From a virus (lineage: Duplodnaviria > Caudoviricetes), in IMG/VR virus record IMGVR_UViG_3300023213_000432, positions 263,424-327,423 of that record: 64,000 nucleotides of DNA. One strand, 5' to 3'. A program made the position numbers and the translations under genes. How positions within the stretch are numbered: position 1 is the stretch's first letter; the number at the start of each line of letters is the position of its first letter. Shown piece by piece: positions 1 through 64,000 of this stretch. Below the pieces are notes generated by a model. The model saw only the letters and a program-made list of their open reading frames with translations. It was not told the origin of the DNA and did not search any database.

Positions 1-518
1 TGAATATCTCCTATTTTGAACATTATCCATTAGTCCTGCCTTTTAGAAACGCTTATGGACAAATTATTGCTTTGGTGGGAAGAACGTTATTATCGGAGAA
101 TGAAAGAAAGAGCTTAAAGCTGTCCAAATATAAGAATACCATTTTCCGAAAAGGTAATGTGGTGTTTGGTCTTTATGAAAACAAAGATGCTATTTTGGAA
201 AAGAATTGTGTCTATATTGTCGAAGGACAGTTTGACGTTATCAAAGCAGTAGAAAGAGGATTTCGAAATATTGTGGCTTTAGGCAGCGCCAATATGACCT
301 CCTATCAATTTTCCGTCATTAGCAGATACACCAATAACATGTTTCTATTATTAGATAACGATGAGGCTGGCGAAAAGGGGAGAAAACGAGCCATGGATCG
401 TTTTGGGAGCTTAGCCAACATTTGTAATTCCTATTTACCTTCTGAATATAAAGATATTGACGAATATTTGTCTGAACACGACTATCAAACCTTGCTGGCA
501 TTAATGCAAGGTAGTTAA
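1..518 (+). CDS. dnaG: DNA primase, DnaG-type TOPRIM domain (5'-partial)
   Basis: Frame is open from base 3 (LVLPFRNAYGQIIALVGR). It carries KYKN, YIVEGQFDV, VALGSA and LLDNDEAGEKG TOPRIM motifs. Confidence 0.88.
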   Translation, partial: NISYFEHYPLVLPFRNAYGQIIALVGRTLLSENERKSLKLSKYKNTIFRKGNVVFGLYENKDAILEKNCVYIVEGQFDVIKAVERGFRNIVALGSANMTSYQFSVISRYTNNMFLLLDNDEAGEKGRKRAMDRFGSLANICNSYLPSEYKDIDEYLSEHDYQTLLALMQGS

Positions 519-538
519 CCTTTGCTACGGGAGATGCT

Positions 539-1018
539 ATGGAGAAACGAGACAATCGTTCTAATCATTATCAACATTTGTTTGCGGAGACTGCTTGTTC
601 CAATGAAATGATGGAGGCATTTTCTAATGAGTTTAGTCTTTATAATAGACTTAATCCGTTCGAGTATAATGAGGAGTTGATGGATTTAGAGGAGCAATTG
701 CGAAAAGAGTTTTGGCGGATTGTGGAAACTCAATTGACGGAGCGGCAAAAGGCCGTGATCAAATTGTGTGCTGAAGGGAAAACCCAGATGGAAATCGCTA
801 AAATGTTGAATGTTAACCAAAGTTCAATCACCAAAAGTATAAACGGTAATGTCGATTATGGTAAAAAGAACGATGCTGACGCTGAAAATCGAAAAACACC
901 CCAAAAATCAAAAGTATACGGAGGTAGTCGTAAAAAACTTCGTCGTCTTCTTGAAGAAGATCCTAAGGTGCGAGCCATCTTAGCAAAAATGGCAGAGGTT
1001 CGCGCGGAAAAATGGTGA
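539..1018 (+). CDS. Sigma-70 region 4 / LuxR-type HTH protein
   Basis: LTERQKAVIKLCAEGKTQMEIAKMLNVNQSSITKSI is a sigma-4-like HTH. No region 2 is visible. Confidence 0.7.
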   Translation: MEKRDNRSNHYQHLFAETACSNEMMEAFSNEFSLYNRLNPFEYNEELMDLEEQLRKEFWRIVETQLTERQKAVIKLCAEGKTQMEIAKMLNVNQSSITKSINGNVDYGKKNDADAENRKTPQKSKVYGGSRKKLRRLLEEDPKVRAILAKMAEVRAEKW

Positions 1019-1027
1019 AAACTGTGC

Positions 1028-1039
1028 ATAATCCGCTAT
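1028..1039 (+). promoter_or_regulatory. Candidate phage promoter motif (ATAAT-N4-YAT class)
   Basis: ATAATCCGCTAT just upstream of the 1046 start. The same 12-mer class recurs in many intergenic gaps (see findings). Confidence 0.5.
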
Positions 1040-1045
1040 TTATGC

Positions 1046-2308
1046 GTGACAAAAAAGTGCTCAAAGTGTGAGTGCGAGAAAGAAACTTCCGAGTTTAATA
1101 TCCAAACCAGACATAACGATGGTTTATCGTATTGGTGCAAAACGTGTTTTAGAGAATATCGCCGTGAACATCGTATTGCTAATTTAGATGAAGAGAGAGC
1201 GTTGGGACGTTCCAAATGCGCTGAAAGAATAAAATGGCTTCAAGATCTAAAATCTGAACAACCATGTATGGATTGCGGACAAACATACGAGCCGTATTGT
1301 ATGGATTATGATCATGTCCCTGAACGAGGTAAGAAAATTGCATCCGTATCGAGATTAGCGCTCAATATTGCTCCTAAAGAACGCATTCTTGCCGAAATCG
1401 CCAAATGCGATCTTGTTTGTGTTTTGTGTCATAACCGCCGCACACAACAAAGGCTCAATGACAAGTTAGGTTCAGTGCGTCGTTCTTCGCCAACAATATT
1501 AAGAAACATTGAGATCATCAAACAATTCAAAACTTGTCCTTGTGCGATTTGCGGACAACAATATAACACCTTCAATATGCAACTTGATCATATCAATCCA
1601 TCAACCAAAACATTCAATTCCGGTAAAATAAAGAGTCTTTCCGTGGATGTGTTGCTTGTTGAGTTAGCCAAATGTCAAGTCTTATGCGCTTTGTGCCATC
1701 GCAGGAAATCAATTTTGGAGCAACTCAATGGTTCCTATCAGGCAGATCGACTAAAATCGCCACAGAGAGGACGGATGCCTCAAAAGAAGACGCAACCCGT
1801 TGTTATCATGGTATCCAAAGCGGGCACAACAAAACTTTTGCCAGAACAAGAGAAGTCGATCATTCGATCATATCGCAGTGGCAATAAAGCAGATCAGATT
1901 GCAAACGATCATCAAGTTAGCAAATCAACTGTTTGGTTCGTTTTAAAAAAAAACAATGCGCCTTCACATCGAAAGTTAAAGAAGATATTAGATGCGTCCC
2001 ACACTATTCAACTTTCTCCGCTCCCATCCCAAGCCAAAGGGGCACAAAAGCGTCGCATGCCTCGCGAACGCGAATTTGTCATCATCCAAGCTTATCAAGA
2101 TGGCAAAACCATCGACGAAATTGAAGAAATGTTTCAAACAAGCAGATCTTCTATCTATCGCATTTTGAATCGTAATAATATTCCACGTTCTAATAATTTT
2201 AGTCGTTGGACTGGCAAGACCCATACCCCAGAAACCAAAGAAAAGATGTCAATAGCTCGAGCCGCTTTTTGGAAAACCAAGAAAAGAACTAATCCTCCCT
2301 TCTGCTAA
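1046..2308 (+). CDS. Multi-domain HNH homing endonuclease (Zn finger, two HNH domains, two HTH, NUMOD3)
   Basis: CSKC..CKTC; CMDC..DYDH..CVLCH; CAIC..LDH..CALCH; two HTH repeats; C-terminal GKTHTPETKEKMS (NUMOD3). Confidence 0.8.
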   Translation: MTKKCSKCECEKETSEFNIQTRHNDGLSYWCKTCFREYRREHRIANLDEERALGRSKCAERIKWLQDLKSEQPCMDCGQTYEPYCMDYDHVPERGKKIASVSRLALNIAPKERILAEIAKCDLVCVLCHNRRTQQRLNDKLGSVRRSSPTILRNIEIIKQFKTCPCAICGQQYNTFNMQLDHINPSTKTFNSGKIKSLSVDVLLVELAKCQVLCALCHRRKSILEQLNGSYQADRLKSPQRGRMPQKKTQPVVIMVSKAGTTKLLPEQEKSIIRSYRSGNKADQIANDHQVSKSTVWFVLKKNNAPSHRKLKKILDASHTIQLSPLPSQAKGAQKRRMPREREFVIIQAYQDGKTIDEIEEMFQTSRSSIYRILNRNNIPRSNNFSRWTGKTHTPETKEKMSIARAAFWKTKKRTNPPFC

Positions 2309-2319
2309 TAATCTGCCAT
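2308..2319 (+). promoter_or_regulatory. Candidate phage promoter motif
   Basis: ATAATCTGCCAT upstream of gene 2357. Confidence 0.5.
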
Positions 2320-2356
2320 CATATCGAGGCATTGTCTCAATTTTGATAGAGGGCTT

Positions 2357-2824
2357 ATGAAACATACCATCGACTATTCCAAACTCGAAACTCAAGTTGA
2401 AAAGAAAGCATTTCGACTCGCCGATGTCAAAAATCAATTGGAAATAGTAGCTTTTGATATTGTTCGCTTTAAGGATGGAGATCGGGGCGCTCAATTATGG
2501 CAAGTCCAAAACGCAGATGATGGAGATTATATCGTTGCTCTGTATCAAGAGGATGAGGAGAAAAAAACTGCTTCTCCATGGAGCGTAGCTATTTCCAAGA
2601 CTTCCGGAGATGTTCAAATTTCCTATCATGGGGATCCTTTAACCCGTATAGCATTCACCAAACTAGGCATTCTTCGTTCTGAATTGGATAAAGTTTCTGA
2701 ATATCTTCCCGAAAAACTGGCTACTAATAAAAGACTAGTTCAAGCCCTATTGAAAGAGATGTCGGAACCTGCTAAAAATGAGGCATTAAAGAAATACCCT
2801 GAATTGGTAGGGATAAACACATGA
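2357..2824 (+). CDS. Hypothetical protein (probable virion/head-associated)
   Basis: 155-aa ORF with GAGGG RBS; ATGA-coupled to the next gene. Confidence 0.7.
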   Translation: MKHTIDYSKLETQVEKKAFRLADVKNQLEIVAFDIVRFKDGDRGAQLWQVQNADDGDYIVALYQEDEEKKTASPWSVAISKTSGDVQISYHGDPLTRIAFTKLGILRSELDKVSEYLPEKLATNKRLVQALLKEMSEPAKNEALKKYPELVGINT

Positions 2825-4425
2825 GCCTCGATAAGATACATCAACTGGCAAGTTCTTTGGTTAAATCGGCTGCCAATAATGAGAGGCTTGCTATTCCGCT
2901 GTTGCTTATCAAACTCAACAAACATCTACAGGATTTTCCCCAAGATCAAACGCTTGGCTCTATAGCCATGGTTCTTGGAAGAATGAGTAAGAATCAAACT
3001 GCTTTTATTCGCCGTGCTGATTTACATTCTCTTTATACCAAGCTTCATTCTCGCAATACTAAATTTCCTGATTTATTTAAGGAAGAACTAGGATTGACCG
3101 AGATAGAGCTGGTTAAATCTTTCCAACGAGATGATAGTGTTAAACCCATTGATACTTATGCTGGCGCTGATCCAGTATTAGCTAATGCTTTACAAAGCGC
3201 TTTTGATAATCAACTGCCTGTCAAGATGTATTCCCAAGTTTTGGCGGAACGTGCTCAAAAAAGTGTAGGAATCATTTTAGATGCATGGGGACTTAATCCT
3301 ACTTCTTTAGGAGTAGTGGAAGGTAATGACAAGTTCCTAATTGTCAAAGCGGATTATGAAACTCCTAAGGGAATTACTAGTTTCTATGTTCCAGTGGAGA
3401 CATCTAATGACAAACTGATAGAACCATCTACTTTTGTTGGAACTAAGATGGGACTTCAACCACTCAATCATACCAACATTAAAACTTATCTTACCACTCA
3501 TAGTGGCACCAAATTGACAATTAGTGCCTCAGACGTTCTGAATGGATTGGTAAAAGCTGCCTCGGAAAATCGAGAAATTACCGATGTGGAAATTGCTATC
3601 ATCAAGCTTAATGCAGAACGTAAGAAACATAGCGAATTTGCCGCTAATCAGGTTATTGGACAAAAAATTGCTGAAGCATCTGTTAAAGAAGTTAATTTAC
3701 CCAAACATGATGAATTTGTTTCTTTTGAAAAGCAATTTACCTCGCCAGCGGGGTTAGCTGCTTTTCAATTCGGAACCGATCAAATTAAGGTTGCCCGAGA
3801 ACATTTAGTACGGGAATTAGTTAGCTTCGGTTATAAAAATTCACAAGTAGTAGTTTCTGGGCACAAAGATCAAACAGTGTTTTATAGTGTATCTTTGGAT
3901 GCGGGTAAAATTGGATTTGTCATTCCTGTCAAAATTGTCAATGGTAAAGTGATTAAACCAACCATGATGATTTGCAATGGTTCTCCGATAGCTTTTACTT
4001 CGGAAGGCATTAATCAACTTTATGTTGATAACCAGACTGACTTCAAAGCAGCAGCCGCTGCATCTCCAATGTTTGAACTCAAGCCCAATGAACTGATTGC
4101 TACCATCAAACAAGCTATGTTGGAAGAAAATCACAGCAAAGCCCAAGATGCTCTTAATGTGCTCCGGAGCTTAGGAGATGAGAAAGTTTATGCTTTGGGG
4201 TTTCAAGAATTTTTGCATGGACTAAAAGGCAAATCAGCTCCTCAAACCTCTTGCTCTAAACCCATCAAAACTGCAGCCAGTTCTCACTTGGTGTGTAGCC
4301 ATACTGGATTGCCAATTCATAAAGTGTATCAGGATAAAGATGGCAACTGTCGTCCTTTGTATCGTCAAGGGGCAGATGAAACCTATCAAGGCGCTTATTT
4401 CATGAACGCCAAGATTTTTGGGTGA
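2821..4425 (+). CDS. Hypothetical 534-aa protein with C-terminal Cys/His cluster
   Basis: Long ORF in a coupled operon; C-terminal CSK..HLVCSHTGLPIH..CRP; several K-x-A motifs. Confidence 0.75.
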   Translation: MSLDKIHQLASSLVKSAANNERLAIPLLLIKLNKHLQDFPQDQTLGSIAMVLGRMSKNQTAFIRRADLHSLYTKLHSRNTKFPDLFKEELGLTEIELVKSFQRDDSVKPIDTYAGADPVLANALQSAFDNQLPVKMYSQVLAERAQKSVGIILDAWGLNPTSLGVVEGNDKFLIVKADYETPKGITSFYVPVETSNDKLIEPSTFVGTKMGLQPLNHTNIKTYLTTHSGTKLTISASDVLNGLVKAASENREITDVEIAIIKLNAERKKHSEFAANQVIGQKIAEASVKEVNLPKHDEFVSFEKQFTSPAGLAAFQFGTDQIKVAREHLVRELVSFGYKNSQVVVSGHKDQTVFYSVSLDAGKIGFVIPVKIVNGKVIKPTMMICNGSPIAFTSEGINQLYVDNQTDFKAAAAASPMFELKPNELIATIKQAMLEENHSKAQDALNVLRSLGDEKVYALGFQEFLHGLKGKSAPQTSCSKPIKTAASSHLVCSHTGLPIHKVYQDKDGNCRPLYRQGADETYQGAYFMNAKIFG

Positions 4426-5324
4426 TCATGAAATTGACTCGGTTGGGAGAAATTTTCGCTCTCAAGTATAAAGTGGCAGCGGATCCCAAAGAGCTGGAGA
4501 TTTCTCTTCGCAATCAAATTAGGGCGCTCTGGAAATATCCTCATGAGTTGTTCAATGTTTTAGAAGCTTGTGCTAACTCAGATGTAAAGAGCCCAAAAGA
4601 TGCTCATGGACGCAAGGCACTAGAAGGACAGCGCTTTTGTCAAAAAGTGTTAGCGCTGGTGGATTATCTACAAGCCAAGATGGATAGTGCGAATTTGGGA
4701 GAAATACGAGAGGTATTACATCGTTTGATCAAATTGATCGACACTAATAAAGATCTCAAATTCGATGTAGAGGGAAAGCCCACCAAAGAGGGAGAGGTTT
4801 CTGGGGTGCAGTTTCCACATGTTTCTGCTACAATTGAACATATGTTTGAGAAAATACGCCCTAAGACCAAACAAGTAGTTCGAGTGCAACAGGAGAATTA
4901 TGGCAAAGCTCGAACTGGACTAGCTCGAATGTTGAGTTTAGCTCATGATATGTTAGGCACTCTTCAAAGATTGGAGATTATGGTGCCAGAGCAATTTACT
5001 CACGTATCCAAAATTGATGTGGATGAGGATCTGCCGGAAAGATTTGCTCCCCAACGGGCACCTCTAAAAGAACATGAAATTATCGATTTCATTCGGCAGT
5101 ATGGAGAAGACTATGGCGTTTCAACTTATGAAGATTGGAGGATTCTTTTTGAGAACGATCCTCAATTGAAAGAAGAAATAACCACGGTTATTAACGCATT
5201 GAGAAGGGGGCAGTATCCGCGTGGCGCTATTGATGTTCAGCTTCGAATTGCGGAAATTATGAGACGCTATGAAGAACGAAAATCAAAAAATGCCCCGGTG
5301 TTTGAGGACGAGGAAATTTTATGA
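4422..5324 (+). CDS. Hypothetical helical protein
   Basis: 300-aa ORF overlapping both neighbours by 4 nt. Confidence 0.7.
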   Translation: MIMKLTRLGEIFALKYKVAADPKELEISLRNQIRALWKYPHELFNVLEACANSDVKSPKDAHGRKALEGQRFCQKVLALVDYLQAKMDSANLGEIREVLHRLIKLIDTNKDLKFDVEGKPTKEGEVSGVQFPHVSATIEHMFEKIRPKTKQVVRVQQENYGKARTGLARMLSLAHDMLGTLQRLEIMVPEQFTHVSKIDVDEDLPERFAPQRAPLKEHEIIDFIRQYGEDYGVSTYEDWRILFENDPQLKEEITTVINALRRGQYPRGAIDVQLRIAEIMRRYEERKSKNAPVFEDEEIL

Positions 5325-6040
5325 GAATATCAGAACTATTAAACGCAATGGCTAATTGGCTAGAAAGTCCAGAAAATGAGGCTTTGTTGCTAGCAGAAGA
5401 CAACGATGAAGCTTTGAAAATAGTAGCGGAATCTTGCGTAGAAGCAGCTACTATTTTGAGAAAAACAGCGCAACAAGTAGACGTCTTAGAGCCGATGGAA
5501 CCTTCTCAAATCACCCCAGAAACGGTGGATGGATTAGCTGAATTAGCTGCCGCTTTAGATGAATCGGGTGATATTGAGTTTAAAAAACAAGCTTCTGTTA
5601 TTGATGAATTATTGTTATCGATTGCGGCTCCACCCAACGCCACTGTCGAAAGAAAAGATTTGCTCGAAAATAGATTAATTGATTTGAAGAAAAAATATGA
5701 AGGCAATCGAGAGATGCTTCATGAAATCAATCGAACAAAAGAATCGGAAGATGCTATCAAGAAAAGCAAGATGACGGAGTATGCAGAAATTCATATGATG
5801 CCTTTATCCACGCGAACGTGTTTAGATCATCCCGGCGCTCAGATGACGAGAGTAGGTGAAAACATGTGGCGCTGCAATCTTGATGGCAAAATCTATAATA
5901 CAGAAACGGGCTTTACGTTAAATAATGGTATTAAGGTTCCGGGCGGCAATGTGCAGAACCAGACACAAAATTCTCTTAATAATTTTTATTATGCTAGTTT
6001 TGACACTAGAGATGGGCGACTGGGTTACGTCAAGCCCTAA
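5321..6040 (+). CDS. Hypothetical protein with helical-hairpin module and C-terminal Zn-ribbon-like region
   Basis: GLAELAAALDESGDIEFKKQASVIDELL; TRTCLDHPG..WRCNLDG. Confidence 0.7.
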   Translation: MRISELLNAMANWLESPENEALLLAEDNDEALKIVAESCVEAATILRKTAQQVDVLEPMEPSQITPETVDGLAELAAALDESGDIEFKKQASVIDELLLSIAAPPNATVERKDLLENRLIDLKKKYEGNREMLHEINRTKESEDAIKKSKMTEYAEIHMMPLSTRTCLDHPGAQMTRVGENMWRCNLDGKIYNTETGFTLNNGIKVPGGNVQNQTQNSLNNFYYASFDTRDGRLGYVKP

Positions 6041-6060
6041 TTGTTGATATATAATTCAAT

Positions 6061-6972
6061 ATGGGTCGCAAATTAACCCATCAACAATTTGTTGAGAAGT
6101 CCATCAAAATCCATGGACATAAGTATAAGTATCCGGGAACATATGTTAATAATCGAACCCCGATAGAGATTGGATGCCATGTTCATGGTAACTTTTGGCA
6201 GTCTCCCAACTCTCATCTTGGTGGTCATGGATGCAAACAATGTCATTATGATTTGTTAAAGAATTCTAACGATCAATTTTGGCAGAATGTGCATACGGTG
6301 CATGGTCATACATATCAATATCATTCATCTTATGTTGGACTCCGACATACACTTTTAATTGAATGCCGCATTCACGGAATATTTGAACAACGAGCCGACC
6401 ATCATCGTAATGGTAGCGGTTGTCCTCAGTGCCATTCCAATGCTCATATGGGAAAAGAAAAGTTTGTTGATGCCGCTAATGTTATTCATGAATTTAAATA
6501 TTCTTATCCGGGAGAATATGAAGGCAGTCAAACACCAATAGAAATATGTTGTGCGAAACATGGTTCTTTTTGGCAGAAGCCTGCTGTTCATTTACAGGGA
6601 CACGGCTGTCCTCATTGTCCCGCTCGAGTTTCTCGTGCAGAGACAGCGTGGCTTGATTTTCTCGAGATTCCATCAGAGTATAGACAACAACCAATCAAAC
6701 TTAATAATAAATGGATTGTGGCAGATGCCCATAATCCACATACTAACACTGTTTATGAATTTTATGGCGACTATTGGCATGGCAATCCACAAGTTTTTAA
6801 TTCTCAGAAAATAAACTCTTTAGCAGATAAAACTTTCGGACAGCTCTACCAAGACACTCTTTCCCGCGAAGCTCTCATCAAACAAAGGGGCTATAATCTA
6901 ATTTCTATTTGGGAAAATGACTGGAAACGTTTTCAAAAAGACAGACAAAATTATTTAAGGGCTATAAATTGA
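6061..6972 (+). CDS. Homing-endonuclease-like protein: three Zn-ribbon repeats plus Vsr/DUF559-like PD-(D/E)XK domain
   Basis: Three CxxHGxF...GxGCxxC repeats, then ADAH..TVYEFYGDYWHGNP..GYNLISIWE. Confidence 0.8.
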   Translation: MGRKLTHQQFVEKSIKIHGHKYKYPGTYVNNRTPIEIGCHVHGNFWQSPNSHLGGHGCKQCHYDLLKNSNDQFWQNVHTVHGHTYQYHSSYVGLRHTLLIECRIHGIFEQRADHHRNGSGCPQCHSNAHMGKEKFVDAANVIHEFKYSYPGEYEGSQTPIEICCAKHGSFWQKPAVHLQGHGCPHCPARVSRAETAWLDFLEIPSEYRQQPIKLNNKWIVADAHNPHTNTVYEFYGDYWHGNPQVFNSQKINSLADKTFGQLYQDTLSREALIKQRGYNLISIWENDWKRFQKDRQNYLRAIN

Positions 6973-7385
6973 GGCAAAGTTAATAAATTTGTTTGAATCA
7001 AAGAAGCCTGAGTAGATTGAGAAATTACAATTTGTGTAAATGCGGTGGGAGATATAGAATTGATGGCATTATTATTGTTATCCACTGCTACAAGATTACC
7101 TCCTCCAACCGTACATTGAACTGTTGAAGGTCCGTTTCTAGCCGCAAATGCAAGTTGAGCATTTTGCAACGTTAATGTAACACCTACCAATAAGCCACTA
7201 CCAAGATTTTGTTTACCTGTTGCTGTAAGTAAAGTAGAAAATTGCATACCGGGCTCCTGTTGCGCCTCAATATTGCGAAGCGTATCATTTAAGTCTTGGA
7301 TGGAAACGGAAGTTGATGGAGCGACAACTGTAATAAGTCTTGGACTTTGTGACCAATCAACAGAAATATCAGTTCGAATGGTCAT
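6951..7385 (-). CDS. Putative virion structural protein
   Basis: 144 aa, last gene of the inverted structural block, predicted beta-rich (SIQDLNDTLR, TGKQNLGSG, GGNLVA). Confidence 0.6.
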   Translation of the reverse strand: MTIRTDISVDWSQSPRLITVVAPSTSVSIQDLNDTLRNIEAQQEPGMQFSTLLTATGKQNLGSGLLVGVTLTLQNAQLAFAARNGPSTVQCTVGGGNLVAVDNNNNAINSISPTAFTQIVISQSTQASLIQTNLLTLPQFIALK

Positions 7386-7554
7386 TCTTGTGCTCTTGTA
7401 AAAATGTAATCATTTGTTCATCCGAAACTATACCATCAAGCTCTTTAACTATTGCATCTTCAAAAACTTTTATATTAGCACGACGTTTCTCAATATGTTT
7501 TTTAAGAGCTTCAATATCATAATGTAAAGCATCTTTTTTTTGTTCAGGCGTCAT
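7369..7554 (-). CDS. Small coiled-coil protein (possible fibre assembly chaperone)
   Basis: 61 aa with heptad pattern, overlapping both neighbours. Confidence 0.55.
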   Translation of the reverse strand: MTPEQKKDALHYDIEALKKHIEKRRANIKVFEDAIVKELDGIVSDEQMITFLQEHKNDHSN

Positions 7555-10346
7555 GTTGAAATTGTATCTTTGGTACGAATGGTTGAAACGCTTAATCCAG
7601 CAGACGAAATTGTGCCTGTTGTCTCAAATGGAACTATATTGTATTGATCTCCAGATAGATTATGTCTCACACGAACCAAGACAGGGTTATTGCTGAGATA
7701 AACTGTGCTGGTTGCCGTCGAACTGGGGGAAGCATCTGTTCCTGTTGTTTCAATAACATCAATAATCGGAACATACCAAGTTTCTGTTCCAGCCGTTGCA
7801 ACAGGTAATGTATTTAATTCAAAACTATCTCCACTAACTGTACCAGCCATGGTTGTTACGTTAATCTGAGTTTGACTTACAACTGACGTTACATAGCCCA
7901 CCGCAGCATGCGTGAGGTTACGAACAACATCACCAACCAAAATGCCTTGTGTTTGAAAAGTGGCGCCGGTAGCAATAATTGTTGTTGAACTGGTGCCAGC
8001 TGTTGCCGTTAATCCAGTATAACTTGCTAATGTAAATGTGGAAGCTGACCAGCTTGAAAATCTTGTACGATACTCAGCATTTCCTTGTACAAGACGTAAG
8101 GCGCCACCAGCTGAACGGCCCGCTGTATCTTGAGTAATAGCCGTTGAAACGACTACTGTGGTTGCTCCAATGCTTTGAGATGTAGCTGTGTATTGGCTTT
8201 TATTAATAAGGCCGCCACTGGTTAAGAAAACTACAACTGCATCTCCTGTACGACAATTGCTAACTGTAGTTGTAACAGATGTAGGCTCTTTAATAGTAAC
8301 GCCTTGATCACTAACTAAACTGAACTTATTTGTATCACTAGTAAGGAAGTTTTGGAGAACAACACCTGGAGCACAGAACCAAGTACCGCCTGCGAAAGTC
8401 CCAAAAGGCGCTGCGTGAATTGGTGTAATAGCAGTTGATGTGGGGCTGGTTACAAAATTGCTACTATCTTTGAGAATATTATCTGTATTATTAAAAGTAC
8501 CAACATGATTTCTTAAAATCAAATATTTAGAGGCGCCGCCAGCGGGGGAAATATTATTAGCAACCACCGTTCCTACTGCGCCCGAATTGGTTTGAAATAC
8601 TACATCACCAACATTTATAGTACCAGTAATGGTTGAGTAATTAATACGATAATCTTCTCCAATATAAGATTCGCCCGTGATACCATTTAGAGTGGAGGTG
8701 GCTCCAAACCGGGTCAAGTATTTAGTTTCTTCGTAAGCTTGTGCAACAGAGACCGTGCTTTGTAAATTAATGACAATAGAATAGTTTTCGTTGGTTCCAG
8801 ATTGATCAATGTCAAAAGTGGAATTGGCTCCAAAAGTAATTGTAAGTGTAGAACTTGGTGAGGTAGCTGGGCCTACGTTACTTGGTGCTCCTGCTGTACA
8901 AGTCGCGCCGCTAGTGTTACCTTTGATTGTGTTAGTATTAACAAAATCAGTTAATAAACCCGTACTTGGCGCTTCAATTATATAGTAATCAAGGATAGGG
9001 GCAGCAGTAGTGCCAGCCACTTTTGTAACGATACCTGCTGCAGTAGCTGCACTTTCTGCGCCGCTGCTTGGAGTAAAAATAATTTCACCAATCACGAACG
9101 TACCAACTCCAGATGATCCCGTAAATTCTCGATAACCTGTAGTGTTGTTGATATCGGCACCAGTAGCCAGTGGAAGCGGATTTCTACCACCAGAGGCAAC
9201 TGAAAGTGAGTAATCTGAATAAGTTGTAGTATATTGTCTAGCAAAAACTGTAGCATAGCCGCCTGATGTATCTGCAGTTGGCATTGCGCCAGCAGGTGTT
9301 ACCGAACCCGTATCAATCCAAGTAGTAGTGCCAGCCAAAATTTGTTGCATAAAAAGTTCAGCACCCGTGGAACGTCCATATACACGATAGCCAGTAGCTC
9401 CAGTAACAGTGCCCCAGTTAACAGTTACAGTTTGTGTGCTTGTTCCACCTGCAATAGCAATGCTTGTTTCGGTACTAGGTAAAGTTTCTCCTTGAGCATT
9501 GTAAGCAGTAACACGGTAATAATAGGTTCCGTTAGAAAGAGAACCGCCTGTAGTAGCTGTTGAGAAGGCACTATTGACGGGAGCACGCAAACCGTCAATA
9601 AAAATATTAAGTTCTTTGGTCGGTAAAAGAACGTCAATCTGTCCATCACTCCACCAATCAATTGATGAGGTTTTGTAAGATACAACGCGCGAACCATTCT
9701 GATATAGATAAAGGTGAGTTCCTGGTGTAACAATTGTACCTAGTGAATAAACGTTAGCCCATAAACTATCACCAGTTACGGCTGGACCTGATTGTGTAAC
9801 AGAGCCCGTTCCGCTAGTAACAGTAACTGTTCCGCTAGAACCAGACCAATCATTTCCAGATGCATTGCTGGCTGGACGAATCCACATATACATTATAGAG
9901 CCAGTACTATTAAAATCTAGTAATGTTCCAGTTGAGGCGCTAGTGCCGTTGGTAACGGTTTTACCGATATCGCTGGTCACAAATTGTGTTCCAATAGTAT
10001 AAGGAACGCGTACAATACCCGTAGCAGTTCCAGTAGTGCGTGTCCAACCGCTTGTGGTGATAGCGCCACCAGTAAGATGTTCAACACTAGTACGGTCAAT
10101 AAACCAGGGATCTTTGTTGGTATCAGATGAGTCGATAGTGCCAATAGTATATTGCGTGGGCGTCTGGGCGCTCATTACATCGCCTTCAGCCATCTGAGTA
10201 ACGTCGTCCATCAAGTCAGATAGAGCTGAATATAATTGATTTACCGTATTTGTACCGGTTGCACTTCCAGCCCATACTACTCTTTTTTGTCTGTTTTCAG
10301 ATAAATAGAAAACTGTCCAATTTCCACTAAGTATTGTACTAGACAT
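7551..10346 (-). CDS. Large Thr/Gly/Ser-rich virion (fibre/appendage-like) protein with one FN3-like module
   Basis: 931 aa, beta-rich composition; module TYYYRVTAYNAQGETL..TVNWGTVTGATGYRVYGR; GAGG RBS. Confidence 0.75.
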   Translation of the reverse strand: MSSTILSGNWTVFYLSENRQKRVVWAGSATGTNTVNQLYSALSDLMDDVTQMAEGDVMSAQTPTQYTIGTIDSSDTNKDPWFIDRTSVEHLTGGAITTSGWTRTTGTATGIVRVPYTIGTQFVTSDIGKTVTNGTSASTGTLLDFNSTGSIMYMWIRPASNASGNDWSGSSGTVTVTSGTGSVTQSGPAVTGDSLWANVYSLGTIVTPGTHLYLYQNGSRVVSYKTSSIDWWSDGQIDVLLPTKELNIFIDGLRAPVNSAFSTATTGGSLSNGTYYYRVTAYNAQGETLPSTETSIAIAGGTSTQTVTVNWGTVTGATGYRVYGRSTGAELFMQQILAGTTTWIDTGSVTPAGAMPTADTSGGYATVFARQYTTTYSDYSLSVASGGRNPLPLATGADINNTTGYREFTGSSGVGTFVIGEIIFTPSSGAESAATAAGIVTKVAGTTAAPILDYYIIEAPSTGLLTDFVNTNTIKGNTSGATCTAGAPSNVGPATSPSSTLTITFGANSTFDIDQSGTNENYSIVINLQSTVSVAQAYEETKYLTRFGATSTLNGITGESYIGEDYRINYSTITGTINVGDVVFQTNSGAVGTVVANNISPAGGASKYLILRNHVGTFNNTDNILKDSSNFVTSPTSTAITPIHAAPFGTFAGGTWFCAPGVVLQNFLTSDTNKFSLVSDQGVTIKEPTSVTTTVSNCRTGDAVVVFLTSGGLINKSQYTATSQSIGATTVVVSTAITQDTAGRSAGGALRLVQGNAEYRTRFSSWSASTFTLASYTGLTATAGTSSTTIIATGATFQTQGILVGDVVRNLTHAAVGYVTSVVSQTQINVTTMAGTVSGDSFELNTLPVATAGTETWYVPIIDVIETTGTDASPSSTATSTVYLSNNPVLVRVRHNLSGDQYNIVPFETTGTISSAGLSVSTIRTKDTIST

Positions 10347-10362
10347 TGATTCCTCTAATTAA

Positions 10363-10374
10363 ATAGCTTATTAT
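10363..10374 (-). promoter_or_regulatory. Candidate phage promoter motif
   Basis: Minus strand ATAATAAGCTAT upstream of gene 10346. Confidence 0.45.
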
Positions 10375-10379
10375 TACAT

Positions 10380-10422
10380 ATTATTAATACCTGGCATTAA
10401 ATTATTAATACCTGGCATTAAA
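10380..10422. repeat. Perfect 21-bp tandem duplication
   Basis: ATTATTAATACCTGGCATTAA occurs twice head-to-tail; its core ATACCTGGCAT is near-palindromic. Confidence 0.95.
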
Positions 10423-12760
10423 GTGGCGAAGTACTAGCCACCGTATCTTGTATTAGAGTGAAAAGAGTTGTATATCCAGAAGAAGTAATTACGCCGCTAC
10501 TGTCTAATGGAATATATCTTACAGTGCCTGTTGTATTTGAGGATGGCAGAGCGCCAGATGGCGTTATGGAACCGGTATCTGTATATGATGTAGATCCTAT
10601 TACATTGGCTATCTTAAGTTCCCCACCAGTTGTTCGACCATATACATTATAGCTGGCAGCATCCGTTACACCATTCCAGTTAATAGTTATTGTATTAGTG
10701 CTTGTACCAGTTGCCGTAAGTGTAGACATTTCAGTGGATGCTAAGGTTTCTCCAAGATCGTTAAGGGCAGAAATGCGATAGTAATAAGTAGTATTACCTA
10801 GTAATGAACCGCCTGTAGAAGCAGTACTGAATGAAGAAATAGATGGAGTAGAAAGAAATGGCGTCTCTGCACGAACCCTAATCACAATATTTTGATTACC
10901 TAAATATTGGTAAGAACTAGTAACCACGCCACTTGAATTAGTTAGTCCGCTAAGTAATTCAGAGCCAGCAACAATATTAGTAGATTTGTAAATTGCAACG
11001 CGTGCATTTTGGATGGCAGCACCAACACTATTTTGTACGGTAACGGTAAGTGTAACTGAATTATTGATGGTAGTTGTCCCACCATTTGTATTAATAAAGG
11101 TAGAAACGTTCGTGCCATTGGTAGCATTTATAGTAATTGCTCCTGTAGAAGAATTTTCAATATCATATATGTTGCCGGAAAATTGTAAATTACTAAATGT
11201 GTATGTACCAGCAACAGTAATTTTAATAGCCCTATTACAGTTAATAAAATTACAATTTGTAACAGCAGTAGCATCAGAAGTGGCATTGAAAATCATTGCA
11301 TAAGTACCACTAACTGGTGCTTGTTGTTGAACGTTGGTAAAAGTACATTTATTTACAGTGGCGCCAGTGGGCGTTAATGCTCCAGAACTAGAGATAGTGC
11401 AAGATTGCATAGCGCAAGAACTATTCAGAGTTCCAGAACTCATTTGAGAAAGGGTACATCCATAAAGATTAGTAACAGTATTGGCAGCTCCAGCACTTAA
11501 TGTCCAAGCGCTTGATATTGTAGTATCTGCTATAGGTACTGGTCTGCCCAATGATGAATCAGCAATAGAATCTGTATATGTAGTGGTGGTGTTGTCAGCA
11601 ATAGTTGCAACAAATAATTCAGTTCCAGATGTTCCTCCTACTTTAGTTCGATAAATATTACGGGCAGTAACACGACTAGTAGCAGTATAAGTTGGAATAG
11701 AGGTTAGTGAAATGCTTTGATTGCCAGTAGTTGTAGTAATGGTGGCGGATTCAGTTCCTCCATTGGTTTCTCCTACACTAGTCACAAAAGTCACTTTATA
11801 AAGATAATTGCCCACGCCTAAATTAGAACCAACAGCCGCAGTTCCACTTGGGGCAGATGAGGGAGCACCAATACCAATATTGACAGCTCCGCTAACAGTA
11901 CAGCCTCCGCTGGCTATACTGTTACTAAAAGTTCCTAATTGAAAAGTAGTAGTAAAACTTGCAGCTCCCGCTGTGACAAGAGCATAAAAACTATTAGCCA
12001 CTAGAAAAGGTTGAAAAATGAATACTTGATTGCTATCTTGAAAATAAGTAATGGCGGATTGGGCAGCAGTTCCAAAATTAAGTTTTCCAGCGCCTAAATA
12101 AACTCCACTCGCTTTAGTCACAACTCCATAAGCATTGGTGGTAGAAGAATCGGCATTATAAATATCAATAAAACCAACTGGAGCAGCAGCAGTACCATTA
12201 TTGATAGTTAGGCCAGTTCCGAATTTAATTAAATCTATAGCACAGTTGTGTGGTTTGAAGCTACCCGCTCCAACAGTACCAGTTATGTCAAAACCAACAC
12301 CATAATTTTTAACGGAGGTCAAAGTAAGTGTGCCCTGTGACACATCAGCAGTAGATTGTGGGTCTATAACATAACAAGACCATCCCTCAACCGCACCAAA
12401 ATCTCTACCATCAACATACCAAGTTTTACCATTGCTAACATTGTTGGTGGTTAATGTCGGCGTAGCATCTGATGTAATTCCAAGACGTATTCCACCATTG
12501 ACTCTTGTTGCGGTGACTGGCCAAGTAATATCTTTGACCCACATAAATACGTGATTACCAGTCGTCATATCATTACCAGTAGTGGAAGCGAGCCCCCAAA
12601 GTATTGCAGCTGAAATACGTCCGGCAATACAGGCGGTTCCTTGCACAAACATGTCTACATCTGCGACCGCAGCCGTAGACCAAGCAGTAGGGAAAGTCCA
12701 GCCCGTAGTAGTGTCAGCATTATTTACTGTAGTAAAATCTGTAGTGATAGTTCCTGGCAT
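10418..12760 (-). CDS. Large Thr/Ser-rich virion protein with two FN3-like modules and a beta-helix-like segment
   Basis: 780 aa; YLYKVTFVTSVGET..ARNIYRT and YYYRISALNDLGET..INWNGVTDAASYNVYGR; CTIS/CTFT/CNFINC repeats. Confidence 0.75.
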   Translation of the reverse strand: MPGTITTDFTTVNNADTTTGWTFPTAWSTAAVADVDMFVQGTACIAGRISAAILWGLASTTGNDMTTGNHVFMWVKDITWPVTATRVNGGIRLGITSDATPTLTTNNVSNGKTWYVDGRDFGAVEGWSCYVIDPQSTADVSQGTLTLTSVKNYGVGFDITGTVGAGSFKPHNCAIDLIKFGTGLTINNGTAAAPVGFIDIYNADSSTTNAYGVVTKASGVYLGAGKLNFGTAAQSAITYFQDSNQVFIFQPFLVANSFYALVTAGAASFTTTFQLGTFSNSIASGGCTVSGAVNIGIGAPSSAPSGTAAVGSNLGVGNYLYKVTFVTSVGETNGGTESATITTTTGNQSISLTSIPTYTATSRVTARNIYRTKVGGTSGTELFVATIADNTTTTYTDSIADSSLGRPVPIADTTISSAWTLSAGAANTVTNLYGCTLSQMSSGTLNSSCAMQSCTISSSGALTPTGATVNKCTFTNVQQQAPVSGTYAMIFNATSDATAVTNCNFINCNRAIKITVAGTYTFSNLQFSGNIYDIENSSTGAITINATNGTNVSTFINTNGGTTTINNSVTLTVTVQNSVGAAIQNARVAIYKSTNIVAGSELLSGLTNSSGVVTSSYQYLGNQNIVIRVRAETPFLSTPSISSFSTASTGGSLLGNTTYYYRISALNDLGETLASTEMSTLTATGTSTNTITINWNGVTDAASYNVYGRTTGGELKIANVIGSTSYTDTGSITPSGALPSSNTTGTVRYIPLDSSGVITSSGYTTLFTLIQDTVASTSPL

Positions 12761-12771
12761 TTATGTGACCA

Positions 12772-13485
12772 TTAATTATAGAAAATCGTTGTTCTATTAT
12801 CCCATATCGCTGTAGTATTAGACCATAAAACTTGTTGTGGATTACCTGAAGCATCAAATGTGACTTTTTTAATAGTCCATGCGGCAGCGCTTGTAAGAGT
12901 ACCTGAAGGTGCAGTTCCTATATAATTGACTGTTGTACTACTCATATCATACTCTATTTTAATTTGTGGAACGGTAGTGTTTGCTAGTAGTATATTATTA
13001 GCATCAACTTGAATATTTCCATAAGTTCCATCAGGTCTAGATCCGTCTATTATGGAACGTGTTACTTCTATCCCTTCAGTATTATCTATAGTTTGATTTA
13101 AAAAGCGTGTTAATCTAGCTCCTGATACACGATGATAAATGGTTGTTAATCTAAATGCTGTCTGTGGAGTATTACCATTTACATATCTAACTCTAAAATA
13201 AGGAAGTATAACACGTAAATATTGTGGAACTATGTTAGGGCCAATTAAAGAGGCGCCGCTAACCCACACACTAACATCCCAATTAATTTCGTCTGGGCTA
13301 AATTCAAAATAAAAATTACCAGCAGCATTATTAGGACTTCCAGCTATATTTATACTAATTTCTTCAAAAGAAGTAACGTCTTCAACATTTCCAACAAAAG
13401 AAGCGCCGGCAACTAATGGAATAGTTGTAGAATTACCTTTGCTAACAAGGATACCAGTATTAAAAAGTTGTGACATTAATTTCAA
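12772..13485 (-). CDS. Putative virion structural protein
   Basis: 237 aa; C-terminal YIGTAPSG..WTIKK..GNP..WDNR..Y domain of a kind seen in phage structural genes. Confidence 0.6.
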   Translation of the reverse strand: MKLMSQLFNTGILVSKGNSTTIPLVAGASFVGNVEDVTSFEEISINIAGSPNNAAGNFYFEFSPDEINWDVSVWVSGASLIGPNIVPQYLRVILPYFRVRYVNGNTPQTAFRLTTIYHRVSGARLTRFLNQTIDNTEGIEVTRSIIDGSRPDGTYGNIQVDANNILLANTTVPQIKIEYDMSSTTVNYIGTAPSGTLTSAAAWTIKKVTFDASGNPQQVLWSNTTAIWDNRTTIFYN

Positions 13486-13497
13486 GCCCCATAGTTT

Positions 13498-13866
13498 TCA
13501 AGTTAATTCTGTAATGCGAGCAGCTCCATTCGTTTCAGTGACGCTCCAAATGCCTCTAATTTGTCCGGTGTATCCGAATGGAATTTCGAATAATCCAGCA
13601 GCACCAATCAAAACACTAAAATTAGTAGTCGAAACTGTAGAAGAAGTTAAACCTATTTTGAGAGTTGCAGATGATGTATCATTATAAATAAATACACCCC
13701 TTCTATTAGAGTTAGATGCTAAAAGCAATATATCAGAATTAACTGCGCTAACTGATGTTATTGTTCCGGTAGAAGATACACTAGTAGTATTTAATGCACT
13801 ATTAATAACTGTAACTGCATTACCGCTGGAATCATATAGAATGGCTGCAGGAGACTCGTTACCCAT
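13498..13866 (-). CDS. Small beta-rich putative virion protein
   Basis: 122 aa; N-terminal ESPAAILYDSSGN shared with gene 56386; GAGGA RBS. Confidence 0.65.
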   Translation of the reverse strand: MGNESPAAILYDSSGNAVTVINSALNTTSVSSTGTITSVSAVNSDILLLASNSNRRGVFIYNDTSSATLKIGLTSSTVSTTNFSVLIGAAGLFEIPFGYTGQIRGIWSVTETNGAARITELT

Positions 13867-13872
13867 GTGTCC

Positions 13873-14517
13873 TCAACTTATTGTCCTGGTTCTAGTTGAT
13901 TCAAAACCAGAACTATAAACTATAGTGTCAGTTACTGAATGCACTATAGTAACACCATCAAAATTGTACATATTCCAAACAATGGTAATTGGAAAATTAT
14001 TAGAATTGTAAGTGATTAATTTTTCAATCAGCTTTTTGCTTTTTGTTGCATCTATGTACCATATCATAGATGCAGGAAATGCACTTCTTATTGGCAAAGT
14101 TTCTTTGTAAGCACCACTTGCAAAACCATCTCCAGGGCCCTCATCCACAAAATGAATTAATTGTTTTAACGTTTCATGATCTGTAGCTGAGATACCATTG
14201 AGGCTGAACGTGTCCAAACCGTTGATAATTCCGGCTCCTTGCAGAAAATTCTTTTGTGATGTATTAAATTGAAGCAAATCAACATCACTTGATAAAACTA
14301 TAATATCTTTTGCCAATATTTTATGTTGTAATTCACCCTTTAAGAGGGAGGCACGAATATCAGCTTCACTTACTCCAGGAATTTGCAACAAATCACGTGT
14401 TTGTCCATATGGAATAGGATAGTTAAAAATCTTAATGGTCTTAATTTGAGGTGAAGTGTTTTGGACTACAAATGTTCCATTCTTTTTAGAAAATAGTGCA
14501 AAATCGTTCATACCCAT
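13873..14517 (-). CDS. Putative virion protein
   Basis: 214 aa; C-terminal domain homologous to that of gene 55313. Confidence 0.65.
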   Translation of the reverse strand: MGMNDFALFSKKNGTFVVQNTSPQIKTIKIFNYPIPYGQTRDLLQIPGVSEADIRASLLKGELQHKILAKDIIVLSSDVDLLQFNTSQKNFLQGAGIINGLDTFSLNGISATDHETLKQLIHFVDEGPGDGFASGAYKETLPIRSAFPASMIWYIDATKSKKLIEKLITYNSNNFPITIVWNMYNFDGVTIVHSVTDTIVYSSGFESTRTRTIS

Positions 14518-14520
14518 GGG

Positions 14521-15231
14521 TTAGCTTCCTTGTTTATGAAATCGATCTCGTACTGTAATCGTAATAGTGCGTTCAATGTCTGGATTATCTGCGCTAGCAT
14601 GGCAACCATCAAACAATTTATCCATTAGTGTGTCATAACTCTGTCTAGCAACATCAGATTTGGTGATTTTCAAAGACTGTTTAATATCTTTATAAATTAA
14701 ATTTTCATCTTTGGACAATATAGTTTTCTTCAAATCAGATTCACTCATGCTAACTAGTTGATCATATCCTAAACGATACCTAACATTAAGTAATTCTTCT
14801 AAATAATCAAAGCTACCTAATCCTGGCTGATTGGATACAAAGCCTTCATCATTGATACCGGTGCGTAGTCCGCTATCTATTGCAGTTAATAATACGCGCG
14901 CATTACTATCTTGCCATTCATGTTCTTTACCATAACTTTGTTTGATTCCGTTAAGTACATTTCGTAATTTAATAAAATTCTTGATTCTCTGAGAAAGACT
15001 TTCTGAAATAAAAGCTTCACTACGACTGTAATTTTGTAGTCCCCTTCGTGGATTAAATTCAGTTTCTTGATCGATGCGTCGAGTATCAAAAGCAGCTTTG
15101 ACAAATTTTGTATTCAAAGATATGGAAGAAAATATTATTTTTCTCAATAATCTGAGTCGTTTTCTAGATTCCACATTTTGTGAATCTCTAGAAATCAAAT
15201 TGTATATCTCTAAAGCTTCTAATATGTTCAT
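14521..15231 (-). CDS. Hypothetical protein
   Basis: 236-aa ORF heading the inverted block; contains FVKAA. Confidence 0.7.
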   Translation of the reverse strand: MNILEALEIYNLISRDSQNVESRKRLRLLRKIIFSSISLNTKFVKAAFDTRRIDQETEFNPRRGLQNYSRSEAFISESLSQRIKNFIKLRNVLNGIKQSYGKEHEWQDSNARVLLTAIDSGLRTGINDEGFVSNQPGLGSFDYLEELLNVRYRLGYDQLVSMSESDLKKTILSKDENLIYKDIKQSLKITKSDVARQSYDTLMDKLFDGCHASADNPDIERTITITVRDRFHKQGS

Positions 15232-15257
15232 TTTGCTCTAGTATTATGTCTTCTTAT

Positions 15258-15290
15258 TATAATGACCCACGACTGAAGTCGTAGGCTTCC
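15258..15290 (+). mobile_element. Orphan IS200/IS605-family end hairpin
   Basis: AATGACCCACGACTGAAGTCGTAGGCTT matches the IsrB element left end at 51043 at 23 of 28 positions. No transposon ORF is attached. Confidence 0.75.
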
Positions 15291-15300
15291 TTGCTAAAGA

Positions 15301-15380
15301 TCGTGAAACCATTATCAAATAAAAGGGCTATAATCTAGTATTTATTTTGTGGGAAATTACCAGAAACGTCCAAAAACAGA
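15301..15380 (+). pseudogene. 3' scar of a Vsr-like homing endonuclease
   Basis: Reads RETIIK*KGYNLVFILWE versus REALIKQRGYNLISIWE in gene 6061-6972, with an in-frame TAA and an indel. Confidence 0.7.
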
Positions 15381-15385
15381 ACCAT

Positions 15386-16138
15386 ATGAAACAACAAACC
15401 TATAAAAAAATTCTTCATCATCCAGATTTTGATGAAATTATAGCGAAATTTTCCATTGGTATTCATCCCAAAGAAATACATGATTGGTTAGCGGCTAAAT
15501 ATTCTGGAGAAAAACAAATGATTATCTCTGAAAAAGCTCTCAAGTCTTTTCAAGATAATTACTTTGATTTCTACACTACTATTCAACAAGATATTGCTTC
15601 CACCAAAACTGATCTTGCTATTGGTACTCAAGACGAATTATCTTTGGCGGTACAAAATAATTCTACCTACAAAGAACTAATTGTTAAGGCAGCTAGTCAG
15701 GAACTTGATTTTCGGAAGCTCATTGTTCAAGTAGCTATGGCTTTGGAAACCCGACTCGGACAAATCTTTGATGAAATTCAAGCGGATCCTCGCAACATCA
15801 ATACTAAAATTGATAGAGTTTTTCTTGATTATTGCGAACGAATGGAAAGCGTCCTCGATAAGTGTCATAAGTTCAATGAACCTACCGCCAATACTGTAGT
15901 GCAACATAACATGACTATTCAAGTGATGGATCAATATACCTCTGTCTTTATCGATGCTATCAAGAAAGTGCTTTCTCAAATTGATGTGGAAAGTTCTCTT
16001 TTATTTATGGAAATCTTCAATAAAGAATTTTCTAAACTTAAAATGCCAACACCTCAAGATCATCCTACTATGGAAATGAAGTTGGCTGAAGTCACTCTCC
16101 TCAATGAAACCATTAATAAGAAACTTAATTCCAACTGA
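15386..16138 (+). CDS. Hypothetical helical protein (N-terminal HTH-like region; weak terminase small subunit candidate)
   Basis: ATG at 15386 is preferred over TTG 15347, which lies in the scar. HTH-like N-terminus followed by coiled-coil. Confidence 0.65.
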   Translation: MKQQTYKKILHHPDFDEIIAKFSIGIHPKEIHDWLAAKYSGEKQMIISEKALKSFQDNYFDFYTTIQQDIASTKTDLAIGTQDELSLAVQNNSTYKELIVKAASQELDFRKLIVQVAMALETRLGQIFDEIQADPRNINTKIDRVFLDYCERMESVLDKCHKFNEPTANTVVQHNMTIQVMDQYTSVFIDAIKKVLSQIDVESSLLFMEIFNKEFSKLKMPTPQDHPTMEMKLAEVTLLNETINKKLNSN

Positions 16139-16177
16139 TTAATTAGGGTTTCTGACTATTTCGGCATACTAGCGAGA

Positions 16178-17902
16178 GTGTCTATGACTATTGATATGCC
16201 TAGCAAAGAACAAATATCTGAAGTGGCTCTTCGTCCTTATTCCGACGAAGAAATTGAAGCTGGCTCCAACTTAGAAGATAAGATTGAAAACTTGCTCAAG
16301 TTTTTTGGAGAAGAGAACATTGATTATGATCGGTTCCTTAATTCAGACAAAATCGCCTATCCTAATTACGATTTTCGATCCATTCCCGGACAACACGATA
16401 CTCGAAAATGGATTCAGACAGTTCGCGACATTTACAATAAAGAGAGTCAAGGCATACCACGTGTCCAAGCCATTCGACAAGTCACTGCTAGTTGGCATAT
16501 AATGGAGACATTTGATTTTCTCAATTGGCTCCGATTTTATGAAGAAGGCGCCCACCTCAAATACAAAGTAGCTCAATTGTGGTATGAAACTGGTTCCCCC
16601 GGTTACTATTTCCCGGTAAAACATGAACTATCTAAAGAGCCAACAGTCCCGGGACAATCAGGACATGACGTCGGATTAATTAAAGATACTATTTCCGAAG
16701 ATGCGGAACGAAAGCGCACCATTGAAAAACAGAGACAAAAACTGATTAGTCGGTTGAATTCTGCAGAGAAATTATTATGTTCTCCGGAAGGACAAACATT
16801 TGCCGGAAAAGAACTAGAAGTTTTAATGGAAGCTATCTACGCTTTGAAAAAGAAAATTCAACTGATCAATAAAAAGAGTGCTTCTATTAGGCTTTATGAA
16901 GATATGATTGTTCGGGAAGCTAATATGCTTCATAAGCGTGGATTTATCACTGCGGCAGAAACACTGCACACTATAGCTCAAGATGCATTGCTACAACCTC
17001 CTTCTCCTGATGAGCCTGAAAGAGGAACTGGAGCAGCTGGCGGCTTACCATCAATGGGTCCAGGTATGCCCCAAAATCCACCAGAGAGCGCACCTAATGA
17101 AACCTCAGTCATTCCTAAGTCTCCAGCAATTTCTAAGTTTTTGGAAGGATTAGAGACCAGCAAATTAACTGTGGATGAAGAAAGCGTCGATGATGAATTA
17201 GAAGTGGAAGATATAATGGAAGTAATAGATGCTAACGATTTATTGGTAGAAGCACAGGAAATTACTCCTACACCAGTTAATCCAGAAACAACTACACCTC
17301 TAGGTGAGCCTCCGCCTGTAGCCGAAGAAGAACCATTGGAAGTTATGGAAGAGGAGCTTCCTCCAGAAAAACCTAAAGCCAAAGATTTTGATCAAATTAT
17401 CGATGTTGCTTTTGCTAATGTTTCTATAGAAGATGTAGTTAATAAGTTAGAAGATTTATCCAAGATTTACAAAACTCGAGAAATCCCGCGACAATTAGCT
17501 ATTGTGGACATGATGTTGGATAGTTTGGGACTAGCTTCTTTCTTCCCGTCTTTATCAGAAGCGTCTAATAAAGCTATTGAATCTAATAATTATATCTCTA
17601 CTCGAATTGAAGACATCATCTCTAAGTTACGCGGAACTATGGAAACACGGGACATTGAACTCGGTAAAAAAGAAAAACCTTTATCTCCAGAGATGAAGGC
17701 GTTCCGGCAAAACCTCCAAGAGCAAGAAGAGCAAGAAAAGACTCGTAAGCAAATGAAAAAAGAATTAGGAACCAAGGATATGGCTCCTGCTGCCGTCCCT
17801 CAAATAGAAATCGGAGAAGAACTTGGCAAGGCAGCACCTGTTTTGATACCGGCTCCAGCAGGGTCTCCTATAGCTCCAACATTGCTTCCTCCACCAGCAT
17901 GA
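16178..17902 (+). CDS. Hypothetical acidic/Pro-rich putative head protein
   Basis: 574 aa; Pro/Glu-rich linkers, helical-hairpin module, DKIA and YKVA motifs. Confidence 0.75.
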   Translation: MSMTIDMPSKEQISEVALRPYSDEEIEAGSNLEDKIENLLKFFGEENIDYDRFLNSDKIAYPNYDFRSIPGQHDTRKWIQTVRDIYNKESQGIPRVQAIRQVTASWHIMETFDFLNWLRFYEEGAHLKYKVAQLWYETGSPGYYFPVKHELSKEPTVPGQSGHDVGLIKDTISEDAERKRTIEKQRQKLISRLNSAEKLLCSPEGQTFAGKELEVLMEAIYALKKKIQLINKKSASIRLYEDMIVREANMLHKRGFITAAETLHTIAQDALLQPPSPDEPERGTGAAGGLPSMGPGMPQNPPESAPNETSVIPKSPAISKFLEGLETSKLTVDEESVDDELEVEDIMEVIDANDLLVEAQEITPTPVNPETTTPLGEPPPVAEEEPLEVMEEELPPEKPKAKDFDQIIDVAFANVSIEDVVNKLEDLSKIYKTREIPRQLAIVDMMLDSLGLASFFPSLSEASNKAIESNNYISTRIEDIISKLRGTMETRDIELGKKEKPLSPEMKAFRQNLQEQEEQEKTRKQMKKELGTKDMAPAAVPQIEIGEELGKAAPVLIPAPAGSPIAPTLLPPPA

Positions 17903-17908
17903 TGCCGC

Positions 17909-18670
17909 ATGAAGCTTCGTCAAATTCTTCGCACAATGCAGAGAGTCCAAGAGAAAATTGGAGCTTCCCCTGCCTATATTGTTGGTGGAACTAGTCGCGA
18001 TAAATACTTGGGCAGATTGGAAAATGTTGCTGACATTGACATTACCAATGGAAACAAATCAATCGAATATTTATCGGCAGAATTTGCCAACGAGTTGAAG
18101 AAGGAATATCAATTAACTCGGAAGGTAATGGAAGATGGACATAGCACCATTTTTCTTGGCAATCTTAAAATTGATTTTTCTTCTAACTTCAACGTGCCTA
18201 ACATTACCGTCATTCTTCAACAAATGGGAATTCCGCATCCTACTGACATGCAGAAGGAAATTTTTAGTCGTGATTTCACTTGTAATGCTCTTTTGATTTC
18301 ATTAGATTTGAAAACTTTGATTGACCCTACAGAGCGAGGATTTAGGGACATCGGCGCTAGAAAAATTCGCACTTGCCTTTCTCCGGAAATCACATTAACA
18401 TCCAATCGCAATCGTGTTGTTAGAGCCATTTACTTGGCTACTAAATTAGATTTTGATGTGGATACTAGCATCATTGAATTTGTTCGAGATAACCCTTCCG
18501 TTATCAATGTTTCTACCAAAAAAGTAATGAAAGAAAAATTAGATGAAGCATTTACACGTGATCCTAACAAAGCTAGTTATTTAGTAAGTGAAATGGGTTT
18601 ATGGAATCACATTCCGATTTCGAATGCTATTTACCCATATTACATGCGGGCGAGCGCCAATGCAACCTAA
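17909..18670 (+). CDS. Class II nucleotidyltransferase (CCA-adding/poly(A) polymerase head domain), non-canonical motif D
   Basis: YIVGGTSRD..ADIDI (motif A), SRDFTCNAL (motif B), SNRNRVVRA in place of EDxxR (motif D). Confidence 0.85.
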   Translation: MKLRQILRTMQRVQEKIGASPAYIVGGTSRDKYLGRLENVADIDITNGNKSIEYLSAEFANELKKEYQLTRKVMEDGHSTIFLGNLKIDFSSNFNVPNITVILQQMGIPHPTDMQKEIFSRDFTCNALLISLDLKTLIDPTERGFRDIGARKIRTCLSPEITLTSNRNRVVRAIYLATKLDFDVDTSIIEFVRDNPSVINVSTKKVMKEKLDEAFTRDPNKASYLVSEMGLWNHIPISNAIYPYYMRASANAT

Positions 18671-19409
18671 ATTAGTTTATTTTCAAGGAACCGAAGAGCC
18701 AACTCCCGGCAATAAACAATACAAATCGGATAAAGCGATTACGGTTCAACCTCGTTTCAAAGAGCCATTTTATCGGAATTATGATATTTATCAAACCGAG
18801 GGAGTGAACGGAGAACCAAAACACAGTCCCGGATCTGGATATCATGCTCTTTTTAATTACAAGAGCGTGGCTGATTTTCTTAAAGACCGTCGCCGAAAAC
18901 TTCAAGATAAATATAAAGCTGACGACAGTTGGATTGAGGATACTAGAGAAAATAGAGAGGAACGTATTCGAAGAATGCGAACGCGAGCCAAATTATTTTC
19001 TAAATTCATTAAAATAGCTATTGATTTTATAGCGGATGAACAAGGAGGCACCAACCAACTTATGTGGGACATGGAGGCAGAATCTGGAACTGGAATATTG
19101 GGAAACTCGGTGTATTGGGGAGGATTTACCGATCCTTATCTTCCTCCCATGGATTTTGAGGGAAAACGAGTGGATAACCTCAATTTTGGGCGTGATTATG
19201 AAGGAAAATTAAGAATTTTTGATGAAGATAAATTGCATGCTTTGATGGAAAAATATCTCAATGCCAAAGAGCCGCCTCCGTTAGGGTTGCCAGATGGAAT
19301 GAGTCCTCCAGATGATTTAGACCCCGTATCCACTATTCAAACAGAGCAACCTTTCTTTGGAACAACGGATATGGGTATAACAGTTTATGAAGACAAGTGG
19401 AATATCTGA
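18660..19409 (+). CDS. Hypothetical putative head protein with YFQGTEEPTPG motif
   Basis: Likely start ATG 18660 overlapping the previous gene; 11-aa motif identical to one in gene 31334. Confidence 0.7.
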   Translation: MQPKLVYFQGTEEPTPGNKQYKSDKAITVQPRFKEPFYRNYDIYQTEGVNGEPKHSPGSGYHALFNYKSVADFLKDRRRKLQDKYKADDSWIEDTRENREERIRRMRTRAKLFSKFIKIAIDFIADEQGGTNQLMWDMEAESGTGILGNSVYWGGFTDPYLPPMDFEGKRVDNLNFGRDYEGKLRIFDEDKLHALMEKYLNAKEPPPLGLPDGMSPPDDLDPVSTIQTEQPFFGTTDMGITVYEDKWNI

Positions 19410-19454
19410 ACCCACGGATATTTCAGCATATGATAGCATTTAATCGAGGCAATC

Positions 19455-20351
19455 ATGGAAATCACCGCACAAGAATTCATCATTTTAGAGCCCGTTCCTA
19501 TTATGGACACAATGCCATTGGAAATTGTGGATGCTCCGTCTTCTTCTGTAGAAACGGCGCCCATGGAAGTTTCCGAACCTGCTGTGATTGAATTAGTGGT
19601 AGAGGAACTTCCCGGAGCACCAGTTGGCACCAAAGATCCCGAACCAGAGTTGGAAGTGGTAGAAGAGACATCCACCAAAGAGGATGAAAACGAAGCTAAA
19701 GGTGATAAAAAACCCAAGACCACTGCCGAATTTAAAGCATGGGCCAAACAAAAATTGGATGGTGTTCCCAAGCACAGCGGTTATGACAGTGCTGGATTGG
19801 AACGAGCCGTTGCTTACTTGGAAAAGTTATCCAAAGACATTTCTCGTTTGATGCGGGATGACTTGGATGGACAACTAGACGCCAATATGGTGGAAGATGT
19901 TTGTGCTAAGGTGGATGATGGTATTGCACGTTTGCAAGATCGTTTGAGCAAGGTAGAAAAAACCAAGAAAAGCCGAAGAAAGAAAAAATCGGAAGAAGAG
20001 ATGAATGAGATATTGATCTCTGTGGGAGAAGAACCTGTTTCCGAAGGTATGATCAAAGAGGCTCAAAAAATTTGGGGCGTGACAGGAGTTACAGTAGTGG
20101 CGCCGATTTTTATTTCTCGATTAGCTAGGACATTGATTAATGGAATGGTTTCTGGTGGGCACTCCATCGAAGATGGATTCGCACGACTTTCCAAAAAATG
20201 GAAATTAACTGATCGTGAACAAATGGAATTAGTTGAATTATTGGAGTCGATGGGTTACGCTACTCGAAGAGATCGAGGATTATCATTGGATGAAGATTTT
20301 GATGCATCAAGTTCAGATAATTTTGATTATGGTGCTAACTATCGTAGCTGA
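19455..20351 (+). CDS. Hypothetical acidic putative head protein
   Basis: 298 aa; GAGG RBS; promoter-like motif at 19418; MIKEAQ. Confidence 0.75.
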   Translation: MEITAQEFIILEPVPIMDTMPLEIVDAPSSSVETAPMEVSEPAVIELVVEELPGAPVGTKDPEPELEVVEETSTKEDENEAKGDKKPKTTAEFKAWAKQKLDGVPKHSGYDSAGLERAVAYLEKLSKDISRLMRDDLDGQLDANMVEDVCAKVDDGIARLQDRLSKVEKTKKSRRKKKSEEEMNEILISVGEEPVSEGMIKEAQKIWGVTGVTVVAPIFISRLARTLINGMVSGGHSIEDGFARLSKKWKLTDREQMELVELLESMGYATRRDRGLSLDEDFDASSSDNFDYGANYRS

Positions 20352-20391
20352 TATCAAAGCTTTTCTCACAATAAATCCGTATAATATTATC

Positions 20392-21027
20392 ATGTCTAAA
20401 TATCTTCGCACTCAACCTATTGTTACTCGCCAAGCAAACGATAATCAAGAAGATTATTGGCTCAAAGAATTCGAAAAGAAACTTGCTGTTCAACCCGTTA
20501 ATCAATCAGTGTTTGAACAGATCAATAACATTATGAATGGCAAATCGAGGTATCCTACTGTGGAAGCAGCAATAGCTGATATGCAGGAGAGAAGTGGATT
20601 TACCAGATTCGTTCAAGAACTTGACAAAACTTCTGATGTAGAAATGAACGAGACTACTAAGATGGCGGCTGATGTTCAACAGGATGATGATAAAGAAACA
20701 GATTCTATGCCCGTTGTTATCAAAAAATGTCCTAGTATTAAATCAACGTTGGAAAACTATGTGCGAGATACCCGAGGTAATTTACCCGTTCCCGCCATTA
20801 TTGATAAAATCAAATCAATTCATCGTTCCGATGTTTCCGATGCTCAGGATTGGGATGAGCCAAGACTCTTGAAAGAAGTGAGCCGGCTCAATTTAGAAGC
20901 TAAGAAAAATAATCCCGGTGCTTATCAAAATTATAGTAATTTAGGACGTCGAGATATGATTGGAGAAAGTGAAATCGATCCATCCAATCGAGACGCTTTT
21001 CATTCATTGAATCCGGTCAAATTGTAA
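20392..21027 (+). CDS. Hypothetical protein
   Basis: Likely start ATG 20392 (the longer track ORF overlaps the previous gene); motif at 20371. Confidence 0.7.
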   Translation: MSKYLRTQPIVTRQANDNQEDYWLKEFEKKLAVQPVNQSVFEQINNIMNGKSRYPTVEAAIADMQERSGFTRFVQELDKTSDVEMNETTKMAADVQQDDDKETDSMPVVIKKCPSIKSTLENYVRDTRGNLPVPAIIDKIKSIHRSDVSDAQDWDEPRLLKEVSRLNLEAKKNNPGAYQNYSNLGRRDMIGESEIDPSNRDAFHSLNPVKL

Positions 21028-21051
21028 TGTAATAGATATACATTAAATATT

Positions 21052-22932
21052 ATGACAAAGAACGACAACAAAGAGATATTCGATAAGTTGAAGAAATATC
21101 TCTTGATGATGGATCCTGTCGCATACTGTCAAACATATCTAACGCTCGATGGAAAGCCCTTTACATTAAGTAATGGTGGCTATCGACCTTTTGCCGATAT
21201 TTATCGATACATTGGCATTAAAGCGCTTGAACCTAACGCCAAACCTCTCATCATAGTATCAGGTCGTCAGGTAGGTAAAACTACTACACTATCGGCTTTA
21301 GAAATGTATTTTATGGGTTCCGGGATGTTTGGCGTGGGAGAAAAGCCTGCTATCCGAGTGATTCATGCTTTTCCACAGTTAGAAATGGCAGCCGCTTATT
21401 CTAAGACAAAACTCAGTCAAATGATCTCTGCTTCTGTAGTGTCAGATGTCGATGGAACTAAACTAGACAAGCGCGGGACTAGATCCAAATCTCATATGCA
21501 GTCGTTGTTAGATCAATCTACTCCCACCAACGATTCGCTCACTTTCAAACAATTTATTGGCGGCAATCATCTTTGGATCGAGAGCACCGGATTAGATGCA
21601 GACCGACTTCGTGGAAGAACAGCGGATGTTATTTTCTTTGATGAGTGTCAGAAGATTGGAGGACAAGCTATCGGTAATGCACTCAAAATTTTAACAGCCG
21701 CTAAATATGGACGTCCTTCTAAAGGTGTTCAAGTTTATGTTGGAACCCCTCTTCGTAAAGGATCTGACTTTCATAAAATGTGGCAAAGCTCTTCACAACA
21801 ATATTATTACCTTGGGTGTGAAAGTTGTGAAAAACATTTTCCACTTTATACGCCCGGTAAAGATGATTGGCAGAATATTTGGCTTTATGGCTATATTGTT
21901 AAATGTGTTCATTGCGGGCATGAACAAAACAAATTAGAAGCAGCAGAGCGTGGCAAGTGGGTTGCTTTGAAACATCCCGATGATGAAGATTGCCAGATGA
22001 TTGGTTTTCATATTAATCAGCTTTATATGCCGATGTTCTCTAAAGAAGACATCCTCAATGAAATGCCGGGAAAACATCCTATTAATACAGAGCGCATTTT
22101 TCAGAACGAAGTTCTCGGAGAATTTTTCCAAGGAGATTCTTCTCCTATTACCACGGACGAGATTCGGGACAATTGTGGAGATGCTGGAAGGAAACAACGA
22201 GCACGAATTGCTCCCGATGAAGAACAAATGGTTGTCATGGGCATTGATTATGGTGCCAAGGCAGATTTGGAACAATTAGCTAACCCTGAAAAAACCAAAT
22301 TGATGGGACAGTCTTATAGCACCGCTGTAGTATTAGCCATTAAAGGCCCTGATTTGTTGTCGGTGGAACGGGCTGTCAAGTTTAAGCGGAATGATATTGA
22401 AAGTAAAAAAGGTATCATCGACAAATTGATTAGGGATTATAGTGTTCAGTTAGCTATCGGTGATATTGGCTTTTCGCATGACTTTTCTACTTTGATGCAT
22501 ACTGCTCATGGAGATCGTTATTTGGTTTCGAGGGCTCACAACAAAGTTAATGGACATGTTAAATATTCCGCGGATGCTTTTCCAAAAGAGATCGTTTTTG
22601 AACGAGATCACTACATCTCTGAAGTTTATGAATTAATGAAAAAAGGACAGATTAGATTTCCGTTTGGTGATTATGAACAGATTGCTTGGTTAGTAGAACA
22701 TTGTTCTAATATGGAAATTAAGCCAAGTATATCAAGGGTAGGAGAGCCAACAGTGCATTATGTTAAATCAGGACCAAATGATGGATTTTCTGCCATGCTT
22801 AATGCATATCTTGCCTACAAATTTTTATTAACCAAGGGCTTTACTATCCATAATCCTTATCTTCAGAATACAAATATTAAAGACCTTCATAAACCATTAA
22901 TTTTGGGACATTATTTTAGTCGTCGCTTCTAA
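21052..22932 (+). CDS. terL: Terminase large subunit
   Basis: Walker A SGRQVGKTT, Walker B VIFFDECQ, coupling GTP, CxxC..CxxC Zn ribbon, RNase H-like MGIDYG and terminal NDG; precedes the portal. Confidence 0.92.
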   Translation: MTKNDNKEIFDKLKKYLLMMDPVAYCQTYLTLDGKPFTLSNGGYRPFADIYRYIGIKALEPNAKPLIIVSGRQVGKTTTLSALEMYFMGSGMFGVGEKPAIRVIHAFPQLEMAAAYSKTKLSQMISASVVSDVDGTKLDKRGTRSKSHMQSLLDQSTPTNDSLTFKQFIGGNHLWIESTGLDADRLRGRTADVIFFDECQKIGGQAIGNALKILTAAKYGRPSKGVQVYVGTPLRKGSDFHKMWQSSSQQYYYLGCESCEKHFPLYTPGKDDWQNIWLYGYIVKCVHCGHEQNKLEAAERGKWVALKHPDDEDCQMIGFHINQLYMPMFSKEDILNEMPGKHPINTERIFQNEVLGEFFQGDSSPITTDEIRDNCGDAGRKQRARIAPDEEQMVVMGIDYGAKADLEQLANPEKTKLMGQSYSTAVVLAIKGPDLLSVERAVKFKRNDIESKKGIIDKLIRDYSVQLAIGDIGFSHDFSTLMHTAHGDRYLVSRAHNKVNGHVKYSADAFPKEIVFERDHYISEVYELMKKGQIRFPFGDYEQIAWLVEHCSNMEIKPSISRVGEPTVHYVKSGPNDGFSAMLNAYLAYKFLLTKGFTIHNPYLQNTNIKDLHKPLILGHYFSRRF

Positions 22933-22986
22933 ACTCCTGATTTCTTGGATATATCACTGATTGGGCATATTTGATGCTAGGAAGCC

Positions 22987-25900
22987 ATGCCGATTGATAA
23001 AACTAATAAATTGTGGTTGGGTCCCTCTAATTCTTCTCAATATCTACAATCCAAATCTGCGATTCCTCCGGTAAGCGCGTCGATGTCCAAATCTGTTTCT
23101 GCTTTTCGAAAACAAGAAATTGCCGATGAAGTAGAACAAGGATTGTTTAGAGACGGAAGTTCTCCTTATAGAGAGCCAAATGAATACGGCTCCACTTATA
23201 ATGGACGAGTTCTTGCTGGTATTTCCAAAATAGCTCAGGTTGTTGGAAATTCGGGAACAGGCGGCGGGTTCCGCGGTGGCTTTGGTGATACTATTATGCA
23301 AGCTCCGGAAGTGTATTCACCTCTATGGCTAAACAGCAATTTAAGTCTTCCTCGAGATCGCGCTACTATTAACGCTTGGTGCCGCAGTTTCTACGCTCTT
23401 AATCCGTTTGTTCATAACGCTATCAATTTGCATAGCACTTATCCCATTGCTAAACTCAGCATTAAGTGTCCCAATAAAAACATCGAAAAATTCTTTAATG
23501 ACATGATTGAAGAAATTGATTTGATGAGCATTTGTGTTCAAATCGCTCAAGAATATTGGTTATTGGGTGAAGCCTTCGTATATTCCGAGTTAGATGAAGG
23601 CCAGGGCAAATGGAGTCGATTATTGATTCAAAACCCAGATTATATGATTGTCAAGCGCACTGTAGTTGCAGATGAGCCAATAATCATGTTGCGTCCGGAT
23701 GAGAATTTGAAGAAAATTATTACCTCTAATCGTCCTACGGATATTGAACAGCGCAAACAACTTAATCAACATATCATTGATTCAGTAAAACGCGGTCAAA
23801 ATATTCCGTTAGATAATTTTCACGTGTCTCATTTAGCTCGAAGAATTAGTCCGTATGAAATTCGAGGAACAGGATTGCCCACATGTATTTTTCGTCAATT
23901 AATGCTTTTTGATCAATTAAGAGAATGCTATGACGAGAAAACTGAAGTCTTGACAGATCATGGATTCAAAACTATTGATCAATTAGTTCATAAGACATCT
24001 AAGTTGAAACTCAATTCTAACCATGTTAATGGTGCCGAAGTAAATGAAAACGGAAAAGTATCTTCTATTTTGACAATGAAAGAAGATTTCAAAGTAGCTT
24101 GCGTCAATCCTGAAACTAACAATATTGAATATCATCAACCCATCGAATTGCACATGTCTCATTATACTGGGAAAATGCTGCATTTTAAATCACGAAACTT
24201 TGATACATTAGTTTCTCCTAATCATAAAATGTGGCTCCAAAAAAAGAATCGTTTGAATGGTATTTCTTGTTGGAATGCATGGGAGAAAATGCCAGCCAAA
24301 GATATTAATCCAAAAACCACATATAGGTTTATGGGAACCACTAAGTGGCAAGGAAAACGCCTTAAAAAAGTTGATGTTCTAGGAAAAAAAATTCCTATCG
24401 AACTATATTTGAGATTTTTGGGGTATGTAATTTCAGAGGGGTATCTTGGACAGAATTACATAGATCTTTCCCAAAAGATAACATCAGATTGTTTGCTCGA
24501 TTTGCAAAATACGATGCATCAGTTTGCCAAATATTTTGATAAATCTGTGTCTGACAGAATTCAAACAACTGACAATTTTAAAAAACATGGTTTCAAGAAA
24601 CAACCTATCGATCGATGGAATGGACGAATTTATAGCAAAGCGCTGCAAGATTTTTTTGTTCAAGAAGTTGGTACCAAAGAGGGCTCTACTGCAGAATATA
24701 AACATATTCCGCAATGGATTAAAGTATTATCTCCAGATCTTTTAGAAATCTTGTTAGAAAGTTTGGTTTTTGGAGATGGAAGCCACTTTCATAACAAATG
24801 CTCAGAGGCTCAATGTTACTATACGGTTTCCAAACAACTGGCGGATGATGTTCAAGAAATAGTTTTGAAATGTGGATTTGCTCCATCTATTTCTACTAAA
24901 CCATTAAAATCGGGTAATACAGAATATCGTGTTTCTTGGTCAAATGCAGCTGATGGTAATTATCCAGTTTTGGCACCTAACAAAAAATATCCACCAAAAA
25001 TCAAAGAAGTGGAATATAATGGTGTAGTGTGGTGCTTCGAGGTTCCGACCGGATTATTCATTACTCGTCGCAATGGAAAAATTGCTATTCATGGCAATAG
25101 CAAATACGCTCAAGCATCGGAAATGATTAATCCAATGACCTTAGTGAAAATCGGCACTGATGCAGCTGATGGGCTTCACCCAACTTTTCAAGACTTAGAG
25201 GCATGGCGAGATGTTTTTGATGCGGCTCAAAACAATCGCAATTTCAAAATCTTTACTCATGCTGGAGTAGCAGTGGAACGCGTTGGCTGGGGTCAGGGCA
25301 TCTATGACATTTCAGGCGATATTACCCAATTGATGAAAGAAATTTTTATTGGTCTCCAAGCGCCTCCTGTGATCATGGGAGACACTTCTGATACTACTTA
25401 TGCTAACGGTGGTGTGGTTCTTGATGTTCTGCGGCAGCGATACATGCAATTTCGCAATATGATGTCCGCTTGGCTAAAACGCAAGATTTTTGCTCCCATC
25501 TCTAAAATTCAAGGCTTTTATGATTATTCTGGTGCCAAGAAACAATTGATTGTTCCAGAAATTGATTGGAATCATATGTCTCTTTTTGATACTGGAGATT
25601 TTATGAATATCCTTGTTCAATTAACTCAGGGAACCGGCGAACAGAAGAGAGCTTCTCTTCATACTTTGTACCGTTCTATGGGACTTGATTGGGAAGATGA
25701 GCAAAGAAAAATTCGCAAAGAAGCTATTCAAGCCGCCATTATGGAAAAGGAAAAAGCCGCCTTAGCTAAAATGGAACTTAATTCTCTAAGATCTTTAGAC
25801 GAAGAAGATGAGATTCAAGAGGTTAAAGATGATAAAGGCGCACCAACTACGGCTCCAGAACCTCCATTGCCGGGTGAAACTCCAACTGGTGCGTTGCCGG

Positions 25901-25998
25901 GATTAGATTTAGGCGCTATTCCACCACCCCCTCCTGAAGCGCCGCCAGCCCCTGCTGGACCTCTGCCTCCAGCGCCCCCACCAGCACCTCCGGTCTAA
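22987..25998 (+). CDS. Portal protein containing a LAGLIDADG intein
   Basis: Follows terL; portal-like helical N-domain (NPFVHNAINLH..YWLLGEAF); intein; acidic/Pro-rich tail. Confidence 0.85.
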   Translation: MPIDKTNKLWLGPSNSSQYLQSKSAIPPVSASMSKSVSAFRKQEIADEVEQGLFRDGSSPYREPNEYGSTYNGRVLAGISKIAQVVGNSGTGGGFRGGFGDTIMQAPEVYSPLWLNSNLSLPRDRATINAWCRSFYALNPFVHNAINLHSTYPIAKLSIKCPNKNIEKFFNDMIEEIDLMSICVQIAQEYWLLGEAFVYSELDEGQGKWSRLLIQNPDYMIVKRTVVADEPIIMLRPDENLKKIITSNRPTDIEQRKQLNQHIIDSVKRGQNIPLDNFHVSHLARRISPYEIRGTGLPTCIFRQLMLFDQLRECYDEKTEVLTDHGFKTIDQLVHKTSKLKLNSNHVNGAEVNENGKVSSILTMKEDFKVACVNPETNNIEYHQPIELHMSHYTGKMLHFKSRNFDTLVSPNHKMWLQKKNRLNGISCWNAWEKMPAKDINPKTTYRFMGTTKWQGKRLKKVDVLGKKIPIELYLRFLGYVISEGYLGQNYIDLSQKITSDCLLDLQNTMHQFAKYFDKSVSDRIQTTDNFKKHGFKKQPIDRWNGRIYSKALQDFFVQEVGTKEGSTAEYKHIPQWIKVLSPDLLEILLESLVFGDGSHFHNKCSEAQCYYTVSKQLADDVQEIVLKCGFAPSISTKPLKSGNTEYRVSWSNAADGNYPVLAPNKKYPPKIKEVEYNGVVWCFEVPTGLFITRRNGKIAIHGNSKYAQASEMINPMTLVKIGTDAADGLHPTFQDLEAWRDVFDAAQNNRNFKIFTHAGVAVERVGWGQGIYDISGDITQLMKEIFIGLQAPPVIMGDTSDTTYANGGVVLDVLRQRYMQFRNMMSAWLKRKIFAPISKIQGFYDYSGAKKQLIVPEIDWNHMSLFDTGDFMNILVQLTQGTGEQKRASLHTLYRSMGLDWEDEQRKIRKEAIQAAIMEKEKAALAKMELNSLRSLDEEDEIQEVKDDKGAPTTAPEPPLPGETPTGALPGLDLGAIPPPPPEAPPAPAGPLPPAPPPAPPV
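23926..25098 (+). mobile_element. Intein (391 aa) with LAGLIDADG endonuclease in portal
   Basis: E|CYDEKTEVLT start; FLGYVISEG and LLESLVFGDG motifs; VWCFEVPTG..IHGN|S end. Confidence 0.92.
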
Positions 25999-26015
25999 AG
26001 CCACTAAACCTGCGT

Positions 26016-26027
26016 ATAATCTCGTAT
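26016..26027 (+). promoter_or_regulatory. Candidate phage promoter motif
   Basis: ATAATCTCGTAT upstream of gene 26049. Confidence 0.55.
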
Positions 26028-26048
26028 TATTTTGCTAATTGCATTCAC

Positions 26049-27314
26049 GTGAGGATTATTATGCAGAAGACTGCTCAAAAACGAAGTCTGCTTTCCAGAT
26101 TGCGAGAAATGACCGACATCGGTGGAATTGCTGCCGAAAAGTTTTTTCATCCCGAATTTCAAGAACTTATGGATCGTTTGCGCAATGATACTGATGATCC
26201 CATTCGTGCTATTGTTTCTGGGGAAAGAATTGGAGATGCTGATCCTCCTGCTGATGGCATATCACTCAAAGATTTGCTTAAATCAGCTCGCTCCAATATC
26301 AATCGTCGAGAATATATGAAAACAGTTGCTGATTTAAGTCGTTTTCATAAAAAGATGGATGATATTATTCGAATACTTTCTTCTTTCAAATCTAACATTG
26401 ACGCTATTCATGAGAAATTTCTTTTTCAAGATTTAGATGAAGAAAGCAAGCAACATCTACAAGAATTGAAAACACGTTTAGCTCATTCAACGCCTTCCTT
26501 AACTAAGGAAGCTGGGCTTTTGGATTTTCTCCTCAATTTACGCGAGGAACGTGGCAGGGCTTTAGCTGCTTGGGAAAAACGGTATCCTAAACAAGTCAGT
26601 AAGCTGAAGAGAGATACCGAGAGTCTCTTGAGGCGATCTGAAGGATTATTGTCCAGAGTATTATCAACTCTAAAAGAAATGGCTACTGCTCGTGCAACTA
26701 GGAAAGTAGATAGCTACATTCTTTCTGGAGAAAAAATGGCTAAGGCATATCGGGATTATGATACTGAATTTAGAAAGTATTATATGGACAATGTTAAGGG
26801 ATTTTTAGAGAAACAAGAATTAGTAGCTCCAATTAAAGAGGTTCCCAAACCACAAGAGATGGCTAAACAAGAGGTTAAGGTAGAGCCCAAACCTGCAACA
26901 TTAGAACAAGCACCTATTCCGGCTGCTTTTGAACCTCCTCCCACTATAATGGAGTCTAAGCCTCCAACCGTTGAACAAGATTTAGCTACTGCGCCAACAG
27001 AAAAAGTTCCACCGCCAGTAATGACGCCTCAATCACAGTCGGTGGAAGAAATGTATCAACGAATTCAACAGCCCGGCGGAATTCCAGCATTGCAGCCAAA
27101 AGTTCCTACCATTGGAATTCCCTCAACGCTTCGTTCTCCCGGAACACCTCCTAAAAAATCTCACCACAAATTTCTACAATCTTTAGAAGTTATGTCTCAA
27201 GAACAGCCGGCTATGTTAGCTATTCATATTCACAAGTATGCTCAAAACATTCAAGATACTGATCCCCAAACCTCCCGACGCTTGTTCCAACTAGTTAGAT
27301 CCATTGGGGAGTAA
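26049..27314 (+). CDS. Hypothetical putative head protein with Pro-rich linker
   Basis: 421 aa; MQKTAQ and LTKEAG motifs; coiled-coil N-half. Confidence 0.75.
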   Translation: MRIIMQKTAQKRSLLSRLREMTDIGGIAAEKFFHPEFQELMDRLRNDTDDPIRAIVSGERIGDADPPADGISLKDLLKSARSNINRREYMKTVADLSRFHKKMDDIIRILSSFKSNIDAIHEKFLFQDLDEESKQHLQELKTRLAHSTPSLTKEAGLLDFLLNLREERGRALAAWEKRYPKQVSKLKRDTESLLRRSEGLLSRVLSTLKEMATARATRKVDSYILSGEKMAKAYRDYDTEFRKYYMDNVKGFLEKQELVAPIKEVPKPQEMAKQEVKVEPKPATLEQAPIPAAFEPPPTIMESKPPTVEQDLATAPTEKVPPPVMTPQSQSVEEMYQRIQQPGGIPALQPKVPTIGIPSTLRSPGTPPKKSHHKFLQSLEVMSQEQPAMLAIHIHKYAQNIQDTDPQTSRRLFQLVRSIGE

Positions 27315-27317
27315 GCC

Positions 27318-28541
27318 GTGGTTAATTTGGGCTCTAACTTTTATCCGAAACTCGTTCAGGTATCATCGGAAATGGGGATGAAACCTGAAGACCTATTGGT
27401 GGTGATGGTTTCGGAATCCGGATTGAATCCATCTGCTTTAGAGCCTAAATATCGTGGTTCTGGATTGGTGGGTTTTATGCCGGACACTCTTCGTGATTTA
27501 GGATTTAAGGGTGGCCCCGATGCTTTCACTAAGCTGTCGGGAGAAGAGCAACTTGATTTTGTTAAACCATTGGTGCAAAATGCCATTCAATTGAATGGTG
27601 GGCCTCTAACTTCCGCAGCTAAATATTATGTAGCCAATTTTTTTCCGGTGGCTCTTAAATTGCCAGGAATTCGCTCCGGTGATTCCAATGCTGCTTTTCT
27701 AGAGAGATCGCCAGAAACAGTTCGGGATTCTAAAACCGGACAATTACTAAGCAAAAAATATGCTGATATCGGTATTCGTGTATCTGCTGATTTTGAACGA
27801 TTAGCTTACGATGCTAATCCATTATTTCATGGAACGGGCAATAAGATTACTTATGGGGATATGCAAAGAGTAGTGGAACAGAAACGGAAATCTCCTCTTT
27901 ATCAGAATGCGATTGCTACCATGCAACAACACACTGGGTATCAACCCTCATCGACCAAACCATCTCCCAGAATCGGACTCTTACGAAAACTATTAGAGAA
28001 GTATAAGGGGAAAGAGCAAGAAGTTATTCAGAAACTATTTGCCAAGCGCCCTTCACAAAAGATTCCTGCCCCATCAATATCAGTAGAAACATCTAATGTC
28101 AGTAATGTTCTAGAAAGTTATCTTCCAAAAATCGCCTTGGAAAATTCTAAAAGACGTCTCTTTAAAAAATTCTTGCCCACCAATCATTTTGTTATTGAAG
28201 TTAGTTCTAAAGATTATGTAGATACGATTGAGTTTGCTAGAGTTTTAGGCGCCGCTATCAATGAAGAGTTATTATCTTTGGCTCATACCCATACTGATGG
28301 CAATCAAGTAGAAATTGAGTGTGTTGTTTATGGTTCTTCATTGGAATGTTTTAACGCTATTAAACAATTAACGTCTTCTGTTAGTGAAGCTTTTCAACAA
28401 GCTACCCTTAAAATTGGTAGCATTCGTGTCAAAACACAATGTTTCATGGATAAAAAAGCTTCCCATCAGCCTATTGATCCTAAGTTTGCTCAATCTCAAT
28501 ACCGACAATTTCACCTCAAGTTTGTTAAAGGAAACGGCTAA
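27318..28541 (+). CDS. Lytic transglycosylase/lysozyme-fold protein with C-terminal extension
   Basis: LLVVMVSESGLNPSA..GLVGFMP..EEQLDFV..YVANFFP matches the SLT-like E-S and GLxQFMP motifs, with Q changed to G. Confidence 0.75.
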   Translation: MVNLGSNFYPKLVQVSSEMGMKPEDLLVVMVSESGLNPSALEPKYRGSGLVGFMPDTLRDLGFKGGPDAFTKLSGEEQLDFVKPLVQNAIQLNGGPLTSAAKYYVANFFPVALKLPGIRSGDSNAAFLERSPETVRDSKTGQLLSKKYADIGIRVSADFERLAYDANPLFHGTGNKITYGDMQRVVEQKRKSPLYQNAIATMQQHTGYQPSSTKPSPRIGLLRKLLEKYKGKEQEVIQKLFAKRPSQKIPAPSISVETSNVSNVLESYLPKIALENSKRRLFKKFLPTNHFVIEVSSKDYVDTIEFARVLGAAINEELLSLAHTHTDGNQVEIECVVYGSSLECFNAIKQLTSSVSEAFQQATLKIGSIRVKTQCFMDKKASHQPIDPKFAQSQYRQFHLKFVKGNG

Positions 28542-28936
28542 TGGTTCCAGAAGGCACTATTCTAAATATTGTTGATGAATTAAACAGAGATCGAACCAAG
28601 ACGTTCGCTGAATTTATTGCTGCCATTTATAAGGACAAGTTCATCGAGATTTATTTAGGAGATCAGTACGAAGAAGTTAGCACAGAACAAGTTTCTACTG
28701 CTTATCCTGCAGTGTTTTGTGGAAAAGTGGTGGCAGCTTATCGAGAATGTTTAGTGATTAACTCAGCTTACATCCAAAACAAAAAACTTACATTGGGTAA
28801 TTTAATGTTTATCAATGAGAGAGCCATTCGAGCACTCAATGAAGTTGATGGCAACGGTATTATTGAGGATATGTTCTTGCGAAGCAAAGAATCCTTAGAA
28901 GTTAAGGAAGCCCTCCACGAACACAAAATTGGATAA
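28541..28936 (+). CDS. Hypothetical protein
   Basis: 131-aa ORF, TAATG-coupled. Confidence 0.65.
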   Translation: MVPEGTILNIVDELNRDRTKTFAEFIAAIYKDKFIEIYLGDQYEEVSTEQVSTAYPAVFCGKVVAAYRECLVINSAYIQNKKLTLGNLMFINERAIRALNEVDGNGIIEDMFLRSKESLEVKEALHEHKIG

Positions 28937-28938
28937 TA

Positions 28939-29673
28939 ATGGATATCGAACAAATTCTCCAATTAGCAACCGAATATCACCAACGTTGTTTTGGTTTGAT
29001 CAAAACTGCTATCATTAGAAAATTACCTAATGGTAAATATCGAGTGTTATCAGAAAGGGGCAAAAATCTAGGAACATTTGATTCTAAAGTACAAGCCGAA
29101 CATCGCCTAAATCAAATTGAGTTTTTTAAGCACAAAGATAAGTCTAAAGCTAAAGACCAAACAATAATTGATCTTACTGACATCGATGATTTTTCTTATT
29201 CAGCTATCATGCGTAAATTGCGACAAAAAGCTTCCAAAGAGCAAGTAAAAGATTTTTTAAAGATGTTTAAGAAACGTTTTGACGAGAGCGTCAAGAACAA
29301 ACTTCAAAGACCAGAAAAAGTGGCTTTGCAAGATACGCTCATCAAATTCAATAAGTTATACCCTATTAAGATTAAAAAGAAACTTATCAAAAGTGCCGCG
29401 ATCAGCGAATTAGGAGATGCTAGTTTAGTTGGTCGATACTTAGCTGATATTATCCGATTTACCCTTAACCGAATACCTCAAGAACGAAGACAAAAGGCAT
29501 TTAATAATCTTAAAAACAAGTTCATGATGTTAGACGAAAATGACATTGCTGCCAAAAAATTACCACCTTTTGCTGCCATGGGACAATCAATCACCTTTGT
29601 CAAACACATTCTGTTTAATCAAGACGCTCATTATGTTAGAGAAGTTTTGGATGCTATTGTAAGGGCATTATGA
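28939..29673 (+). CDS. Hypothetical putative head protein
   Basis: IIRKLPNGKYRVLSERGKNLGTF..AEHRLNQIEFFK domain flanked by LIKTA and LIKSA. Confidence 0.7.
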   Translation: MDIEQILQLATEYHQRCFGLIKTAIIRKLPNGKYRVLSERGKNLGTFDSKVQAEHRLNQIEFFKHKDKSKAKDQTIIDLTDIDDFSYSAIMRKLRQKASKEQVKDFLKMFKKRFDESVKNKLQRPEKVALQDTLIKFNKLYPIKIKKKLIKSAAISELGDASLVGRYLADIIRFTLNRIPQERRQKAFNNLKNKFMMLDENDIAAKKLPPFAAMGQSITFVKHILFNQDAHYVREVLDAIVRAL

Positions 29674-30434
29674 TTAAACGCTTTCAAGAAGTGGTGCCTA
29701 ACAAATTGTATCGCGGAGGATCCCCTTCTCCTAAAGATGTGGAACGGTTGCATAAGGAATATGGGATCACAAAAATCGTTAGCTTAGATCGTGTTTCGGG
29801 GGAGAAAATTGCCAAAACAACCAAACTGCTGGGAATTGAGCATGTCATGATCCCAATTGATGGAAGCCGAAATTCTTTAATCAACTTTTTGAACCATGAT
29901 TTGAAGAAATTATTTTTGGAAGGTGGTCCAACTTTTGTCCATTGTTATGAAGGAAAAGATAGAACCGGATTAGCAATAGCTTTAGTTAAATGTAAATATT
30001 TAGGAATGGATCCTGAAAATGCTCTCAACGAGGCTAAATCTCTTGGGTTCGGTGTTGGTGTTCATGTCAAGGTAGTTCATCTTTTTGAAAAAATTATTCG
30101 AAATTGCAAACCCAAGGATATTAATGAGGCTGATATAGTATCCAATGAACGAGAATACATTAGCGATAATCGTAGCACTTTTTTAGATGAAGGGCATCAA
30201 GGTTCTTTTTCCCCTTATTTAAGCAAAACTCGTCAATGGCCTGCTGATCCTGTTTATTTTGATATTCAAGATCAGTCTCCCACCAGAGAGAATTATCAAC
30301 AAGATTGGGCCGATAAAAAGAAACAAAAAATGGACGAAAGAAGTGAAGTGCCAATGGTAGGACAATATAATAATAATGCAGGTGGATATGGATGGGGGCC
30401 AGCTATTAATCCCGGAGGCTTTATCTATGATTGA
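29670..30434 (+). CDS. Cys-based protein tyrosine/dual-specificity phosphatase
   Basis: LYRGGSP and P-loop FVHCYEGKDRTG (HCxxGxDRTG). Confidence 0.88.
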   Translation: MIKRFQEVVPNKLYRGGSPSPKDVERLHKEYGITKIVSLDRVSGEKIAKTTKLLGIEHVMIPIDGSRNSLINFLNHDLKKLFLEGGPTFVHCYEGKDRTGLAIALVKCKYLGMDPENALNEAKSLGFGVGVHVKVVHLFEKIIRNCKPKDINEADIVSNEREYISDNRSTFLDEGHQGSFSPYLSKTRQWPADPVYFDIQDQSPTRENYQQDWADKKKQKMDERSEVPMVGQYNNNAGGYGWGPAINPGGFIYD

Positions 30435-31107
30435 AAACACATTATTTTACAAAATCATGATCAAAAAAGCCTACATCACCAGTCTTACATATGATGTGTC
30501 CGATGCGGAGAAAATCCAGGCAGAAAAGGCTCTGATCTGTTTTAATTACGTTATTAAGTTGCTTGATATGGCATCCCAACATCTTAACATCATGTTAACT
30601 CCATTCAAAGAAAATCCAGACATCAACCCCAATGAAGTATTAAAAGCTCGGGCCGCTATTAGACGTTTTCGCGATAAGTCTGTGGAGAATTTCAATGAGT
30701 TCAAAATTGCAGCTTTTCGTTGTGTTAATGTGATGCAAATGTTTGCGTCCGATACTCAAACTGTCAAAGTAATGAAGTCGTTTATATCTTCCATTGATGA
30801 ATTAGAAGGAAAAGTCAATGATTTCGTAGATCTTTTTTCTGATTTGGATTCCAAAACTTTCGCTAAAGATGTGGTTGGAGCTATTGAAGCAATTCAAACA
30901 CAATGTGAAGAAATTGAAGAAATTGTAAAGGAAAGAATTGAGGCTCATATTCAATCCAATATTCTAGCTAAAAGTTGGGTGGATGCTGTGAGTAGTGAAT
31001 TGCAAATGAAGATTGAGAAGCAAACACCTCTAATTTTAGATCTTTTTAATAAGCGAGAAGAACAATTGCAAGATGTTATACGCGAACGTACCACTGAACG
31101 AGTTTGA
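30427..31107 (+). CDS. Hypothetical helical protein
   Basis: Start at ATG 30427 or 30457 (MIKKAY). Confidence 0.7.
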   Translation: MIENTLFYKIMIKKAYITSLTYDVSDAEKIQAEKALICFNYVIKLLDMASQHLNIMLTPFKENPDINPNEVLKARAAIRRFRDKSVENFNEFKIAAFRCVNVMQMFASDTQTVKVMKSFISSIDELEGKVNDFVDLFSDLDSKTFAKDVVGAIEAIQTQCEEIEEIVKERIEAHIQSNILAKSWVDAVSSELQMKIEKQTPLILDLFNKREEQLQDVIRERTTERV

Positions 31108-31184
31108 CCTAACTATGGCCATATTGTTGTATTTGACGGCATAATTGGGTATTTTGATTGAGAGCTAGTTTTTCGGAGATAATA

Positions 31185-31334
31185 ATGTTTGTGAAATATG
31201 CAGATGGGCAAATCGTATCAGTTCTTGATGAAAAAGAATTGACGGAAGAGCAAAAAAAGACCGCCGAAGCTATGACAGCTAAATCCACCGAAAAGACAAA
31301 AGAAGTGGAAACAAATCCCACGGAGAAAAACTAA
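31185..31334 (+). CDS. Small 49-aa protein missed by the ORF track
   Basis: MFVKYADGQIVSVLDEKELTEEQKKTAEA...; GGAG RBS, motif at 31141, TAATG overlap with gene 31334. Confidence 0.7.
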   Translation: MFVKYADGQIVSVLDEKELTEEQKKTAEAMTAKSTEKTKEVETNPTEKN

Positions 31335-34300
31335 TGTCGTTTATCAAGCTTGGTGAAGCAATTGAGATTAATAGAATTGAAAATGCGGAATCTTGCCTTC
31401 CCGCTTTAGATCCTCAAATTTTAGAAAATTTCAAAAAAATGGCAGCTAATCTTCGAAAGGTAGCGCCTCGAGCTGAAGATTTTCTCTACTTTTCAGCTGC
31501 TATTATTCATGCGGCAGAAGCGTCAGCTATCAATGATGATGGCACTCCTAAACTTACCATTAGAGGCGAACCAGTGCAAGTTGGATGGGACACGTCTGGT
31601 GGAACTTGGCGCTGGACAAGTAATGATCCTAATATCAAACCATATAAAAATAATAATTGTCTAGTCGCAGGAACTAAAATTCTGATGAGTGACGGCTCTA
31701 TTAAAAATATTGAAAATATCGTCGTAGGAGATGAAGTTATTACTCATACCGGTGTCGTTAAGAAAGTTCTTGAAGTTTCTCGACGCCCCTATAATGGTAA
31801 GTTACTTGCATTCAAAATCAAAAATAACGAAAAAATATTCTGCACACCGGAACACCCCTTTTATCATGTTAATTTGGATGGATTTTATAGTAAAGGGCTC
31901 AAGGTTCTATCTGAACGAAAAAAGAACAATGAAAATTTTCGTACTACATTCAAATTTTCTGAAGCGAACAAATTATCTGTTGGCGACCTTTTGGTATCAC
32001 CAGTTTTGCATCAAAAAACCGAGACAGATACCATCAATCCTAATAAAGCTAAATTATTAGGCATTTTTGCAGCCGAAGGATCATTTACCAAAAAATATGA
32101 CAAACGACAAGGTATTAAATTCACGCTTGGTATTGATGAAGTGCGAACCGCCCAAAACATCAAAGAAGTGTTTGAAGAGGAGTTTCCAGAATGTTCTGTC
32201 AGAGTTCTTCCAGAACCAGAGCGCTCTGTAATTTCAGTAAGTGCCACTGGAGCGAATATTGCTGAATATTTCTTTTATCATATTGGTGAATATTCGCATG
32301 AAAAAATTCTAAGTAAAGAACTTGTGTTTGCTCCTGATGATTGCAAAAAGGCATTTTTGTCAGGATACATTGATGGAGACGGATGTTTAACTGATTACAA
32401 CAAACTAATTGTAATTACAGTGTCGCCTCATTTGGCTTATCAAACGAGAACCATGCTTAATGCTATGGGAGTTGGATCATCTCTAAGAAAAAAAGATAAA
32501 TGCAAACGTAAAATTAATGAAAAATATAGAGAATATGATTGTCGGGAACATTATAGGATCGAAATTTACGGGAATGCTTATAAAACCCTTGAACTTGAAA
32601 AATATACTAATAAGTATAAGTTCGGACAATATAATCACAAAATATTTTCTAACTTTGAAAAAGACTTTTGCTTACATGCAATTACTGCAATTGAAGAGCA
32701 AGATTTTGTAGGAGATGTCTTTAATTTTGAGGTAGAGGACGATCATTCCTATGTTGCGAATGGTATTGTCAGTCATAACTGTGATATATTCCCAGAACAG
32801 GAATTAGTTAAAGCATATAAAAAGTGGATTGGCAAGCCACTCTGCATCGACCACAAATCATCCTCAGTAGATCATACCCGAGGCTTTATTGTAGATACTT
32901 ATTATGATCGTGTGCTAAAACGTGTTATTGCCTTATGTGCTCTAGATAAAGTTAATTATCCGGAATTGGCTCGAAAAGTGGGCACCGGAATGCAAACTGC
33001 TTGTTCTATGGGCACGGCAGTTGGTAGGGCTATTTGCACTGATTGTGGTAGGGTAGCGCGAGCCGAACAAGATTTTTGTGATCATATGCGCCGCAAAACC
33101 TGTTACGGGGAAATCAATATCGACCTCAATCCCATTGAATTATCCATTGTTATTAATGGAGCCGATCCTAAGGCGCACATCAAACATATCATTGCGGCCG
33201 CTAATACTCTTAATACCTACGTTGAGAATAAAGCTAAAGAACTCAATAAGTTAGCCGATCTGGTTTTTTCGGCTAACCTTTCAGTTAATGATTCCAAAAC
33301 GCTTGAAGGCAACAAAACTGCTTCTTTTACAGTACAGGCTAATGATATTGAACAGTTCAAAACTGATTTGGATGAGGCATTTCAAAAGTTAAGTGAAATA
33401 AATGCCTCCGCAAAAATTTCTCCTAAAGATACTAATGATCTCGCATTTAACCAATCGTCAGGCACTGTTGCAATGGATGAAGGAGCAGTGTCGGGAAATG
33501 ATGATTCTGGATTGTCTCCTCCTCATGCGAGATTTGCTTCCATTGAAGAGGACACTATCGCAAGCCTTCGTGAAGTCACTGCGGCTATTGAAGCCAAACT
33601 GAATCAAATGAAGCAGAGTTTAGATAAATTGGTCACTCGTAGCCCTAAAGTGCGAGATTCTCAACCAAACACATACGAGGAAACAATGTCTGGATCAAAC
33701 GATATGAATAAGCAAGCTTACTTTCAAGGAACCGAGGAACCAACTCCCGGTCAGCCCAAGTATCCCAAAGATCCTACTCAAGAGAAATTGCGTGAGCATG
33801 AGGATAAACACATGGTTGGACAGACTCCATTTCCAAGTGTAGGTCCAGTGGATGGAATGCATCCCAGCCCAGAATCAGCTGAGCCTTCCGATGAATTAGA
33901 GCGTAAAAAGATGTTAGCTCGAGCTGAAGCGGAAGAACGCCGTCTGAAGAGAGCCGCTATTGTGGAACAAGTTAAAAAGTCTTTGGAAGAAAAGAAAGCA
34001 TACTATCAGGGTGGCGGTGGCGTTAATGAACCAGCTCCTCACAAAGTTAAGTATCCTAAAGATGGTCTTCAAGAAGATGTCCGAGATCATGAGGATAAAC
34101 AAATGGTAGGTCAGAAACCATTCCCCGGCGTCGGTCCAGTGGATGGTATGCATCCAAGTCCTGACTCCGCTGAACCTTCCGATGAATTGAAACGTAAGCA
34201 AATGTTACAACGCGCTTCTTTGCGTGCTCGTTTTGTTAAAGCTGCTAATGAAGACGGTAGTCAGAATTTAGGTAAGAGTGCTTGGGAAGTATTTCTTGGA

Positions 34301-36031
34301 GACAAGTTATTGCTGACAGCTTCCGTGGAAGATCTTTCCGGCGGACGTTCTGAGATGATGTATGACTCCATTGCTACCAAAGATTTTGGAGCTAAACTAA
34401 TTGATAAAGTTAAAACGCAAGGATCAGAAAAAGTAGCTGCTCTTTACAAGAGTGCTCAGGCTCTTCCTCCAGCTCCGGAATTGCCCGTTCCTCCAGCTGA
34501 AGCCCCTATGTCCGAAGATACTGGTAAAGAAGGAGATCCCAAAGCTACCGCAGTTGAACTAGTTGAAAAAGTTCGCGATCTTGTCTCTGACTTAGTAGAG
34601 GCGGTTCGGGCTCTGACTGGCGAGCAAGCCGAAATGGGTGAGATGGCTCCAGAAATGGGAGCTGCAGCTTCCGATGAAGCATTCGGTACCAATACTCTCA
34701 ATACTTTCCGTAAGGAATTGAATGGATCTTTGACTCAAGCCATGAATGAAACCATTTCTGAACTCAAAGATCATCAGCAAGAATTGGAGATCATTGCAGG
34801 ACTTTTTGACAAGGGCGGCGTTAATGATTCGAATAAAGACGTCGTAGCTCCTGTGATTGAAGATGCTTTTAATGAAACCAAGACTGCAGTGGCTGATGGG
34901 TTTAAGCTAATGACTGCCTTTATCAAGTATGCTCGTGGCACCAATGCTATCGTTAAACGGGCAGAAATGGAAGCAGAACTTGCGGCACTAGCCAAGGGAG
35001 ACGATACAATGACCACGGAAAAAGATAGTCATTCCAACGATGACTTGATGAGCCTAATTCAAGACACCAATGCTGATTTGGATGCGGTGCATGCTTTGAT
35101 GGTGGATGACAATGCTCATCATGACAGCGACACAGAAAGCGATTCTACTATGGATGCAGATGTAGAAGCGGCTGCTGCGGACGCTAATGATTTAATGGCT
35201 AAACCAGAAGAATTGAAAGATCTTCAAGTTAAACCCGGAACTGAGGTTAAAGTAGTTGCTTCTATCGATTATGATACCAAAGAAAGTCGGGCTGCTCTTC
35301 GAGCCAAATTAGCTGCCGATGCTCTTGGTAAGCAAGATGATGGGCAAATTCATGACATGTCCAAAGAAAAGTTTAGTGACATGCTGGATCATGCAAATCG
35401 TTTAACTGATGGGCAAACTCATTTAGACGTCAAACCATCGGATCATCTTGGGTTAGTAGAAACTCTTCCAGAAGTCAATAAGGAAATGATGGATGTTGCC
35501 AAAGCTCCACCTAAGGTTCGTAAAGATGCGGAAGCCATTCAAAAGATGGTATCGGAAGGAAACTTGGATCCCAAGGATGTAGATGAATTGGTTGCCCATG
35601 GACTGGATAAAGATGCCGTTGCTTATTGGAAGAAATATTACGGACAAATCGAAGGTGGATCCGAATTCGCCAGCGAACTAGTAAAAGAACATGCTAAGGC
35701 TAAGCTAGAAGAAGAACTTAACAAGTTTAAAGTCAAGATGGGCCGTGCTTATGAATTGGCTTACGATATGGTAGAACGAGGTCTTTGCCATTCTGATCGA
35801 ACTGCTGTTTCTGCTCAAGTGGAAGAAATCATGAATTTTGATGACACTAATTTCCAGACTTTGAAGAATGTGGTAGCACGTCATACTCCAATCCACAAGT
35901 CAGCGGGACGAATGCCACAAGTGAGCGGAATGGTTGATCTTGATGAGGTTAAATCATCTTCTCAAGTTGAAGGAAGCTTACAAGAACAATTGTCGGCAGC
36001 CTTCTCCAAAACCTCCAAACGAATGTTTTAA
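31334..36031 (+). CDS. Putative prohead maturation protease fused to scaffold-like domains, with intein
   Basis: After splicing reads KNNNCDIFPEQELVKAYKKWIGKPLCIDH..SMG..ELSIV (His/Ser motifs as in phage prohead protease-like domains). Long acidic coiled-coil C-half; lies between portal and capsid genes. Confidence 0.7.
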   Translation: MSFIKLGEAIEINRIENAESCLPALDPQILENFKKMAANLRKVAPRAEDFLYFSAAIIHAAEASAINDDGTPKLTIRGEPVQVGWDTSGGTWRWTSNDPNIKPYKNNNCLVAGTKILMSDGSIKNIENIVVGDEVITHTGVVKKVLEVSRRPYNGKLLAFKIKNNEKIFCTPEHPFYHVNLDGFYSKGLKVLSERKKNNENFRTTFKFSEANKLSVGDLLVSPVLHQKTETDTINPNKAKLLGIFAAEGSFTKKYDKRQGIKFTLGIDEVRTAQNIKEVFEEEFPECSVRVLPEPERSVISVSATGANIAEYFFYHIGEYSHEKILSKELVFAPDDCKKAFLSGYIDGDGCLTDYNKLIVITVSPHLAYQTRTMLNAMGVGSSLRKKDKCKRKINEKYREYDCREHYRIEIYGNAYKTLELEKYTNKYKFGQYNHKIFSNFEKDFCLHAITAIEEQDFVGDVFNFEVEDDHSYVANGIVSHNCDIFPEQELVKAYKKWIGKPLCIDHKSSSVDHTRGFIVDTYYDRVLKRVIALCALDKVNYPELARKVGTGMQTACSMGTAVGRAICTDCGRVARAEQDFCDHMRRKTCYGEINIDLNPIELSIVINGADPKAHIKHIIAAANTLNTYVENKAKELNKLADLVFSANLSVNDSKTLEGNKTASFTVQANDIEQFKTDLDEAFQKLSEINASAKISPKDTNDLAFNQSSGTVAMDEGAVSGNDDSGLSPPHARFASIEEDTIASLREVTAAIEAKLNQMKQSLDKLVTRSPKVRDSQPNTYEETMSGSNDMNKQAYFQGTEEPTPGQPKYPKDPTQEKLREHEDKHMVGQTPFPSVGPVDGMHPSPESAEPSDELERKKMLARAEAEERRLKRAAIVEQVKKSLEEKKAYYQGGGGVNEPAPHKVKYPKDGLQEDVRDHEDKQMVGQKPFPGVGPVDGMHPSPDSAEPSDELKRKQMLQRASLRARFVKAANEDGSQNLGKSAWEVFLGDKLLLTASVEDLSGGRSEMMYDSIATKDFGAKLIDKVKTQGSEKVAALYKSAQALPPAPELPVPPAEAPMSEDTGKEGDPKATAVELVEKVRDLVSDLVEAVRALTGEQAEMGEMAPEMGAAASDEAFGTNTLNTFRKELNGSLTQAMNETISELKDHQQELEIIAGLFDKGGVNDSNKDVVAPVIEDAFNETKTAVADGFKLMTAFIKYARGTNAIVKRAEMEAELAALAKGDDTMTTEKDSHSNDDLMSLIQDTNADLDAVHALMVDDNAHHDSDTESDSTMDADVEAAAADANDLMAKPEELKDLQVKPGTEVKVVASIDYDTKESRAALRAKLAADALGKQDDGQIHDMSKEKFSDMLDHANRLTDGQTHLDVKPSDHLGLVETLPEVNKEMMDVAKAPPKVRKDAEAIQKMVSEGNLDPKDVDELVAHGLDKDAVAYWKKYYGQIEGGSEFASELVKEHAKAKLEEELNKFKVKMGRAYELAYDMVERGLCHSDRTAVSAQVEEIMNFDDTNFQTLKNVVARHTPIHKSAGRMPQVSGMVDLDEVKSSSQVEGSLQEQLSAAFSKTSKRMF
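31658..32779 (+). mobile_element. Intein (374 aa) with LAGLIDADG endonuclease
   Basis: N|CLVAGTKILMSDG start; LLGIFAAEG and FLSGYIDGDG; FNFEVEDDHSYVANGIVSHN|C end. Confidence 0.93.
33710..34216 (+). repeat. Internal tandem protein repeat (two copies) in the protease/scaffold gene
   Basis: KxA-Y[FY]QG..KYPKD..[RE]HEDKxMVGQxPFPxVGPVDGMHPSPxSAEPSDELxRKxML-x-RA occurs twice. Confidence 0.9.
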
Positions 36032-36045
36032 TCACCGAGGATATC

Positions 36046-36636
36046 ATGAGAAACCAAAGCGTATCAGATTTTGTAGCTACTACGATGGATGCAATTCTTA
36101 AGAGCGATCAACATAAAGCTCTTTTTGACACCCAATATAAAGTTGCTTCGGACAATAATGCTGCTAAGAGCAAAGACAGTAAAGAGAGCAAAACAGATTC
36201 TTCTTGCGCCGACGATAATGAAGCTAAGAAAAAATCAACCAAGGAAACAGATTCTTCTTGTGCGGATGACAACGAGGCAAAAAAGAAATCAACCAAGGAA
36301 ACATCCGATACCTCCAGTGCGGATGATAATGCTGCTAAAACCTCCAAAACTGACACCGACACCTCTTCTGCGGATGATGAAGATCTAAAATCTTCGGCTG
36401 CTTTTGATGTTGCAATTGATAGTCTTTTGACTGCTTCGGCCGCTCTAGATACGGTAGGCTTGGAAAGAAGCGCCTCTGTTAGTTTGAAGCTTGCTTCTCT
36501 GGTCGTGGAAGCCAAGAAAAAGAAGGAAGACAAAAAGAAGAAAAGCAAGAAGGAATCTAAAAAAGAATCCAAGAAGGATACCAAAAAGACCGAGAAAAAA
36601 GAGACTAAGAAAAACGATTCTAAGTCTAAGAAATAA
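36046..36636 (+). CDS. Lys/Ser/Asp-rich low-complexity putative internal head protein
   Basis: SxADD repeats and poly-Lys C-terminus; GAGGA RBS. Confidence 0.75.
   Translation: MRNQSVSDFVATTMDAILKSDQHKALFDTQYKVASDNNAAKSKDSKESKTDSSCADDNEAKKKSTKETDSSCADDNEAKKKSTKETSDTSSADDNAAKTSKTDTDTSSADDEDLKSSAAFDVAIDSLLTASAALDTVGLERSASVSLKLASLVVEAKKKKEDKKKKSKKESKKESKKDTKKTEKKETKKNDSKSKK
36193..36380 (+). repeat. 54-bp coding tandem repeat (TDSSCADDNEAKKKSTKE twice) plus two degenerate SSADD units
   Basis: 36193-36246 and 36247-36300 encode identical peptides with synonymous differences. Confidence 0.9.
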
Positions 36637-36643
36637 GACCGCC

Positions 36644-36868
36644 ATGTTTAAACGGGGCAACGTCGCTGATGAAGTTTGTTCTGCCATGGAAACGAAGTTA
36701 ATTTCTCTCCAATTGGAACAAAACCATGGATTTAATAAGTTAGCTAAAGTCGCTGATTTATTGAATGCCGCTGCCTCTCTTTTTGAGCAGGCGAATATGA
36801 TCGAAGAAGCCAAGGAAGTAGAGCAAGTAATGGAAAGCTTGGTTAACAATTTAGGAAACGTACCATGA
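36644..36868 (+). CDS. Small helical protein
   Basis: Likely start MFKRGN at 36644; helical-hairpin module; ATGA-coupled. Confidence 0.65.
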   Translation: MFKRGNVADEVCSAMETKLISLQLEQNHGFNKLAKVADLLNAAASLFEQANMIEEAKEVEQVMESLVNNLGNVP

Positions 36869-37272
36869 TAAAAAAGGCGCTGTTTGCTGACGAAATCATG
36901 ACAGGAATGGATCAAAAGTTGCGATCTGTGAAAGTAGAACAAGATGGAGAAGGTTTAACTCAAGCTACCAATTATTTGCATTCTGCTTTTAATATTTTAG
37001 AAGAATCGGGATTAAAGAAACAAGCGGAAGCGGTTACTCAAATTCTTAATAAAATAACTGCCAAACATAAAACTCCTGGCAAACCTAAACCCAACTATTA
37101 TATGAGGGGATTAACTCCTGAAAAGATGACGGAAAATTTAACGCATCATGGTTGGGTGTTTAATTTGGCAGATGATGCTCAAATTGATGATTTATTGAAT
37201 GCAGAAATTGGGGACGAGGAATTAGAAGTCTCTGAAAAGTCAGAAGATTTAGATTTTGAGGACGAAATTTAA
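36865..37272 (+). CDS. Hypothetical putative head protein
   Basis: MIKKAL start, helical-hairpin module, acidic tail. Confidence 0.7.
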   Translation: MIKKALFADEIMTGMDQKLRSVKVEQDGEGLTQATNYLHSAFNILEESGLKKQAEAVTQILNKITAKHKTPGKPKPNYYMRGLTPEKMTENLTHHGWVFNLADDAQIDDLLNAEIGDEELEVSEKSEDLDFEDEI

Positions 37273-38736
37273 TTATTGAGTTTGCCACTTAACGATTAAG
37301 TTATAACCATTAGATTTAAGTAGATTTTCTCGTTGAAGCGTTTCTTGATACATTTGCCCGAAGGGCTTTTTAGTATCTGCATTAATATTGTCGGGATTAT
37401 AAACTAACGGATTACCGTGCCAATAGTCGCCATAAAACTCATAAATAGTATTAGTGACGGGATCAAAACCATCAGCTTTTAATATTTTTGAGCCAATTCT
37501 GATTCGGTATTGTCTAAATTCTTTGGGAATACCTATTTGATCCAGCCATGCATTTTCTGATTTGGATGTTCCTGACCACCAAGAACATTCTGGACATCCT
37601 TGTTCAAGAGTTAATAGATTGCCCGGTCTTTTCCAAAACGAACCATGCTTTGAGCATATGATTTGCACTTTGGTTTGCATATTTTGATAATGTGCCAAAG
37701 AAACATCATAGTTCTTGTTTCCGTGAATTTCATTAAATCTTGTTATAAATTCTTCTTGAGAAAGAGTGCTTGTTCGCATCGGGACATTATGCTTGTGCAG
37801 TATCCCAAGAATAGTAGGTTTAGAGACATCATATTGTTCGGCGATTTCTTGAGCCGTTAACCCATCATCATATAATTTAGTAATGGTTTTTTCATCCTCC
37901 AGTGTAAAGTTTATTGGAATGAACTCCGTGTAAGAAAGGGAGGCTTTCCTATTCTTGAACGTTTGATATAAAAGAAATTTATTTGCAACATAAATAGTGG
38001 CATCTTGATAGAGCCAGTCAAGCACTTTTTCAACTTGGTTGTTACCTCCAACCGTTAATCTAGCAGTTGGGAGGATACCCCTTTTAGATTTGTTAGGTGA
38101 TTGAGAACAAGTAATATTTAAATGTTCTTTGAGGATATTTGCCACTTGCGAACAAAACATTTTTGGGGCAGTGATTCTCCAAATAGTGTTAGTGCTGTAT
38201 TTGTGTTTATTATCGATAATATTACCTTTGCCGTCGCTATAACCTCTTAGATAATGACGAATAAAGTGTTTTGGAACAGTATCGGGCACCACTAATTCAA
38301 ATGACCTTTGAGGTTTCCAGCCCAAAACAATTATTTGTTCGCAAATTTCCTTTCGATGGATACCGAGACGAACGCCATTTTTAACTGTAAGTAATGGAGA
38401 AGAGGGCGATATAATATCACGAAAATTTTTAATAATCGATTGATTTGTGGATTTGCCTTGTAGAATTATTGAATAAGTATTAATGATGCCATCAGCGCAC
38501 AATAATCCAAAGAAATAAGCCGATGCCTCTGAATTGATTTCTTTGAACAATTCAGTATTGACGTTTTGATATAAGATTTGTTTTCCGATTCTTGTCGGAA
38601 TATTATTTTTTCGGAGAATAGATGATATGGCACGCTGGCTGCATCCTAATTTTTGAGCAATTTCCCATTGATGTTTGCCTGTTTTATATTCGGAAATGGC
38701 AAAATTTAAATCATCTTGAGTGAAAACTTTAGACAC
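37273..38736 (-). CDS. Chimeric homing endonuclease: HTH, LAGLIDADG, HTH, Zn ribbon, Vsr-like domain
   Basis: YFFGLLCADG and YLRGYSDGKG; CSKHG..GCPEC; ADGF..IYEFYGDYWHGNP. Likely GTG start at 38736. Confidence 0.8.
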   Translation of the reverse strand: MSKVFTQDDLNFAISEYKTGKHQWEIAQKLGCSQRAISSILRKNNIPTRIGKQILYQNVNTELFKEINSEASAYFFGLLCADGIINTYSIILQGKSTNQSIIKNFRDIISPSSPLLTVKNGVRLGIHRKEICEQIIVLGWKPQRSFELVVPDTVPKHFIRHYLRGYSDGKGNIIDNKHKYSTNTIWRITAPKMFCSQVANILKEHLNITCSQSPNKSKRGILPTARLTVGGNNQVEKVLDWLYQDATIYVANKFLLYQTFKNRKASLSYTEFIPINFTLEDEKTITKLYDDGLTAQEIAEQYDVSKPTILGILHKHNVPMRTSTLSQEEFITRFNEIHGNKNYDVSLAHYQNMQTKVQIICSKHGSFWKRPGNLLTLEQGCPECSWWSGTSKSENAWLDQIGIPKEFRQYRIRIGSKILKADGFDPVTNTIYEFYGDYWHGNPLVYNPDNINADTKKPFGQMYQETLQRENLLKSNGYNLIVKWQTQ

Positions 38737-38795
38737 TGTGGATATATATCTGTAAAACCGCATAAGTTATAGGATTTTCAAGAAAGGACACCGTC

Positions 38796-39485
38796 ATTCT
38801 TCGCCTAGTTTCAGTTGGTAATTCACTTCCAGCTAGTTTCATCTGCGACCCATCTGCATCATTTCAACCCGGCATGGTAGCCGAACTTACCGTGATTGGT
38901 AATCAAACGATGGCCACTGTTTCTAATGGAACGGCACCATTAGGAATTATTGATGATATTCGCACCCGTTCTTTTACCAACGTTTCTTGGAACGAAACTA
39001 TTCTGGTTCCTGCCCAAGCGGTTCCAAATTCCAGTGGGCAACTAGTGACGCCAGTAGATATTAAAGCAGAGTTACGCCGTCCCAATATCGTCAAAAATAG
39101 CTTTAGCTCTACTGTTAAGGTGATGCTTAATCCGGTTAATGGCGTAATTACCTTTTTAGCAGGAACTCCGCTCAATGTGGATTTGACAGGAGCAGGACAA
39201 CCCAATGGTATTAAGGCAATCGTTAGTTATACTTATGAGGTGCCTAATATTCCGGGTGACGACAGCACGGTGGGAACAGGAAGGGTAACAGTATGGTATC
39301 AGAGAATGTTCGCCCAAACTAACCAGTTCGAATCAAATCAGGTATACCCTGTAAGAGCCAATTTATTCGTGAGTGAATTAGGATTTTTGACAACCAGAAA
39401 ACCAAGCCCAATTCATCCGGCTATAGCCATGGTAACGGCGAGCCCGAGCCCATTGAATCCATTATTAGAATTCCTGTTTTTTTGA
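38796..39485 (+). CDS. Putative head decoration-like protein, likely ATT start
   Basis: Frame is open upstream of ATG 38874; AAGGA sits 7 nt before ATT 38796; shares GxG[RK][VI]TxW and NxLFV..GxLT with gene 48297. Confidence 0.65.
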   Translation: MLRLVSVGNSLPASFICDPSASFQPGMVAELTVIGNQTMATVSNGTAPLGIIDDIRTRSFTNVSWNETILVPAQAVPNSSGQLVTPVDIKAELRRPNIVKNSFSSTVKVMLNPVNGVITFLAGTPLNVDLTGAGQPNGIKAIVSYTYEVPNIPGDDSTVGTGRVTVWYQRMFAQTNQFESNQVYPVRANLFVSELGFLTTRKPSPIHPAIAMVTASPSPLNPLLEFLFF

Positions 39486-39488
39486 TCT

Positions 39489-40373
39489 GTGCATAAAATT
39501 ATACTATCATTCAAAGTCATCCAAGACATTGTTAAAATGTATCATGATAGAATATCAACGATTAAGATTGGTAAAATTTTAGGATTTTCGCCCAAATTCA
39601 TTCAAAAAACTCTTAAAGAAAATGGTGTTCAACTTCGTAAGCTTTTTGAAATTAATCGCAAATGTTCAGTAAATGATCATTTGTTTGATGTTGTTGATAG
39701 CGAGGAAAAAGCATATTTCCTAGGCATGTTGTTTTCAGATGGCAATGTTTGCAAAAGTCCCACCAATAACGCAATTACTTTAAAATTAAACAAAAGAGAT
39801 CGCGACATTTTAACCCGTTTGTCTAATCTTGTGTTTGGCACTATAAGATTATACGAATCGAAAAGCGATGATAGCTTGATGTTAAAATTTTCAAGTCCTT
39901 TTCTCAAACAAAAACTAATCGAATTAGGATGTGTTCCTGCTAAATCGCTTGTTCTTAAGTTTCCTGAAATAGAGCCTAAATTATGGAGGCATTTTATTCG
40001 TGGCTATCTCGATGGAGATGGTTCTATTCCAAAGTGCAAAACTAAGTCCAAAACCAGATTTGATTATCATCTTACTATTGCTTCAACAGAACAATTTTGT
40101 CAAACTGTCAAGAATATCATATTAAACGCAACTGGTATCGAGGGCACGATTACAAAAGATAAAGAATCAGTTAATCGTGGCAATGAAATTACTTCAGTTC
40201 TTGCTTACAAAGGCAACCGTAGAGTAGAGAGAATTTTAGACTGGCTTTATGAGAATTCGCTGATTTTTATGGAACGAAAACATCAAAAATATCTAATGTT
40301 AAAAGATTGGATAGCCGACGTAGATAAAAGGTTCGGAAATCGCTATAAATTGCGATTATCGCCATCCGCATAA
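39489..40373 (+). CDS. Free-standing LAGLIDADG homing endonuclease with N-terminal HTH
   Basis: YFLGMLFSDG and FIRGYLDGDG. Confidence 0.88.
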   Translation: MHKIILSFKVIQDIVKMYHDRISTIKIGKILGFSPKFIQKTLKENGVQLRKLFEINRKCSVNDHLFDVVDSEEKAYFLGMLFSDGNVCKSPTNNAITLKLNKRDRDILTRLSNLVFGTIRLYESKSDDSLMLKFSSPFLKQKLIELGCVPAKSLVLKFPEIEPKLWRHFIRGYLDGDGSIPKCKTKSKTRFDYHLTIASTEQFCQTVKNIILNATGIEGTITKDKESVNRGNEITSVLAYKGNRRVERILDWLYENSLIFMERKHQKYLMLKDWIADVDKRFGNRYKLRLSPSA

Positions 40374-40381
40374 TCCTGCAT
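40370..40381 (+). promoter_or_regulatory. Candidate phage promoter motif
   Basis: ATAATCCTGCAT upstream of gene 40416. Confidence 0.55.
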
Positions 40382-40415
40382 TCTTTCGAACCCTTACCTT
40401 TGTCAAGGCATTTTC

Positions 40416-41552
40416 ATGACCTTAAAACACGCCCAATTTCAACAATCTCCTACCATGCGTTCTTACGTTAAGGCTGCTCAAGAAAAGGGCTGGATCAAAG
40501 AGGAACCGCTTATTAAGAAAGCCTCTCCTAATTTGCAAGCTGCCGCCTCTTTAACGGAAAATATCCTTAAACTGTGCCAAGGACTTCATCAAATTGGTGC
40601 TTCCAAATATGCTAAGGAACTGGAAACTCAGTTTGTTCAATATAAACAAGCTCAAACTGCATATGATGTTTCTGGAGAAAAAGGTGAAGATTTGGTGCAT
40701 GCGGCTCATCCCAAAGGAAGTCACAAACTGGAAAACGTAGATAGTGATGAAGCGGTGATTGAGACTATCTTGGATCAACATATTAAAACATTGGACAAGG
40801 TTGAGAAAATGCCTACTGGAAAATTATCTACCAGTGCGGAAATTATAGCGGCAGTGAAAGTGGTGTTGGCTCAAAGCTATGATGACGTCAGAAATTTATT
40901 GCAAAGCGCATATGCTAATGCCTATAAAGCTTACAACGTAGCTAAAACCGCGGGGAAATTATCTGGAGCCATTGTATTTGCACAAGAGGGCAATCTTTCT
41001 GATATGAGCGATATTGTTAAGAAACCCTCGGAATCAGTATCATTAAGCGACATTAACAAAGCAACCGCCTCCATCAAATTAATGCGTGGAGCATTTGAAC
41101 CTCATTTTAGAGGATGGGCTGGAATTCAAGATCCAGATGTGTGGCGCACGGTAGATTCTTATTTGACTGCGGCTACTAAAAATCTTGAAAGTGCAGCCGA
41201 AATGATTAAAAGATTGGTTGTTATTCCAATGAAACCCGAATCAATACGCGAACCCACTGTTACCATTAAACCAGTTACCGTGGGCGGACCAATTGATGAT
41301 ATTTTGACTGGTATTAGCGATCTAATAAAAGACTTAGAATCATACAAGTTGCTTGGTTTGGTGACTCGTAATCCGGCTGCTATGGGATGGATTCAAAAGG
41401 AACAAGAAGAATTGAAAGACTTTATGAACAGAGCTAATCAAGTCGAAGCGGCTCGAGCAGAAATGATGGCACCCGAATTGCAAAGAGAATTAGAAACTCA
41501 TAGAGGATGGGTGGCTCAATTTAGCGGTGCCTATATGAAAGGTGGCAAATAA
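40416..41552 (+). CDS. Putative internal head protein with AHP domain
   Basis: Shares the N-terminal YxKxAxEKGxI motif and AHP..PxG domain with gene 45049; several K-x-A motifs. Confidence 0.7.
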   Translation: MTLKHAQFQQSPTMRSYVKAAQEKGWIKEEPLIKKASPNLQAAASLTENILKLCQGLHQIGASKYAKELETQFVQYKQAQTAYDVSGEKGEDLVHAAHPKGSHKLENVDSDEAVIETILDQHIKTLDKVEKMPTGKLSTSAEIIAAVKVVLAQSYDDVRNLLQSAYANAYKAYNVAKTAGKLSGAIVFAQEGNLSDMSDIVKKPSESVSLSDINKATASIKLMRGAFEPHFRGWAGIQDPDVWRTVDSYLTAATKNLESAAEMIKRLVVIPMKPESIREPTVTIKPVTVGGPIDDILTGISDLIKDLESYKLLGLVTRNPAAMGWIQKEQEELKDFMNRANQVEAARAEMMAPELQRELETHRGWVAQFSGAYMKGGK

Positions 41553-42463
41553 TGCCAGCGCCTTCTCCGACCGAAATGGGTGTGGTACCAGCTGCCATTA
41601 GTGTTCCATCTACTGTTAAGACACCTTCAACTGCTGCTCTTCCTGCTGTTCGAGAAATGCAAATTACCATGCAAGAATTAGCAGATGCTATTGGTCGGGA
41701 CGTTTCTGCAAAAACTATGCCCAAGCGCCCTGAAAAAGTGGCACCCGGCGAAGCACCTCCAGCAGTGGCAGGTGCCAAACAAGCCTTCAACAAGTTCGTG
41801 GTAGAGTTGCATGCTGGGACTTTGCCACCCGAAGAAGCGCATGACGTAGATGAGATCATGCAAACGTTGCAAACTCTCAAGTCTGGAACCCAAACCTTTA
41901 AAGCCAGTGGAATTTGGGACACTCACAATCCACAAAGTCTTACCACTCAAGCATTAAGACACATTGTTGCTTTCATTGGTGGTTTGATTAACTTGGAAGA
42001 GGCTGGAATTGCCGGAAAACAAACCTATTATACTAAAACCCAATGGCAGAATTTGAAAGAGATTTTGGATCGTTTGGCTACTGAAGCAATCACGCTATCC
42101 AACAAAGAAAAAGAAGCATTGGCGGCTTCCATCACTACTCATCTCAAAGGCATGCTTAAACTCTATACTTATTATTTTAGAGATCAGGTATTAGCTAGCC
42201 CTTCTTTCCGTCAATTGGTTGAAGGGGGCGCTTACTTCGAGGCATATGACGTTCCTATTACAGATGTGGAGAAACAACTAATTGATGAAGGCGCTAGTGT
42301 GTCCTTAAAAATACCCGGCGTTCCTAGAGATCAAATTATGTTTCCGCTGCGAGTTCTCCAAGATCCGAGTTCTTTTACCTCTTTCTTGCAAAGAGTTGGA
42401 TTTGAAGGGGAACCAGCCAAGGCATTAACATCTATTAAAAAACAACTGGGGATGACTAGATGA
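41552..42463 (+). CDS. Hypothetical protein
   Basis: 303 aa, coupled operon. Confidence 0.7.
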   Translation: MPAPSPTEMGVVPAAISVPSTVKTPSTAALPAVREMQITMQELADAIGRDVSAKTMPKRPEKVAPGEAPPAVAGAKQAFNKFVVELHAGTLPPEEAHDVDEIMQTLQTLKSGTQTFKASGIWDTHNPQSLTTQALRHIVAFIGGLINLEEAGIAGKQTYYTKTQWQNLKEILDRLATEAITLSNKEKEALAASITTHLKGMLKLYTYYFRDQVLASPSFRQLVEGGAYFEAYDVPITDVEKQLIDEGASVSLKIPGVPRDQIMFPLRVLQDPSSFTSFLQRVGFEGEPAKALTSIKKQLGMTR

Positions 42464-43989
42464 ATTCTATCTTTCAAGATCCACAACTCCTCAACACGTT
42501 TTTCGAGATTGTTAAGAAAGGACAAGAAGCAGCGTCGGTAGCTCCACCCGATGTTCAAGGATTAGCTCGGAAACTGATTCTTAATTTGAGCCGAAATATG
42601 GAAGGCGGGTTATCCACAATTACCTCTGAGGCAGGAACTGCAACTTCCGCTATCAGCATTCCAACTCTTAGCAATCTCAACTCTTTATTGAAGCACTTAG
42701 TAGATACTAAGATTGTGGTAGACGGCAAACGAGTAGCTTATGTCGAATCAGAATATGGTCCGTTGGATGAATCTGAAAAAAGATTATTAAGCACTATGAC
42801 TGGCGACACTCTTCGTGAAGCAGATAATCGAATGGTGGGCGTGGATTATTTTGTCAATGTTCCGATGTTAGTGGATTACTTACAACATCTACAAGCCAGA
42901 GGAATGAAAGACGAGGAAACGGGACAAGTTCAACGGGGTAAATTGCTTCAAGTGATGACTAACAATCTTCTCCAAAAAGTGAAACGGGCCGAACCGGAAG
43001 CGGAAATAACTCCTCCCAAAGCCGCCCCGCCTAAGATTGCACCACTTTCAGATGAAACTAAAGTGGATAGTTTTGGGATCAAGATTTTTGATGAACGCAA
43101 TCCCTTTGAAGAGGCAGGTATTCCTCCACTTTCCGAAGGGTTGCCATTAACTTTGAAAGATCTCAAATCTTATGCGGCTTTGGATGCATGGCTTCGTCAA
43201 GCTCCCGTTTCTTATACGGTATCCTATGATGCTCAAGGCAAGAGAGCCGCTCATGAATATGGCACCGAAGGTTCCAATCCTTGTACCATAATAGCGTCTC
43301 TTTATAAACGCTCTACGGAACGCCAACGACAAGCTACCACTCCAGAAGAAAAACAAGCGGCGACTGCTTATGCGCAACGAGTGCAAGATCTTGGTCCAGC
43401 CTTTACTGGTCCAGATGGAAAACCATGCACCGTTGAAGTAACTGCAGTAGAGCCTGTCAAAACAGAAGAGCCAGTAGGTGAAAAAGCCATAGAAGTATCA
43501 ATATTCGAGAGTTTGCGACGTCTGCCTTTGGAAAGTGGTCGTCTTAACTTTAATAAGATTCGAGAATTTTTTGAGGCTGTTCGTATTCTTCCAGCAATTT
43601 CTAAAGGAGCAGCCATGACTAATATGGCTCAAGCCGAAGAATCAATGAAAGCCACTTCTAACTTGACTACTGCCGGAGAAACTATTTTTAATTTGGGGAC
43701 ACCCATTCCTCAGCTAATGGAAATGTTGAAAGATCCGCAAACGGGACAAAAGTCTCGATTGCCGGGGCGTCATTTTTGGATGTTACTACAAGCATTATAT
43801 CAGGTGCTTAATAACATCCATCAAGTGATTGAATATTTTTATAGTTCTTATCCAGAAATAATTAATAAACGTGGCGGGAAAGAACTCATCCTGAATCAGA
43901 TTGGACGAACTCCATCCGACGACTCTTTATATCAACAAAATTTCCGTGCTCTTTCTGAGTGGAGATCTCAAGTTACTGCGAGGGCTTAA
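42460..43989 (+). CDS. Hypothetical protein
   Basis: 509 aa, coupled operon. Confidence 0.7.
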   Translation: MNSIFQDPQLLNTFFEIVKKGQEAASVAPPDVQGLARKLILNLSRNMEGGLSTITSEAGTATSAISIPTLSNLNSLLKHLVDTKIVVDGKRVAYVESEYGPLDESEKRLLSTMTGDTLREADNRMVGVDYFVNVPMLVDYLQHLQARGMKDEETGQVQRGKLLQVMTNNLLQKVKRAEPEAEITPPKAAPPKIAPLSDETKVDSFGIKIFDERNPFEEAGIPPLSEGLPLTLKDLKSYAALDAWLRQAPVSYTVSYDAQGKRAAHEYGTEGSNPCTIIASLYKRSTERQRQATTPEEKQAATAYAQRVQDLGPAFTGPDGKPCTVEVTAVEPVKTEEPVGEKAIEVSIFESLRRLPLESGRLNFNKIREFFEAVRILPAISKGAAMTNMAQAEESMKATSNLTTAGETIFNLGTPIPQLMEMLKDPQTGQKSRLPGRHFWMLLQALYQVLNNIHQVIEYFYSSYPEIINKRGGKELILNQIGRTPSDDSLYQQNFRALSEWRSQVTARA

Positions 43990-45030
43990 ATGAATTCAGA
44001 ACTCGCTTTTCATGTCGAGACTCGAATAGCAGAGATATTGTTGTCAGACAACTCACTTCATAAAGTCGGAACTGATGGGACAGTAAGTTCTTTGACAGAT
44101 AAAGTTAAAGACTATGTCATGCACCATATTGATAAAGATGATGTAGTAGGCAGCTTAGTTAATATCTTGGCACCGGGTGTATTATCTATGGCTATCGGTG
44201 GTTGGTTTGGTATTTTACTCGGATTAGCTTTGCGAGTTTTTAATGTAGATATTTATAGTATATTCACTTCTATTTGGTCATCGTTGAAGCCATCTCTTTC
44301 AGGAGACCAAAAAGTTAGCTCTCAACAAGTGGATCAAATTGTTCATGGAGCCGTAAGAGAACATGCGGGTGCTTCTGCTACTGCTTCTTGGCAAGATATT
44401 AGAATGTTAAAGTTAGCTATGATAGAGTATGATGCTCATGTTCGCAACATCAAGCAAGCTCGTCGTTCAACATTAGATGATTTCTCTCGACTTTTAGGAG
44501 GATCAAGATATGGAAGAGGCGCGGCGTTCGTAGATTTATTGGGTAAAGTATTAAGTTGGGTATTCAAAGTAGCTTTAGCTTCGGCTGGATTAATGGTAGC
44601 AGGAGATGTGGTTAACAAGATTTTACACCGTCCCAGCGCTTTGGATGATACCATTCAAAAAGGTAAGCCCACGGATCCAGAGATCTCTGCTCCTCCTTGC
44701 GCATCCACTCAAACTAAGTTCAAAGTTAATCCCAGCTACCACGAAGAGAATTACAATACTAAAGAATCCGATTGGACTGAGCGAGCCCCAAACACGCAAA
44801 GCGGAATTGTCAATATGTTGATTAATTTTGCTAAGGAAGTATATCAAGGATTGGATACCCTAGATTCTCAAATTAAAACCTCTTCCACTTTTCAGACTTT
44901 GGTCAATGAGATTGCTTGGTATAATCATGCTTCCGCCGGGGATCCCATTGTTTTTCTTCCAACAAACTTCAAGTCCAAAAAAATGGTGGTAGATTGTTTT
45001 ATCGATGAAGTAGCTAAAAAGACACCATAA
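43990..45030 (+). CDS. Hypothetical protein with hydrophobic helices (possible ejection/membrane-pore protein)
   Basis: LVNILAPGVLSMAIGGWFGILLGLALRVF and VLSWVFKVALASAGLMVAG segments. Confidence 0.65.
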   Translation: MNSELAFHVETRIAEILLSDNSLHKVGTDGTVSSLTDKVKDYVMHHIDKDDVVGSLVNILAPGVLSMAIGGWFGILLGLALRVFNVDIYSIFTSIWSSLKPSLSGDQKVSSQQVDQIVHGAVREHAGASATASWQDIRMLKLAMIEYDAHVRNIKQARRSTLDDFSRLLGGSRYGRGAAFVDLLGKVLSWVFKVALASAGLMVAGDVVNKILHRPSALDDTIQKGKPTDPEISAPPCASTQTKFKVNPSYHEENYNTKESDWTERAPNTQSGIVNMLINFAKEVYQGLDTLDSQIKTSSTFQTLVNEIAWYNHASAGDPIVFLPTNFKSKKMVVDCFIDEVAKKTP

Positions 45031-45048
45031 AATCGCATAGAAATACCC

Positions 45049-46287
45049 ATGAAAAACAGCGAAATATTCAACGAATTTTACAAGATCGCCGAAGAAAAAG
45101 GAATGATTCCTTTGGATGCCCCGGATAAAGCCAAAGAACAACTAGATAAATCGCCTCGTTGGGATTCTATGGATATTGATACTATTGCCGCTCTTTATGG
45201 TGTCAAACCCGATCTTCCCAAAGAAAATCAATACTCTCGCAATATTATCGAAGATGCCCATCCTAATTCTTGCATTCTTTCTCCTGCCCACGATAAACTT
45301 AATGGTCTGGTGGAGAATCAGAATGAACAACAAGCTATTATTATGCACATCATTCAAAGAACTCCGGATGGATTATCTTCTCATCGCAAATATGCAGAGC
45401 AGAATCTAATTCTTTCTTTGGTTCGTATTGCTAACGATTTGGATAATCAAGACCAAGATGAATTAAGAAAATTAGCGGATGCTTGTTTGCATCAAGTAAA
45501 CAAAACTGTGCCACTCAAAAAGGAGGCTTGGGTTGCTCCAGTGATCGGAATAGCTACGGCTTTATTGGGTATTTTATATGCTCAACAACATCTTCCATTT
45601 GTCAATGAGGGCTTTGAAAAAAATCATCAAAAACTGATTGCAGAAGTGGGCGATCTATTAACTGCTACGGCTAATTGGGGAGTAGGACATCAATATAAAC
45701 AGGGTTTTCTTGACATAATACGAGAATTTAAAGATCGTTTAATAGGGTTTTATGATACGTATCGTGTTAAAGTAGAACCTATCATTAAAGAGTTGGAACG
45801 GCCTAAAACTGGCGAAGAATTGATGAAAGCGGCTCAAAGGCCGGAATCTAATAGTATCATTGAGACATACAATGCAGTGGTGAAAGCAGCCACTGATATT
45901 GAAAGTTACATTGATAAAATCGCGCAAGATTTTCGTTCAGATACTTATAAAGTTCGACAAATTGAAGAAACCGGATTCTTGACCGGATTGGTGGAAAAAA
46001 CGCACATTTTTTTGGGTGGTAAAGGATTAATCGCGGATGATTTTGATGATGTGATTCGTGCCATTGACCCTTATAAAAAATCAATTGATGATATTCTTAA
46101 TATTTTTAAGGGCGCCAAATCAATAGAAAATTCAGCTAAAGAAGATTTGGCTAAAATATCGAAGCGTGAAGAAATGAAACCGGAAATTTCACCAACACCT
46201 GAACCACGTGGTGTTCCTGCTCCAGAGGAAGAAGTGACAGAAGAAGGAGTGGCAGAATTAGCGAAGGAATTAGGGTTGGAAGCGTGA
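45049..46287 (+). CDS. Putative internal head protein with AHP domain and one hydrophobic helix
   Basis: IIEDAHP..PDGL; helical hairpin; LKKEA followed by WVAPVIGIATALLGILYA. Confidence 0.7.
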   Translation: MKNSEIFNEFYKIAEEKGMIPLDAPDKAKEQLDKSPRWDSMDIDTIAALYGVKPDLPKENQYSRNIIEDAHPNSCILSPAHDKLNGLVENQNEQQAIIMHIIQRTPDGLSSHRKYAEQNLILSLVRIANDLDNQDQDELRKLADACLHQVNKTVPLKKEAWVAPVIGIATALLGILYAQQHLPFVNEGFEKNHQKLIAEVGDLLTATANWGVGHQYKQGFLDIIREFKDRLIGFYDTYRVKVEPIIKELERPKTGEELMKAAQRPESNSIIETYNAVVKAATDIESYIDKIAQDFRSDTYKVRQIEETGFLTGLVEKTHIFLGGKGLIADDFDDVIRAIDPYKKSIDDILNIFKGAKSIENSAKEDLAKISKREEMKPEISPTPEPRGVPAPEEEVTEEGVAELAKELGLEA

Positions 46288-47232
46288 GTGTTTGATAGTC
46301 AAACAATCCACCCATTTATAAAATTCATCTAGTGTTAGATTATTTTTAGCGGAATTACAATATTTGCAACTTGGCACCACGTTGTTGTAATAGTGTGGAA
46401 GAGCATTGTCGATACGATCTAAACCGTTGTAGATGAAGGTGCCGGTAGCATAAGCAGAAGATCGCTTATCATATCGATTTCGTTTGTTGAATGGCTCGCC
46501 TCCACAATAAAAGCACGGCATTTGGGTAAGTTGAAAAAATTGTTCTAAGATCAAATTGCCGGGACGATCATTTTGATAAATATCAAAGGCGCTCTTAATG
46601 GAACCTATAAGAGCATAATTGTTTTTATCATATAGTAATGATACATCAATTTTCATGGACACGTCTCGATACTCTTGTGGTATTAATCTTTGATGATGTA
46701 TCAAAGCAAATATGTATTGCTGAAATTTCTCTAATGAGCGATCCAATTTGGCTCTATTACAAATCAAACAAGCGGGTACAACGTTGTCTATTATGTGTCC
46801 TTTGGAAGAGTCGAGACGATCGATGGTGTTATAAGTGAATTCTTGAGTATCTTTCCGTTTTGCAAAACATTTAAGATTTGGTGCAGCGCCGCAATAAAAG
46901 CAATTTTCTTGGCACATCTTTAAAAAAAATTCGAATGGTAGTTCAGAATATCTATTTTTTCGTTTCCAAACAAGACGAGCAGCCGCCTCTAATGGTGGAT
47001 ATTTGGGCTCGCTGAACGGAACCAGATGCGGAGCTTCTAGTTTGAGACATCCGCAAGATTGAGTTTTGCCAGTGGTAAGCGAATATCCTCGTATAATCAC
47101 ACACTTACCACATTTACACAGACATTTCCAATAAGCGGCAGTATCGTTTTTTCGAGTACCCGGATTTGGTGCTCTTTCAATAACGGTTAATCGCCCAAAA
47201 GATTGACCAATGAGATCATTTAATGGCTTCAT
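46270..47232 (-). CDS. His-Me finger (HNH-like) endonuclease-family protein, two domains
   Basis: GQSFGRLTVI..WKCLCKCG..SCGC N-domain; two CxYCG..YNx[IL]DRxD..H..NVVPxCxxCNxAK domains. Confidence 0.8.
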   Translation of the reverse strand: MKPLNDLIGQSFGRLTVIERAPNPGTRKNDTAAYWKCLCKCGKCVIIRGYSLTTGKTQSCGCLKLEAPHLVPFSEPKYPPLEAAARLVWKRKNRYSELPFEFFLKMCQENCFYCGAAPNLKCFAKRKDTQEFTYNTIDRLDSSKGHIIDNVVPACLICNRAKLDRSLEKFQQYIFALIHHQRLIPQEYRDVSMKIDVSLLYDKNNYALIGSIKSAFDIYQNDRPGNLILEQFFQLTQMPCFYCGGEPFNKRNRYDKRSSAYATGTFIYNGLDRIDNALPHYYNNVVPSCKYCNSAKNNLTLDEFYKWVDCLTIKHSRFQP

Positions 47233-48194
47233 TGGTTCGAATTTAAATGGTTAAATACTTTAATAATCCATCCTTTGAATTCTTCTATATTCATAATGTT
47301 TTTAGCCACATTGCATATTTTGCAGCATGGCACAATGTTATCCTCTGCATGATTTCTGGTAGAATTAAGGCGATCTAATCCATTATAGATAAAAGTTGCG
47401 TTTTGTGCCCAATCAAATGAGACACGTTTATCTTTACGTCCTTGTTTGGTTAGATATCTATTAAGAGAATTACTTGGCAAACGCCCACAATAATAGCATT
47501 CGTTTTGAGATAATTTTAGAAAAGTTTCAAAAGAACATCCGTCAGCATATTCTTTTCTCCATACAGTTTTAGCAGATGATAATATGGGCGCTTTTATTTG
47601 TCCAAGAGGATTTGACTGTATAATTTTGATTTGGGTGTTGAGAATAGAGTGGTTATGAACTTGGATAATCCATTCTCGAAATGTTTTAAGTGGCATGTCA
47701 AGCTTTGCTTTGTTGCAAACAAAACAGCAGGGAACAATATTGTTTAGGGTATGGCGCTGCAAAGGATCAATACGGTCTAATCCATTATAGATGAAATTAG
47801 CCTGATTAGCCCATTCTGGAACAATACCGTGCTTGATTTTTTTCTTTTTAGTAAGATAACGATTGTATGAATTAGATGGTGATGACCCACAATAATAGCA
47901 AGATTCCTGCGACAATTGAAGAAAATCGGTAAAAGAAATATCATTGTCAGCGTAAAAGCGCCAAATTGCTTTTGCGGACACTAATGTTGGATTATGATAT
48001 TGTCTTCTGGTTTTGCTATAAACGCACCCACAACTTATGGTTTTACCGGATTTAAAACTGTCCGTTCTAATTTGAATAGTTGTCCCACATTCGCACTGAC
48101 ACCAATAATAAGAATGCTTGTTTTTCGTGTGACTATGTTTAATAACCGTCAATTTACCGAATTTTTGACCATTAATATTAATAGTTTTAGGCAT
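47229..48194 (-). CDS. His-Me finger (HNH-like) endonuclease-family protein, two domains
   Basis: Same architecture as 46270; ATGA-coupled paralog. Confidence 0.8.
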   Translation of the reverse strand: MPKTININGQKFGKLTVIKHSHTKNKHSYYWCQCECGTTIQIRTDSFKSGKTISCGCVYSKTRRQYHNPTLVSAKAIWRFYADNDISFTDFLQLSQESCYYCGSSPSNSYNRYLTKKKKIKHGIVPEWANQANFIYNGLDRIDPLQRHTLNNIVPCCFVCNKAKLDMPLKTFREWIIQVHNHSILNTQIKIIQSNPLGQIKAPILSSAKTVWRKEYADGCSFETFLKLSQNECYYCGRLPSNSLNRYLTKQGRKDKRVSFDWAQNATFIYNGLDRLNSTRNHAEDNIVPCCKICNVAKNIMNIEEFKGWIIKVFNHLNSNQ

Positions 48195-48296
48195 GCTTTT
48201 TTTTCTTCAAATCTGTCAATAACAACATATAACAGCATAGTAAGATAAGATGTAAGTTAGCCGCTGTAATACAGCGCATTTTTATAGGAAACTAAA

Positions 48297-49037
48297 ATGG
48301 CTCTTAAGATTGCACAGCCAGGATTAAATCCTCTTGGACAATTCGACTGCCTCGACGCTGACGTTTTCCGCGTTAAGGGTGGCGAAGTAATGCTTTTTGA
48401 TAACGTTCTCTCTCCCAACCCTCCCGGCACTGACTTAGCTGCTTCGGATGCGTTTGACGGCTATGTTAACCCCAGCTCGGTTCAAAAGAGAACCGTGGTT
48501 CGCTTGTATCCATCAACTCTCGATGGTTATGGCCCTGTGATGCTTTCTGACGATGGTATTAAAGGATATGGTACTCTCTTCGGCACAGTTGTTGGCGCAG
48601 TTGCTGGTCAGACCGCTTATGGTCCTAACCAGACTCCTGCGGCTACAGATTTGCTTGGACCTCATACTGCTAAAGGCTCTGGCAAGATTACTTGCTGGGA
48701 TAAACCCGGTGTTTATGCAGTTTCGTTGGATGCATGCGACCCCGCAGCTTCTACCGGTTTGCAACCCACCAACACCTTCATTGGTGCAGGCAACAAATTG
48801 TTCGTTATGGCAGATGGCACTGGCAGATTGACTCCATCCAACGGCTTTAACTTGTTCCCCAAGTCCTATGTTGGTCGTTTCATTGAATTCGAGACTCTCC
48901 AGTCTTTGGTGACTACCCCCAATCGTTTGGTGGCAGCTCTCAATAGCCCCAGCGGTAGCGTTTCTTCTGTTGGTCTCGGACAGTTCAACTTTGCTCTGTT
49001 CTACTTCAACGCAGGTCAGCCTGGAACCTTCCCATGA
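48297..49037 (+). CDS. Putative head decoration/cement protein
   Basis: 246 aa, Gly-rich, highly biased codons, own leader and terminator; last structural gene before the major capsid gene. Confidence 0.65.
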   Translation: MALKIAQPGLNPLGQFDCLDADVFRVKGGEVMLFDNVLSPNPPGTDLAASDAFDGYVNPSSVQKRTVVRLYPSTLDGYGPVMLSDDGIKGYGTLFGTVVGAVAGQTAYGPNQTPAATDLLGPHTAKGSGKITCWDKPGVYAVSLDACDPAASTGLQPTNTFIGAGNKLFVMADGTGRLTPSNGFNLFPKSYVGRFIEFETLQSLVTTPNRLVAALNSPSGSVSSVGLGQFNFALFYFNAGQPGTFP

Positions 49038-49067
49038 TTGGTTGAACTAATAGTTAGTCTTCTCTTA

Positions 49068-49099
49068 AAGAGCCGAGATGTAATGTCTCGGCTCTTTTT
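49068..49099 (+). terminator. Intrinsic terminator (probably bidirectional)
   Basis: AAGAGCCGAGAT-GTAAT-GTCTCGGCTCTT followed by TTT, between convergent genes. Confidence 0.85.
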
Positions 49100-49104
49100 G
49101 TTTG

Positions 49105-49728
49105 TTAAAGGATATTTTTCCAAAAAACCAATTTGCGTTTGATAAGAGTTTTAATCAAGCGCCCCGCCCAATCCGTAAATTGCTCCATTGTCATATTGTG
49201 TTTAGCAATATTGCAAGCTATACAACAGGGCACCACATTGTCCTCTGAATGATCTCGCGAAGGATCAACACGATCCAGCCCATTGTATTTAAAGAACGCA
49301 TTTTTAGCCCATTCCACATTTACATCTGTATTTTTTACTCTACCATCTTTGGCGATGTAAGCATTATAAGTATTTGAGGCACCGGCTCCACAATAGTAAC
49401 ACGGTTCTTGCGATAAACGAAGAAAAACATCAAAAGAACATCCGTCGTCATACGACATTTCCCATATTCTTTTAGCTGAAGCTATTTTGGGATCCTTAAA
49501 TTTTCTTCCTCTCGTGTTGCCTAAGTTACTTTCCATCAACCTTTCCTTATGCCAACATCCACAACTTTGCGTGTGTTCGCTTCGTAAATGATTTGCTTCT
49601 ACTATAGTTTTTTTACCACAATCACACTTGCATAGCCAATACGCCCTGCCACTTGGTTTCTTGGTATGGTCATATTGAATCACCGTCAATTTTCCAAATC
49701 TTTGTCCTGTTAAATCAATTCTTTTCAT
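49105..49728 (-). CDS. His-Me finger (HNH-like) endonuclease-family protein, single domain
   Basis: MKRIDLTGQRFGKLTVI..SCGC; CYYCG..YNGLDRVD..CCIACNIAK. Confidence 0.8.
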   Translation of the reverse strand: MKRIDLTGQRFGKLTVIQYDHTKKPSGRAYWLCKCDCGKKTIVEANHLRSEHTQSCGCWHKERLMESNLGNTRGRKFKDPKIASAKRIWEMSYDDGCSFDVFLRLSQEPCYYCGAGASNTYNAYIAKDGRVKNTDVNVEWAKNAFFKYNGLDRVDPSRDHSEDNVVPCCIACNIAKHNMTMEQFTDWAGRLIKTLIKRKLVFWKNIL

Positions 49729-50771
49729 AATAAATAGTTCAAAGAGACCCACGATTTTAGTCGTGGGAGGAATTGAACTCTCCTATTCTGTGCATATAAA
49801 ACGTCAATATCTCTTTTCTTGACGAATTGTTTAACTCTTTTTCCAGTAATAATACTATGGAGCGAAATTTTTCCTTTGCTACTTCCTCCAAGGTAATAAA
49901 GCTTACCTTTATGTTTCACGACAGATCCTCTTGATATTCCCATAGAGATAGTGGTGCCATATTGTTTTCTAACATTATTCTTGATTGAATTCTGGACATG
50001 AAGTTGTCTCCGATGAAACTGCAGAAACTCTATTTTCCAAATACCAAGATACGAAATAATATCAACTTCCAATGCTATCTCTGCAAGAACATGACTATCC
50101 ACGTTATGAGCATTCCAAGAATAATTAAGCTTGGAATATGATTTTTGAAAGCCTCGTTGATCTCGTTTTTCTTGAGTTTGATGTCCTTGGGTTTTGAGAA
50201 GCTGAACTCCAAGGTTTTCTATTTCTTGATAGAACCAAACCTTTCCCACTTCTAAAGGAGAGAAAGAAAGATTCCACTTTGCCTGCCCTTTCTTAGTGGC
50301 AGCGGCAATATCTTCTACATTAACGATTGTGATAGGAATAATTTTCAGAAGAAATTTAACCATCCGTAGTTTAGCATTCCACCTAGCTTTGGTGGAAGGA
50401 GGAATTCGATTTTTCCTCAAAGTAGCTCTGTTTTCTCGACAAGAACGATAGGGGGTCTTTCGATGTCTTCTAGCTCTTCGAAGGTTTCTACGAGTTTCTA
50501 CATGATCTTTAACCCAGTCTGGAGTATTAGTCGTGATATTGAGAACTACTGTTTTCTTAGTAGCAATAGTATATCCTTCTCTTTTACTTCCTGGATCAAT
50601 GCCAAGAGCAATGGGTTGTGTCTTTCGGTTAAAAGGTTCTCTGGTTAGACGGACGCAGAAAATTCCCTTCTGCCAATATGAAATAGCCTTTCCTTTCTCC
50701 ATAAGTTTCCGTGCTCTTTTCTCAGAGCAGGGCATTAATGGTTGTTTATTATTATCGATGACGGGAACCAA
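49725..50771 (-). CDS. isrB: IsrB RNA-guided nickase (IscB family lacking HNH)
   Basis: PLMP N-domain, RuvC-I GIDPGSK, Arg-rich bridge helix, RuvC-II VNVED, RuvC-III HNVD; 348 aa with no HNH insert. Confidence 0.85.
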   Translation of the reverse strand: MVPVIDNNKQPLMPCSEKRARKLMEKGKAISYWQKGIFCVRLTREPFNRKTQPIALGIDPGSKREGYTIATKKTVVLNITTNTPDWVKDHVETRRNLRRARRHRKTPYRSCRENRATLRKNRIPPSTKARWNAKLRMVKFLLKIIPITIVNVEDIAAATKKGQAKWNLSFSPLEVGKVWFYQEIENLGVQLLKTQGHQTQEKRDQRGFQKSYSKLNYSWNAHNVDSHVLAEIALEVDIISYLGIWKIEFLQFHRRQLHVQNSIKNNVRKQYGTTISMGISRGSVVKHKGKLYYLGGSSKGKISLHSIITGKRVKQFVKKRDIDVLYAQNRRVQFLPRLKSWVSLNYLL

Positions 50772-51043
50772 TTTCTATTTATTTCCTCAAAAAAAATGCA
50801 CTTACGTGCCTTGTTCAACTCGCTTCGACATAAGCAAAACACAGTGGCTACAGACTAGCGAAACATCCAGTAGCATGACCTTTTCCAGTCTCGTCATTAG
50901 CGATCCTGATCTGCCTATTTGAAATATCGTTTGGTAAATTACCTTTCTTCTTTCTTTGTCTAGTACAATATTTTAGTCTTGATCAAAAGAATCTGACTAG
51001 GATCCTTCGCACAAGCCCATGACTTTAGTCATGGGTTATTGAC
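49741..51043 (-). mobile_element. Non-autonomous IS200/IS605-family OMEGA element (omegaRNA plus IsrB)
   Basis: Left-end hairpin GTCAATAACCCATGACTAAAGTCATGGG at 51043; right-end hairpin CCCACGACTAAAATCGTGGG at 49748-49767; no tnpA. The right boundary is approximate. Confidence 0.85.
50772..51043 (-). ncRNA. omegaRNA (HEARO-like) scaffold of IsrB
   Basis: About 270-nt noncoding leader beginning at the left-end hairpin; contains GCTACTGGATGTTTCGCTAGTCTGTAGC and ATGTCGAAGCGA elements resembling omegaRNA cores. Confidence 0.75.
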
Positions 51044-51592
51044 TTTTTGTTTAGTTTGATTGCTCAATCTATTTTTGCTTGGGTTATTGTTTTGATTGCG
51101 TTCCTTCAACAATTTGCAATGCCCACAATCAGGAGCATGCTTTTTACCAACATTACGTCGATGTCCTTTCATTTTTTCACTTACCTTTTTCTTGCTTTCT
51201 TCGGATCTTGGTGGTTGTTTCCACCCACTAGCATATAAATCTTTTTTCTGTTGTGATAATAATTGTTTAGTTTGTTCTGAATGCTGATGTCCAGAGGCAC
51301 CATCGCCACCATCGGTGATATTATACAACTGAACTCCAATGGATCTTAAATAAGCAATCCACCAACATTCTGCTTCATTAAGATTTTCTTCCGTGTCGTG
51401 ATGTTCCAGTATTGAATAGTCGAAATTGCTAATACCATACTTTTGAAGTGCTAAATCTATTGGGTATCGACGATGAGATTTATGATCACCTAATCGCCTG
51501 TTTTCATTAATGGTTTTGCCAACATAGGCTTTGCCGTTGATTCGGTTGATAAAGATGTAGATAACCGGGTTGAATGACTTACTTTTTACCAC
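51029..51592 (-). CDS. GIY-YIG homing endonuclease with NUMOD3 motifs
   Basis: VIYIFINRINGKAYVGKT, R..H, E, YN..DGG, HSEQTKQLLS; its stop codon lies inside the IS left end. Confidence 0.88.
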   Translation of the reverse strand: MVKSKSFNPVIYIFINRINGKAYVGKTINENRRLGDHKSHRRYPIDLALQKYGISNFDYSILEHHDTEENLNEAECWWIAYLRSIGVQLYNITDGGDGASGHQHSEQTKQLLSQQKKDLYASGWKQPPRSEESKKKVSEKMKGHRRNVGKKHAPDCGHCKLLKERNQNNNPSKNRLSNQTKQKVNNP

Positions 51593-51661
51593 AATTATTA
51601 TATATTGTGCATTTATTTGCTTTTTTTAAAAAGAGTTATTTTTTTCTCCTTAAACATGGTA

Positions 51662-51673
51662 ATAACAGCCCAT
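51662..51673 (+). promoter_or_regulatory. Candidate promoter motif of the major capsid gene
   Basis: ATAACAGCCCAT followed by two leader hairpins and a GGAG RBS. Confidence 0.5.
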
Positions 51674-51741
51674 ATGATCAAATGCCTTTTGGCATTGGCT
51701 AGCATTTTGCTGGCAACCAATTCTTTCAATGGAGAAACATA

Positions 51742-52755
51742 ATGAATATGTTTGATTCACGAGGACAGATTAACGCTTCCTCAAATGCTGATCTTATGCA
51801 GCAACTTGTTAAATATGCGCAGATCCTTTCGGATAACGTTCCGGCTAATCAGGGTCTCGCAGGGCAGCCAGCTCTTTCTGATGAACGTCGGGACGATCTA
51901 GTTGCACGCGCTATTCAGACGCAAGATGGCAAAATTGCTCTTGCTCAAGCGATGGCAAATCCCATCCGAAGAAACTTAGATTATCACGGAATTGCTCGTA
52001 GAGCACTCGTGGTCGATCCTCTTCCTCAGGGCGCTCTTCCCACGTATGACCGTGATATTGATGTCGTGGCAGTGGTTATTGCCTCTAACGGCACTGGTCC
52101 TGAATCCCGCGTTTTCGGTGACCGTGTTACTGTTCCCGAGTTTGAGATTTATGCTAACCCAACCGTTCGTATCGCTGAAGTTAAGCGTCGCCGATTCAAC
52201 GTGATTGACCGTGCAGTCCAAAAGGCTCGCCAAGAAATCATGGCTCAAGAAGATGCCAACGTGTTTGCCGCTCTCGATGCAGCTGCTTCCGTTGAAAACA
52301 CCGTAATGGATATTGCGGATGCTGGTCTTCTCAAGCGTGATTTGGTGGAAATTAAGCAGCAAGTTGATCGTTGGGATCTCGTGACGACTAAATTCTTTAT
52401 GAACATCAACGAATTCACTGACATCCTCAAGTGGGGATCTGGTGGTGGTCAAGGCGTTGGTGGTGGTGACTTGGATCCAGTGACCATGCGCGAAGTTCTT
52501 CAGACTGGGCTTTATGCTCATATTTGGGGCGCAGACATTATGGTCAGTAAAATCGTTCCTCCGGGCACCGTCTATGGCGTGGCCGACCCTGAATTCGTCG
52601 GCGTAATGCCAGTGCGACAAGACATCGAAGTACTTCCTGCGGATGAGCCAAAACAATTGAAACTTGGCTGGGTTGTGAGCGAAATCATTGGTCTCGCGAT
52701 TGTCAATCCACGTGGCGCTGCAAAGGGTAATAAATCGGTTATCATCGGAGCCTGA
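51742..52755 (+). CDS. Major capsid protein (HK97 fold inferred)
   Basis: 337 aa, strongly biased codons, strong RBS and terminator; ALAQAMANPIRRNLDY..PEFEIYANP..; position at the end of the head module. Confidence 0.82.
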   Translation: MNMFDSRGQINASSNADLMQQLVKYAQILSDNVPANQGLAGQPALSDERRDDLVARAIQTQDGKIALAQAMANPIRRNLDYHGIARRALVVDPLPQGALPTYDRDIDVVAVVIASNGTGPESRVFGDRVTVPEFEIYANPTVRIAEVKRRRFNVIDRAVQKARQEIMAQEDANVFAALDAAASVENTVMDIADAGLLKRDLVEIKQQVDRWDLVTTKFFMNINEFTDILKWGSGGGQGVGGGDLDPVTMREVLQTGLYAHIWGADIMVSKIVPPGTVYGVADPEFVGVMPVRQDIEVLPADEPKQLKLGWVVSEIIGLAIVNPRGAAKGNKSVIIGA

Positions 52756-52790
52756 TATCAAGTTAGGCAACTGATAACAGTTGAATACTC

Positions 52791-52829
52791 AAAACGACCT
52801 CTAACGCAAGTTGGAGGTCGTTTTCTTTT
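52791..52829 (+). terminator. Intrinsic terminator after the major capsid gene (probably bidirectional)
   Basis: AAAACGACCTCTAAC-GCAA-GTTGGAGGTCGTTTT followed by CTTTT. Confidence 0.85.
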
Positions 52830-53403
52830 GTCCATGTACTGTTTGATATAGTTGCTGGATCCATGCTTCAAATTCGGCAACTGTGCGTTCCCGTTTGGCA
52901 AAGTTGCACCACTTACAGCAAGGCACAACATTCTCCAACGTATGTAATTTAGTATTGTCTATCCGATCCAATCCGTTATAAATAAAAGCGCCATTCTCTT
53001 TGGCAAAAGCGGATGAGTTCTTATATGATAGATGTATGTTTTGAACATTGTTAGGTTTAGAGCCACAATAATGGCATAGTAATTGAGAAATACGAAAGAA
53101 ATCTTCAAACGACAATCCATCATTATAGTTTTTTCTCCATATGCTGCGCGCTGTTGCTTCGCTTGGATGATATTTGATGCGAACACTATACATTTTGACA
53201 GCTCGTTGGCTTCGTTTTTCGTTGTTCAAGCATCCGCATGATTTAGTGTCGCCACTCTTCAACCCGTCTGATTTGATTATTTTTTCTGTCCCACAATCAC
53301 ATAGACATAGCCATGCCATTCGGTTTCGTTTGCCAATGGGCTCCGCTTTACCTATTACTGTTAATCTTCCAAACTTCTGCCCCAATAAATTTTCTTTTTT
53401 CAT
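52801..53403 (-). CDS. His-Me finger (HNH-like) endonuclease-family protein, single domain
   Basis: GQKFGRLTVI..SCGC; CHYCG..YNGLDRIDN..H..NVVPCCKWCNFAK. Confidence 0.8.
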   Translation of the reverse strand: MKKENLLGQKFGRLTVIGKAEPIGKRNRMAWLCLCDCGTEKIIKSDGLKSGDTKSCGCLNNEKRSQRAVKMYSVRIKYHPSEATARSIWRKNYNDGLSFEDFFRISQLLCHYCGSKPNNVQNIHLSYKNSSAFAKENGAFIYNGLDRIDNTKLHTLENVVPCCKWCNFAKRERTVAEFEAWIQQLYQTVHGQKKTTSNLR

Positions 53404-54035
53404 TTAACCAATTCTCTCGCCATTCTCACAAACTTTTCATCCAGCTCAAATCCAATAAATTGTCTCCCATTATCCTTAGCAATCTTGGCGGTTTTTCCTG
53501 ATCCCAAGAATGGATCCAACACTACGTCATTTTCTTTGGTAAATGTTAGAATAATTCGTTTCACCAATTCAGAGGGAAAACTGTCTTTAGCTGGATAGTC
53601 ATTAATTTTATCACTTTCCAGAAGCCAGACATCAGGATAAAATTCGGATAAAGTATTTTTGATAGCTGGCTTTTTTCCTTTGCAAAAAAAGAGCATATGA
53701 CAAAAGGTTAGAATATAAAGATTAGATTTAAGTGTCTTAGCCCAAATTTTGTAGTTGAAGAGATTAAGCTTTGGCACAGAATTAATGATTTCTGAATGTT
53801 TCGTAAAGACAGAACCTTTAATTTTGGTGTCGGTAGTAATAGAAACCATAACACCTCCTTCAGCTAATTTATCAGAACAATCAGAATAAATCGTATGTAT
53901 AAAGCGCTTATATTCTTCCAAAGAATAGTTGGTTTCGTTAACATCTGGAGGGCTCATCACAATCAGTTGAGGAGCTACATTCAACTCTTGAATAAGATCG
54001 AGAGCGTTACCGTGATAAATAGTATTAGGCTTCAT
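53400..54035 (-). CDS. N4/N6 DNA methyltransferase (beta-class), atypical SPPD motif
   Basis: IYHGNAL..LIVMSPPD; VVLDPFLGSGKTA; GFELD. Confidence 0.8.
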   Translation of the reverse strand: MKPNTIYHGNALDLIQELNVAPQLIVMSPPDVNETNYSLEEYKRFIHTIYSDCSDKLAEGGVMVSITTDTKIKGSVFTKHSEIINSVPKLNLFNYKIWAKTLKSNLYILTFCHMLFFCKGKKPAIKNTLSEFYPDVWLLESDKINDYPAKDSFPSELVKRIILTFTKENDVVLDPFLGSGKTAKIAKDNGRQFIGFELDEKFVRMARELVK

Positions 54036-55300
54036 TGTTTGTAAAAGAAAACTCCTTCTAATTTAGTCTTACTGTCTTTGTTGCGTTTATCGGATAAGTG
54101 GCTTCGACTGGTTTGCATATACCATGTATCAATCAATTGCCACCCTTCTTCTACAATGATTCGATTCATGTCTATTTCTAGTTTCTTGACAAAAGAATTA
54201 GCCTCTCCTCCGACATTGATTCCAAAGACTGTTTCTGGTTTGCTCATATGTTTAATGTTTTGAACGGTGGCTCGCCAATATTTTTCTAACCATTCCTCAT
54301 ATACCGGGTAAGCATTATAGCACTGGGTTGATTCTTCGCTGTATTTTTCTAAAGAATAATAGGGTGGAGACGAAAAAATAAAATCAAATTTCTCATTGAA
54401 AATTTCGATCTCTGAACCGACTTTCTTGATGTGAGCCTCAAAACCAAAATAATCAATCATTCGCAACAAATTTTCGTATGTTTCTGTATTGGGTTCATAA
54501 CCGTAGTAGCTAATATTCTCTTTTTGAAGTGCCATCAACCCAAGAAGGCGCCCACCAAATCCAGCACTATAATCCAATACTTTAAACCCATCTTGAATAT
54601 ATTTACTATAAATAGTTTTAGCAACAGCGCATTTAAAAATGGATCCCATGGAAGATAATCCACTATTTTTGGCGCCGATGATGATTTGAGAAAGCGTTTG
54701 AGGCATTGGATATTGGACTGGAATACCGGCAGGATCATCATTCCAAAGCAATGTATTTCCAATTCTATTTCTCACAATTTGCCACAGTTTTTTGGAATCC
54801 TTCAGGTTATCATAAATGCTGGGACGTTCTACCCCTTTTATTTTGATGATGTTGGGAAAAAAGTTGCGATAAATTTGATTGCCTGAAGTGGAACTGTTAT
54901 TAATATAAGTAACGCCATTTTTAATTTCTATTTTAGTCTCTAATTTGCAGAGACTTTTCCAAGCACGCTGCACCTCTTTCTCATCAAAAGGAGTGCGATC
55001 AAAAGGATATTCTAGCCAAAAATTATAAACATCTTTGGCAATTTCGTCGCGTTGATTTTCATCAATGGTACGCAAATAATCTTGAGAAAGCGGCTGTCCC
55101 TTCCAGATAAGTAATTCGTTGGTTTTTAAAGTATTGTAATCGTTACTAATATTAGTGGTTGTTGGAAAATCGATAGGATCTGTCCATGGCTTTTTTTGAG
55201 GTTTTAAGTTTGGATTTTGATCCAAGTTTTGATTGCGTTTAGCTATTTTAACCATCTTGTTGGTGGGGTATATATCCGTTCGACTATTTTCGCATATCAT
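54032..55300 (-). CDS. Amino-DNA methyltransferase (alpha-order motifs)
   Basis: VLDYSAGFGGRLLG (motif I), YEPN, DFIFSSPPYY (motif IV). The true start may be MVKIAK. Confidence 0.82.
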   Translation of the reverse strand: MICENSRTDIYPTNKMVKIAKRNQNLDQNPNLKPQKKPWTDPIDFPTTTNISNDYNTLKTNELLIWKGQPLSQDYLRTIDENQRDEIAKDVYNFWLEYPFDRTPFDEKEVQRAWKSLCKLETKIEIKNGVTYINNSSTSGNQIYRNFFPNIIKIKGVERPSIYDNLKDSKKLWQIVRNRIGNTLLWNDDPAGIPVQYPMPQTLSQIIIGAKNSGLSSMGSIFKCAVAKTIYSKYIQDGFKVLDYSAGFGGRLLGLMALQKENISYYGYEPNTETYENLLRMIDYFGFEAHIKKVGSEIEIFNEKFDFIFSSPPYYSLEKYSEESTQCYNAYPVYEEWLEKYWRATVQNIKHMSKPETVFGINVGGEANSFVKKLEIDMNRIIVEEGWQLIDTWYMQTSRSHLSDKRNKDSKTKLEGVFFYKQ

Positions 55301-55312
55301 CGAGCCACTTTA

Positions 55313-56365
55313 ATGACTTTTTCCAATATTAATCCAGTTTCCGGAGCGATTCAAACACCTCAGGTTGTTTTTTCCAACCAGACGCTTGCTAGCAACGATT
55401 TTGCTATTGTCACGGGCGATTTCACTGGACTCAATGTTCAAATCAATATTCAACAGATACCTACCGGTGTCAATCCCGGTATCCAATTTTTTATTCAAGA
55501 TCTAGATCCTAGCGATAGCTTTACTCCTATTGGATCTGTTATTTCTAGCCCGGTGCTTTCTGGCGTAGGAAACACCACTGTGGTTTTTAATCCTTCTTTT
55601 TCTGGAGTGGTTAAAATTAGGTGGGCACTGACTGGTTCTTTGCCTTCATTTCCCGGCGTTTTCGTTTCGGTAGTTCCTAATAGCCGATTAGTAATCAATA
55701 CCAGCAAAACTGTCGTTCATAACGGAGCTGCTTTAACTACAAGTGGATTTTCCTTTATCAACACGATTTCGGTGAGTCGGGAAGTAGATGTTTTTATTAA
55801 CATTATTGACTTTCCTGTTGAAACTACGCCTACTCTACAATTTATCGTATATGCGATAGATCCCGGCGATCAAAATACTATCATTTCTACCGTTGCTTCT
55901 GGAACCGTGATTACTAGCCCCGGAACTCAACGATTAACTTTCACCAATAGCGGTTTCAATTTATTTAAACTAGTATGGAATATTGGTGGTAATGCTCGAT
56001 TTACTAACGTTTTTACTACTGTTTTGGTGAAAACTTTTATTAGCACTACTGGAAGCGGTTCCGGAACTTTTGTTTTTGATGAAAGTATCTCTCCAAAGCT
56101 TCTTAATTTTAATACTATTGGCACTTATCGGGAAATTTTACCGGCGGCTGTCCTTTTTCCAACATCTGTTACGTGGTGGGATTCCAGCGCCAAGAACAAG
56201 AAAGTAGCCGAAAAACTTTTTACTTACGATACCATTAAAAGAATTACCACCATCAATTATAAAGTATATGACACTAATGGTGCGTTATTAACTACTATTA
56301 CCGATACTTTTGCTTATAGTGGTAATACTTTTTTTGAAACATCTCGAACTCGTGCCATAACATGA
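55313..56365 (+). CDS. Putative virion structural protein with two internal beta-sandwich repeats
   Basis: Start MTFSNINP at 55313; IQDLDPSD and VYAIDPGD repeats; C-domain shared with gene 13873. Confidence 0.65.
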   Translation: MTFSNINPVSGAIQTPQVVFSNQTLASNDFAIVTGDFTGLNVQINIQQIPTGVNPGIQFFIQDLDPSDSFTPIGSVISSPVLSGVGNTTVVFNPSFSGVVKIRWALTGSLPSFPGVFVSVVPNSRLVINTSKTVVHNGAALTTSGFSFINTISVSREVDVFINIIDFPVETTPTLQFIVYAIDPGDQNTIISTVASGTVITSPGTQRLTFTNSGFNLFKLVWNIGGNARFTNVFTTVLVKTFISTTGSGSGTFVFDESISPKLLNFNTIGTYREILPAAVLFPTSVTWWDSSAKNKKVAEKLFTYDTIKRITTINYKVYDTNGALLTTITDTFAYSGNTFFETSRTRAIT

Positions 56366-56385
56366 ACCAAACTAGAGAATAACTC

Positions 56386-57783
56386 ATGCCCGTTGAATCG
56401 CCCGCCGCTATACTTGTTGATATTAATGGTAATCCTATTGGAAGTATTCAAGATGGAACTATTTTCCGCTTGCAAACGGAAGACAAAATTGCCTCTTGGT
56501 TAGGATCCATTGCACCTACTGTTGGACAGAAAACCAGCGCCAGTTCTATCCCAATGGTAATTGCAAGCGACCAAACCGTTATTCCAATTAATGTTGGAGT
56601 AAGCACCATATCGCCAGTAGGAGATACTTTTAATCATATTCGAGTCGCTTCACCCAGCAATCTTTTTGAAGCCAATCACAATTTTGATCTGTTGCCATTA
56701 ACATTTCAATCAGTTCTAACTGGCAGCACGGCGTCTCTAACGTATAGTCAGCCTTATGCGTTATTGAATGTAGGAACGACCAATGGCGATAAAGTTGTTT
56801 TTCAATCCAAACGATACATCGCTTATCAGCCGGGACGTTCTCAAACAGTAAGCATGACTTTCGTGCCGGCAGCTAACAATGCTTTAAGTGGCGCCGGATA
56901 TACTGATGGAACGGATGGAGTAGCTTTTGAGCAAGATAATACTGGTATTTATATCAATTTTGTTTCTTCCACCATTGCCTCTCAAAGAATATTGCAAGCC
57001 AATTGGAATCTTGATACGTTAGATGGATATGGTAGCGCCAAAAATCCTTCTGGAATCCGCCTTGACTGGACACAAGCTCAACATATTTATTTTGATTTTG
57101 CATGGCATGGAGTTGGTATTCTTCGCTGCGGATTTTATCTTAAGGGACAGATTGTTTTTGTTCATCAATTCTTTTTTTCTAATACACAAGCCGGAGCTTT
57201 TTGGCGAACTGGTAGCTTGCCGCTTCAATTCTATGTCAAAAGTTTAGGATCTGCCGCTACCATGAAGGCGATTTGTTCTTCGGTGCATCTCGAGGGAGGA
57301 GCATCTGATGTTGTTGGTTTGATTTGGGCTCAGGGTAGAACTTCAGCTAAATCAGTGACCGGAACATCAGCCATTCCATTAATCACTTTGCGACCATCTT
57401 TAACTCATAATGGTTTAGTTAATCGAGCAACTGTTGTTCCTATTACTTATTCTATCAAAACTGATACGGATGTATTAATTCAACTGATTGTTAATGGAAC
57501 TTTAACAAGCGCTTCTTTTAGTGCCGTTAGTGCTAATGGTTATGCTGATACTGATACCAGTGCTACTGCTATTAGCGGTGGCAGAATAATCGCTACCAGT
57601 TATACAGCCGCTAATAACAGTAATACTAATTCTATTTATTCCGGTGTGGATAGTAGAGTTATCTCGCTAACCTTGGATGTGCCAGGAACAACTCCCGATA
57701 CTATAAGTGTTTGCGCTGTGGTTTTAGGCACGGGCGCCACCGCTAATGTATTCGCTTCCATTCAGTGGCAAGAGCAAAAATAG
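56386..57783 (+). CDS. Putative virion protein with lectin/concanavalin-like domain
   Basis: ESPAAIL N-motif; DTFNHIRVASPSNLF..YQPGRSQ..FAWHGVGILRCGF. Confidence 0.6.
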   Translation: MPVESPAAILVDINGNPIGSIQDGTIFRLQTEDKIASWLGSIAPTVGQKTSASSIPMVIASDQTVIPINVGVSTISPVGDTFNHIRVASPSNLFEANHNFDLLPLTFQSVLTGSTASLTYSQPYALLNVGTTNGDKVVFQSKRYIAYQPGRSQTVSMTFVPAANNALSGAGYTDGTDGVAFEQDNTGIYINFVSSTIASQRILQANWNLDTLDGYGSAKNPSGIRLDWTQAQHIYFDFAWHGVGILRCGFYLKGQIVFVHQFFFSNTQAGAFWRTGSLPLQFYVKSLGSAATMKAICSSVHLEGGASDVVGLIWAQGRTSAKSVTGTSAIPLITLRPSLTHNGLVNRATVVPITYSIKTDTDVLIQLIVNGTLTSASFSAVSANGYADTDTSATAISGGRIIATSYTAANNSNTNSIYSGVDSRVISLTLDVPGTTPDTISVCAVVLGTGATANVFASIQWQEQK

Positions 57784-57814
57784 TGCTTGTATTATTTTGG
57801 TATATCTTTGAATT

Positions 57815-58369
57815 ATGCCCTCTAAAAAAACCATTGAGCGTCAATATCAGCTTATTATGCCCCATATGGAAGCTGCCAATAAATACATGACGGGCTTGCT
57901 TCGTTTTCTACCTTCTGCTGACTTTACGTTAGAAACTAATATTAAACCATTAAATAGCGTAATTCACAAGATGGAAGAACGAAAAGAAAAAAATTTGCTT
58001 CACCTTTCAGATTTAGCTCGTGGGCGTCTTTTTTATTCCGATAATTATACTCAGAACGATGTATTTAAGTTATTGAAACAAATCGCCAAAGACAAGATAA
58101 TCAAAGTGGATCCTAAAAAGGAAAAACATTTTGGATTGAAGTATAAAGGTGTATTGCATTTGGATTTTCAAATTGGACTAATTATCTTTGAGCTACAAAT
58201 TGTTCCAATGGAATTCAAACCATTTAAAAAACTGCTGCATCGGATCTATGAGAAGTTACGCAATGAGAATCATTTGACTAAGCAACAAAAAGAGAAACTC
58301 CAAGAAATTCACAATGCGTTATATGATGATTTAATGCGCAAAGCTAAAGAGAATAGGAAAGATCTCTGA
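57815..58369 (+). CDS. RelA/SpoT-like small alarmone synthetase (SAS) homolog
   Basis: IKPLNSVIHK (Syn1), SDLARGR (Syn2), YKGVLHL (Syn3), FELQI (Syn4), HRIYEK. Confidence 0.7.
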   Translation: MPSKKTIERQYQLIMPHMEAANKYMTGLLRFLPSADFTLETNIKPLNSVIHKMEERKEKNLLHLSDLARGRLFYSDNYTQNDVFKLLKQIAKDKIIKVDPKKEKHFGLKYKGVLHLDFQIGLIIFELQIVPMEFKPFKKLLHRIYEKLRNENHLTKQQKEKLQEIHNALYDDLMRKAKENRKDL

Positions 58370-58408
58370 CAGTAAGAATGTAAAAATATTTAAAATTTCT
58401 TTAAGAAA

Positions 58409-59281
58409 ATGGACACGTATATGAAAGCATTGGTTATTTCTGGTGGAGCGTCGAAAGGTGCGTATGCTGTAGGAATTGTTAATTATTTGCTGGGAGATCT
58501 AAAACAATCGTATGACATTTATGTTGGAACATCGGTTGGTGCGATCAATGCCGCTTATCTCTCAATGTTTAAAAGTGGTGAAGAAGAAAACGCCGCTACA
58601 TCCCTTAAAGAATGGTGGTTAAAGCTCGACAACGCTCATATTTATGCATCTTGGCCGTTTTGGGGAAGATTGGCGGCTGCTTGGAGGAAATCTTTTTTTG
58701 ATAGTTCGCCACTGTATGAATTGATTCATCAAAATATAGATTTAGACAGAATACGTAGTTCTGGTAAGAAAGTAGCGGTTGGAAGCGTGAATCTTCACAG
58801 GGGAAAATATGAGACTTTTACGCAAGACGATGATAATTTTATTGCTGCGATTTTAGCTTCGGCCGCCTTTCCCGCATTTTTTTCTCCCATCAAGATCAAT
58901 AATGATTATTATGTAGATGGAGGTATTAAAAAATTATCTAATATTAAATTGGCAATCCAGATGGGAGCAACATCCGTCGATGTAATTACAACAAGCCCTG
59001 ATATTAGAGATAAAAAGTTCATTCAAGAGCCCAATATAATAGATATTGTTCGAAGGATCCTAGACATGGCGACTGACAAAATTTTATCAAATGATATAGA
59101 GTTAGCCGAAACTTACAATAAATTAGCGGAAGCAGGCTTAACAGATAAAAAGCCAATTAAACTTCGTATTTTGAAACCGCATTACAACCTAGTAGATAAT
59201 GTTCTTGATTTTGATCCCATTAAGATTCGAGAAATGATGGATAAGGGTTACGAAGACGCCCAAGCCAAATACATCCCCTAA
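58409..59281 (+). CDS. Patatin-like phospholipase
   Basis: SGGASKGAY, GTSVGA (GxSxG nucleophile), YVDGG. Confidence 0.92.
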   Translation: MDTYMKALVISGGASKGAYAVGIVNYLLGDLKQSYDIYVGTSVGAINAAYLSMFKSGEEENAATSLKEWWLKLDNAHIYASWPFWGRLAAAWRKSFFDSSPLYELIHQNIDLDRIRSSGKKVAVGSVNLHRGKYETFTQDDDNFIAAILASAAFPAFFSPIKINNDYYVDGGIKKLSNIKLAIQMGATSVDVITTSPDIRDKKFIQEPNIIDIVRRILDMATDKILSNDIELAETYNKLAEAGLTDKKPIKLRILKPHYNLVDNVLDFDPIKIREMMDKGYEDAQAKYIP

Positions 59282-59292
59282 TAATCTCGCAT
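59281..59292 (+). promoter_or_regulatory. Candidate phage promoter motif
   Basis: ATAATCTCGCAT, the consensus-like copy, upstream of gene 59309. Confidence 0.55.
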
Positions 59293-59308
59293 AGAGGCGG
59301 AGTGTATA

Positions 59309-59635
59309 ATGAGTGACACAACTCGGCAGCCGATAACGACTGGTAGAGATCATAATTTTTTTCAAAAAGTAAGTGTTTCGCAGGGTGGCACAGCCTTTGC
59401 TACTAACGCCGATATTATAATCACATTCACTTCTCAAGAGGTTATGTTTGTCAATTTAGGCACAGGAACCGTGGAATATTCTTTTAATGGGTTTAATGTT
59501 CATGGAGAATTGAACTCGGCCAACGTAACTGCCAATTTAACTTTTGAAAATAGGGTAATTGCCAAAATTTGGTTCCGAGTACAAACTGGTAGCTCTGGAC
59601 CTATTACTGTTTCCGTGCAAGCTTGGGGTTCGTGA
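59309..59635 (+). CDS. Small beta-rich putative virion protein
   Basis: 108 aa; GAGG/GGAG RBS. Confidence 0.65.
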   Translation: MSDTTRQPITTGRDHNFFQKVSVSQGGTAFATNADIIITFTSQEVMFVNLGTGTVEYSFNGFNVHGELNSANVTANLTFENRVIAKIWFRVQTGSSGPITVSVQAWGS

Positions 59636-59651
59636 ATAAGTTAAGGAAGTT

Positions 59652-59984
59652 ATGAGCAGAAAATACGATTGGCCCGATATCAAACACATCAACCCTTCGA
59701 TTACTAAAATTGATGCCTCCGATCCTAAAAATTTATCTAATGTAGTTTTGGATGAACGAGAAACCCGCAAGCGACTATTGGGCATGGCGCGCAGTTTAGG
59801 GTGCGAGCATGAAATGATGACTATTTTTGCTAAATACGATAAACTGATGCGAAATTGCACTGATGAGAAAGAACGAGCTGATATGGGAAAATTAGGATCT
59901 TTCGAAGTGTACGCCTTATTAGATAAAGGTGGAAAACTATACGTAGATGGGAAGCTTGTTTACGATAGCAAGGATGGTAAATAA
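59652..59984 (+). CDS. Hypothetical protein
   Basis: 110 aa; AAGGA RBS. Confidence 0.7.
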   Translation: MSRKYDWPDIKHINPSITKIDASDPKNLSNVVLDERETRKRLLGMARSLGCEHEMMTIFAKYDKLMRNCTDEKERADMGKLGSFEVYALLDKGGKLYVDGKLVYDSKDGK

Positions 59985-59994
59985 GGATTTAATT

Positions 59995-60249
59995 ATGAGC
60001 GAAGATAACAAAGAAATTTTCTATGGAACAACTATATTTTTTTCTAACAAGAAAAACTATGGGTTCATCCAGTGGGAAAAAGAAGGTGTCCAGCAACGTG
60101 ATCTTTTTGTCCATTATTCGGACATTAATGTTTCTGGCTTCAAAACTTTAACCAAAGGACAAAGAGTTTCCTTTAAAGTTGGTATGAACCATCATCAAAT
60201 GCCTAAGGCAATTGAAGTTACCCCATTAGAGAATAAGAGTGTTCAATGA
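59995..60249 (+). CDS. Cold-shock domain (CspA-like) nucleic-acid-binding protein
   Basis: KNYGFI (RNP1), DLFVHYSDI (RNP2), GFKTLTKGQRVSF. Confidence 0.9.
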   Translation: MSEDNKEIFYGTTIFFSNKKNYGFIQWEKEGVQQRDLFVHYSDINVSGFKTLTKGQRVSFKVGMNHHQMPKAIEVTPLENKSVQ

Positions 60250-60546
60250 CTAGTGTTTCCAAATGATTTGAATTATTTGAGCAATTAAAGCCAGTATTCC
60301 TGTAATAAATAATACTTGAACCTTAAACAAATCCTTGCTAATATGCTCGTTTTGAGTACTGATCTTCTCACTTTGAGCAATAACTTTTTCTTGATTAGCA
60401 GAAATTTTGGAAAGTTGAGAAATGATTTCTTCATTCTGATCCGCTACTTCTGTTTGGATCTCAACCGCTTTTTTATTGACTTCTAAAATGAGATCCATAT
60501 CTCGTTTTTCGATATGCTGTCCAATATCGATAATTTTTTCTGTCAT
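60250..60546 (-). CDS. Coiled-coil protein with C-terminal transmembrane helix (holin/XhlA-like candidate)
   Basis: Heptad coil followed by VQVLFITGILALIAQIIQIIW. Confidence 0.6.
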   Translation of the reverse strand: MTEKIIDIGQHIEKRDMDLILEVNKKAVEIQTEVADQNEEIISQLSKISANQEKVIAQSEKISTQNEHISKDLFKVQVLFITGILALIAQIIQIIWKH

Positions 60547-60553
60547 TGGAGCC

Positions 60554-60709
60554 TCACTTCGATGTTATATTATTTTTTCGATTCTTGATTTTAGAAATTA
60601 CTAAATCGCATCGTTCATTTAATCTACGATACTGATCGATTAAGGTTTCCTTAGTTTCAGCAGAGGCAGTCTTGATGATAATTTCGGGAGCAATGGTACC
60701 GGCAGACAT
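60554..60709 (-). CDS. Small 51-aa protein missed by the ORF track
   Basis: MSAGTIAPEIIIKTASAETKETLIDQYRRL...; AAAGGA RBS; fills the gap in the minus-strand operon. Confidence 0.7.
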   Translation of the reverse strand: MSAGTIAPEIIIKTASAETKETLIDQYRRLNERCDLVISKIKNRKNNITSK

Positions 60710-60711
60710 AG

Positions 60712-61080
60712 TTATCCTTTTTGAGGTTTGGGTTCGGGCTCTACTATCTCTTCCACAAACTGTTCATCAGTAATACTAAGCTCTTCATATTTTTCTTCTT
60801 TGAGATCAAGAACGGAACGCTGACGAGATGGAACAATAGCTTCCCGATCAATTAAGATGTTAGTGCTCTCAACACTTGGAGGCACTTTTCTCTTTCTTAC
60901 CATACGTCGTTTCTTGAAAATAGAGCCATCTTTAGCAGATTTTTCTAGCTGTTCTTGAGTGTATTGATAATGATCTTCATCCAATAAATTAACAGAGGAA
61001 CGGGCCCGAATGGTTAGGGCCAAATCGGTTAAACTGACATTACGATTAGAAAAGTTAGTCACCCAAAATGTTGGTTTCAC
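60712..61080 (-). CDS. Hypothetical protein
   Basis: 122 aa, GTG start, motif at 61087-61098. Confidence 0.7.
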   Translation of the reverse strand: MKPTFWVTNFSNRNVSLTDLALTIRARSSVNLLDEDHYQYTQEQLEKSAKDGSIFKKRRMVRKRKVPPSVESTNILIDREAIVPSRQRSVLDLKEEKYEELSITDEQFVEEIVEPEPKPQKG

Positions 61081-61086
61081 ACGAAT

Positions 61087-61112
61087 ATACGGCGTTATTC
61101 ATAACCTCGCAT
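61087..61112. promoter_or_regulatory. Back-to-back divergent promoter motifs
   Basis: ATAACGCCGTAT (minus, 61087-61098) and ATAACCTCGCAT (plus, 61101-61112) between divergent genes. Confidence 0.55.
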
Positions 61113-61126
61113 AATAACGAGGACAC

Positions 61127-61462
61127 ATGGGCATTGATAGATTACAATACTTTCCGGGACAACAAGTTACTCTTTTTCTGGAAGTAGTGGATGGATATGG
61201 ACGTGTCAATAGTTTTTCCACGCCACAAATAGATGGTATCTTGATGCCAAACTTTACGCCTTTAATAGGATACCCTCAGCCAATGAATCAATTAGGAAAG
61301 GGACTATATGTTTTTCAATTTACTTTGCCTACAGGAGCGGCGGCAGTAGGGAGTTGGTTAGCAGAAGCGTCCTATACCTATCAGGATGGTTATGTCAATA
61401 GTCAGTTGTATCAGATTGTGGTGCAAGCCGCATTTGGCAATTTCGGTACTACGTCATTTTGA
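61127..61462 (+). CDS. Ig-like beta-sandwich protein (putative structural)
   Basis: GKGLYVFQFTLP..GSW resembles the N-domain of gene 62317; GAGGA RBS. Confidence 0.65.
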   Translation: MGIDRLQYFPGQQVTLFLEVVDGYGRVNSFSTPQIDGILMPNFTPLIGYPQPMNQLGKGLYVFQFTLPTGAAAVGSWLAEASYTYQDGYVNSQLYQIVVQAAFGNFGTTSF

Positions 61463-62286
61463 ATAAATGTCTCAAATTTAACTTTTTTTCTATTCAACCA
61501 AATCGTTGCATCTTTGTATAGAAAATTGTAGATATTAGTAATGCGGCGGTTGCCGCAATACATTATACGTTTAATACTTCCATGATTTGTTATTTTATTT
61601 GCATCTATGATTTTATTTTTAACTAAAATAGCTTGATATTTTTTAACAAAATCGTAAGTTCCCATCATTGAAAAACTACCTTGTCTAATGGTGCGCCCTT
61701 TACCAAGACTAAGATGCGTTATTGTTCCATCGCCATCAAAATATCCTCGCATATAGTGATGTACCAGTGGATGTGTCGAGAGCCATTCAGGAATCGAATA
61801 TATTTTAGTTTTGTTGGGCACGACATTAAATTTTCTCAAATCATTAAATATTTGTTCACTTACTATTTGTATTTCAACGGATTGATGTGATTTTTTCACT
61901 AATTTATTGGGAATAACACAATATTCTTTGATTGGATGATTGCTATCGAAGGCAGCTTTTATTTTTTTTAAATGATCTAGATCCTTTTTGGATAATGTTA
62001 TTTTAAGAATTTTAGAATATTTTCTTTGTTGTAATGAGCCATCGGCCGCAATAAATCCCGCTAAATAAAAAGATTCTTCAGTGGCATTTTGAAAAATGGT
62101 TTCATCGCAGTCATAAAGTCCAGTATAGCGGGGCGCATATGATATTTTATATAATTTCATATACTTGGAAATACTGTCAATTGATACTGATAACTTATCC
62201 GCTATCTTTTGCATGCTGCCAAGTAAATTGTATTCATATTCTAGCATTTCTTTGGTTAATATGCTTTGTAGCCTGTTTTTTCTCAT
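61411..62286 (-). CDS. Free-standing LAGLIDADG homing endonuclease with N-terminal HTH
   Basis: YLAGFIAADG and YMRGYFDGDG; likely start MRKNRL at 62286. Confidence 0.88.
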   Translation of the reverse strand: MRKNRLQSILTKEMLEYEYNLLGSMQKIADKLSVSIDSISKYMKLYKISYAPRYTGLYDCDETIFQNATEESFYLAGFIAADGSLQQRKYSKILKITLSKKDLDHLKKIKAAFDSNHPIKEYCVIPNKLVKKSHQSVEIQIVSEQIFNDLRKFNVVPNKTKIYSIPEWLSTHPLVHHYMRGYFDGDGTITHLSLGKGRTIRQGSFSMMGTYDFVKKYQAILVKNKIIDANKITNHGSIKRIMYCGNRRITNIYNFLYKDATIWLNRKKVKFETFIQNDVVPKLPNAACTTI

Positions 62287-62316
62287 GACTAAAATATATA
62301 ACGATGGGAATAAACC

Positions 62317-63213
62317 ATGAAAAATAGGGGCGAAGTGCTTGACGTGACTGATCAGGTCAATCTCACCATTCAATTTAAAGATCAAAATGGTAATCCCGTC
62401 AATACGGACAGTTTTCCTAAAATTTCAATTATCAACCCAAGTGGATTATTATTGTTAGCTCCAACTTCAGTAGGAGTGTCCCAAATTGATGTTGGCAAAT
62501 ATTCTTACATTTTTACGGTTCCCATAAATGGTCCATATGGTATTTATAGGGACGATTGGGTTGGGTTTGTTACTGGATTTCGGGTGGAGGCACAATTTGA
62601 ATTTGCAGTTCTGCACACTCAGGTCCCCTCTATAAATACCGACGGCTACATTCACTTGGGAGATGACCCCGGCTTTAATTATTCCCAAACTGCCACTAAT
62701 AATATTAACAAACTGATTAAATCACTCAAAGCCAGATTAAATAGTGCTGGCAAAGCTAAATCAGTAGATGGTTATGGAAACGTGGTGTTTCAAGATTGTG
62801 ATATTTTTAGTATTGATATGTTGGTAACGTTTTTGGCTACGATTTTGTGGGATTTTAATCAGGTGCCGTTTTTTACTTTTTTTACTTTTGATGATACTAA
62901 CTTTGTGGATCAGTTTGGAGAGATTTTGGTGGAAGGGGCAACGCTGTATGCATTGGCAAGTAAAGCGTTGATAGAGCGTGGTAGAGAATACGCGATCACC
63001 GACAACGGAATTAACTTTAATCCTCCAACGGTAAGTGAGTTGATGAATACACAGTATAGCACATTGCTTACTCAATATTACGATAAGTTGAAGTTCATCA
63101 AAGCATCCCTTCGTCCAAATCCGAAAGGAATAGGCTTATTCAATATGACGAGCGCCGGCCTTAACCCCGCAGTAAGACGTTTAAGGCACCTTAGGCAGAG
63201 ACAGATAATTTGA
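62317..63213 (+). CDS. Putative neck/head-completion protein with N-terminal Ig-like domain
   Basis: Ig-like N-half; helical C-half (LVEGATLYALASKALIE..NGINFNPP..) resembling head-tail adaptor architecture. Confidence 0.55.
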   Translation: MKNRGEVLDVTDQVNLTIQFKDQNGNPVNTDSFPKISIINPSGLLLLAPTSVGVSQIDVGKYSYIFTVPINGPYGIYRDDWVGFVTGFRVEAQFEFAVLHTQVPSINTDGYIHLGDDPGFNYSQTATNNINKLIKSLKARLNSAGKAKSVDGYGNVVFQDCDIFSIDMLVTFLATILWDFNQVPFFTFFTFDDTNFVDQFGEILVEGATLYALASKALIERGREYAITDNGINFNPPTVSELMNTQYSTLLTQYYDKLKFIKASLRPNPKGIGLFNMTSAGLNPAVRRLRHLRQRQII

Positions 63214-63302
63214 GATATTAATTCCTATTACGGAACGTTTTGCTGGTTATTCGATAATTCCTCTCCTACCACAAGGATAGTGGTTTCCTTGCCCAAAAGA
63301 TC

Positions 63303-64000
63303 ATGAAAAATAAAATGAAAAAATGTTCTCGCTGTCAAATCATAAAAAAAGATAGTGAGTTCTCCCCATCTCAATTTAAACGAAGCGGTGGGCGATGTCG
63401 CTTTTGTAATACAGAAATTGCTCGAGAATATCGAGCACAAAATCCAGAAAAAATTAAAGCATACTATGCCGAATATTCTCCAAAATATTATCAGAAAAAT
63501 AGAGAAAAGATTTTAGTAGAACATAGGGAATATTATTCAAAAAATAAAGAAAGAAAATTAGAATGGCAAAAAGAATATCATCAGAAAAATAGAGAAAAAC
63601 GTCTTGCCTATAATAAGCAATATTATCAAGATAACAAAGAAAAATTAAAGAAATACGATCAAGAATATCGATTGAATAATATTGAAGATGTTAGAAAATA
63701 TCAAAATAATTATAGCAAAAAACGTCGGATAAATGATTCTAATTTTAGAATACGTTGCGCTCTTTCCACCAATATTGGGTATTGGCTTAAATCTAATGGT
63801 TCGTCCAAAAACGGATACTCAATTCTTCAATATCTACCATATACGGTCAATGAATTAAAAGAACATCTTGAAGGACAATTTGAGTCTTGGATGAATTGGA
63901 ATAATTATGGAAGATACAATGCTAAAACTTGGAACGATAATGATCCAAATACTTGGGTATGGCAAATTGATCATATTATTCCGCACTCATCGTTTTGTTA
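63303..64000 (+). CDS. HNH homing endonuclease (3'-partial, absent from the ORF track)
   Basis: CSRC..CRFC Zn finger, YYxKNxEK repeats, ELKEHLEGQF..MNWNNYG..WQIDHIIP; runs off the window end. Confidence 0.85.
   Translation, partial: MKNKMKKCSRCQIIKKDSEFSPSQFKRSGGRCRFCNTEIAREYRAQNPEKIKAYYAEYSPKYYQKNREKILVEHREYYSKNKERKLEWQKEYHQKNREKRLAYNKQYYQDNKEKLKKYDQEYRLNNIEDVRKYQNNYSKKRRINDSNFRIRCALSTNIGYWLKSNGSSKNGYSILQYLPYTVNELKEHLEGQFESWMNWNNYGRYNAKTWNDNDPNTWVWQIDHIIPHSSFC

Follow-up and report, generated by a model that had tools for sequence, protein, structure and literature searches.

K-x-A as a candidate cutting signal of the prohead maturation protease in a megaphage related to Bacillus phage G

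Does a short motif that recurs in the head proteins of a giant phage mark the bonds cut by its prohead protease? The window, i.e., the whole stretch of 64,000 nucleotides analyzed here, contains the packaging and head module of an uncultured megaphage (327 kb) related to Bacillus phage G, and its major capsid protein (MCP) was assigned to the phage G family of capsid proteins. The initial annotation had listed K-x-A sites in many of these proteins and proposed that the protease encoded by ORF 31334 cuts there. All the listed sites were found in place, including NKQA↓Y and EKKA↓Y of 31334 and those in the small ORFs 31158–31334 and 60554–60709. In the motifs below, an arrow marks the bond that would be cut.

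K-x-A was counted in the head block (19 ORFs, intein masked), where it occurred 77 times against 49.3 expected (z 3.9, p=1.6e-4) and ranked second among 314 X-x-Y residue pairs. For the longer form [LIMFVY]-x-K-x-A, the head block at 20–53 kb of the window gave 39 occurrences against 18.7 expected (p=2.7e-5). The remaining ORFs of the window had 59 K-x-A (51.9 expected). Outside the window (334 ORFs, 263 kb), neither K-x-A (335 against 340) nor the longer form (110 against 106.7) was in excess. Set against non-structural genes and shuffled sequences, the enrichment held. None of the related patterns KA, KxxA, AxK, RxA, KxS, and KxG was enriched in the head block, which rules out regional composition as the cause. 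Among the cleavage motifs of other proteases, the herpes-like [VLI]-x-A (139 against 125.7) and the phiKZ-type [ASG]-x-E (109 against 103.7) were not enriched here, and the gp21 motif [LI]-x-E was weakly so (z 2.0).

When all 395 ORFs of the genome were ranked by enrichment, the top three were 45049, 31334, and 26049. The excess was confined to a subset of proteins (31334, 40416, 45049, 43990, 26049, 28939, the MCP, and the portal) and was absent from the head-block proteins 41552, 42460, 36046, 48297, and 27318. Within the first 40 residues, [hydrophobic]-x-K-x-A was found in 8/28 head-block ORFs compared with 28/367 elsewhere (p=0.0018); further sites were located at repeat starts, past the protease domain, and ahead of a hydrophobic segment. 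The residue following K-x-A (P1′) is often Gln in this genome.

The head genes of T4 served as a positive control. For gp20/67/68/21/22/23/24, IxE ranked first (29 against 13.8) and LxE third, and T4 gp16–19 gave no motif signal; the statistic therefore recovers a real, experimentally known protease motif. The T4 head genes also had a mild excess of K-x-A (25 against 16.7, z 2.0), so that head or scaffold proteins in general could account for a small share of the signal. With K-x-A fixed beforehand as the test motif, two cultured relatives were analyzed, phage G (host Lysinibacillus) and the Tunturiibacter phage Tunturi_5 (host an acidobacterium). K-x-A was the top pair overall in phage G gp1–gp39 (67 against 39.9), with no excess in a replication/tail slice of that phage (48 against 53.3), and was again the top pair in the head block of Tunturi_5 (45 against 23.9). 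P1′ was Ser, Ala, or Gly at 28/67 sites in phage G (11.9 expected) and at 24/45 in Tunturi_5 (11.7 expected). [LI]-x-E was not enriched in phage G. A more distant relative, Rctr197k, showed no enrichment of K-x-A (26 against 21.3). A search of the literature found neither a mature N-terminus for the present clade, phage G, or Tunturi_5, nor a published cleavage motif for the phage G protease.

Conservation was assessed in orthologs with 25–60% identity, the counts for which are phylogenetically non-independent. Both Lys and Ala were kept at about 29 of the 68 assessable head-block sites, a number close to the statistical excess (about 28), and the conservation expected of real sites was in this sense found in homologs. 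Site conservation was bimodal, and in the share of pairs reaching the top 15% for joint conservation, K-x-A came first (0.38). Weakly conserved surroundings characterize the best sites (flank identity 0.20 for K158 of 45049 and 0.38 for K34 of 40416), and LVKYA of the capsid belongs to the conserved set together with sites of the portal and of three internal-type proteins. Over half of the head-block sites were unconserved in orthologs, and about a third to half of those listed individually by the initial annotation looked chance-like or unconserved. Thus, LKHA↓Q of 40416 has Val, Thr, or Ile for its Ala in orthologs, MIKKA↓L of 36865 has Ser, and NIKQA↓R of 43990 is not kept; two unlisted N-terminal sites, MALKIA of 48297 and LVKSA of 2821, were likewise unconserved. 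With a core of only two residues, most single sites cannot be called. Some conserved K-x-A located in folded or helical, strongly conserved segments (e.g., K64 of the MCP, K1198 and K1208 of 31334) need not be sites either.

The MCP carries the candidate site LVKYA↓Q (residues 22–26; 51805..51819, + strand). Of 59 distinct orthologs, 58 have K24 and all have A26, with Ala, Ser, or Gln at P1′; both residues are located where the protein varies most. The N-terminus of the Tunturi_5 MCP has TLLKSA↓A at the matching place. Phage G differs in this respect, its MCP having no N-terminal extension and no K-x-A. For the portal, the candidate site ISKIA↓Q (K81; 23221..23235, +) lies in a Gly/Ser-rich N-terminal region ahead of the conserved portal core, and was kept as [VMI]-x-K-[YF]-A↓Q-V-V in 10–11 of 12 orthologs (flank identity 0.43); the phage G portal has RKMA↓S directly ahead of its conserved core.

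Among the internal or ejection-type proteins, 45049 has three candidate sites. FYKIA↓E (K12; 45076..45090, +; K and A each in 51/56 orthologs, flank 0.42) ends an N-terminal module, sF[VE]K[IV]A[QK]EKGL, that is common to 45049 and 40416. HRKYA↓E (K114; 45382..45396, +) kept K in 51/56 and A in 54/56, at the 98th percentile of joint conservation. LKKEA↓W (K158; 45514..45528, +; K 52/56, A 47/56 plus 7 Gly, P5 Leu/Ile/Phe) immediately precedes a TM-like hydrophobic segment (window 159–179). Four conserved candidates cluster in 40416 (K19 YVKAA↓Q, K34 LIKKA↓S, K64 SKYA↓K, and K77 YKQA↓Q; 40464..40652, +), with joint conservation of 0.69–0.95 compared to a protein mean of 0.13 (93rd–99th percentile); the excess for this family was +2.9 K-x-A per protein. 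In 26049, whose real start is probably the Met at residue 5, the N-terminal candidate MQKTA↓Q (K7; 26061..26075, +) was found in 9/12 orthologs, with Ser in 2, and the internal LTKEA↓G (K153; 26499..26513, +) follows [LIM]-[IV]-K-E-A↓[GSN] (flank 0.31). The two candidates of 28939, LIKTA↓I (K22) and LIKSA↓A (K151) (28996..29397, +), had joint conservation of 0.77 and 1.00; phage G gp13, gp20, and gp38 also have LIK-x-A N-terminally. MIKKA↓Y at the N-terminus of 30376/30427 (30457..30471, +) kept K in 13/14 and both A and Y in 14/14 orthologs. A weaker candidate is MLKLA↓M of 43990 (K141; 44404..44418, +), with K or R in 39/50, A in 37/50, and flank 0.24 (family excess +1.6 per protein).

The putative enzyme is a prohead protease–scaffold polyprotein of 1565 aa (31334..36031, +), recognized by phrog_18299 (head maturation protease) and intein Pfam families. 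It comprises an N-extein (1–108), an intein (109–482; CLVAG...VSHN/C, with a LAGLIDADG domain) that some orthologs do not have, a protease core to about residue 630, and then a scaffold-like extension of about 930 aa. The AF2 model of the protease domain (pLDDT 90.5) matched the VZV, PrV, HSV, and HCMV proteases with Z 8–11.4 (11.4 for VZV) and T4 gp21 with Z 10.6 over 134 residues. Judged from this model, the protease has the assemblin fold, as do T4 gp21 and the herpesvirus proteases. His133 and Ser184 were invariant in 121 sequences, and the enzyme also carries a CxxC...CxH insertion. In phage G, gp19 shares 36.7% identity with the core, and gp21 matches the C-terminal part.

In 117 representatives of this family (<50% mutual identity), 2382 K-x-A were found against 1519 expected, with conserved columns at K35, K793, K887, K1039, K1208, and K1325. 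FKKMA↓A (K35; 31430..31444, +) is a candidate autoprocessing site; F-x-K-x-A occurs there in 82% of the representatives (flank 0.39), and K35 falls in a modeled helix (27–43), the assemblin core beginning near residue 46. At K42-x-A-P, P1′ is an invariant Pro, and this copy need not be a site. Directly past the protease domain lies a candidate release site, LNKLA↓D (K639; 33242..33256, +), with joint conservation of 0.71 in close orthologs and 0.19 in the wide family; the equivalent C-terminal tail of phage G gp19 contains EKVA↓S and LKIA↓S. A tandem repeat of about 95 aa follows (residues 790–885 and 886–980; 33701..34273, +; copies 65% identical). Each copy opens with K-x-A↓Y-[FY]-Q-G (K793, K887) and closes with K-x-A (K872, K969), and the opening K-x-[AG]↓Y is kept across the family, with Tyr at P1′ in 108 and 102 of 117. 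Further candidates are LYKSA↓Q (K1039; 34442..34456, +; L-x-K-x-A↓Q with joint conservation 0.79, flank 0.38, and P1′ Gln in 92/117) and the C-terminal IHKSA↓G (K1522; 35891..35905, +), whose aligned position wobbles; 85% of the 117 have a K-x-A no more than 12 alignment columns to either side.

The initial annotation took T4 gp21 and phiKZ gp175 as models. Both cut after Glu, and herpesvirus assemblin is the better mechanistic analogy for Ala at P1. Assemblin (MEROPS S21) acts at release (R) and maturation (M) sites with the consensus (V/L/I)-x-A↓S. The likeness extends to Ala at the would-be P1, Ser/Ala/Gly at P1′ in phage G and Tunturi_5, and a motif read at P3 and P1. The differences are P3 (Val/Leu/Ile there, Lys here), the frequent Gln at P1′ in this genome, many more candidate substrates than the herpes scaffold, and the CxxC...CxH insertion and intein of the enzyme. 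T4 gp21 (MEROPS S80, motif (L/I)-x-E↓) cuts many head proteins, namely the MCP, the vertex protein, the scaffold core, and those internal proteins whose short N-terminal targeting peptides end in the motif. It resembles 31334 in fold and in the roughly two-fold head-specific enrichment of its motif; it differs in having Glu at P1, Leu/Ile at P3, and no fusion to a long scaffold, and no sequence similarity to 31334 was detectable by Pfam. The prohead proteases of phiKZ (gp175), SPN3US (gp245), and 201phi2-1 recognize (S/A/G)-x-E↓, again ending in Glu, and belong with a different capsid and protease lineage. They share the giant-phage setting, and a large inventory of processed proteins would be a second common trait. 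Such proteases process many head, inner-body, and ejection proteins, propeptides and portal included (PMC5694885, PMC10052503). Herpes precursors have the order protease, linker, scaffold (PMC4498786), like 31334. Phage G gp19 and gp21 are true homologs of 31334, and two N-terminal K-x-A are positionally kept in gp19 (K43, in K43-T-A45, and K50, for K35 and K42); there, the protease and scaffold-like proteins (gp19, gp20, gp21) are separate genes.

A motif under selection might nevertheless go uncut and serve for docking, capsid targeting, or binding to the scaffold or capsid, thereby bringing head proteins into the prohead, or it might be recognized and cut at a nearby bond, e.g., after Lys, where HK97-type proteases cut. 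Enrichment, conservation, and N-terminal bias would fit a binding motif equally well, the whole module shared by 45049 and 40416 is what a targeting sequence would look like, and K42-x-A-P appears impossible to cleave and could represent a bound pseudo-substrate. We consider this unlikely. The capsid-targeting sequence of T4 itself ends in a cleavage motif, which the same statistic finds; the i, i+2 spacing corresponds to the P3/P1 register of assemblin-fold proteases; the small P1′ residues in phage G and Tunturi_5 are typical of a scissile bond; and targeting would hardly account for the sites that border repeats within the polyprotein of the protease itself. That the motif has no function, arising from composition, a Lys/Ala-rich helix habit of scaffold-like proteins, or counts inflated by shared ancestry, is disfavored and improbable. 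Only two residues are fixed, T4 head genes are mildly K-x-A-rich, over half of the sites are unconserved, and within the scaffold part many of the conserved ones fall in conserved stretches predicted to be helical. However, the enrichment is limited to a gap of one and the order K then A, while a helix habit would favor i+3/i+4; no excess exists in the 263 kb outside the window; the pair stands second here and first in phage G and Tunturi_5, three separately analyzed phages; and K and A are kept inside otherwise variable linkers.

Cutting of the motif by another protease, host or phage, with a different specificity for 31334, is very improbable. Phage G encodes five proteases, those detected in its virions being the packaged ClpP/ClpX (10.1101/2024.12.16.628780), and the link between the motif and the 31334 enzyme is computational here rather than physical. 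Yet the motif follows the shared MCP/protease module across three phages whose hosts belong to unrelated phyla (Lysinibacillus for phage G, an acidobacterium for Tunturi_5), and is densest in the prohead protease's own polyprotein. ClpP cuts with no sequence specificity, and the residue that signal peptidase I wants at −3 is small, not Lys.

K-x-A, usually as [L/I/M/F]-x-K-x-A, is thus rather likely to be the recognition motif of this lineage's prohead maturation protease. Its head-restricted excess, repeated in two cultured relatives, most likely reflects a previously undescribed cutting signal. The proposal that 31334 cuts many head proteins at K-x-A is partly supported: it gains from enrichment, conservation, and recurrence, many sites are unconserved, and the excess lies in a subset of the proteins; which sites are used is inferred. 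MEROPS S21 and S80 proteases read P3 and P1. The enzyme, a Ser/His protease of assemblin fold synthesized as one polyprotein together with a long scaffold-like tail, would bind its substrate in extended-strand form inside the assembled prohead, S3 taking up Lys and S1 Ala, and the cut would fall after Ala. A cut at LVKYA↓Q would take a 26-residue N-terminal propeptide off the MCP, and one of about 83 residues would be trimmed from the portal, with others from the internal or ejection-type proteins 26049, 28939, 30427, 40416, and 45049. The protease would also take apart its scaffold extension, at the borders of repeats and domains. These predictions, computationally well supported, point to a probable new cleavage specificity within a known kind of protease.

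The initial annotation had noticed a recurrent K-x-A motif (Lys-any-Ala) at N-termini and domain junctions of head proteins, and had proposed it as a cutting site of the maturation protease. Every K-x-A site that it quoted was found in the sequence. The enrichment, which it had left uncomputed, was assessed against non-structural ORFs and against the expectation from each protein's own composition, and K-x-A was over-represented in the head block only. In this block (19 ORFs, with the intein masked) it occurred 77 times vs 49.3 expected (z 3.9, p=1.6e-4), ranking second among 314 X-x-Y pairs, while the remaining ORFs of the window gave 59 vs 51.9 expected. None of the spacing and order controls (KA, KxxA, KxxxA, AxK, RxA, KxS, KxG and ExA) was enriched. 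Hence, Lys/Ala-rich regions cannot account for the K-x-A signal. When the control was extended to the whole genome (395 ORFs called, 334 of them beyond the window), these 334 ORFs showed no excess of K-x-A (335 vs 340) or of [LIMFVY]-x-K-x-A (110 vs 106.7), and the large SH3-repeat proteins in other parts of the genome had no K-x-A excess of note.

With a hydrophobic residue at P5 (Lys being P3 and Ala P1 of the proposed cut), the signal in the head block (window 20-53 kb) was 39 vs 18.7 (p=2.7e-5). The three ORFs with the highest enrichment among the 395, named by their start coordinates, were 45049 (7 vs 0.9), 31334, the prohead protease-scaffold polyprotein (12 vs 3.7), and 26049 (4 vs 0.75). 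The longer motif fell within residues 1-40 in 8 of 28 head-block ORFs vs 28 of 367 others (p=0.0018). P5 was hydrophobic at 39 of the 77 K-x-A occurrences (23.2 expected), and Gln was favoured at P1' (13 vs 3.5), with Ser, Ala and Gly not enriched there. A refined motif K-x-A|Q, with 16 occurrences in head-module ORFs, was dropped because Gln at P1' is particular to the window genome; orthologs have mostly Ala or Ser. The signal peptidase I and Prp/L27-type motifs were also rejected, on motif grounds.

The window forms the terminal 64 kb of a phage genome that is a single contig of 327,423 bp. Its major capsid protein (MCP, 51742-52755) had 1,788 metagenomic homologs at E <= 0.001, the best 120 of which had 84-92% identity and came from contigs as long as about 480 kb. 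This abundance, together with 54% identity to gp27 of Bacillus phage G, marks the genome as a member of a very widespread uncultured clade of phage G-like megaphages. Window 30-50 kb had no megablast match among cultured phages. The gene order large terminase (TerL, 21052-22932), portal (22987-25998), protease-scaffold, MCP is the same in phage G and in Tunturi_5, a cultured acidobacterial phage with an MCP 33% identical to that of the window. A series of HNH-like and GIY-YIG-like ORFs of homing-endonuclease type (46270-48194, 49105-50771, 51029-51592 and 52801-53403, all on the minus strand) is interspersed with the head genes and surrounds that of the MCP, with 10-20 homologs per related locus at 30-45% identity. 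The portal carries an insertion of ~390 residues with a LAGLIDADG domain (residues ~314-703, window ~23926-25095; CYDEKT... to ...IHGN|S), the second such insertion of the module. As it separates the two blocks alignable to the phage G portal, it is probably another intein.

The same statistic was applied to the cultured relatives. In phage G gp1-gp39, K-x-A led the X-x-Y pairs in enrichment (67 vs 39.9, z 4.3), followed by L-x-K; a replication/tail slice of that phage showed no K-x-A excess (48 vs 53.3). The N-termini MKRLISKTA (gp13), MKRLIKKA (gp38) and MSKKISRLKKTA (gp20) are, at the level of sequence, echoes of the LIKTA, LIKSA, LIKKA and MIKKA of the window. In Tunturi_5, K-x-A was again the top pair over the stretch that begins with the ejection protein and ends one gene past the MCP (45 vs 23.9, p=7.6e-5), and the tail genes gave 40 vs 32.5. 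The Tunturi_5 MCP starts ...TLLKSA|A, in the position of LVKYA in the window MCP. Ser, Ala or Gly followed K-x-A at 28 of 67 places in phage G (11.9 expected) and at 24 of 45 in Tunturi_5 (11.7 expected). The positions flanking K-x-A vary by lineage. Rctr197k, a more distant relative of high GC content, showed no K-x-A enrichment, so the rule is not universal across this MCP family. The phage G MCP (gp27, 282 residues) contains zero K-x-A and lacks an equivalent of the first 44 residues of the window MCP; if the rule is true, the capsid protein would be unprocessed in phage G and processed in the window clade.

As a positive control, the identical unbiased statistic was run on T4 genes 20, 67, 68, 21, 22, 23 and 24. 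Out of 231 pairs, the gp21 motif, which is known from experiment, took rank one (IxE, 29 vs 13.8) and rank three (LxE, 26 vs 15.2), with the caveat that these genes carry a mild K-x-A excess too (z 2.0). T4 gp16-19 gave no signal. Recovery of the gp21 motif indicates that a real prohead-protease motif leaves a footprint of this kind and size.

Conservation was examined in 97 related metagenomic loci, with orthologs aligned per window protein and a site called conserved when Lys and Ala were both kept in at least 65% of orthologs. The K-x-A sites fell into two classes: 29 of the 68 assessable head-block sites were conserved, and the rest were not. The number conserved agrees with the statistical excess (about 28). 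Of 129 pair types, K-x-A placed the largest fraction of its occurrences (0.38) within the highest 15% of joint conservation, with L-x-K near the top, and the clearest cases were located in otherwise variable sequence. At K158 of 45049, immediately N-terminal to a hydrophobic segment, Lys was kept in 52/56 and Ala in 47/56 orthologs (with 7 more having Gly), flank identity was 0.20 and P5 was L, I or F. In the MCP, L-V-K-Y-A (Lys 58/59, Ala 59/59; Ala, Ser or Gln at P1') was the steadiest element of the variable residues 1-26. Also conserved were K12 and K114 of 45049; K19, K34, K64 and K77 of 40416; K7, K153 and K396 of 26049; K22 and K151 of 28939; MIKKA|Y of 30427; and [VMI]-x-K-[YF]-A|QVV of the portal, in an N-terminal region rich in Gly and Ser. 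Three sites listed by the initial annotation, MIKKA of 36865 (Ser in orthologs), LKHA of 40416 and NIKQA of 43990, were not conserved; nor were MALKIA of 48297 and LVKSA of 2821 among the aligned orthologs.

The excess per protein family, in sites per protein, was limited to 31334 (+6.8), 40416 (+2.9), 45049 (+1.8), 43990 (+1.6), 26049 (+1.5), 28939 (+1.3) and the MCP (+1.3). TerL, 27318, 28541, 29670, 36046, 38874, 39489, 41552, 42460, 48297 and the homing endonucleases had none. The otherwise unlike 40416 and 45049 have a common N-terminal module (40416-40480 and 45049-45110), approximately s-F-[VE]-K-[IV]-A-[QK]-E-K-G-[LM]-[IV]; ending in K-x-A, it looks like a common capsid-targeting peptide. 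A 236-residue protein encoded on the minus strand (14521-15231) has an invariant F-x-K-x-A-F-D in 51/51 orthologs, which contain 134 K-x-A vs 54 expected. In other genomes its gene is no more than 10 kb away from that of the MCP, so this protein may be a further substrate or be associated with the head.

The 1565-residue 31334 protein (31334-36031, plus strand) matched phrog_18299, 'head maturation protease', at E 9.5e-14. Searches with its protease domain, intein removed, found neither a Pfam family at E<=1 nor a sequence match in the PDB. A profile search yielded 1,999 homologs (E<=0.001), mostly of 1,100-1,300 residues with protease plus extension, many with inteins. An AF2 model was built on an ortholog without the intein, which shares 76% identity with the window C-extein; the model's pLDDT was 90.5 with a 121-sequence alignment, compared with 39 from a shallow 11-sequence alignment. 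VIA-align matched the model to the VZV protease (Z 11.4, 116 aligned, rmsd 2.7), the PrV protease (Z 10.6) and T4 gp21 (5jbl, Z 10.6, 134 aligned), and Foldseek gave probabilities of 0.9-1.0 at E about 0.01. The domain is thus predicted to have the assemblin beta-barrel fold of T4 gp21 (S80) and herpesvirus (S21) type. 31334 is encoded, with its scaffold, between portal and MCP, as is usual for prohead and capsid maturation proteases of this fold. His133 and Ser184 (ortholog numbering), invariant in the 121 sequences, are candidate catalytic residues. The intein comprises residues 109-482 (window 31658-32779; CLVAG...VSHN|C), has a LAGLIDADG homing-endonuclease domain and sits between KNNN and CDIFPE; most orthologs are without it and have Gly at +1. 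Inteins, including mini-inteins, also occupy this position in other members of the family. An invariant CxxC...CxH in the domain (residues ~568-585; C194, C197, C208 and H210 of ortholog P0121), occurs in phage G gp19 as well and may bind zinc; no zinc site is known in T4 gp21.

Across the protease family, 2382 K-x-A were found vs 1519 expected. F-x-K-x-A at K35, aligned with K43 of gp19, was present in 82% of 117 representatives. K639 follows the protease domain. Two tandem 95-residue repeats (window 33701-34273, 65% identical) each start with K-x-A|Y-[FY]-Q-G. At K1039, L-x-K-x-A|Q was present in 79%, and a site close to the C-terminus wobbled, with K-x-A within 12 columns in 85%. The repeat in the scaffold part has a conserved core, HEDK-MVGQ-PFP-VGPVDGMHPSP-SAEPSDEL. 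Residues 42-45 (window 31457-31468) read K-[VI]-A-P, with Pro at the would-be P1' in 113/117 and KIAPK in gp19 too; this may be an uncleavable pseudo-substrate or structural element, not a site.

Systems in which a prohead protease recognises a short motif and processes many head proteins are well known. To our knowledge, only a few of the cutting rules are known for tailed phages. They are L/I-x-E for T4, S/A/G-x-E for phiKZ-like phages and a few HK97-type cases, and each was key to deducing mature virion composition and assembly order. No clear enrichment of Glu at P1 was seen here: in the window head block [LI]xE gave 91 vs 74.1 (z 2.0) and [ASG]xE 109 vs 103.7, and in phage G the z values were -0.6 and -1.7, respectively. 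Assemblin-fold proteases recognise P3 and P1, with (V/L/I)-x-A|S in herpesviruses. K-x-A fits this register, with the Ala of the herpes enzymes at the putative P1 and a new residue, Lys, at P3; [VLI]-x-A itself showed no enrichment (z 1.2 for the window and 0.5 for phage G). At P1', where herpesviruses have Ser, Ser/Ala/Gly were enriched in phage G and Tunturi_5, whereas Gln was in the window genome. The window protease would work like the herpesvirus-type class, with a different specificity. The herpes protease-linker-scaffold precursor is cleaved at its release (R) and maturation (M) sites (PMC4498786). The layout of 31334 parallels this precursor; 31334 is the equivalent of phage G gp19 fused in a single chain to a C-terminal part like phage G gp21.

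We consider it probable that the prohead protease of this lineage cleaves at [hydrophobic]-x-K-x-A. Cleavage would take place C-terminal of Ala, short propeptides would be removed from the MCP, the portal and several internal-type proteins, and the protease would dismantle its own scaffold tail. A motif without function, due to composition and ancestry alone, would leave unexplained the flat gap, order and genome controls, and we find it improbable. It is rather unlikely that K-x-A is a selected docking or targeting motif, left uncut or cut at an adjacent bond. That some other protease does the cutting is most improbable. A conserved K-x-A need not be a site: K64 lies in the conserved core of the MCP, and an invariant Pro comes right after K42-x-A of 31334. 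A predicted complex between the protease domain and the N-terminal 60 residues of the MCP scored 0.01 and is uninformative either way.

We thus infer a K-x-A cleavage rule from sequence statistics and comparison between phages, with good statistical support. On balance, phage G-like megaphages (the window clade, phage G and Tunturi_5) appear to use an undescribed code, [hydrophobic]-x-Lys-x-Ala|(Ser/Ala/Gly/Gln), with the P1 Ala of herpesvirus assemblins and a unique P3 Lys. The literature searched contained no phage G, Tunturi or K-x-A cleavage motif, and no proteomic N-termini for the clade, phage G or Tunturi_5; judging from it, the K-x-A specificity, its footprint across the lineage and its herpes-like Ala at P1 seem not to have been described before.

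If this is true, assemblin-fold phage proteases would have a third specificity class, which would also come nearest among phages to the herpesvirus rule, and a phage enzyme with Ala at P1 would add to the case for common ancestry of herpesvirus and phage maturation proteases. The rule would account for the 26-residue N-terminal extension of the clade's capsid protein, and suggests that the 1,100-1,600-residue protease-scaffold polyprotein dismantles itself at repeat borders, like the herpesvirus precursor. Phage G and Tunturi_5, both cultured, allow a direct test of the rule, which offers a testable map of propeptides and processing for very abundant uncultured 300-480-kb phages (1,788 capsid homologs). 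The mature virion proteome, including propeptides, processed internal and ejection proteins and the self-dismantling polyprotein, would then be directly predictable for thousands of uncultured megaphages from their genome sequences.

Follow-up and report, generated by a model that had tools for sequence, protein, structure and literature searches.

The stretch of DNA analysed here carries an IsrB nuclease gene and its omegaRNA exactly between two homing-endonuclease genes, and this arrangement raises the question of whether the element is adapted to such genes or is a transposon of a known kind that came to reside beside them. The whole stretch, called the window, comprises 64,000 nucleotides of a phage genome (positions 263,424 to 327,423 of the IMG/VR virus record IMGVR_UViG_3300023213_000432); coordinates are those of the window unless the record is named. 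We conclude that the element is an intact, ordinary member of a known transposon family, and that its place between the two homing-endonuclease genes is incidental. With good confidence we regard it as a non-autonomous IS200/IS605-family transposon of the ISC1 / ISGst type, carrying IsrB and omegaRNA, and this judgement covers the full mechanism proposed below.

The element, its nuclease and its omegaRNA

The transposon proper spans 1315 bp on the minus strand (51043-49729), from GTCAAT to the base before ATGA in the multi-copy alignment. Its anatomy and boundaries have been established by comparing the five full copies in the genome and several derivatives: similarity is lost sharply just before GTCAAT and just after ATGA, and these borders are common to full copies and derivatives. 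The ends are subterminal imperfect hairpins. The omegaRNA-proximal one (51035-51016, minus strand; CCCATGAC-TAAA-GTCATGGG) doubles as SL1 of the omegaRNA, and the TAM-proximal one (49767-49748, minus strand; CCCACGAC-TAAA-ATCGTGGG) lies within the isrB coding sequence. Neither inverted terminal repeats nor a target-site duplication is present, the flanks of at least 11 elements being unrelated. A preliminary description of this locus had claimed a complete IsrB-omegaRNA insertion element with both end hairpins; this claim is borne out, and the sequence features that it listed are all present where it placed them.

The multi-copy status of the element is likewise established. The 327-kb phage record holds five full IsrB copies that are 82-89% identical, together with three omegaRNA-only minis, forms of ~350 bp and 50 nt, and solo ends. 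The isrB frame is open in all five full copies, with dN/dS of ~0.2 among copies and of 0.16-0.23 between the window copy and its four paralogues; judged by these ratios, the window isrB is under purifying selection. Synonymous divergence among the copies is large (dS 0.3-0.6), which points to old or independently acquired copies and not to a recent burst. IsrB is absent altogether from four complete relatives, whose MCP is 84-90% identical, and a fifth relative has one; this patchy presence supports the view that the IsrB of the window phage is probably a recent acquisition. Five intact copies under purifying selection, accompanied by guide-RNA-only derivatives, indicate that OMEGA (IsrB) transposons can thrive in very large phage genomes.

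No tnpA was found inside the IsrB element. A Y1 tnpA (PF01797, 141 bits) is present in the same record at 45421-45816(-) of the genome, inside a tnpA-tnpB IS605 element, and is the only tnpA found in the record, which is ~76% complete. The right-end hairpin of that element differs from that of the IsrB element by one base pair, the two being similar and non-identical.

The isrB gene (49725-50771, minus strand) encodes 348 aa from a TTG start; its frame crosses the TAM-proximal hairpin and is ended by the TGA contained in the flanking ATGA. Its protein family is established by several comparisons. The sole Pfam match is RRXRR/PF14239 (1.8e-40, residues 2-161), with the PLMP motif at residues 11-14, and the best PDB match is DtIsrB (8DMB; 5e-35, 124.6 bits) over residues 2-319 of 348; IscB structures match at 7e-9 or weaker and in the N-terminal part only. 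RuvC residues D59, E153, H222 and D225 do not vary in an alignment of 27 sequences, and R312 hardly does; the catalytic residues align with those of DtIsrB. The IsrB clade as a whole numbers 2260 homologues. Pfam gave no match to an HNH family, and RuvC-II and RuvC-III are separated by only ~70 residues, which therefore leave no space for an HNH insert. On both points, the intact RuvC D/E/D residues and the absence of HNH, the preliminary description was correct. R312 and Q315 align with R323 and Q326 of DtIsrB, the residues that recognise G and A in NTGA (PMC9581776). The same description had proposed a candidate new compact editor, and here we cannot follow it: the protein is of standard size, NTGA-type TAM readers are already known, the NTGA TAM and the non-target-strand nick have been published for IsrB, and K2IsrB, an IsrB from a viral metagenome, has already been characterised (PMC9581776). 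For genome engineering, it would add a further compact nickase, with NTGA as its predicted TAM, and not a new class of tool.

The omegaRNA scaffold (51043-50792, minus strand; ~250 nt) begins exactly at the element boundary. Its 5' domain (51043-50954) contains P1, SL1 and SL2, and its 3' domain (50923-50792) a long helix, the conserved GGAUGUUUCGCUAGUC hairpin and a terminal hairpin followed by a T-run. In cmscan, the Rfam HEARO model (RF02033) matched 51043-50741 over its full length with 28.1 bits (E 0.0033), which is below the gathering score of 83 bits, and the window omegaRNA is therefore not a member of RF02033 by Rfam's own rule; the paralogues score 22.8-24.8 bits and the relative L105 36.4 bits. 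Covariance models built for this purpose, one for each of the two domains, gave 112 bits (R2) and 129 bits (R3) at the window. In the two domains, 91.5% and 86.6% of cells are paired versus 73% and 64% in shuffles, and 22 of 29 and 26 of 29 pairs show compensatory changes; this covariation far exceeds shuffled and slid controls, in alignments that were fitted to the models. SL1, the second helix in this test, is 94.7% paired with compensatory changes in 7 of its 9 pairs. The covariance-model search that the preliminary description had suggested for its omegaRNA-like leader thus yielded a full-length HEARO match but not the Rfam gathering score, and the leader itself is confirmed by that match and by the strong covariation in both domains. 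We regard the fold as established.

A 5'-domain P1 of only 3 bp, proposed by RNAalifold, was replaced by an Rfam-like P1 of 7 bp, which covaries. On an unmodified MAFFT alignment, in which variable regions are misaligned, RNAalifold found no more than two helices for this reason. The window omegaRNA keeps all helices and lacks a two-hairpin module of 52 nt that the seven other omegaRNAs of this genome carry. This gap was considered as a defect and ruled out, because the module is also absent from the 12 outgroup phage omegaRNAs, with the exception of L121, where a different insert occupies that place; its absence is therefore the common state.

Directly 5' of the scaffold lies the guide template (51063-51044, minus strand), 20 nt of flanking DNA that form the 3' end of the GIY-YIG remnant and read GCAATCAAACTAAACAAAAA. 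This is the guide that had been predicted, and similarity among copies stops exactly at 51043/51044, the border between guide and scaffold. The window guide matches only its own flank in the genome, as does every guide of the elements in the record; a search for second targets in the genome gave only chance near-matches with at least two mismatches. A promoter scan upstream of the guide remained at chance level.

Flanking genes and the ATGA motif

The upstream GIY-YIG homing-endonuclease gene (51029-51592, minus strand; Pfam GIY-YIG 2.2e-10; PHROG homing endonuclease) encodes 187 aa and is C-terminally short. Its last four codons and its stop are supplied by the element, the TGA at 51031-51029 lying 13-15 nt into the element and, as had been noted before, within the hairpin at 51035-51016. 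A syntenic homologue (L041:5511-6254(-)) has 247 aa, with ~65 extra C-terminal residues that give a weak HTH signal. The downstream HNH-type homing-endonuclease gene, HNH215 (49105-49728, minus strand; PHROG HNH endonuclease / endonuclease VII), is intact with 207 aa from the ATG of ATGA, and a homologue in the same gap of L051 is full-length, 60% identical and starts at equivalent residues. The earlier view that neither neighbour is disrupted accordingly holds for HNH215 but not for the GIY-YIG gene. At the reconstructed empty site, the GIY-YIG frame would be fused to the HNH215 frame with no stop between them; the element may therefore have been inserted originally in a context other than its present flank.

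The two genes lie in the gap between P246 and MCP. Among 80 related MCP loci, P246 and MCP are mostly adjacent and some loci carry an HNH or GIY-YIG gene between them; in this phage clade, selfish nuclease genes in general use the gap as a landing pad. None of the 80 loci has IsrB in the gap, and none has a GIY-YIG gene abutting an HNH gene. An element-free allele, which the preliminary description had named as decisive for its reading, was found neither in the related loci or the complete relatives nor in viral and metagenome contigs. The GIY-YIG protein matched viral contigs at no more than 42% identity over the catalytic domain only, plus one 28-residue fragment at 62%; the exact 26-nt left flank had no match in viral and metagenome contigs, the HNH215 protein had none in metagenome contigs, and blastn of the 7-kb region against INPHARED gave no related phage record. 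For the copy at the rIIB site, the rIIB homologues of relatives are 50-57% identical with a different C-terminus and are too divergent to serve as an empty allele, and the VapE-like gene of another paralogue site had no match in relatives.

At the other end of the element stands ATGA (49728-49725, minus strand). The isrB TGA (49727-49725) overlaps the HNH215 ATG (49728-49726), in agreement with the overlap first described. Each of the 11 elements with this type of end is directly followed by ATGA (reading TTTTATGA in the m73 copy), as are the elements of the phage relatives L107-L110, and CGTGA is found at the equivalent end of a related family, 'u'. The fixed motif abuts the TAM-proximal end only, and the opposite flank has no conserved base. 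We predict that ATGA is both the TAM of IsrB and the insertion motif recognised by TnpA. In 9 of the 11 elements, an ORF of at least 74 codons begins at the terminal ATG, as against 20% of all ATGA (P = 2e-5), and this ATG is the start of the next gene in 9 of 11. A single four-base site would thus serve as TAM, transposase target, nuclease stop and start of the neighbouring gene, and the locus would be a clean natural example of such multiple use.

We tentatively suggest, with more doubt than conviction, that this IsrB clade may suit dense phage genomes by landing or surviving at start codons, by its read-through stop, by nearly non-polar insertion and by a network of RNA-guided homing. With ATGA as TAM and target, an element may land on start codons or survive only there; the overlap of the isrB TGA with the next ATG may couple translation of the next gene to that of isrB; and the omegaRNA-proximal end, which has stops in all three reading frames within 19 nt, may together with the use of ATGA make insertions almost non-polar. 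If this is true, elements, omegaRNA-only minis and homing-endonuclease genes of huge phages would form a homing network among co-infecting relatives. The three-frame stops themselves were considered as an adaptation and set aside: conservation of the motifs does not extend to more distant relatives, and in an AT-rich end all frames would soon be closed in any case.

Proposed mechanism and alternative explanations

In the mechanism that we propose, a Y1 transposase supplied in trans would excise and insert the element as single-stranded DNA by way of the two subterminal hairpins, and insertion would occur next to TCAT (ATGA on the isrB strand), directly 5' of the HNH215 start codon. Transcription entering from the co-oriented upstream gene would yield an omegaRNA that carries the 20 nt of flank as its 5' guide. 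The IsrB-omegaRNA complex would recognise this 20-mer only if ATGA follows, i.e. in an element-free or freshly excised allele, and would nick its non-target strand; recombinational repair from an occupied genome would then restore the element at its site (restorative homing) or transfer a copy to a co-infecting relative. Transposition by the TnpA of the phage, omegaRNA expression, nicking and homing, also between co-infecting phages, are what we infer; the catalytic and TAM residues and the presence of tnpA in the genome are established. Nicking of element-free alleles is the activity expected of the family (Hirano et al., 2022, PMC9581776; Meers et al., 2023, 10.1101/2023.03.14.532601). A TAM of TTCAT abutting the left end, co-orientation of IscB elements with the upstream gene, protein-less derivatives (PATEs) and one TnpA serving several families have all been published (10.1101/2023.03.14.532601). 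Phage co-infection would be a setting in which 'non-restorative' RNA-guided homing could be measured directly.

An unlikely alternative is that the element is a passenger that no longer transposes or homes and is kept as harmless or dragged along by the neighbouring homing endonucleases. The lack of tnpA in cis and of an empty site, the large dS among copies, the odd in-frame fusion of GIY-YIG and HNH at the reconstructed empty site and the missing 52-nt module would fit such a passenger. However, the module is missing from outgroups too, the omegaRNA has lost no helix, the isrB frame is uninterrupted and encodes every catalytic and TAM residue, dN/dS is ~0.2 in every pair including the window copy, and tnpA is present in the genome.

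The preliminary description had seen in the element a parasite of a homing-endonuclease cassette. We consider it very unlikely that the element is specialised in this way, being aimed at the GIY-YIG/HNH junction and spreading together with those genes or at their cost. Its exact position between the two genes, the fact that some relatives have an HNH or GIY-YIG gene in the P246-MCP gap, and the possibility that cleavage by a neighbouring homing endonuclease could co-convert the element, by inference from intronless homing (review PMC13565253), speak for it. The other four full copies and the minis, however, adjoin rIIB-like, VapE-like, UvrD-type helicase and small unknown genes and not homing-endonuclease genes, which argues against a parasite of such cassettes; what the copies have in common is ATGA, usually at a start codon. 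Moreover, there is no enrichment beside homing-endonuclease genes within this genome, no related MCP locus with such genes in the gap carries IsrB, the GIY-YIG gene has been truncated and not preserved, and the guide is whatever flanks the end.

It is hardly credible that the phage has domesticated IsrB-omegaRNA and the minis for use against rival phages or host DNA, be it as weapon or as regulator, and not for the inheritance of the element itself, because each guide matches its own flank only and none is aimed elsewhere in this genome, the ends are intact transposon ends, and the catalytic residues are kept, unlike those of domesticated TldR-type relatives. The many copies under purifying selection, the omegaRNA-only genes scattered across the genome and the competitive edge that homing endonucleases are known to give phages (PMC13565253) would be in keeping with it, but nothing sets this reading apart from selfish retention.

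Comparison with known systems

The closest characterised systems are DtIsrB of Desulfovirgula thermocuniculi (8DMB; Hirano et al., 2022, PMC9581776) and K2IsrB, which are of the same family and size. Common to them and the window element are the PLMP/RRXRR N-terminus, the split RuvC with D/E/H-D, the absence of HNH, a TI domain with R and Q, an omegaRNA of ~250-300 nt directly upstream with a 5' guide, and an NTGA/NTG TAM, which is predicted for the window. The window IsrB is divergent from DtIsrB, alignment covering only residues 2-319 of 348; it resides in a huge phage and not in a bacterium, and its nickase activity is putative. Unlike DtIsrB, it is encoded by a gene that extends across the transposon end and finds its stop codon within the TAM. 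Its omegaRNA resembles HEARO (Rfam RF02033) in its start (GUCAA...), helix order, conserved GGAUG...CUAGUC hairpin and full-length alignment, whereas its 28 bits against the gathering score of 83 place the phage clade as a divergent branch with extra variable stem-loops.

ISGst-type IS605 elements of Geobacillus stearothermophilus (Meers et al., 2023, 10.1101/2023.03.14.532601) form a comparable swarm of non-autonomous elements with similar ends, which carry IscB- or TnpB-family nucleases; the PATEs there correspond to the omegaRNA-only minis here. In both cases, a single tnpA lies elsewhere in the genome, elements are co-oriented with the upstream gene, and the TAM, which is TTCAT (ATGAA on the nuclease strand) in ISGst and is predicted as ATGA here, abuts one end. 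The window nuclease differs in being the HNH-less nickase IsrB and not IscB, and the element resides in a phage genome of roughly 430 kb, in which cross-mobilisation by the phage TnpA is putative.

Free-standing homing-endonuclease genes of large phages (T4 seg/mob type; PMC13565253) likewise occupy an intergenic hotspot between conserved structural genes, beside GIY-YIG/HNH genes, and are expected to spread when the unoccupied allele is cleaved and then repaired by recombination during co-infection. In contrast to these, IsrB would find its target by a guide RNA and a 4-nt TAM and not by a DNA-binding domain, and would make a nick and not a double-strand break, and the window element, having true transposon ends, could probably also reach new sites.

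The isrB gene beside the capsid gene

The virus record is linear, 327 kb long and estimated to be 76% complete, indicating a huge phage of ~430 kb, and the window is its final 64 kb. Its plus-strand structural module is interrupted, between the genes for P246, a 246-aa protein (48297-49037, +), and the major head protein MCP (51742-52755, +; PHROG 2522, 3e-82), by a minus-strand run composed of a GIY-YIG gene as the upstream-most member (51592-51029), a non-coding leader of 272 nt, the isrB ORF (50771-49725) and HNH215, an HNH-type endonuclease gene (49728-49105). That three kinds of selfish nuclease gene adjoin one another beside the capsid gene is of modest interest. Minus-strand homing-endonuclease genes stud the structural module, three HNH paralogues and one GIY-YIG gene (47229-48194, 49105-49728, 52801-53403 and 51029-51592, all -) each lying between plus-strand virion genes; one HNH paralogue (321 aa) consists of two modules in tandem, and a DNA methyltransferase gene comes next after the set (53400-54035, -).

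The 348-aa isrB product has RRXRR as its sole Pfam match (1.8e-40) and DtIsrB (8DMB) as the closest solved structure (5e-35, residues 2-319 aligned), IscB structures aligning with the N-terminal third only (7e-9 or weaker). The RuvC I, II and III residues D59, E153, H222 and D225 are invariant in an alignment of 27 sequences and there is no HNH insert; the protein is an IsrB. Homologues at E <= 1e-10 number 2260, several of them on contigs of 220-412 kb.

The leader as a predicted omegaRNA

The leader had been regarded as omegaRNA-like in the preliminary description, and the Rfam HEARO model does align at full length from the first base of the element, but with 28 bits (E 0.0033), under the gathering score of 83; the paralogues and one relative score 23-36 bits. 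Twelve further phage IsrB leaders were collected and two covariance models built, one model covering a 5' domain (51043-50954, -), in which P1 (GUCAAUA/UAUUG-AC) surrounds SL1 and SL2, and the other a 3' domain (50923-50792, -), with a long helix, the conserved GGAUGUUUCGCUAGUC hairpin and, ahead of T8, a terminal hairpin. In alignments that were fitted to the models, and whose figures are thus biased towards structure, paired cells of the 5' domain amount to 91.5% in 25 distinct sequences (73% shuffled, 33-47% with a slid partner) with compensatory changes at 22 of 29 pairs, and those of the 3' domain to 86.6% (control, 64%) with 26 of 29 pairs compensatory; even so, the results with slid partners and the variety of pair types favour a genuine fold. 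On these models the leader is predicted to be an omegaRNA.

A two-hairpin module of 52 nt, present in the four other full copies and three shorter derivatives in this genome, is missing from the window copy; this is no defect, because 11 of 12 outgroup omegaRNAs have no insert at that position either, the remaining one (L121, a phage relative) carrying a different insert. A promoter scan of the window copy gave nothing above chance, and when the genome was searched for other targets, each guide matched its own flank only. Expression of the omegaRNA, nicking and homing would be expected from the published behaviour of the family.

Copies, derivatives and mobility

Five full copies were found, namely the window copy and those at genome 65133, 110843, 114403 and 167253, with identities of 82-89%. 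Similarity extends from |GTCAAT(A/T)ACC to ...ATGA|, the terminus being TTTTCATGA in most copies and TTATTATGA in the window copy, and the flanks are unrelated and show no duplication; these limits fix the element ends. The isrB gene is open in all five, and pairwise dN/dS of 0.16-0.23 at dS of 0.32-0.61 indicates that the copies are old or were acquired separately, each kept under selection for the protein. Related MCP loci, complete relatives, viral and metagenome contigs and paralogue sites yielded no empty site. IsrB is absent from four complete related genomes and occurs once in a fifth relative, G005 (92% complete), and the load in the present genome is a lineage-specific expansion. In G005 (394 kb, the contig of L107) the MCP gene matches in two pieces, 254950-255750(-) and 256910-257149(-), ~1.16 kb apart, as though the capsid gene were split by an intron or by the insertion of an endonuclease gene.

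Omega-RNA-only derivatives are also of modest interest. Three stand-alone guide-RNA genes of ~450 bp (genome 73379-73835, 75938-76390 and 99327-99791, corresponding to loci L098:13379-13835, L098:15938-16390 and L099:7327-7791) have lost isrB and kept both ends and a complete two-domain omegaRNA, and could use IsrB provided in trans. Upstream of the first, at a distance of 366 bp, is an extra 5' domain (genome 73013-73061; L098:13013-13102; 73 bits with the 5'-domain model R2) that looks like a tandem or nested insertion. A second family of ~350 bp (genome 94032-94391, 120029-120382, 127328-127691 and 34413(-)) has the GTCAATTACC... end in common with the IsrB elements and a related but different TAM-proximal end (...GCTAAGAGATCGTGA). 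Several solo ends also occur, those listed with this family being at genome 226035-226085 and window 15258-15326(+). A tnpB-like gene (genome 224941-225543, -) has one end of this family's type ~500 bp upstream, so that the ~350-bp elements may be TnpB-type derivatives with ends in common with the IsrB elements.

A transposase gene is lacking from the IsrB element itself. The single Y1 tnpA of the record lies inside an apparently complete IS605 element (genome 44381-45816, -; L103:1381-2816) in which tnpA (131 aa; Y1_Tnp, 141 bits) overlaps tnpB (364 aa; Cas12f1-like TNB domain), and further tnpB-like stretches are at genome 100398-100979, 172114-172491 and 224941-225543 (all -). The right-end hairpins, CACGAC-TTTAG-GTCGTG then ...TGAC in IS605 and CATGAC-TTTAG-GTCATG then ...TTGAC in the IsrB elements, differ by one base pair, and cross-mobilisation by the IS605 TnpA is plausible.

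Neighbouring genes and the ATGA motif

The preliminary description regarded the element as a parasite of a homing-endonuclease cassette, disrupting neither neighbour. As a family trait this setting does not hold, the other copies following a rIIB-like gene or preceding VapE-like, UvrD-type helicase or unknown genes. Among 80 related loci the P246-MCP spacing is usually ~150 bp, an HNH or GIY-YIG gene is there in a minority and IsrB in none; in this phage clade the gap is a landing pad for selfish nuclease genes at large. HNH215 is undisturbed, its N-terminus agreeing with that of a homologue, full-length and 60% identical, which another phage carries in this gap, but the GIY-YIG gene is not intact. 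Its protein has 187 aa, the last four element-encoded, and a syntenic 247-aa homologue is 50% identical up to residue 174 and has a further ~65 residues giving a weak HTH signal, as the DNA-binding tail of these enzymes should. The missing tail was not found anywhere downstream, and when the element is removed in silico the GIY-YIG frame runs into the HNH215 ATG with no stop. Most simply, IsrB would have arrived after the gene had been reduced to a remnant adjoining the start of HNH215. The rIIB-like gene (L100:2101-2850) that ends inside the copy at genome 110843 is without the ~62-residue acidic tail of its homologues in three related huge phages compared for it (L136, L137 and L138), making it another upstream gene that may have been cut short by an insertion.

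ATGA directly follows all 11 elements of this end type in the genome, as well as those of the closest phage relatives (L107-L110). Its ATG starts an ORF of 74-854 codons in 9 of the 11, as against 20% of the ATGA occurrences on the same strand (binomial P = 2e-5), and this ORF is HNH215 for the window copy. In 8 of 11, an ORF coming from upstream (60 codons or longer) enters the other end and terminates inside, the stops being, by frame, TAA at positions 6-8, TGA at 13-15 and TAA at 17-19. In this one genome, the pattern is compatible either with a preference of insertion for start codons or with the persistence of those insertions that do least harm. Two 50-nt single-hairpin relics (genome 53781-53831 and 54750-54799), GTCAATAA... 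fused to ...TTTTCATGA, both retain an ATG from which a long ORF runs (190 and 252 codons).

Hirano et al. (PMC9581776) showed for DtIsrB, whose TAM is NTGA/TTGA, that the G and the A are read by R323 and Q326. These residues correspond in our alignment to R312 and Q315 of the window IsrB, and ATGA is consistent with an NTGA TAM and these conserved readers. ATGA is thus the predicted TAM and insertion motif and, with isrB running through the end hairpin to stop at its TGA, has four uses, as TAM, target, stop and start, which is of modest interest. From the TAM geometry, the omegaRNA-proximal end would be the right end in TnpA-based naming, and the end previously called right would be the left. 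The element is a well-preserved member of the ISC1 / IsrB-omegaRNA type of IS200/IS605, a type already known. In ISGst elements TTCAT abuts the left end and the same motif serves TnpA and the nuclease (10.1101/2023.03.14.532601), and the TCAT core of that motif is the reverse complement of the ATGA of the phage element.
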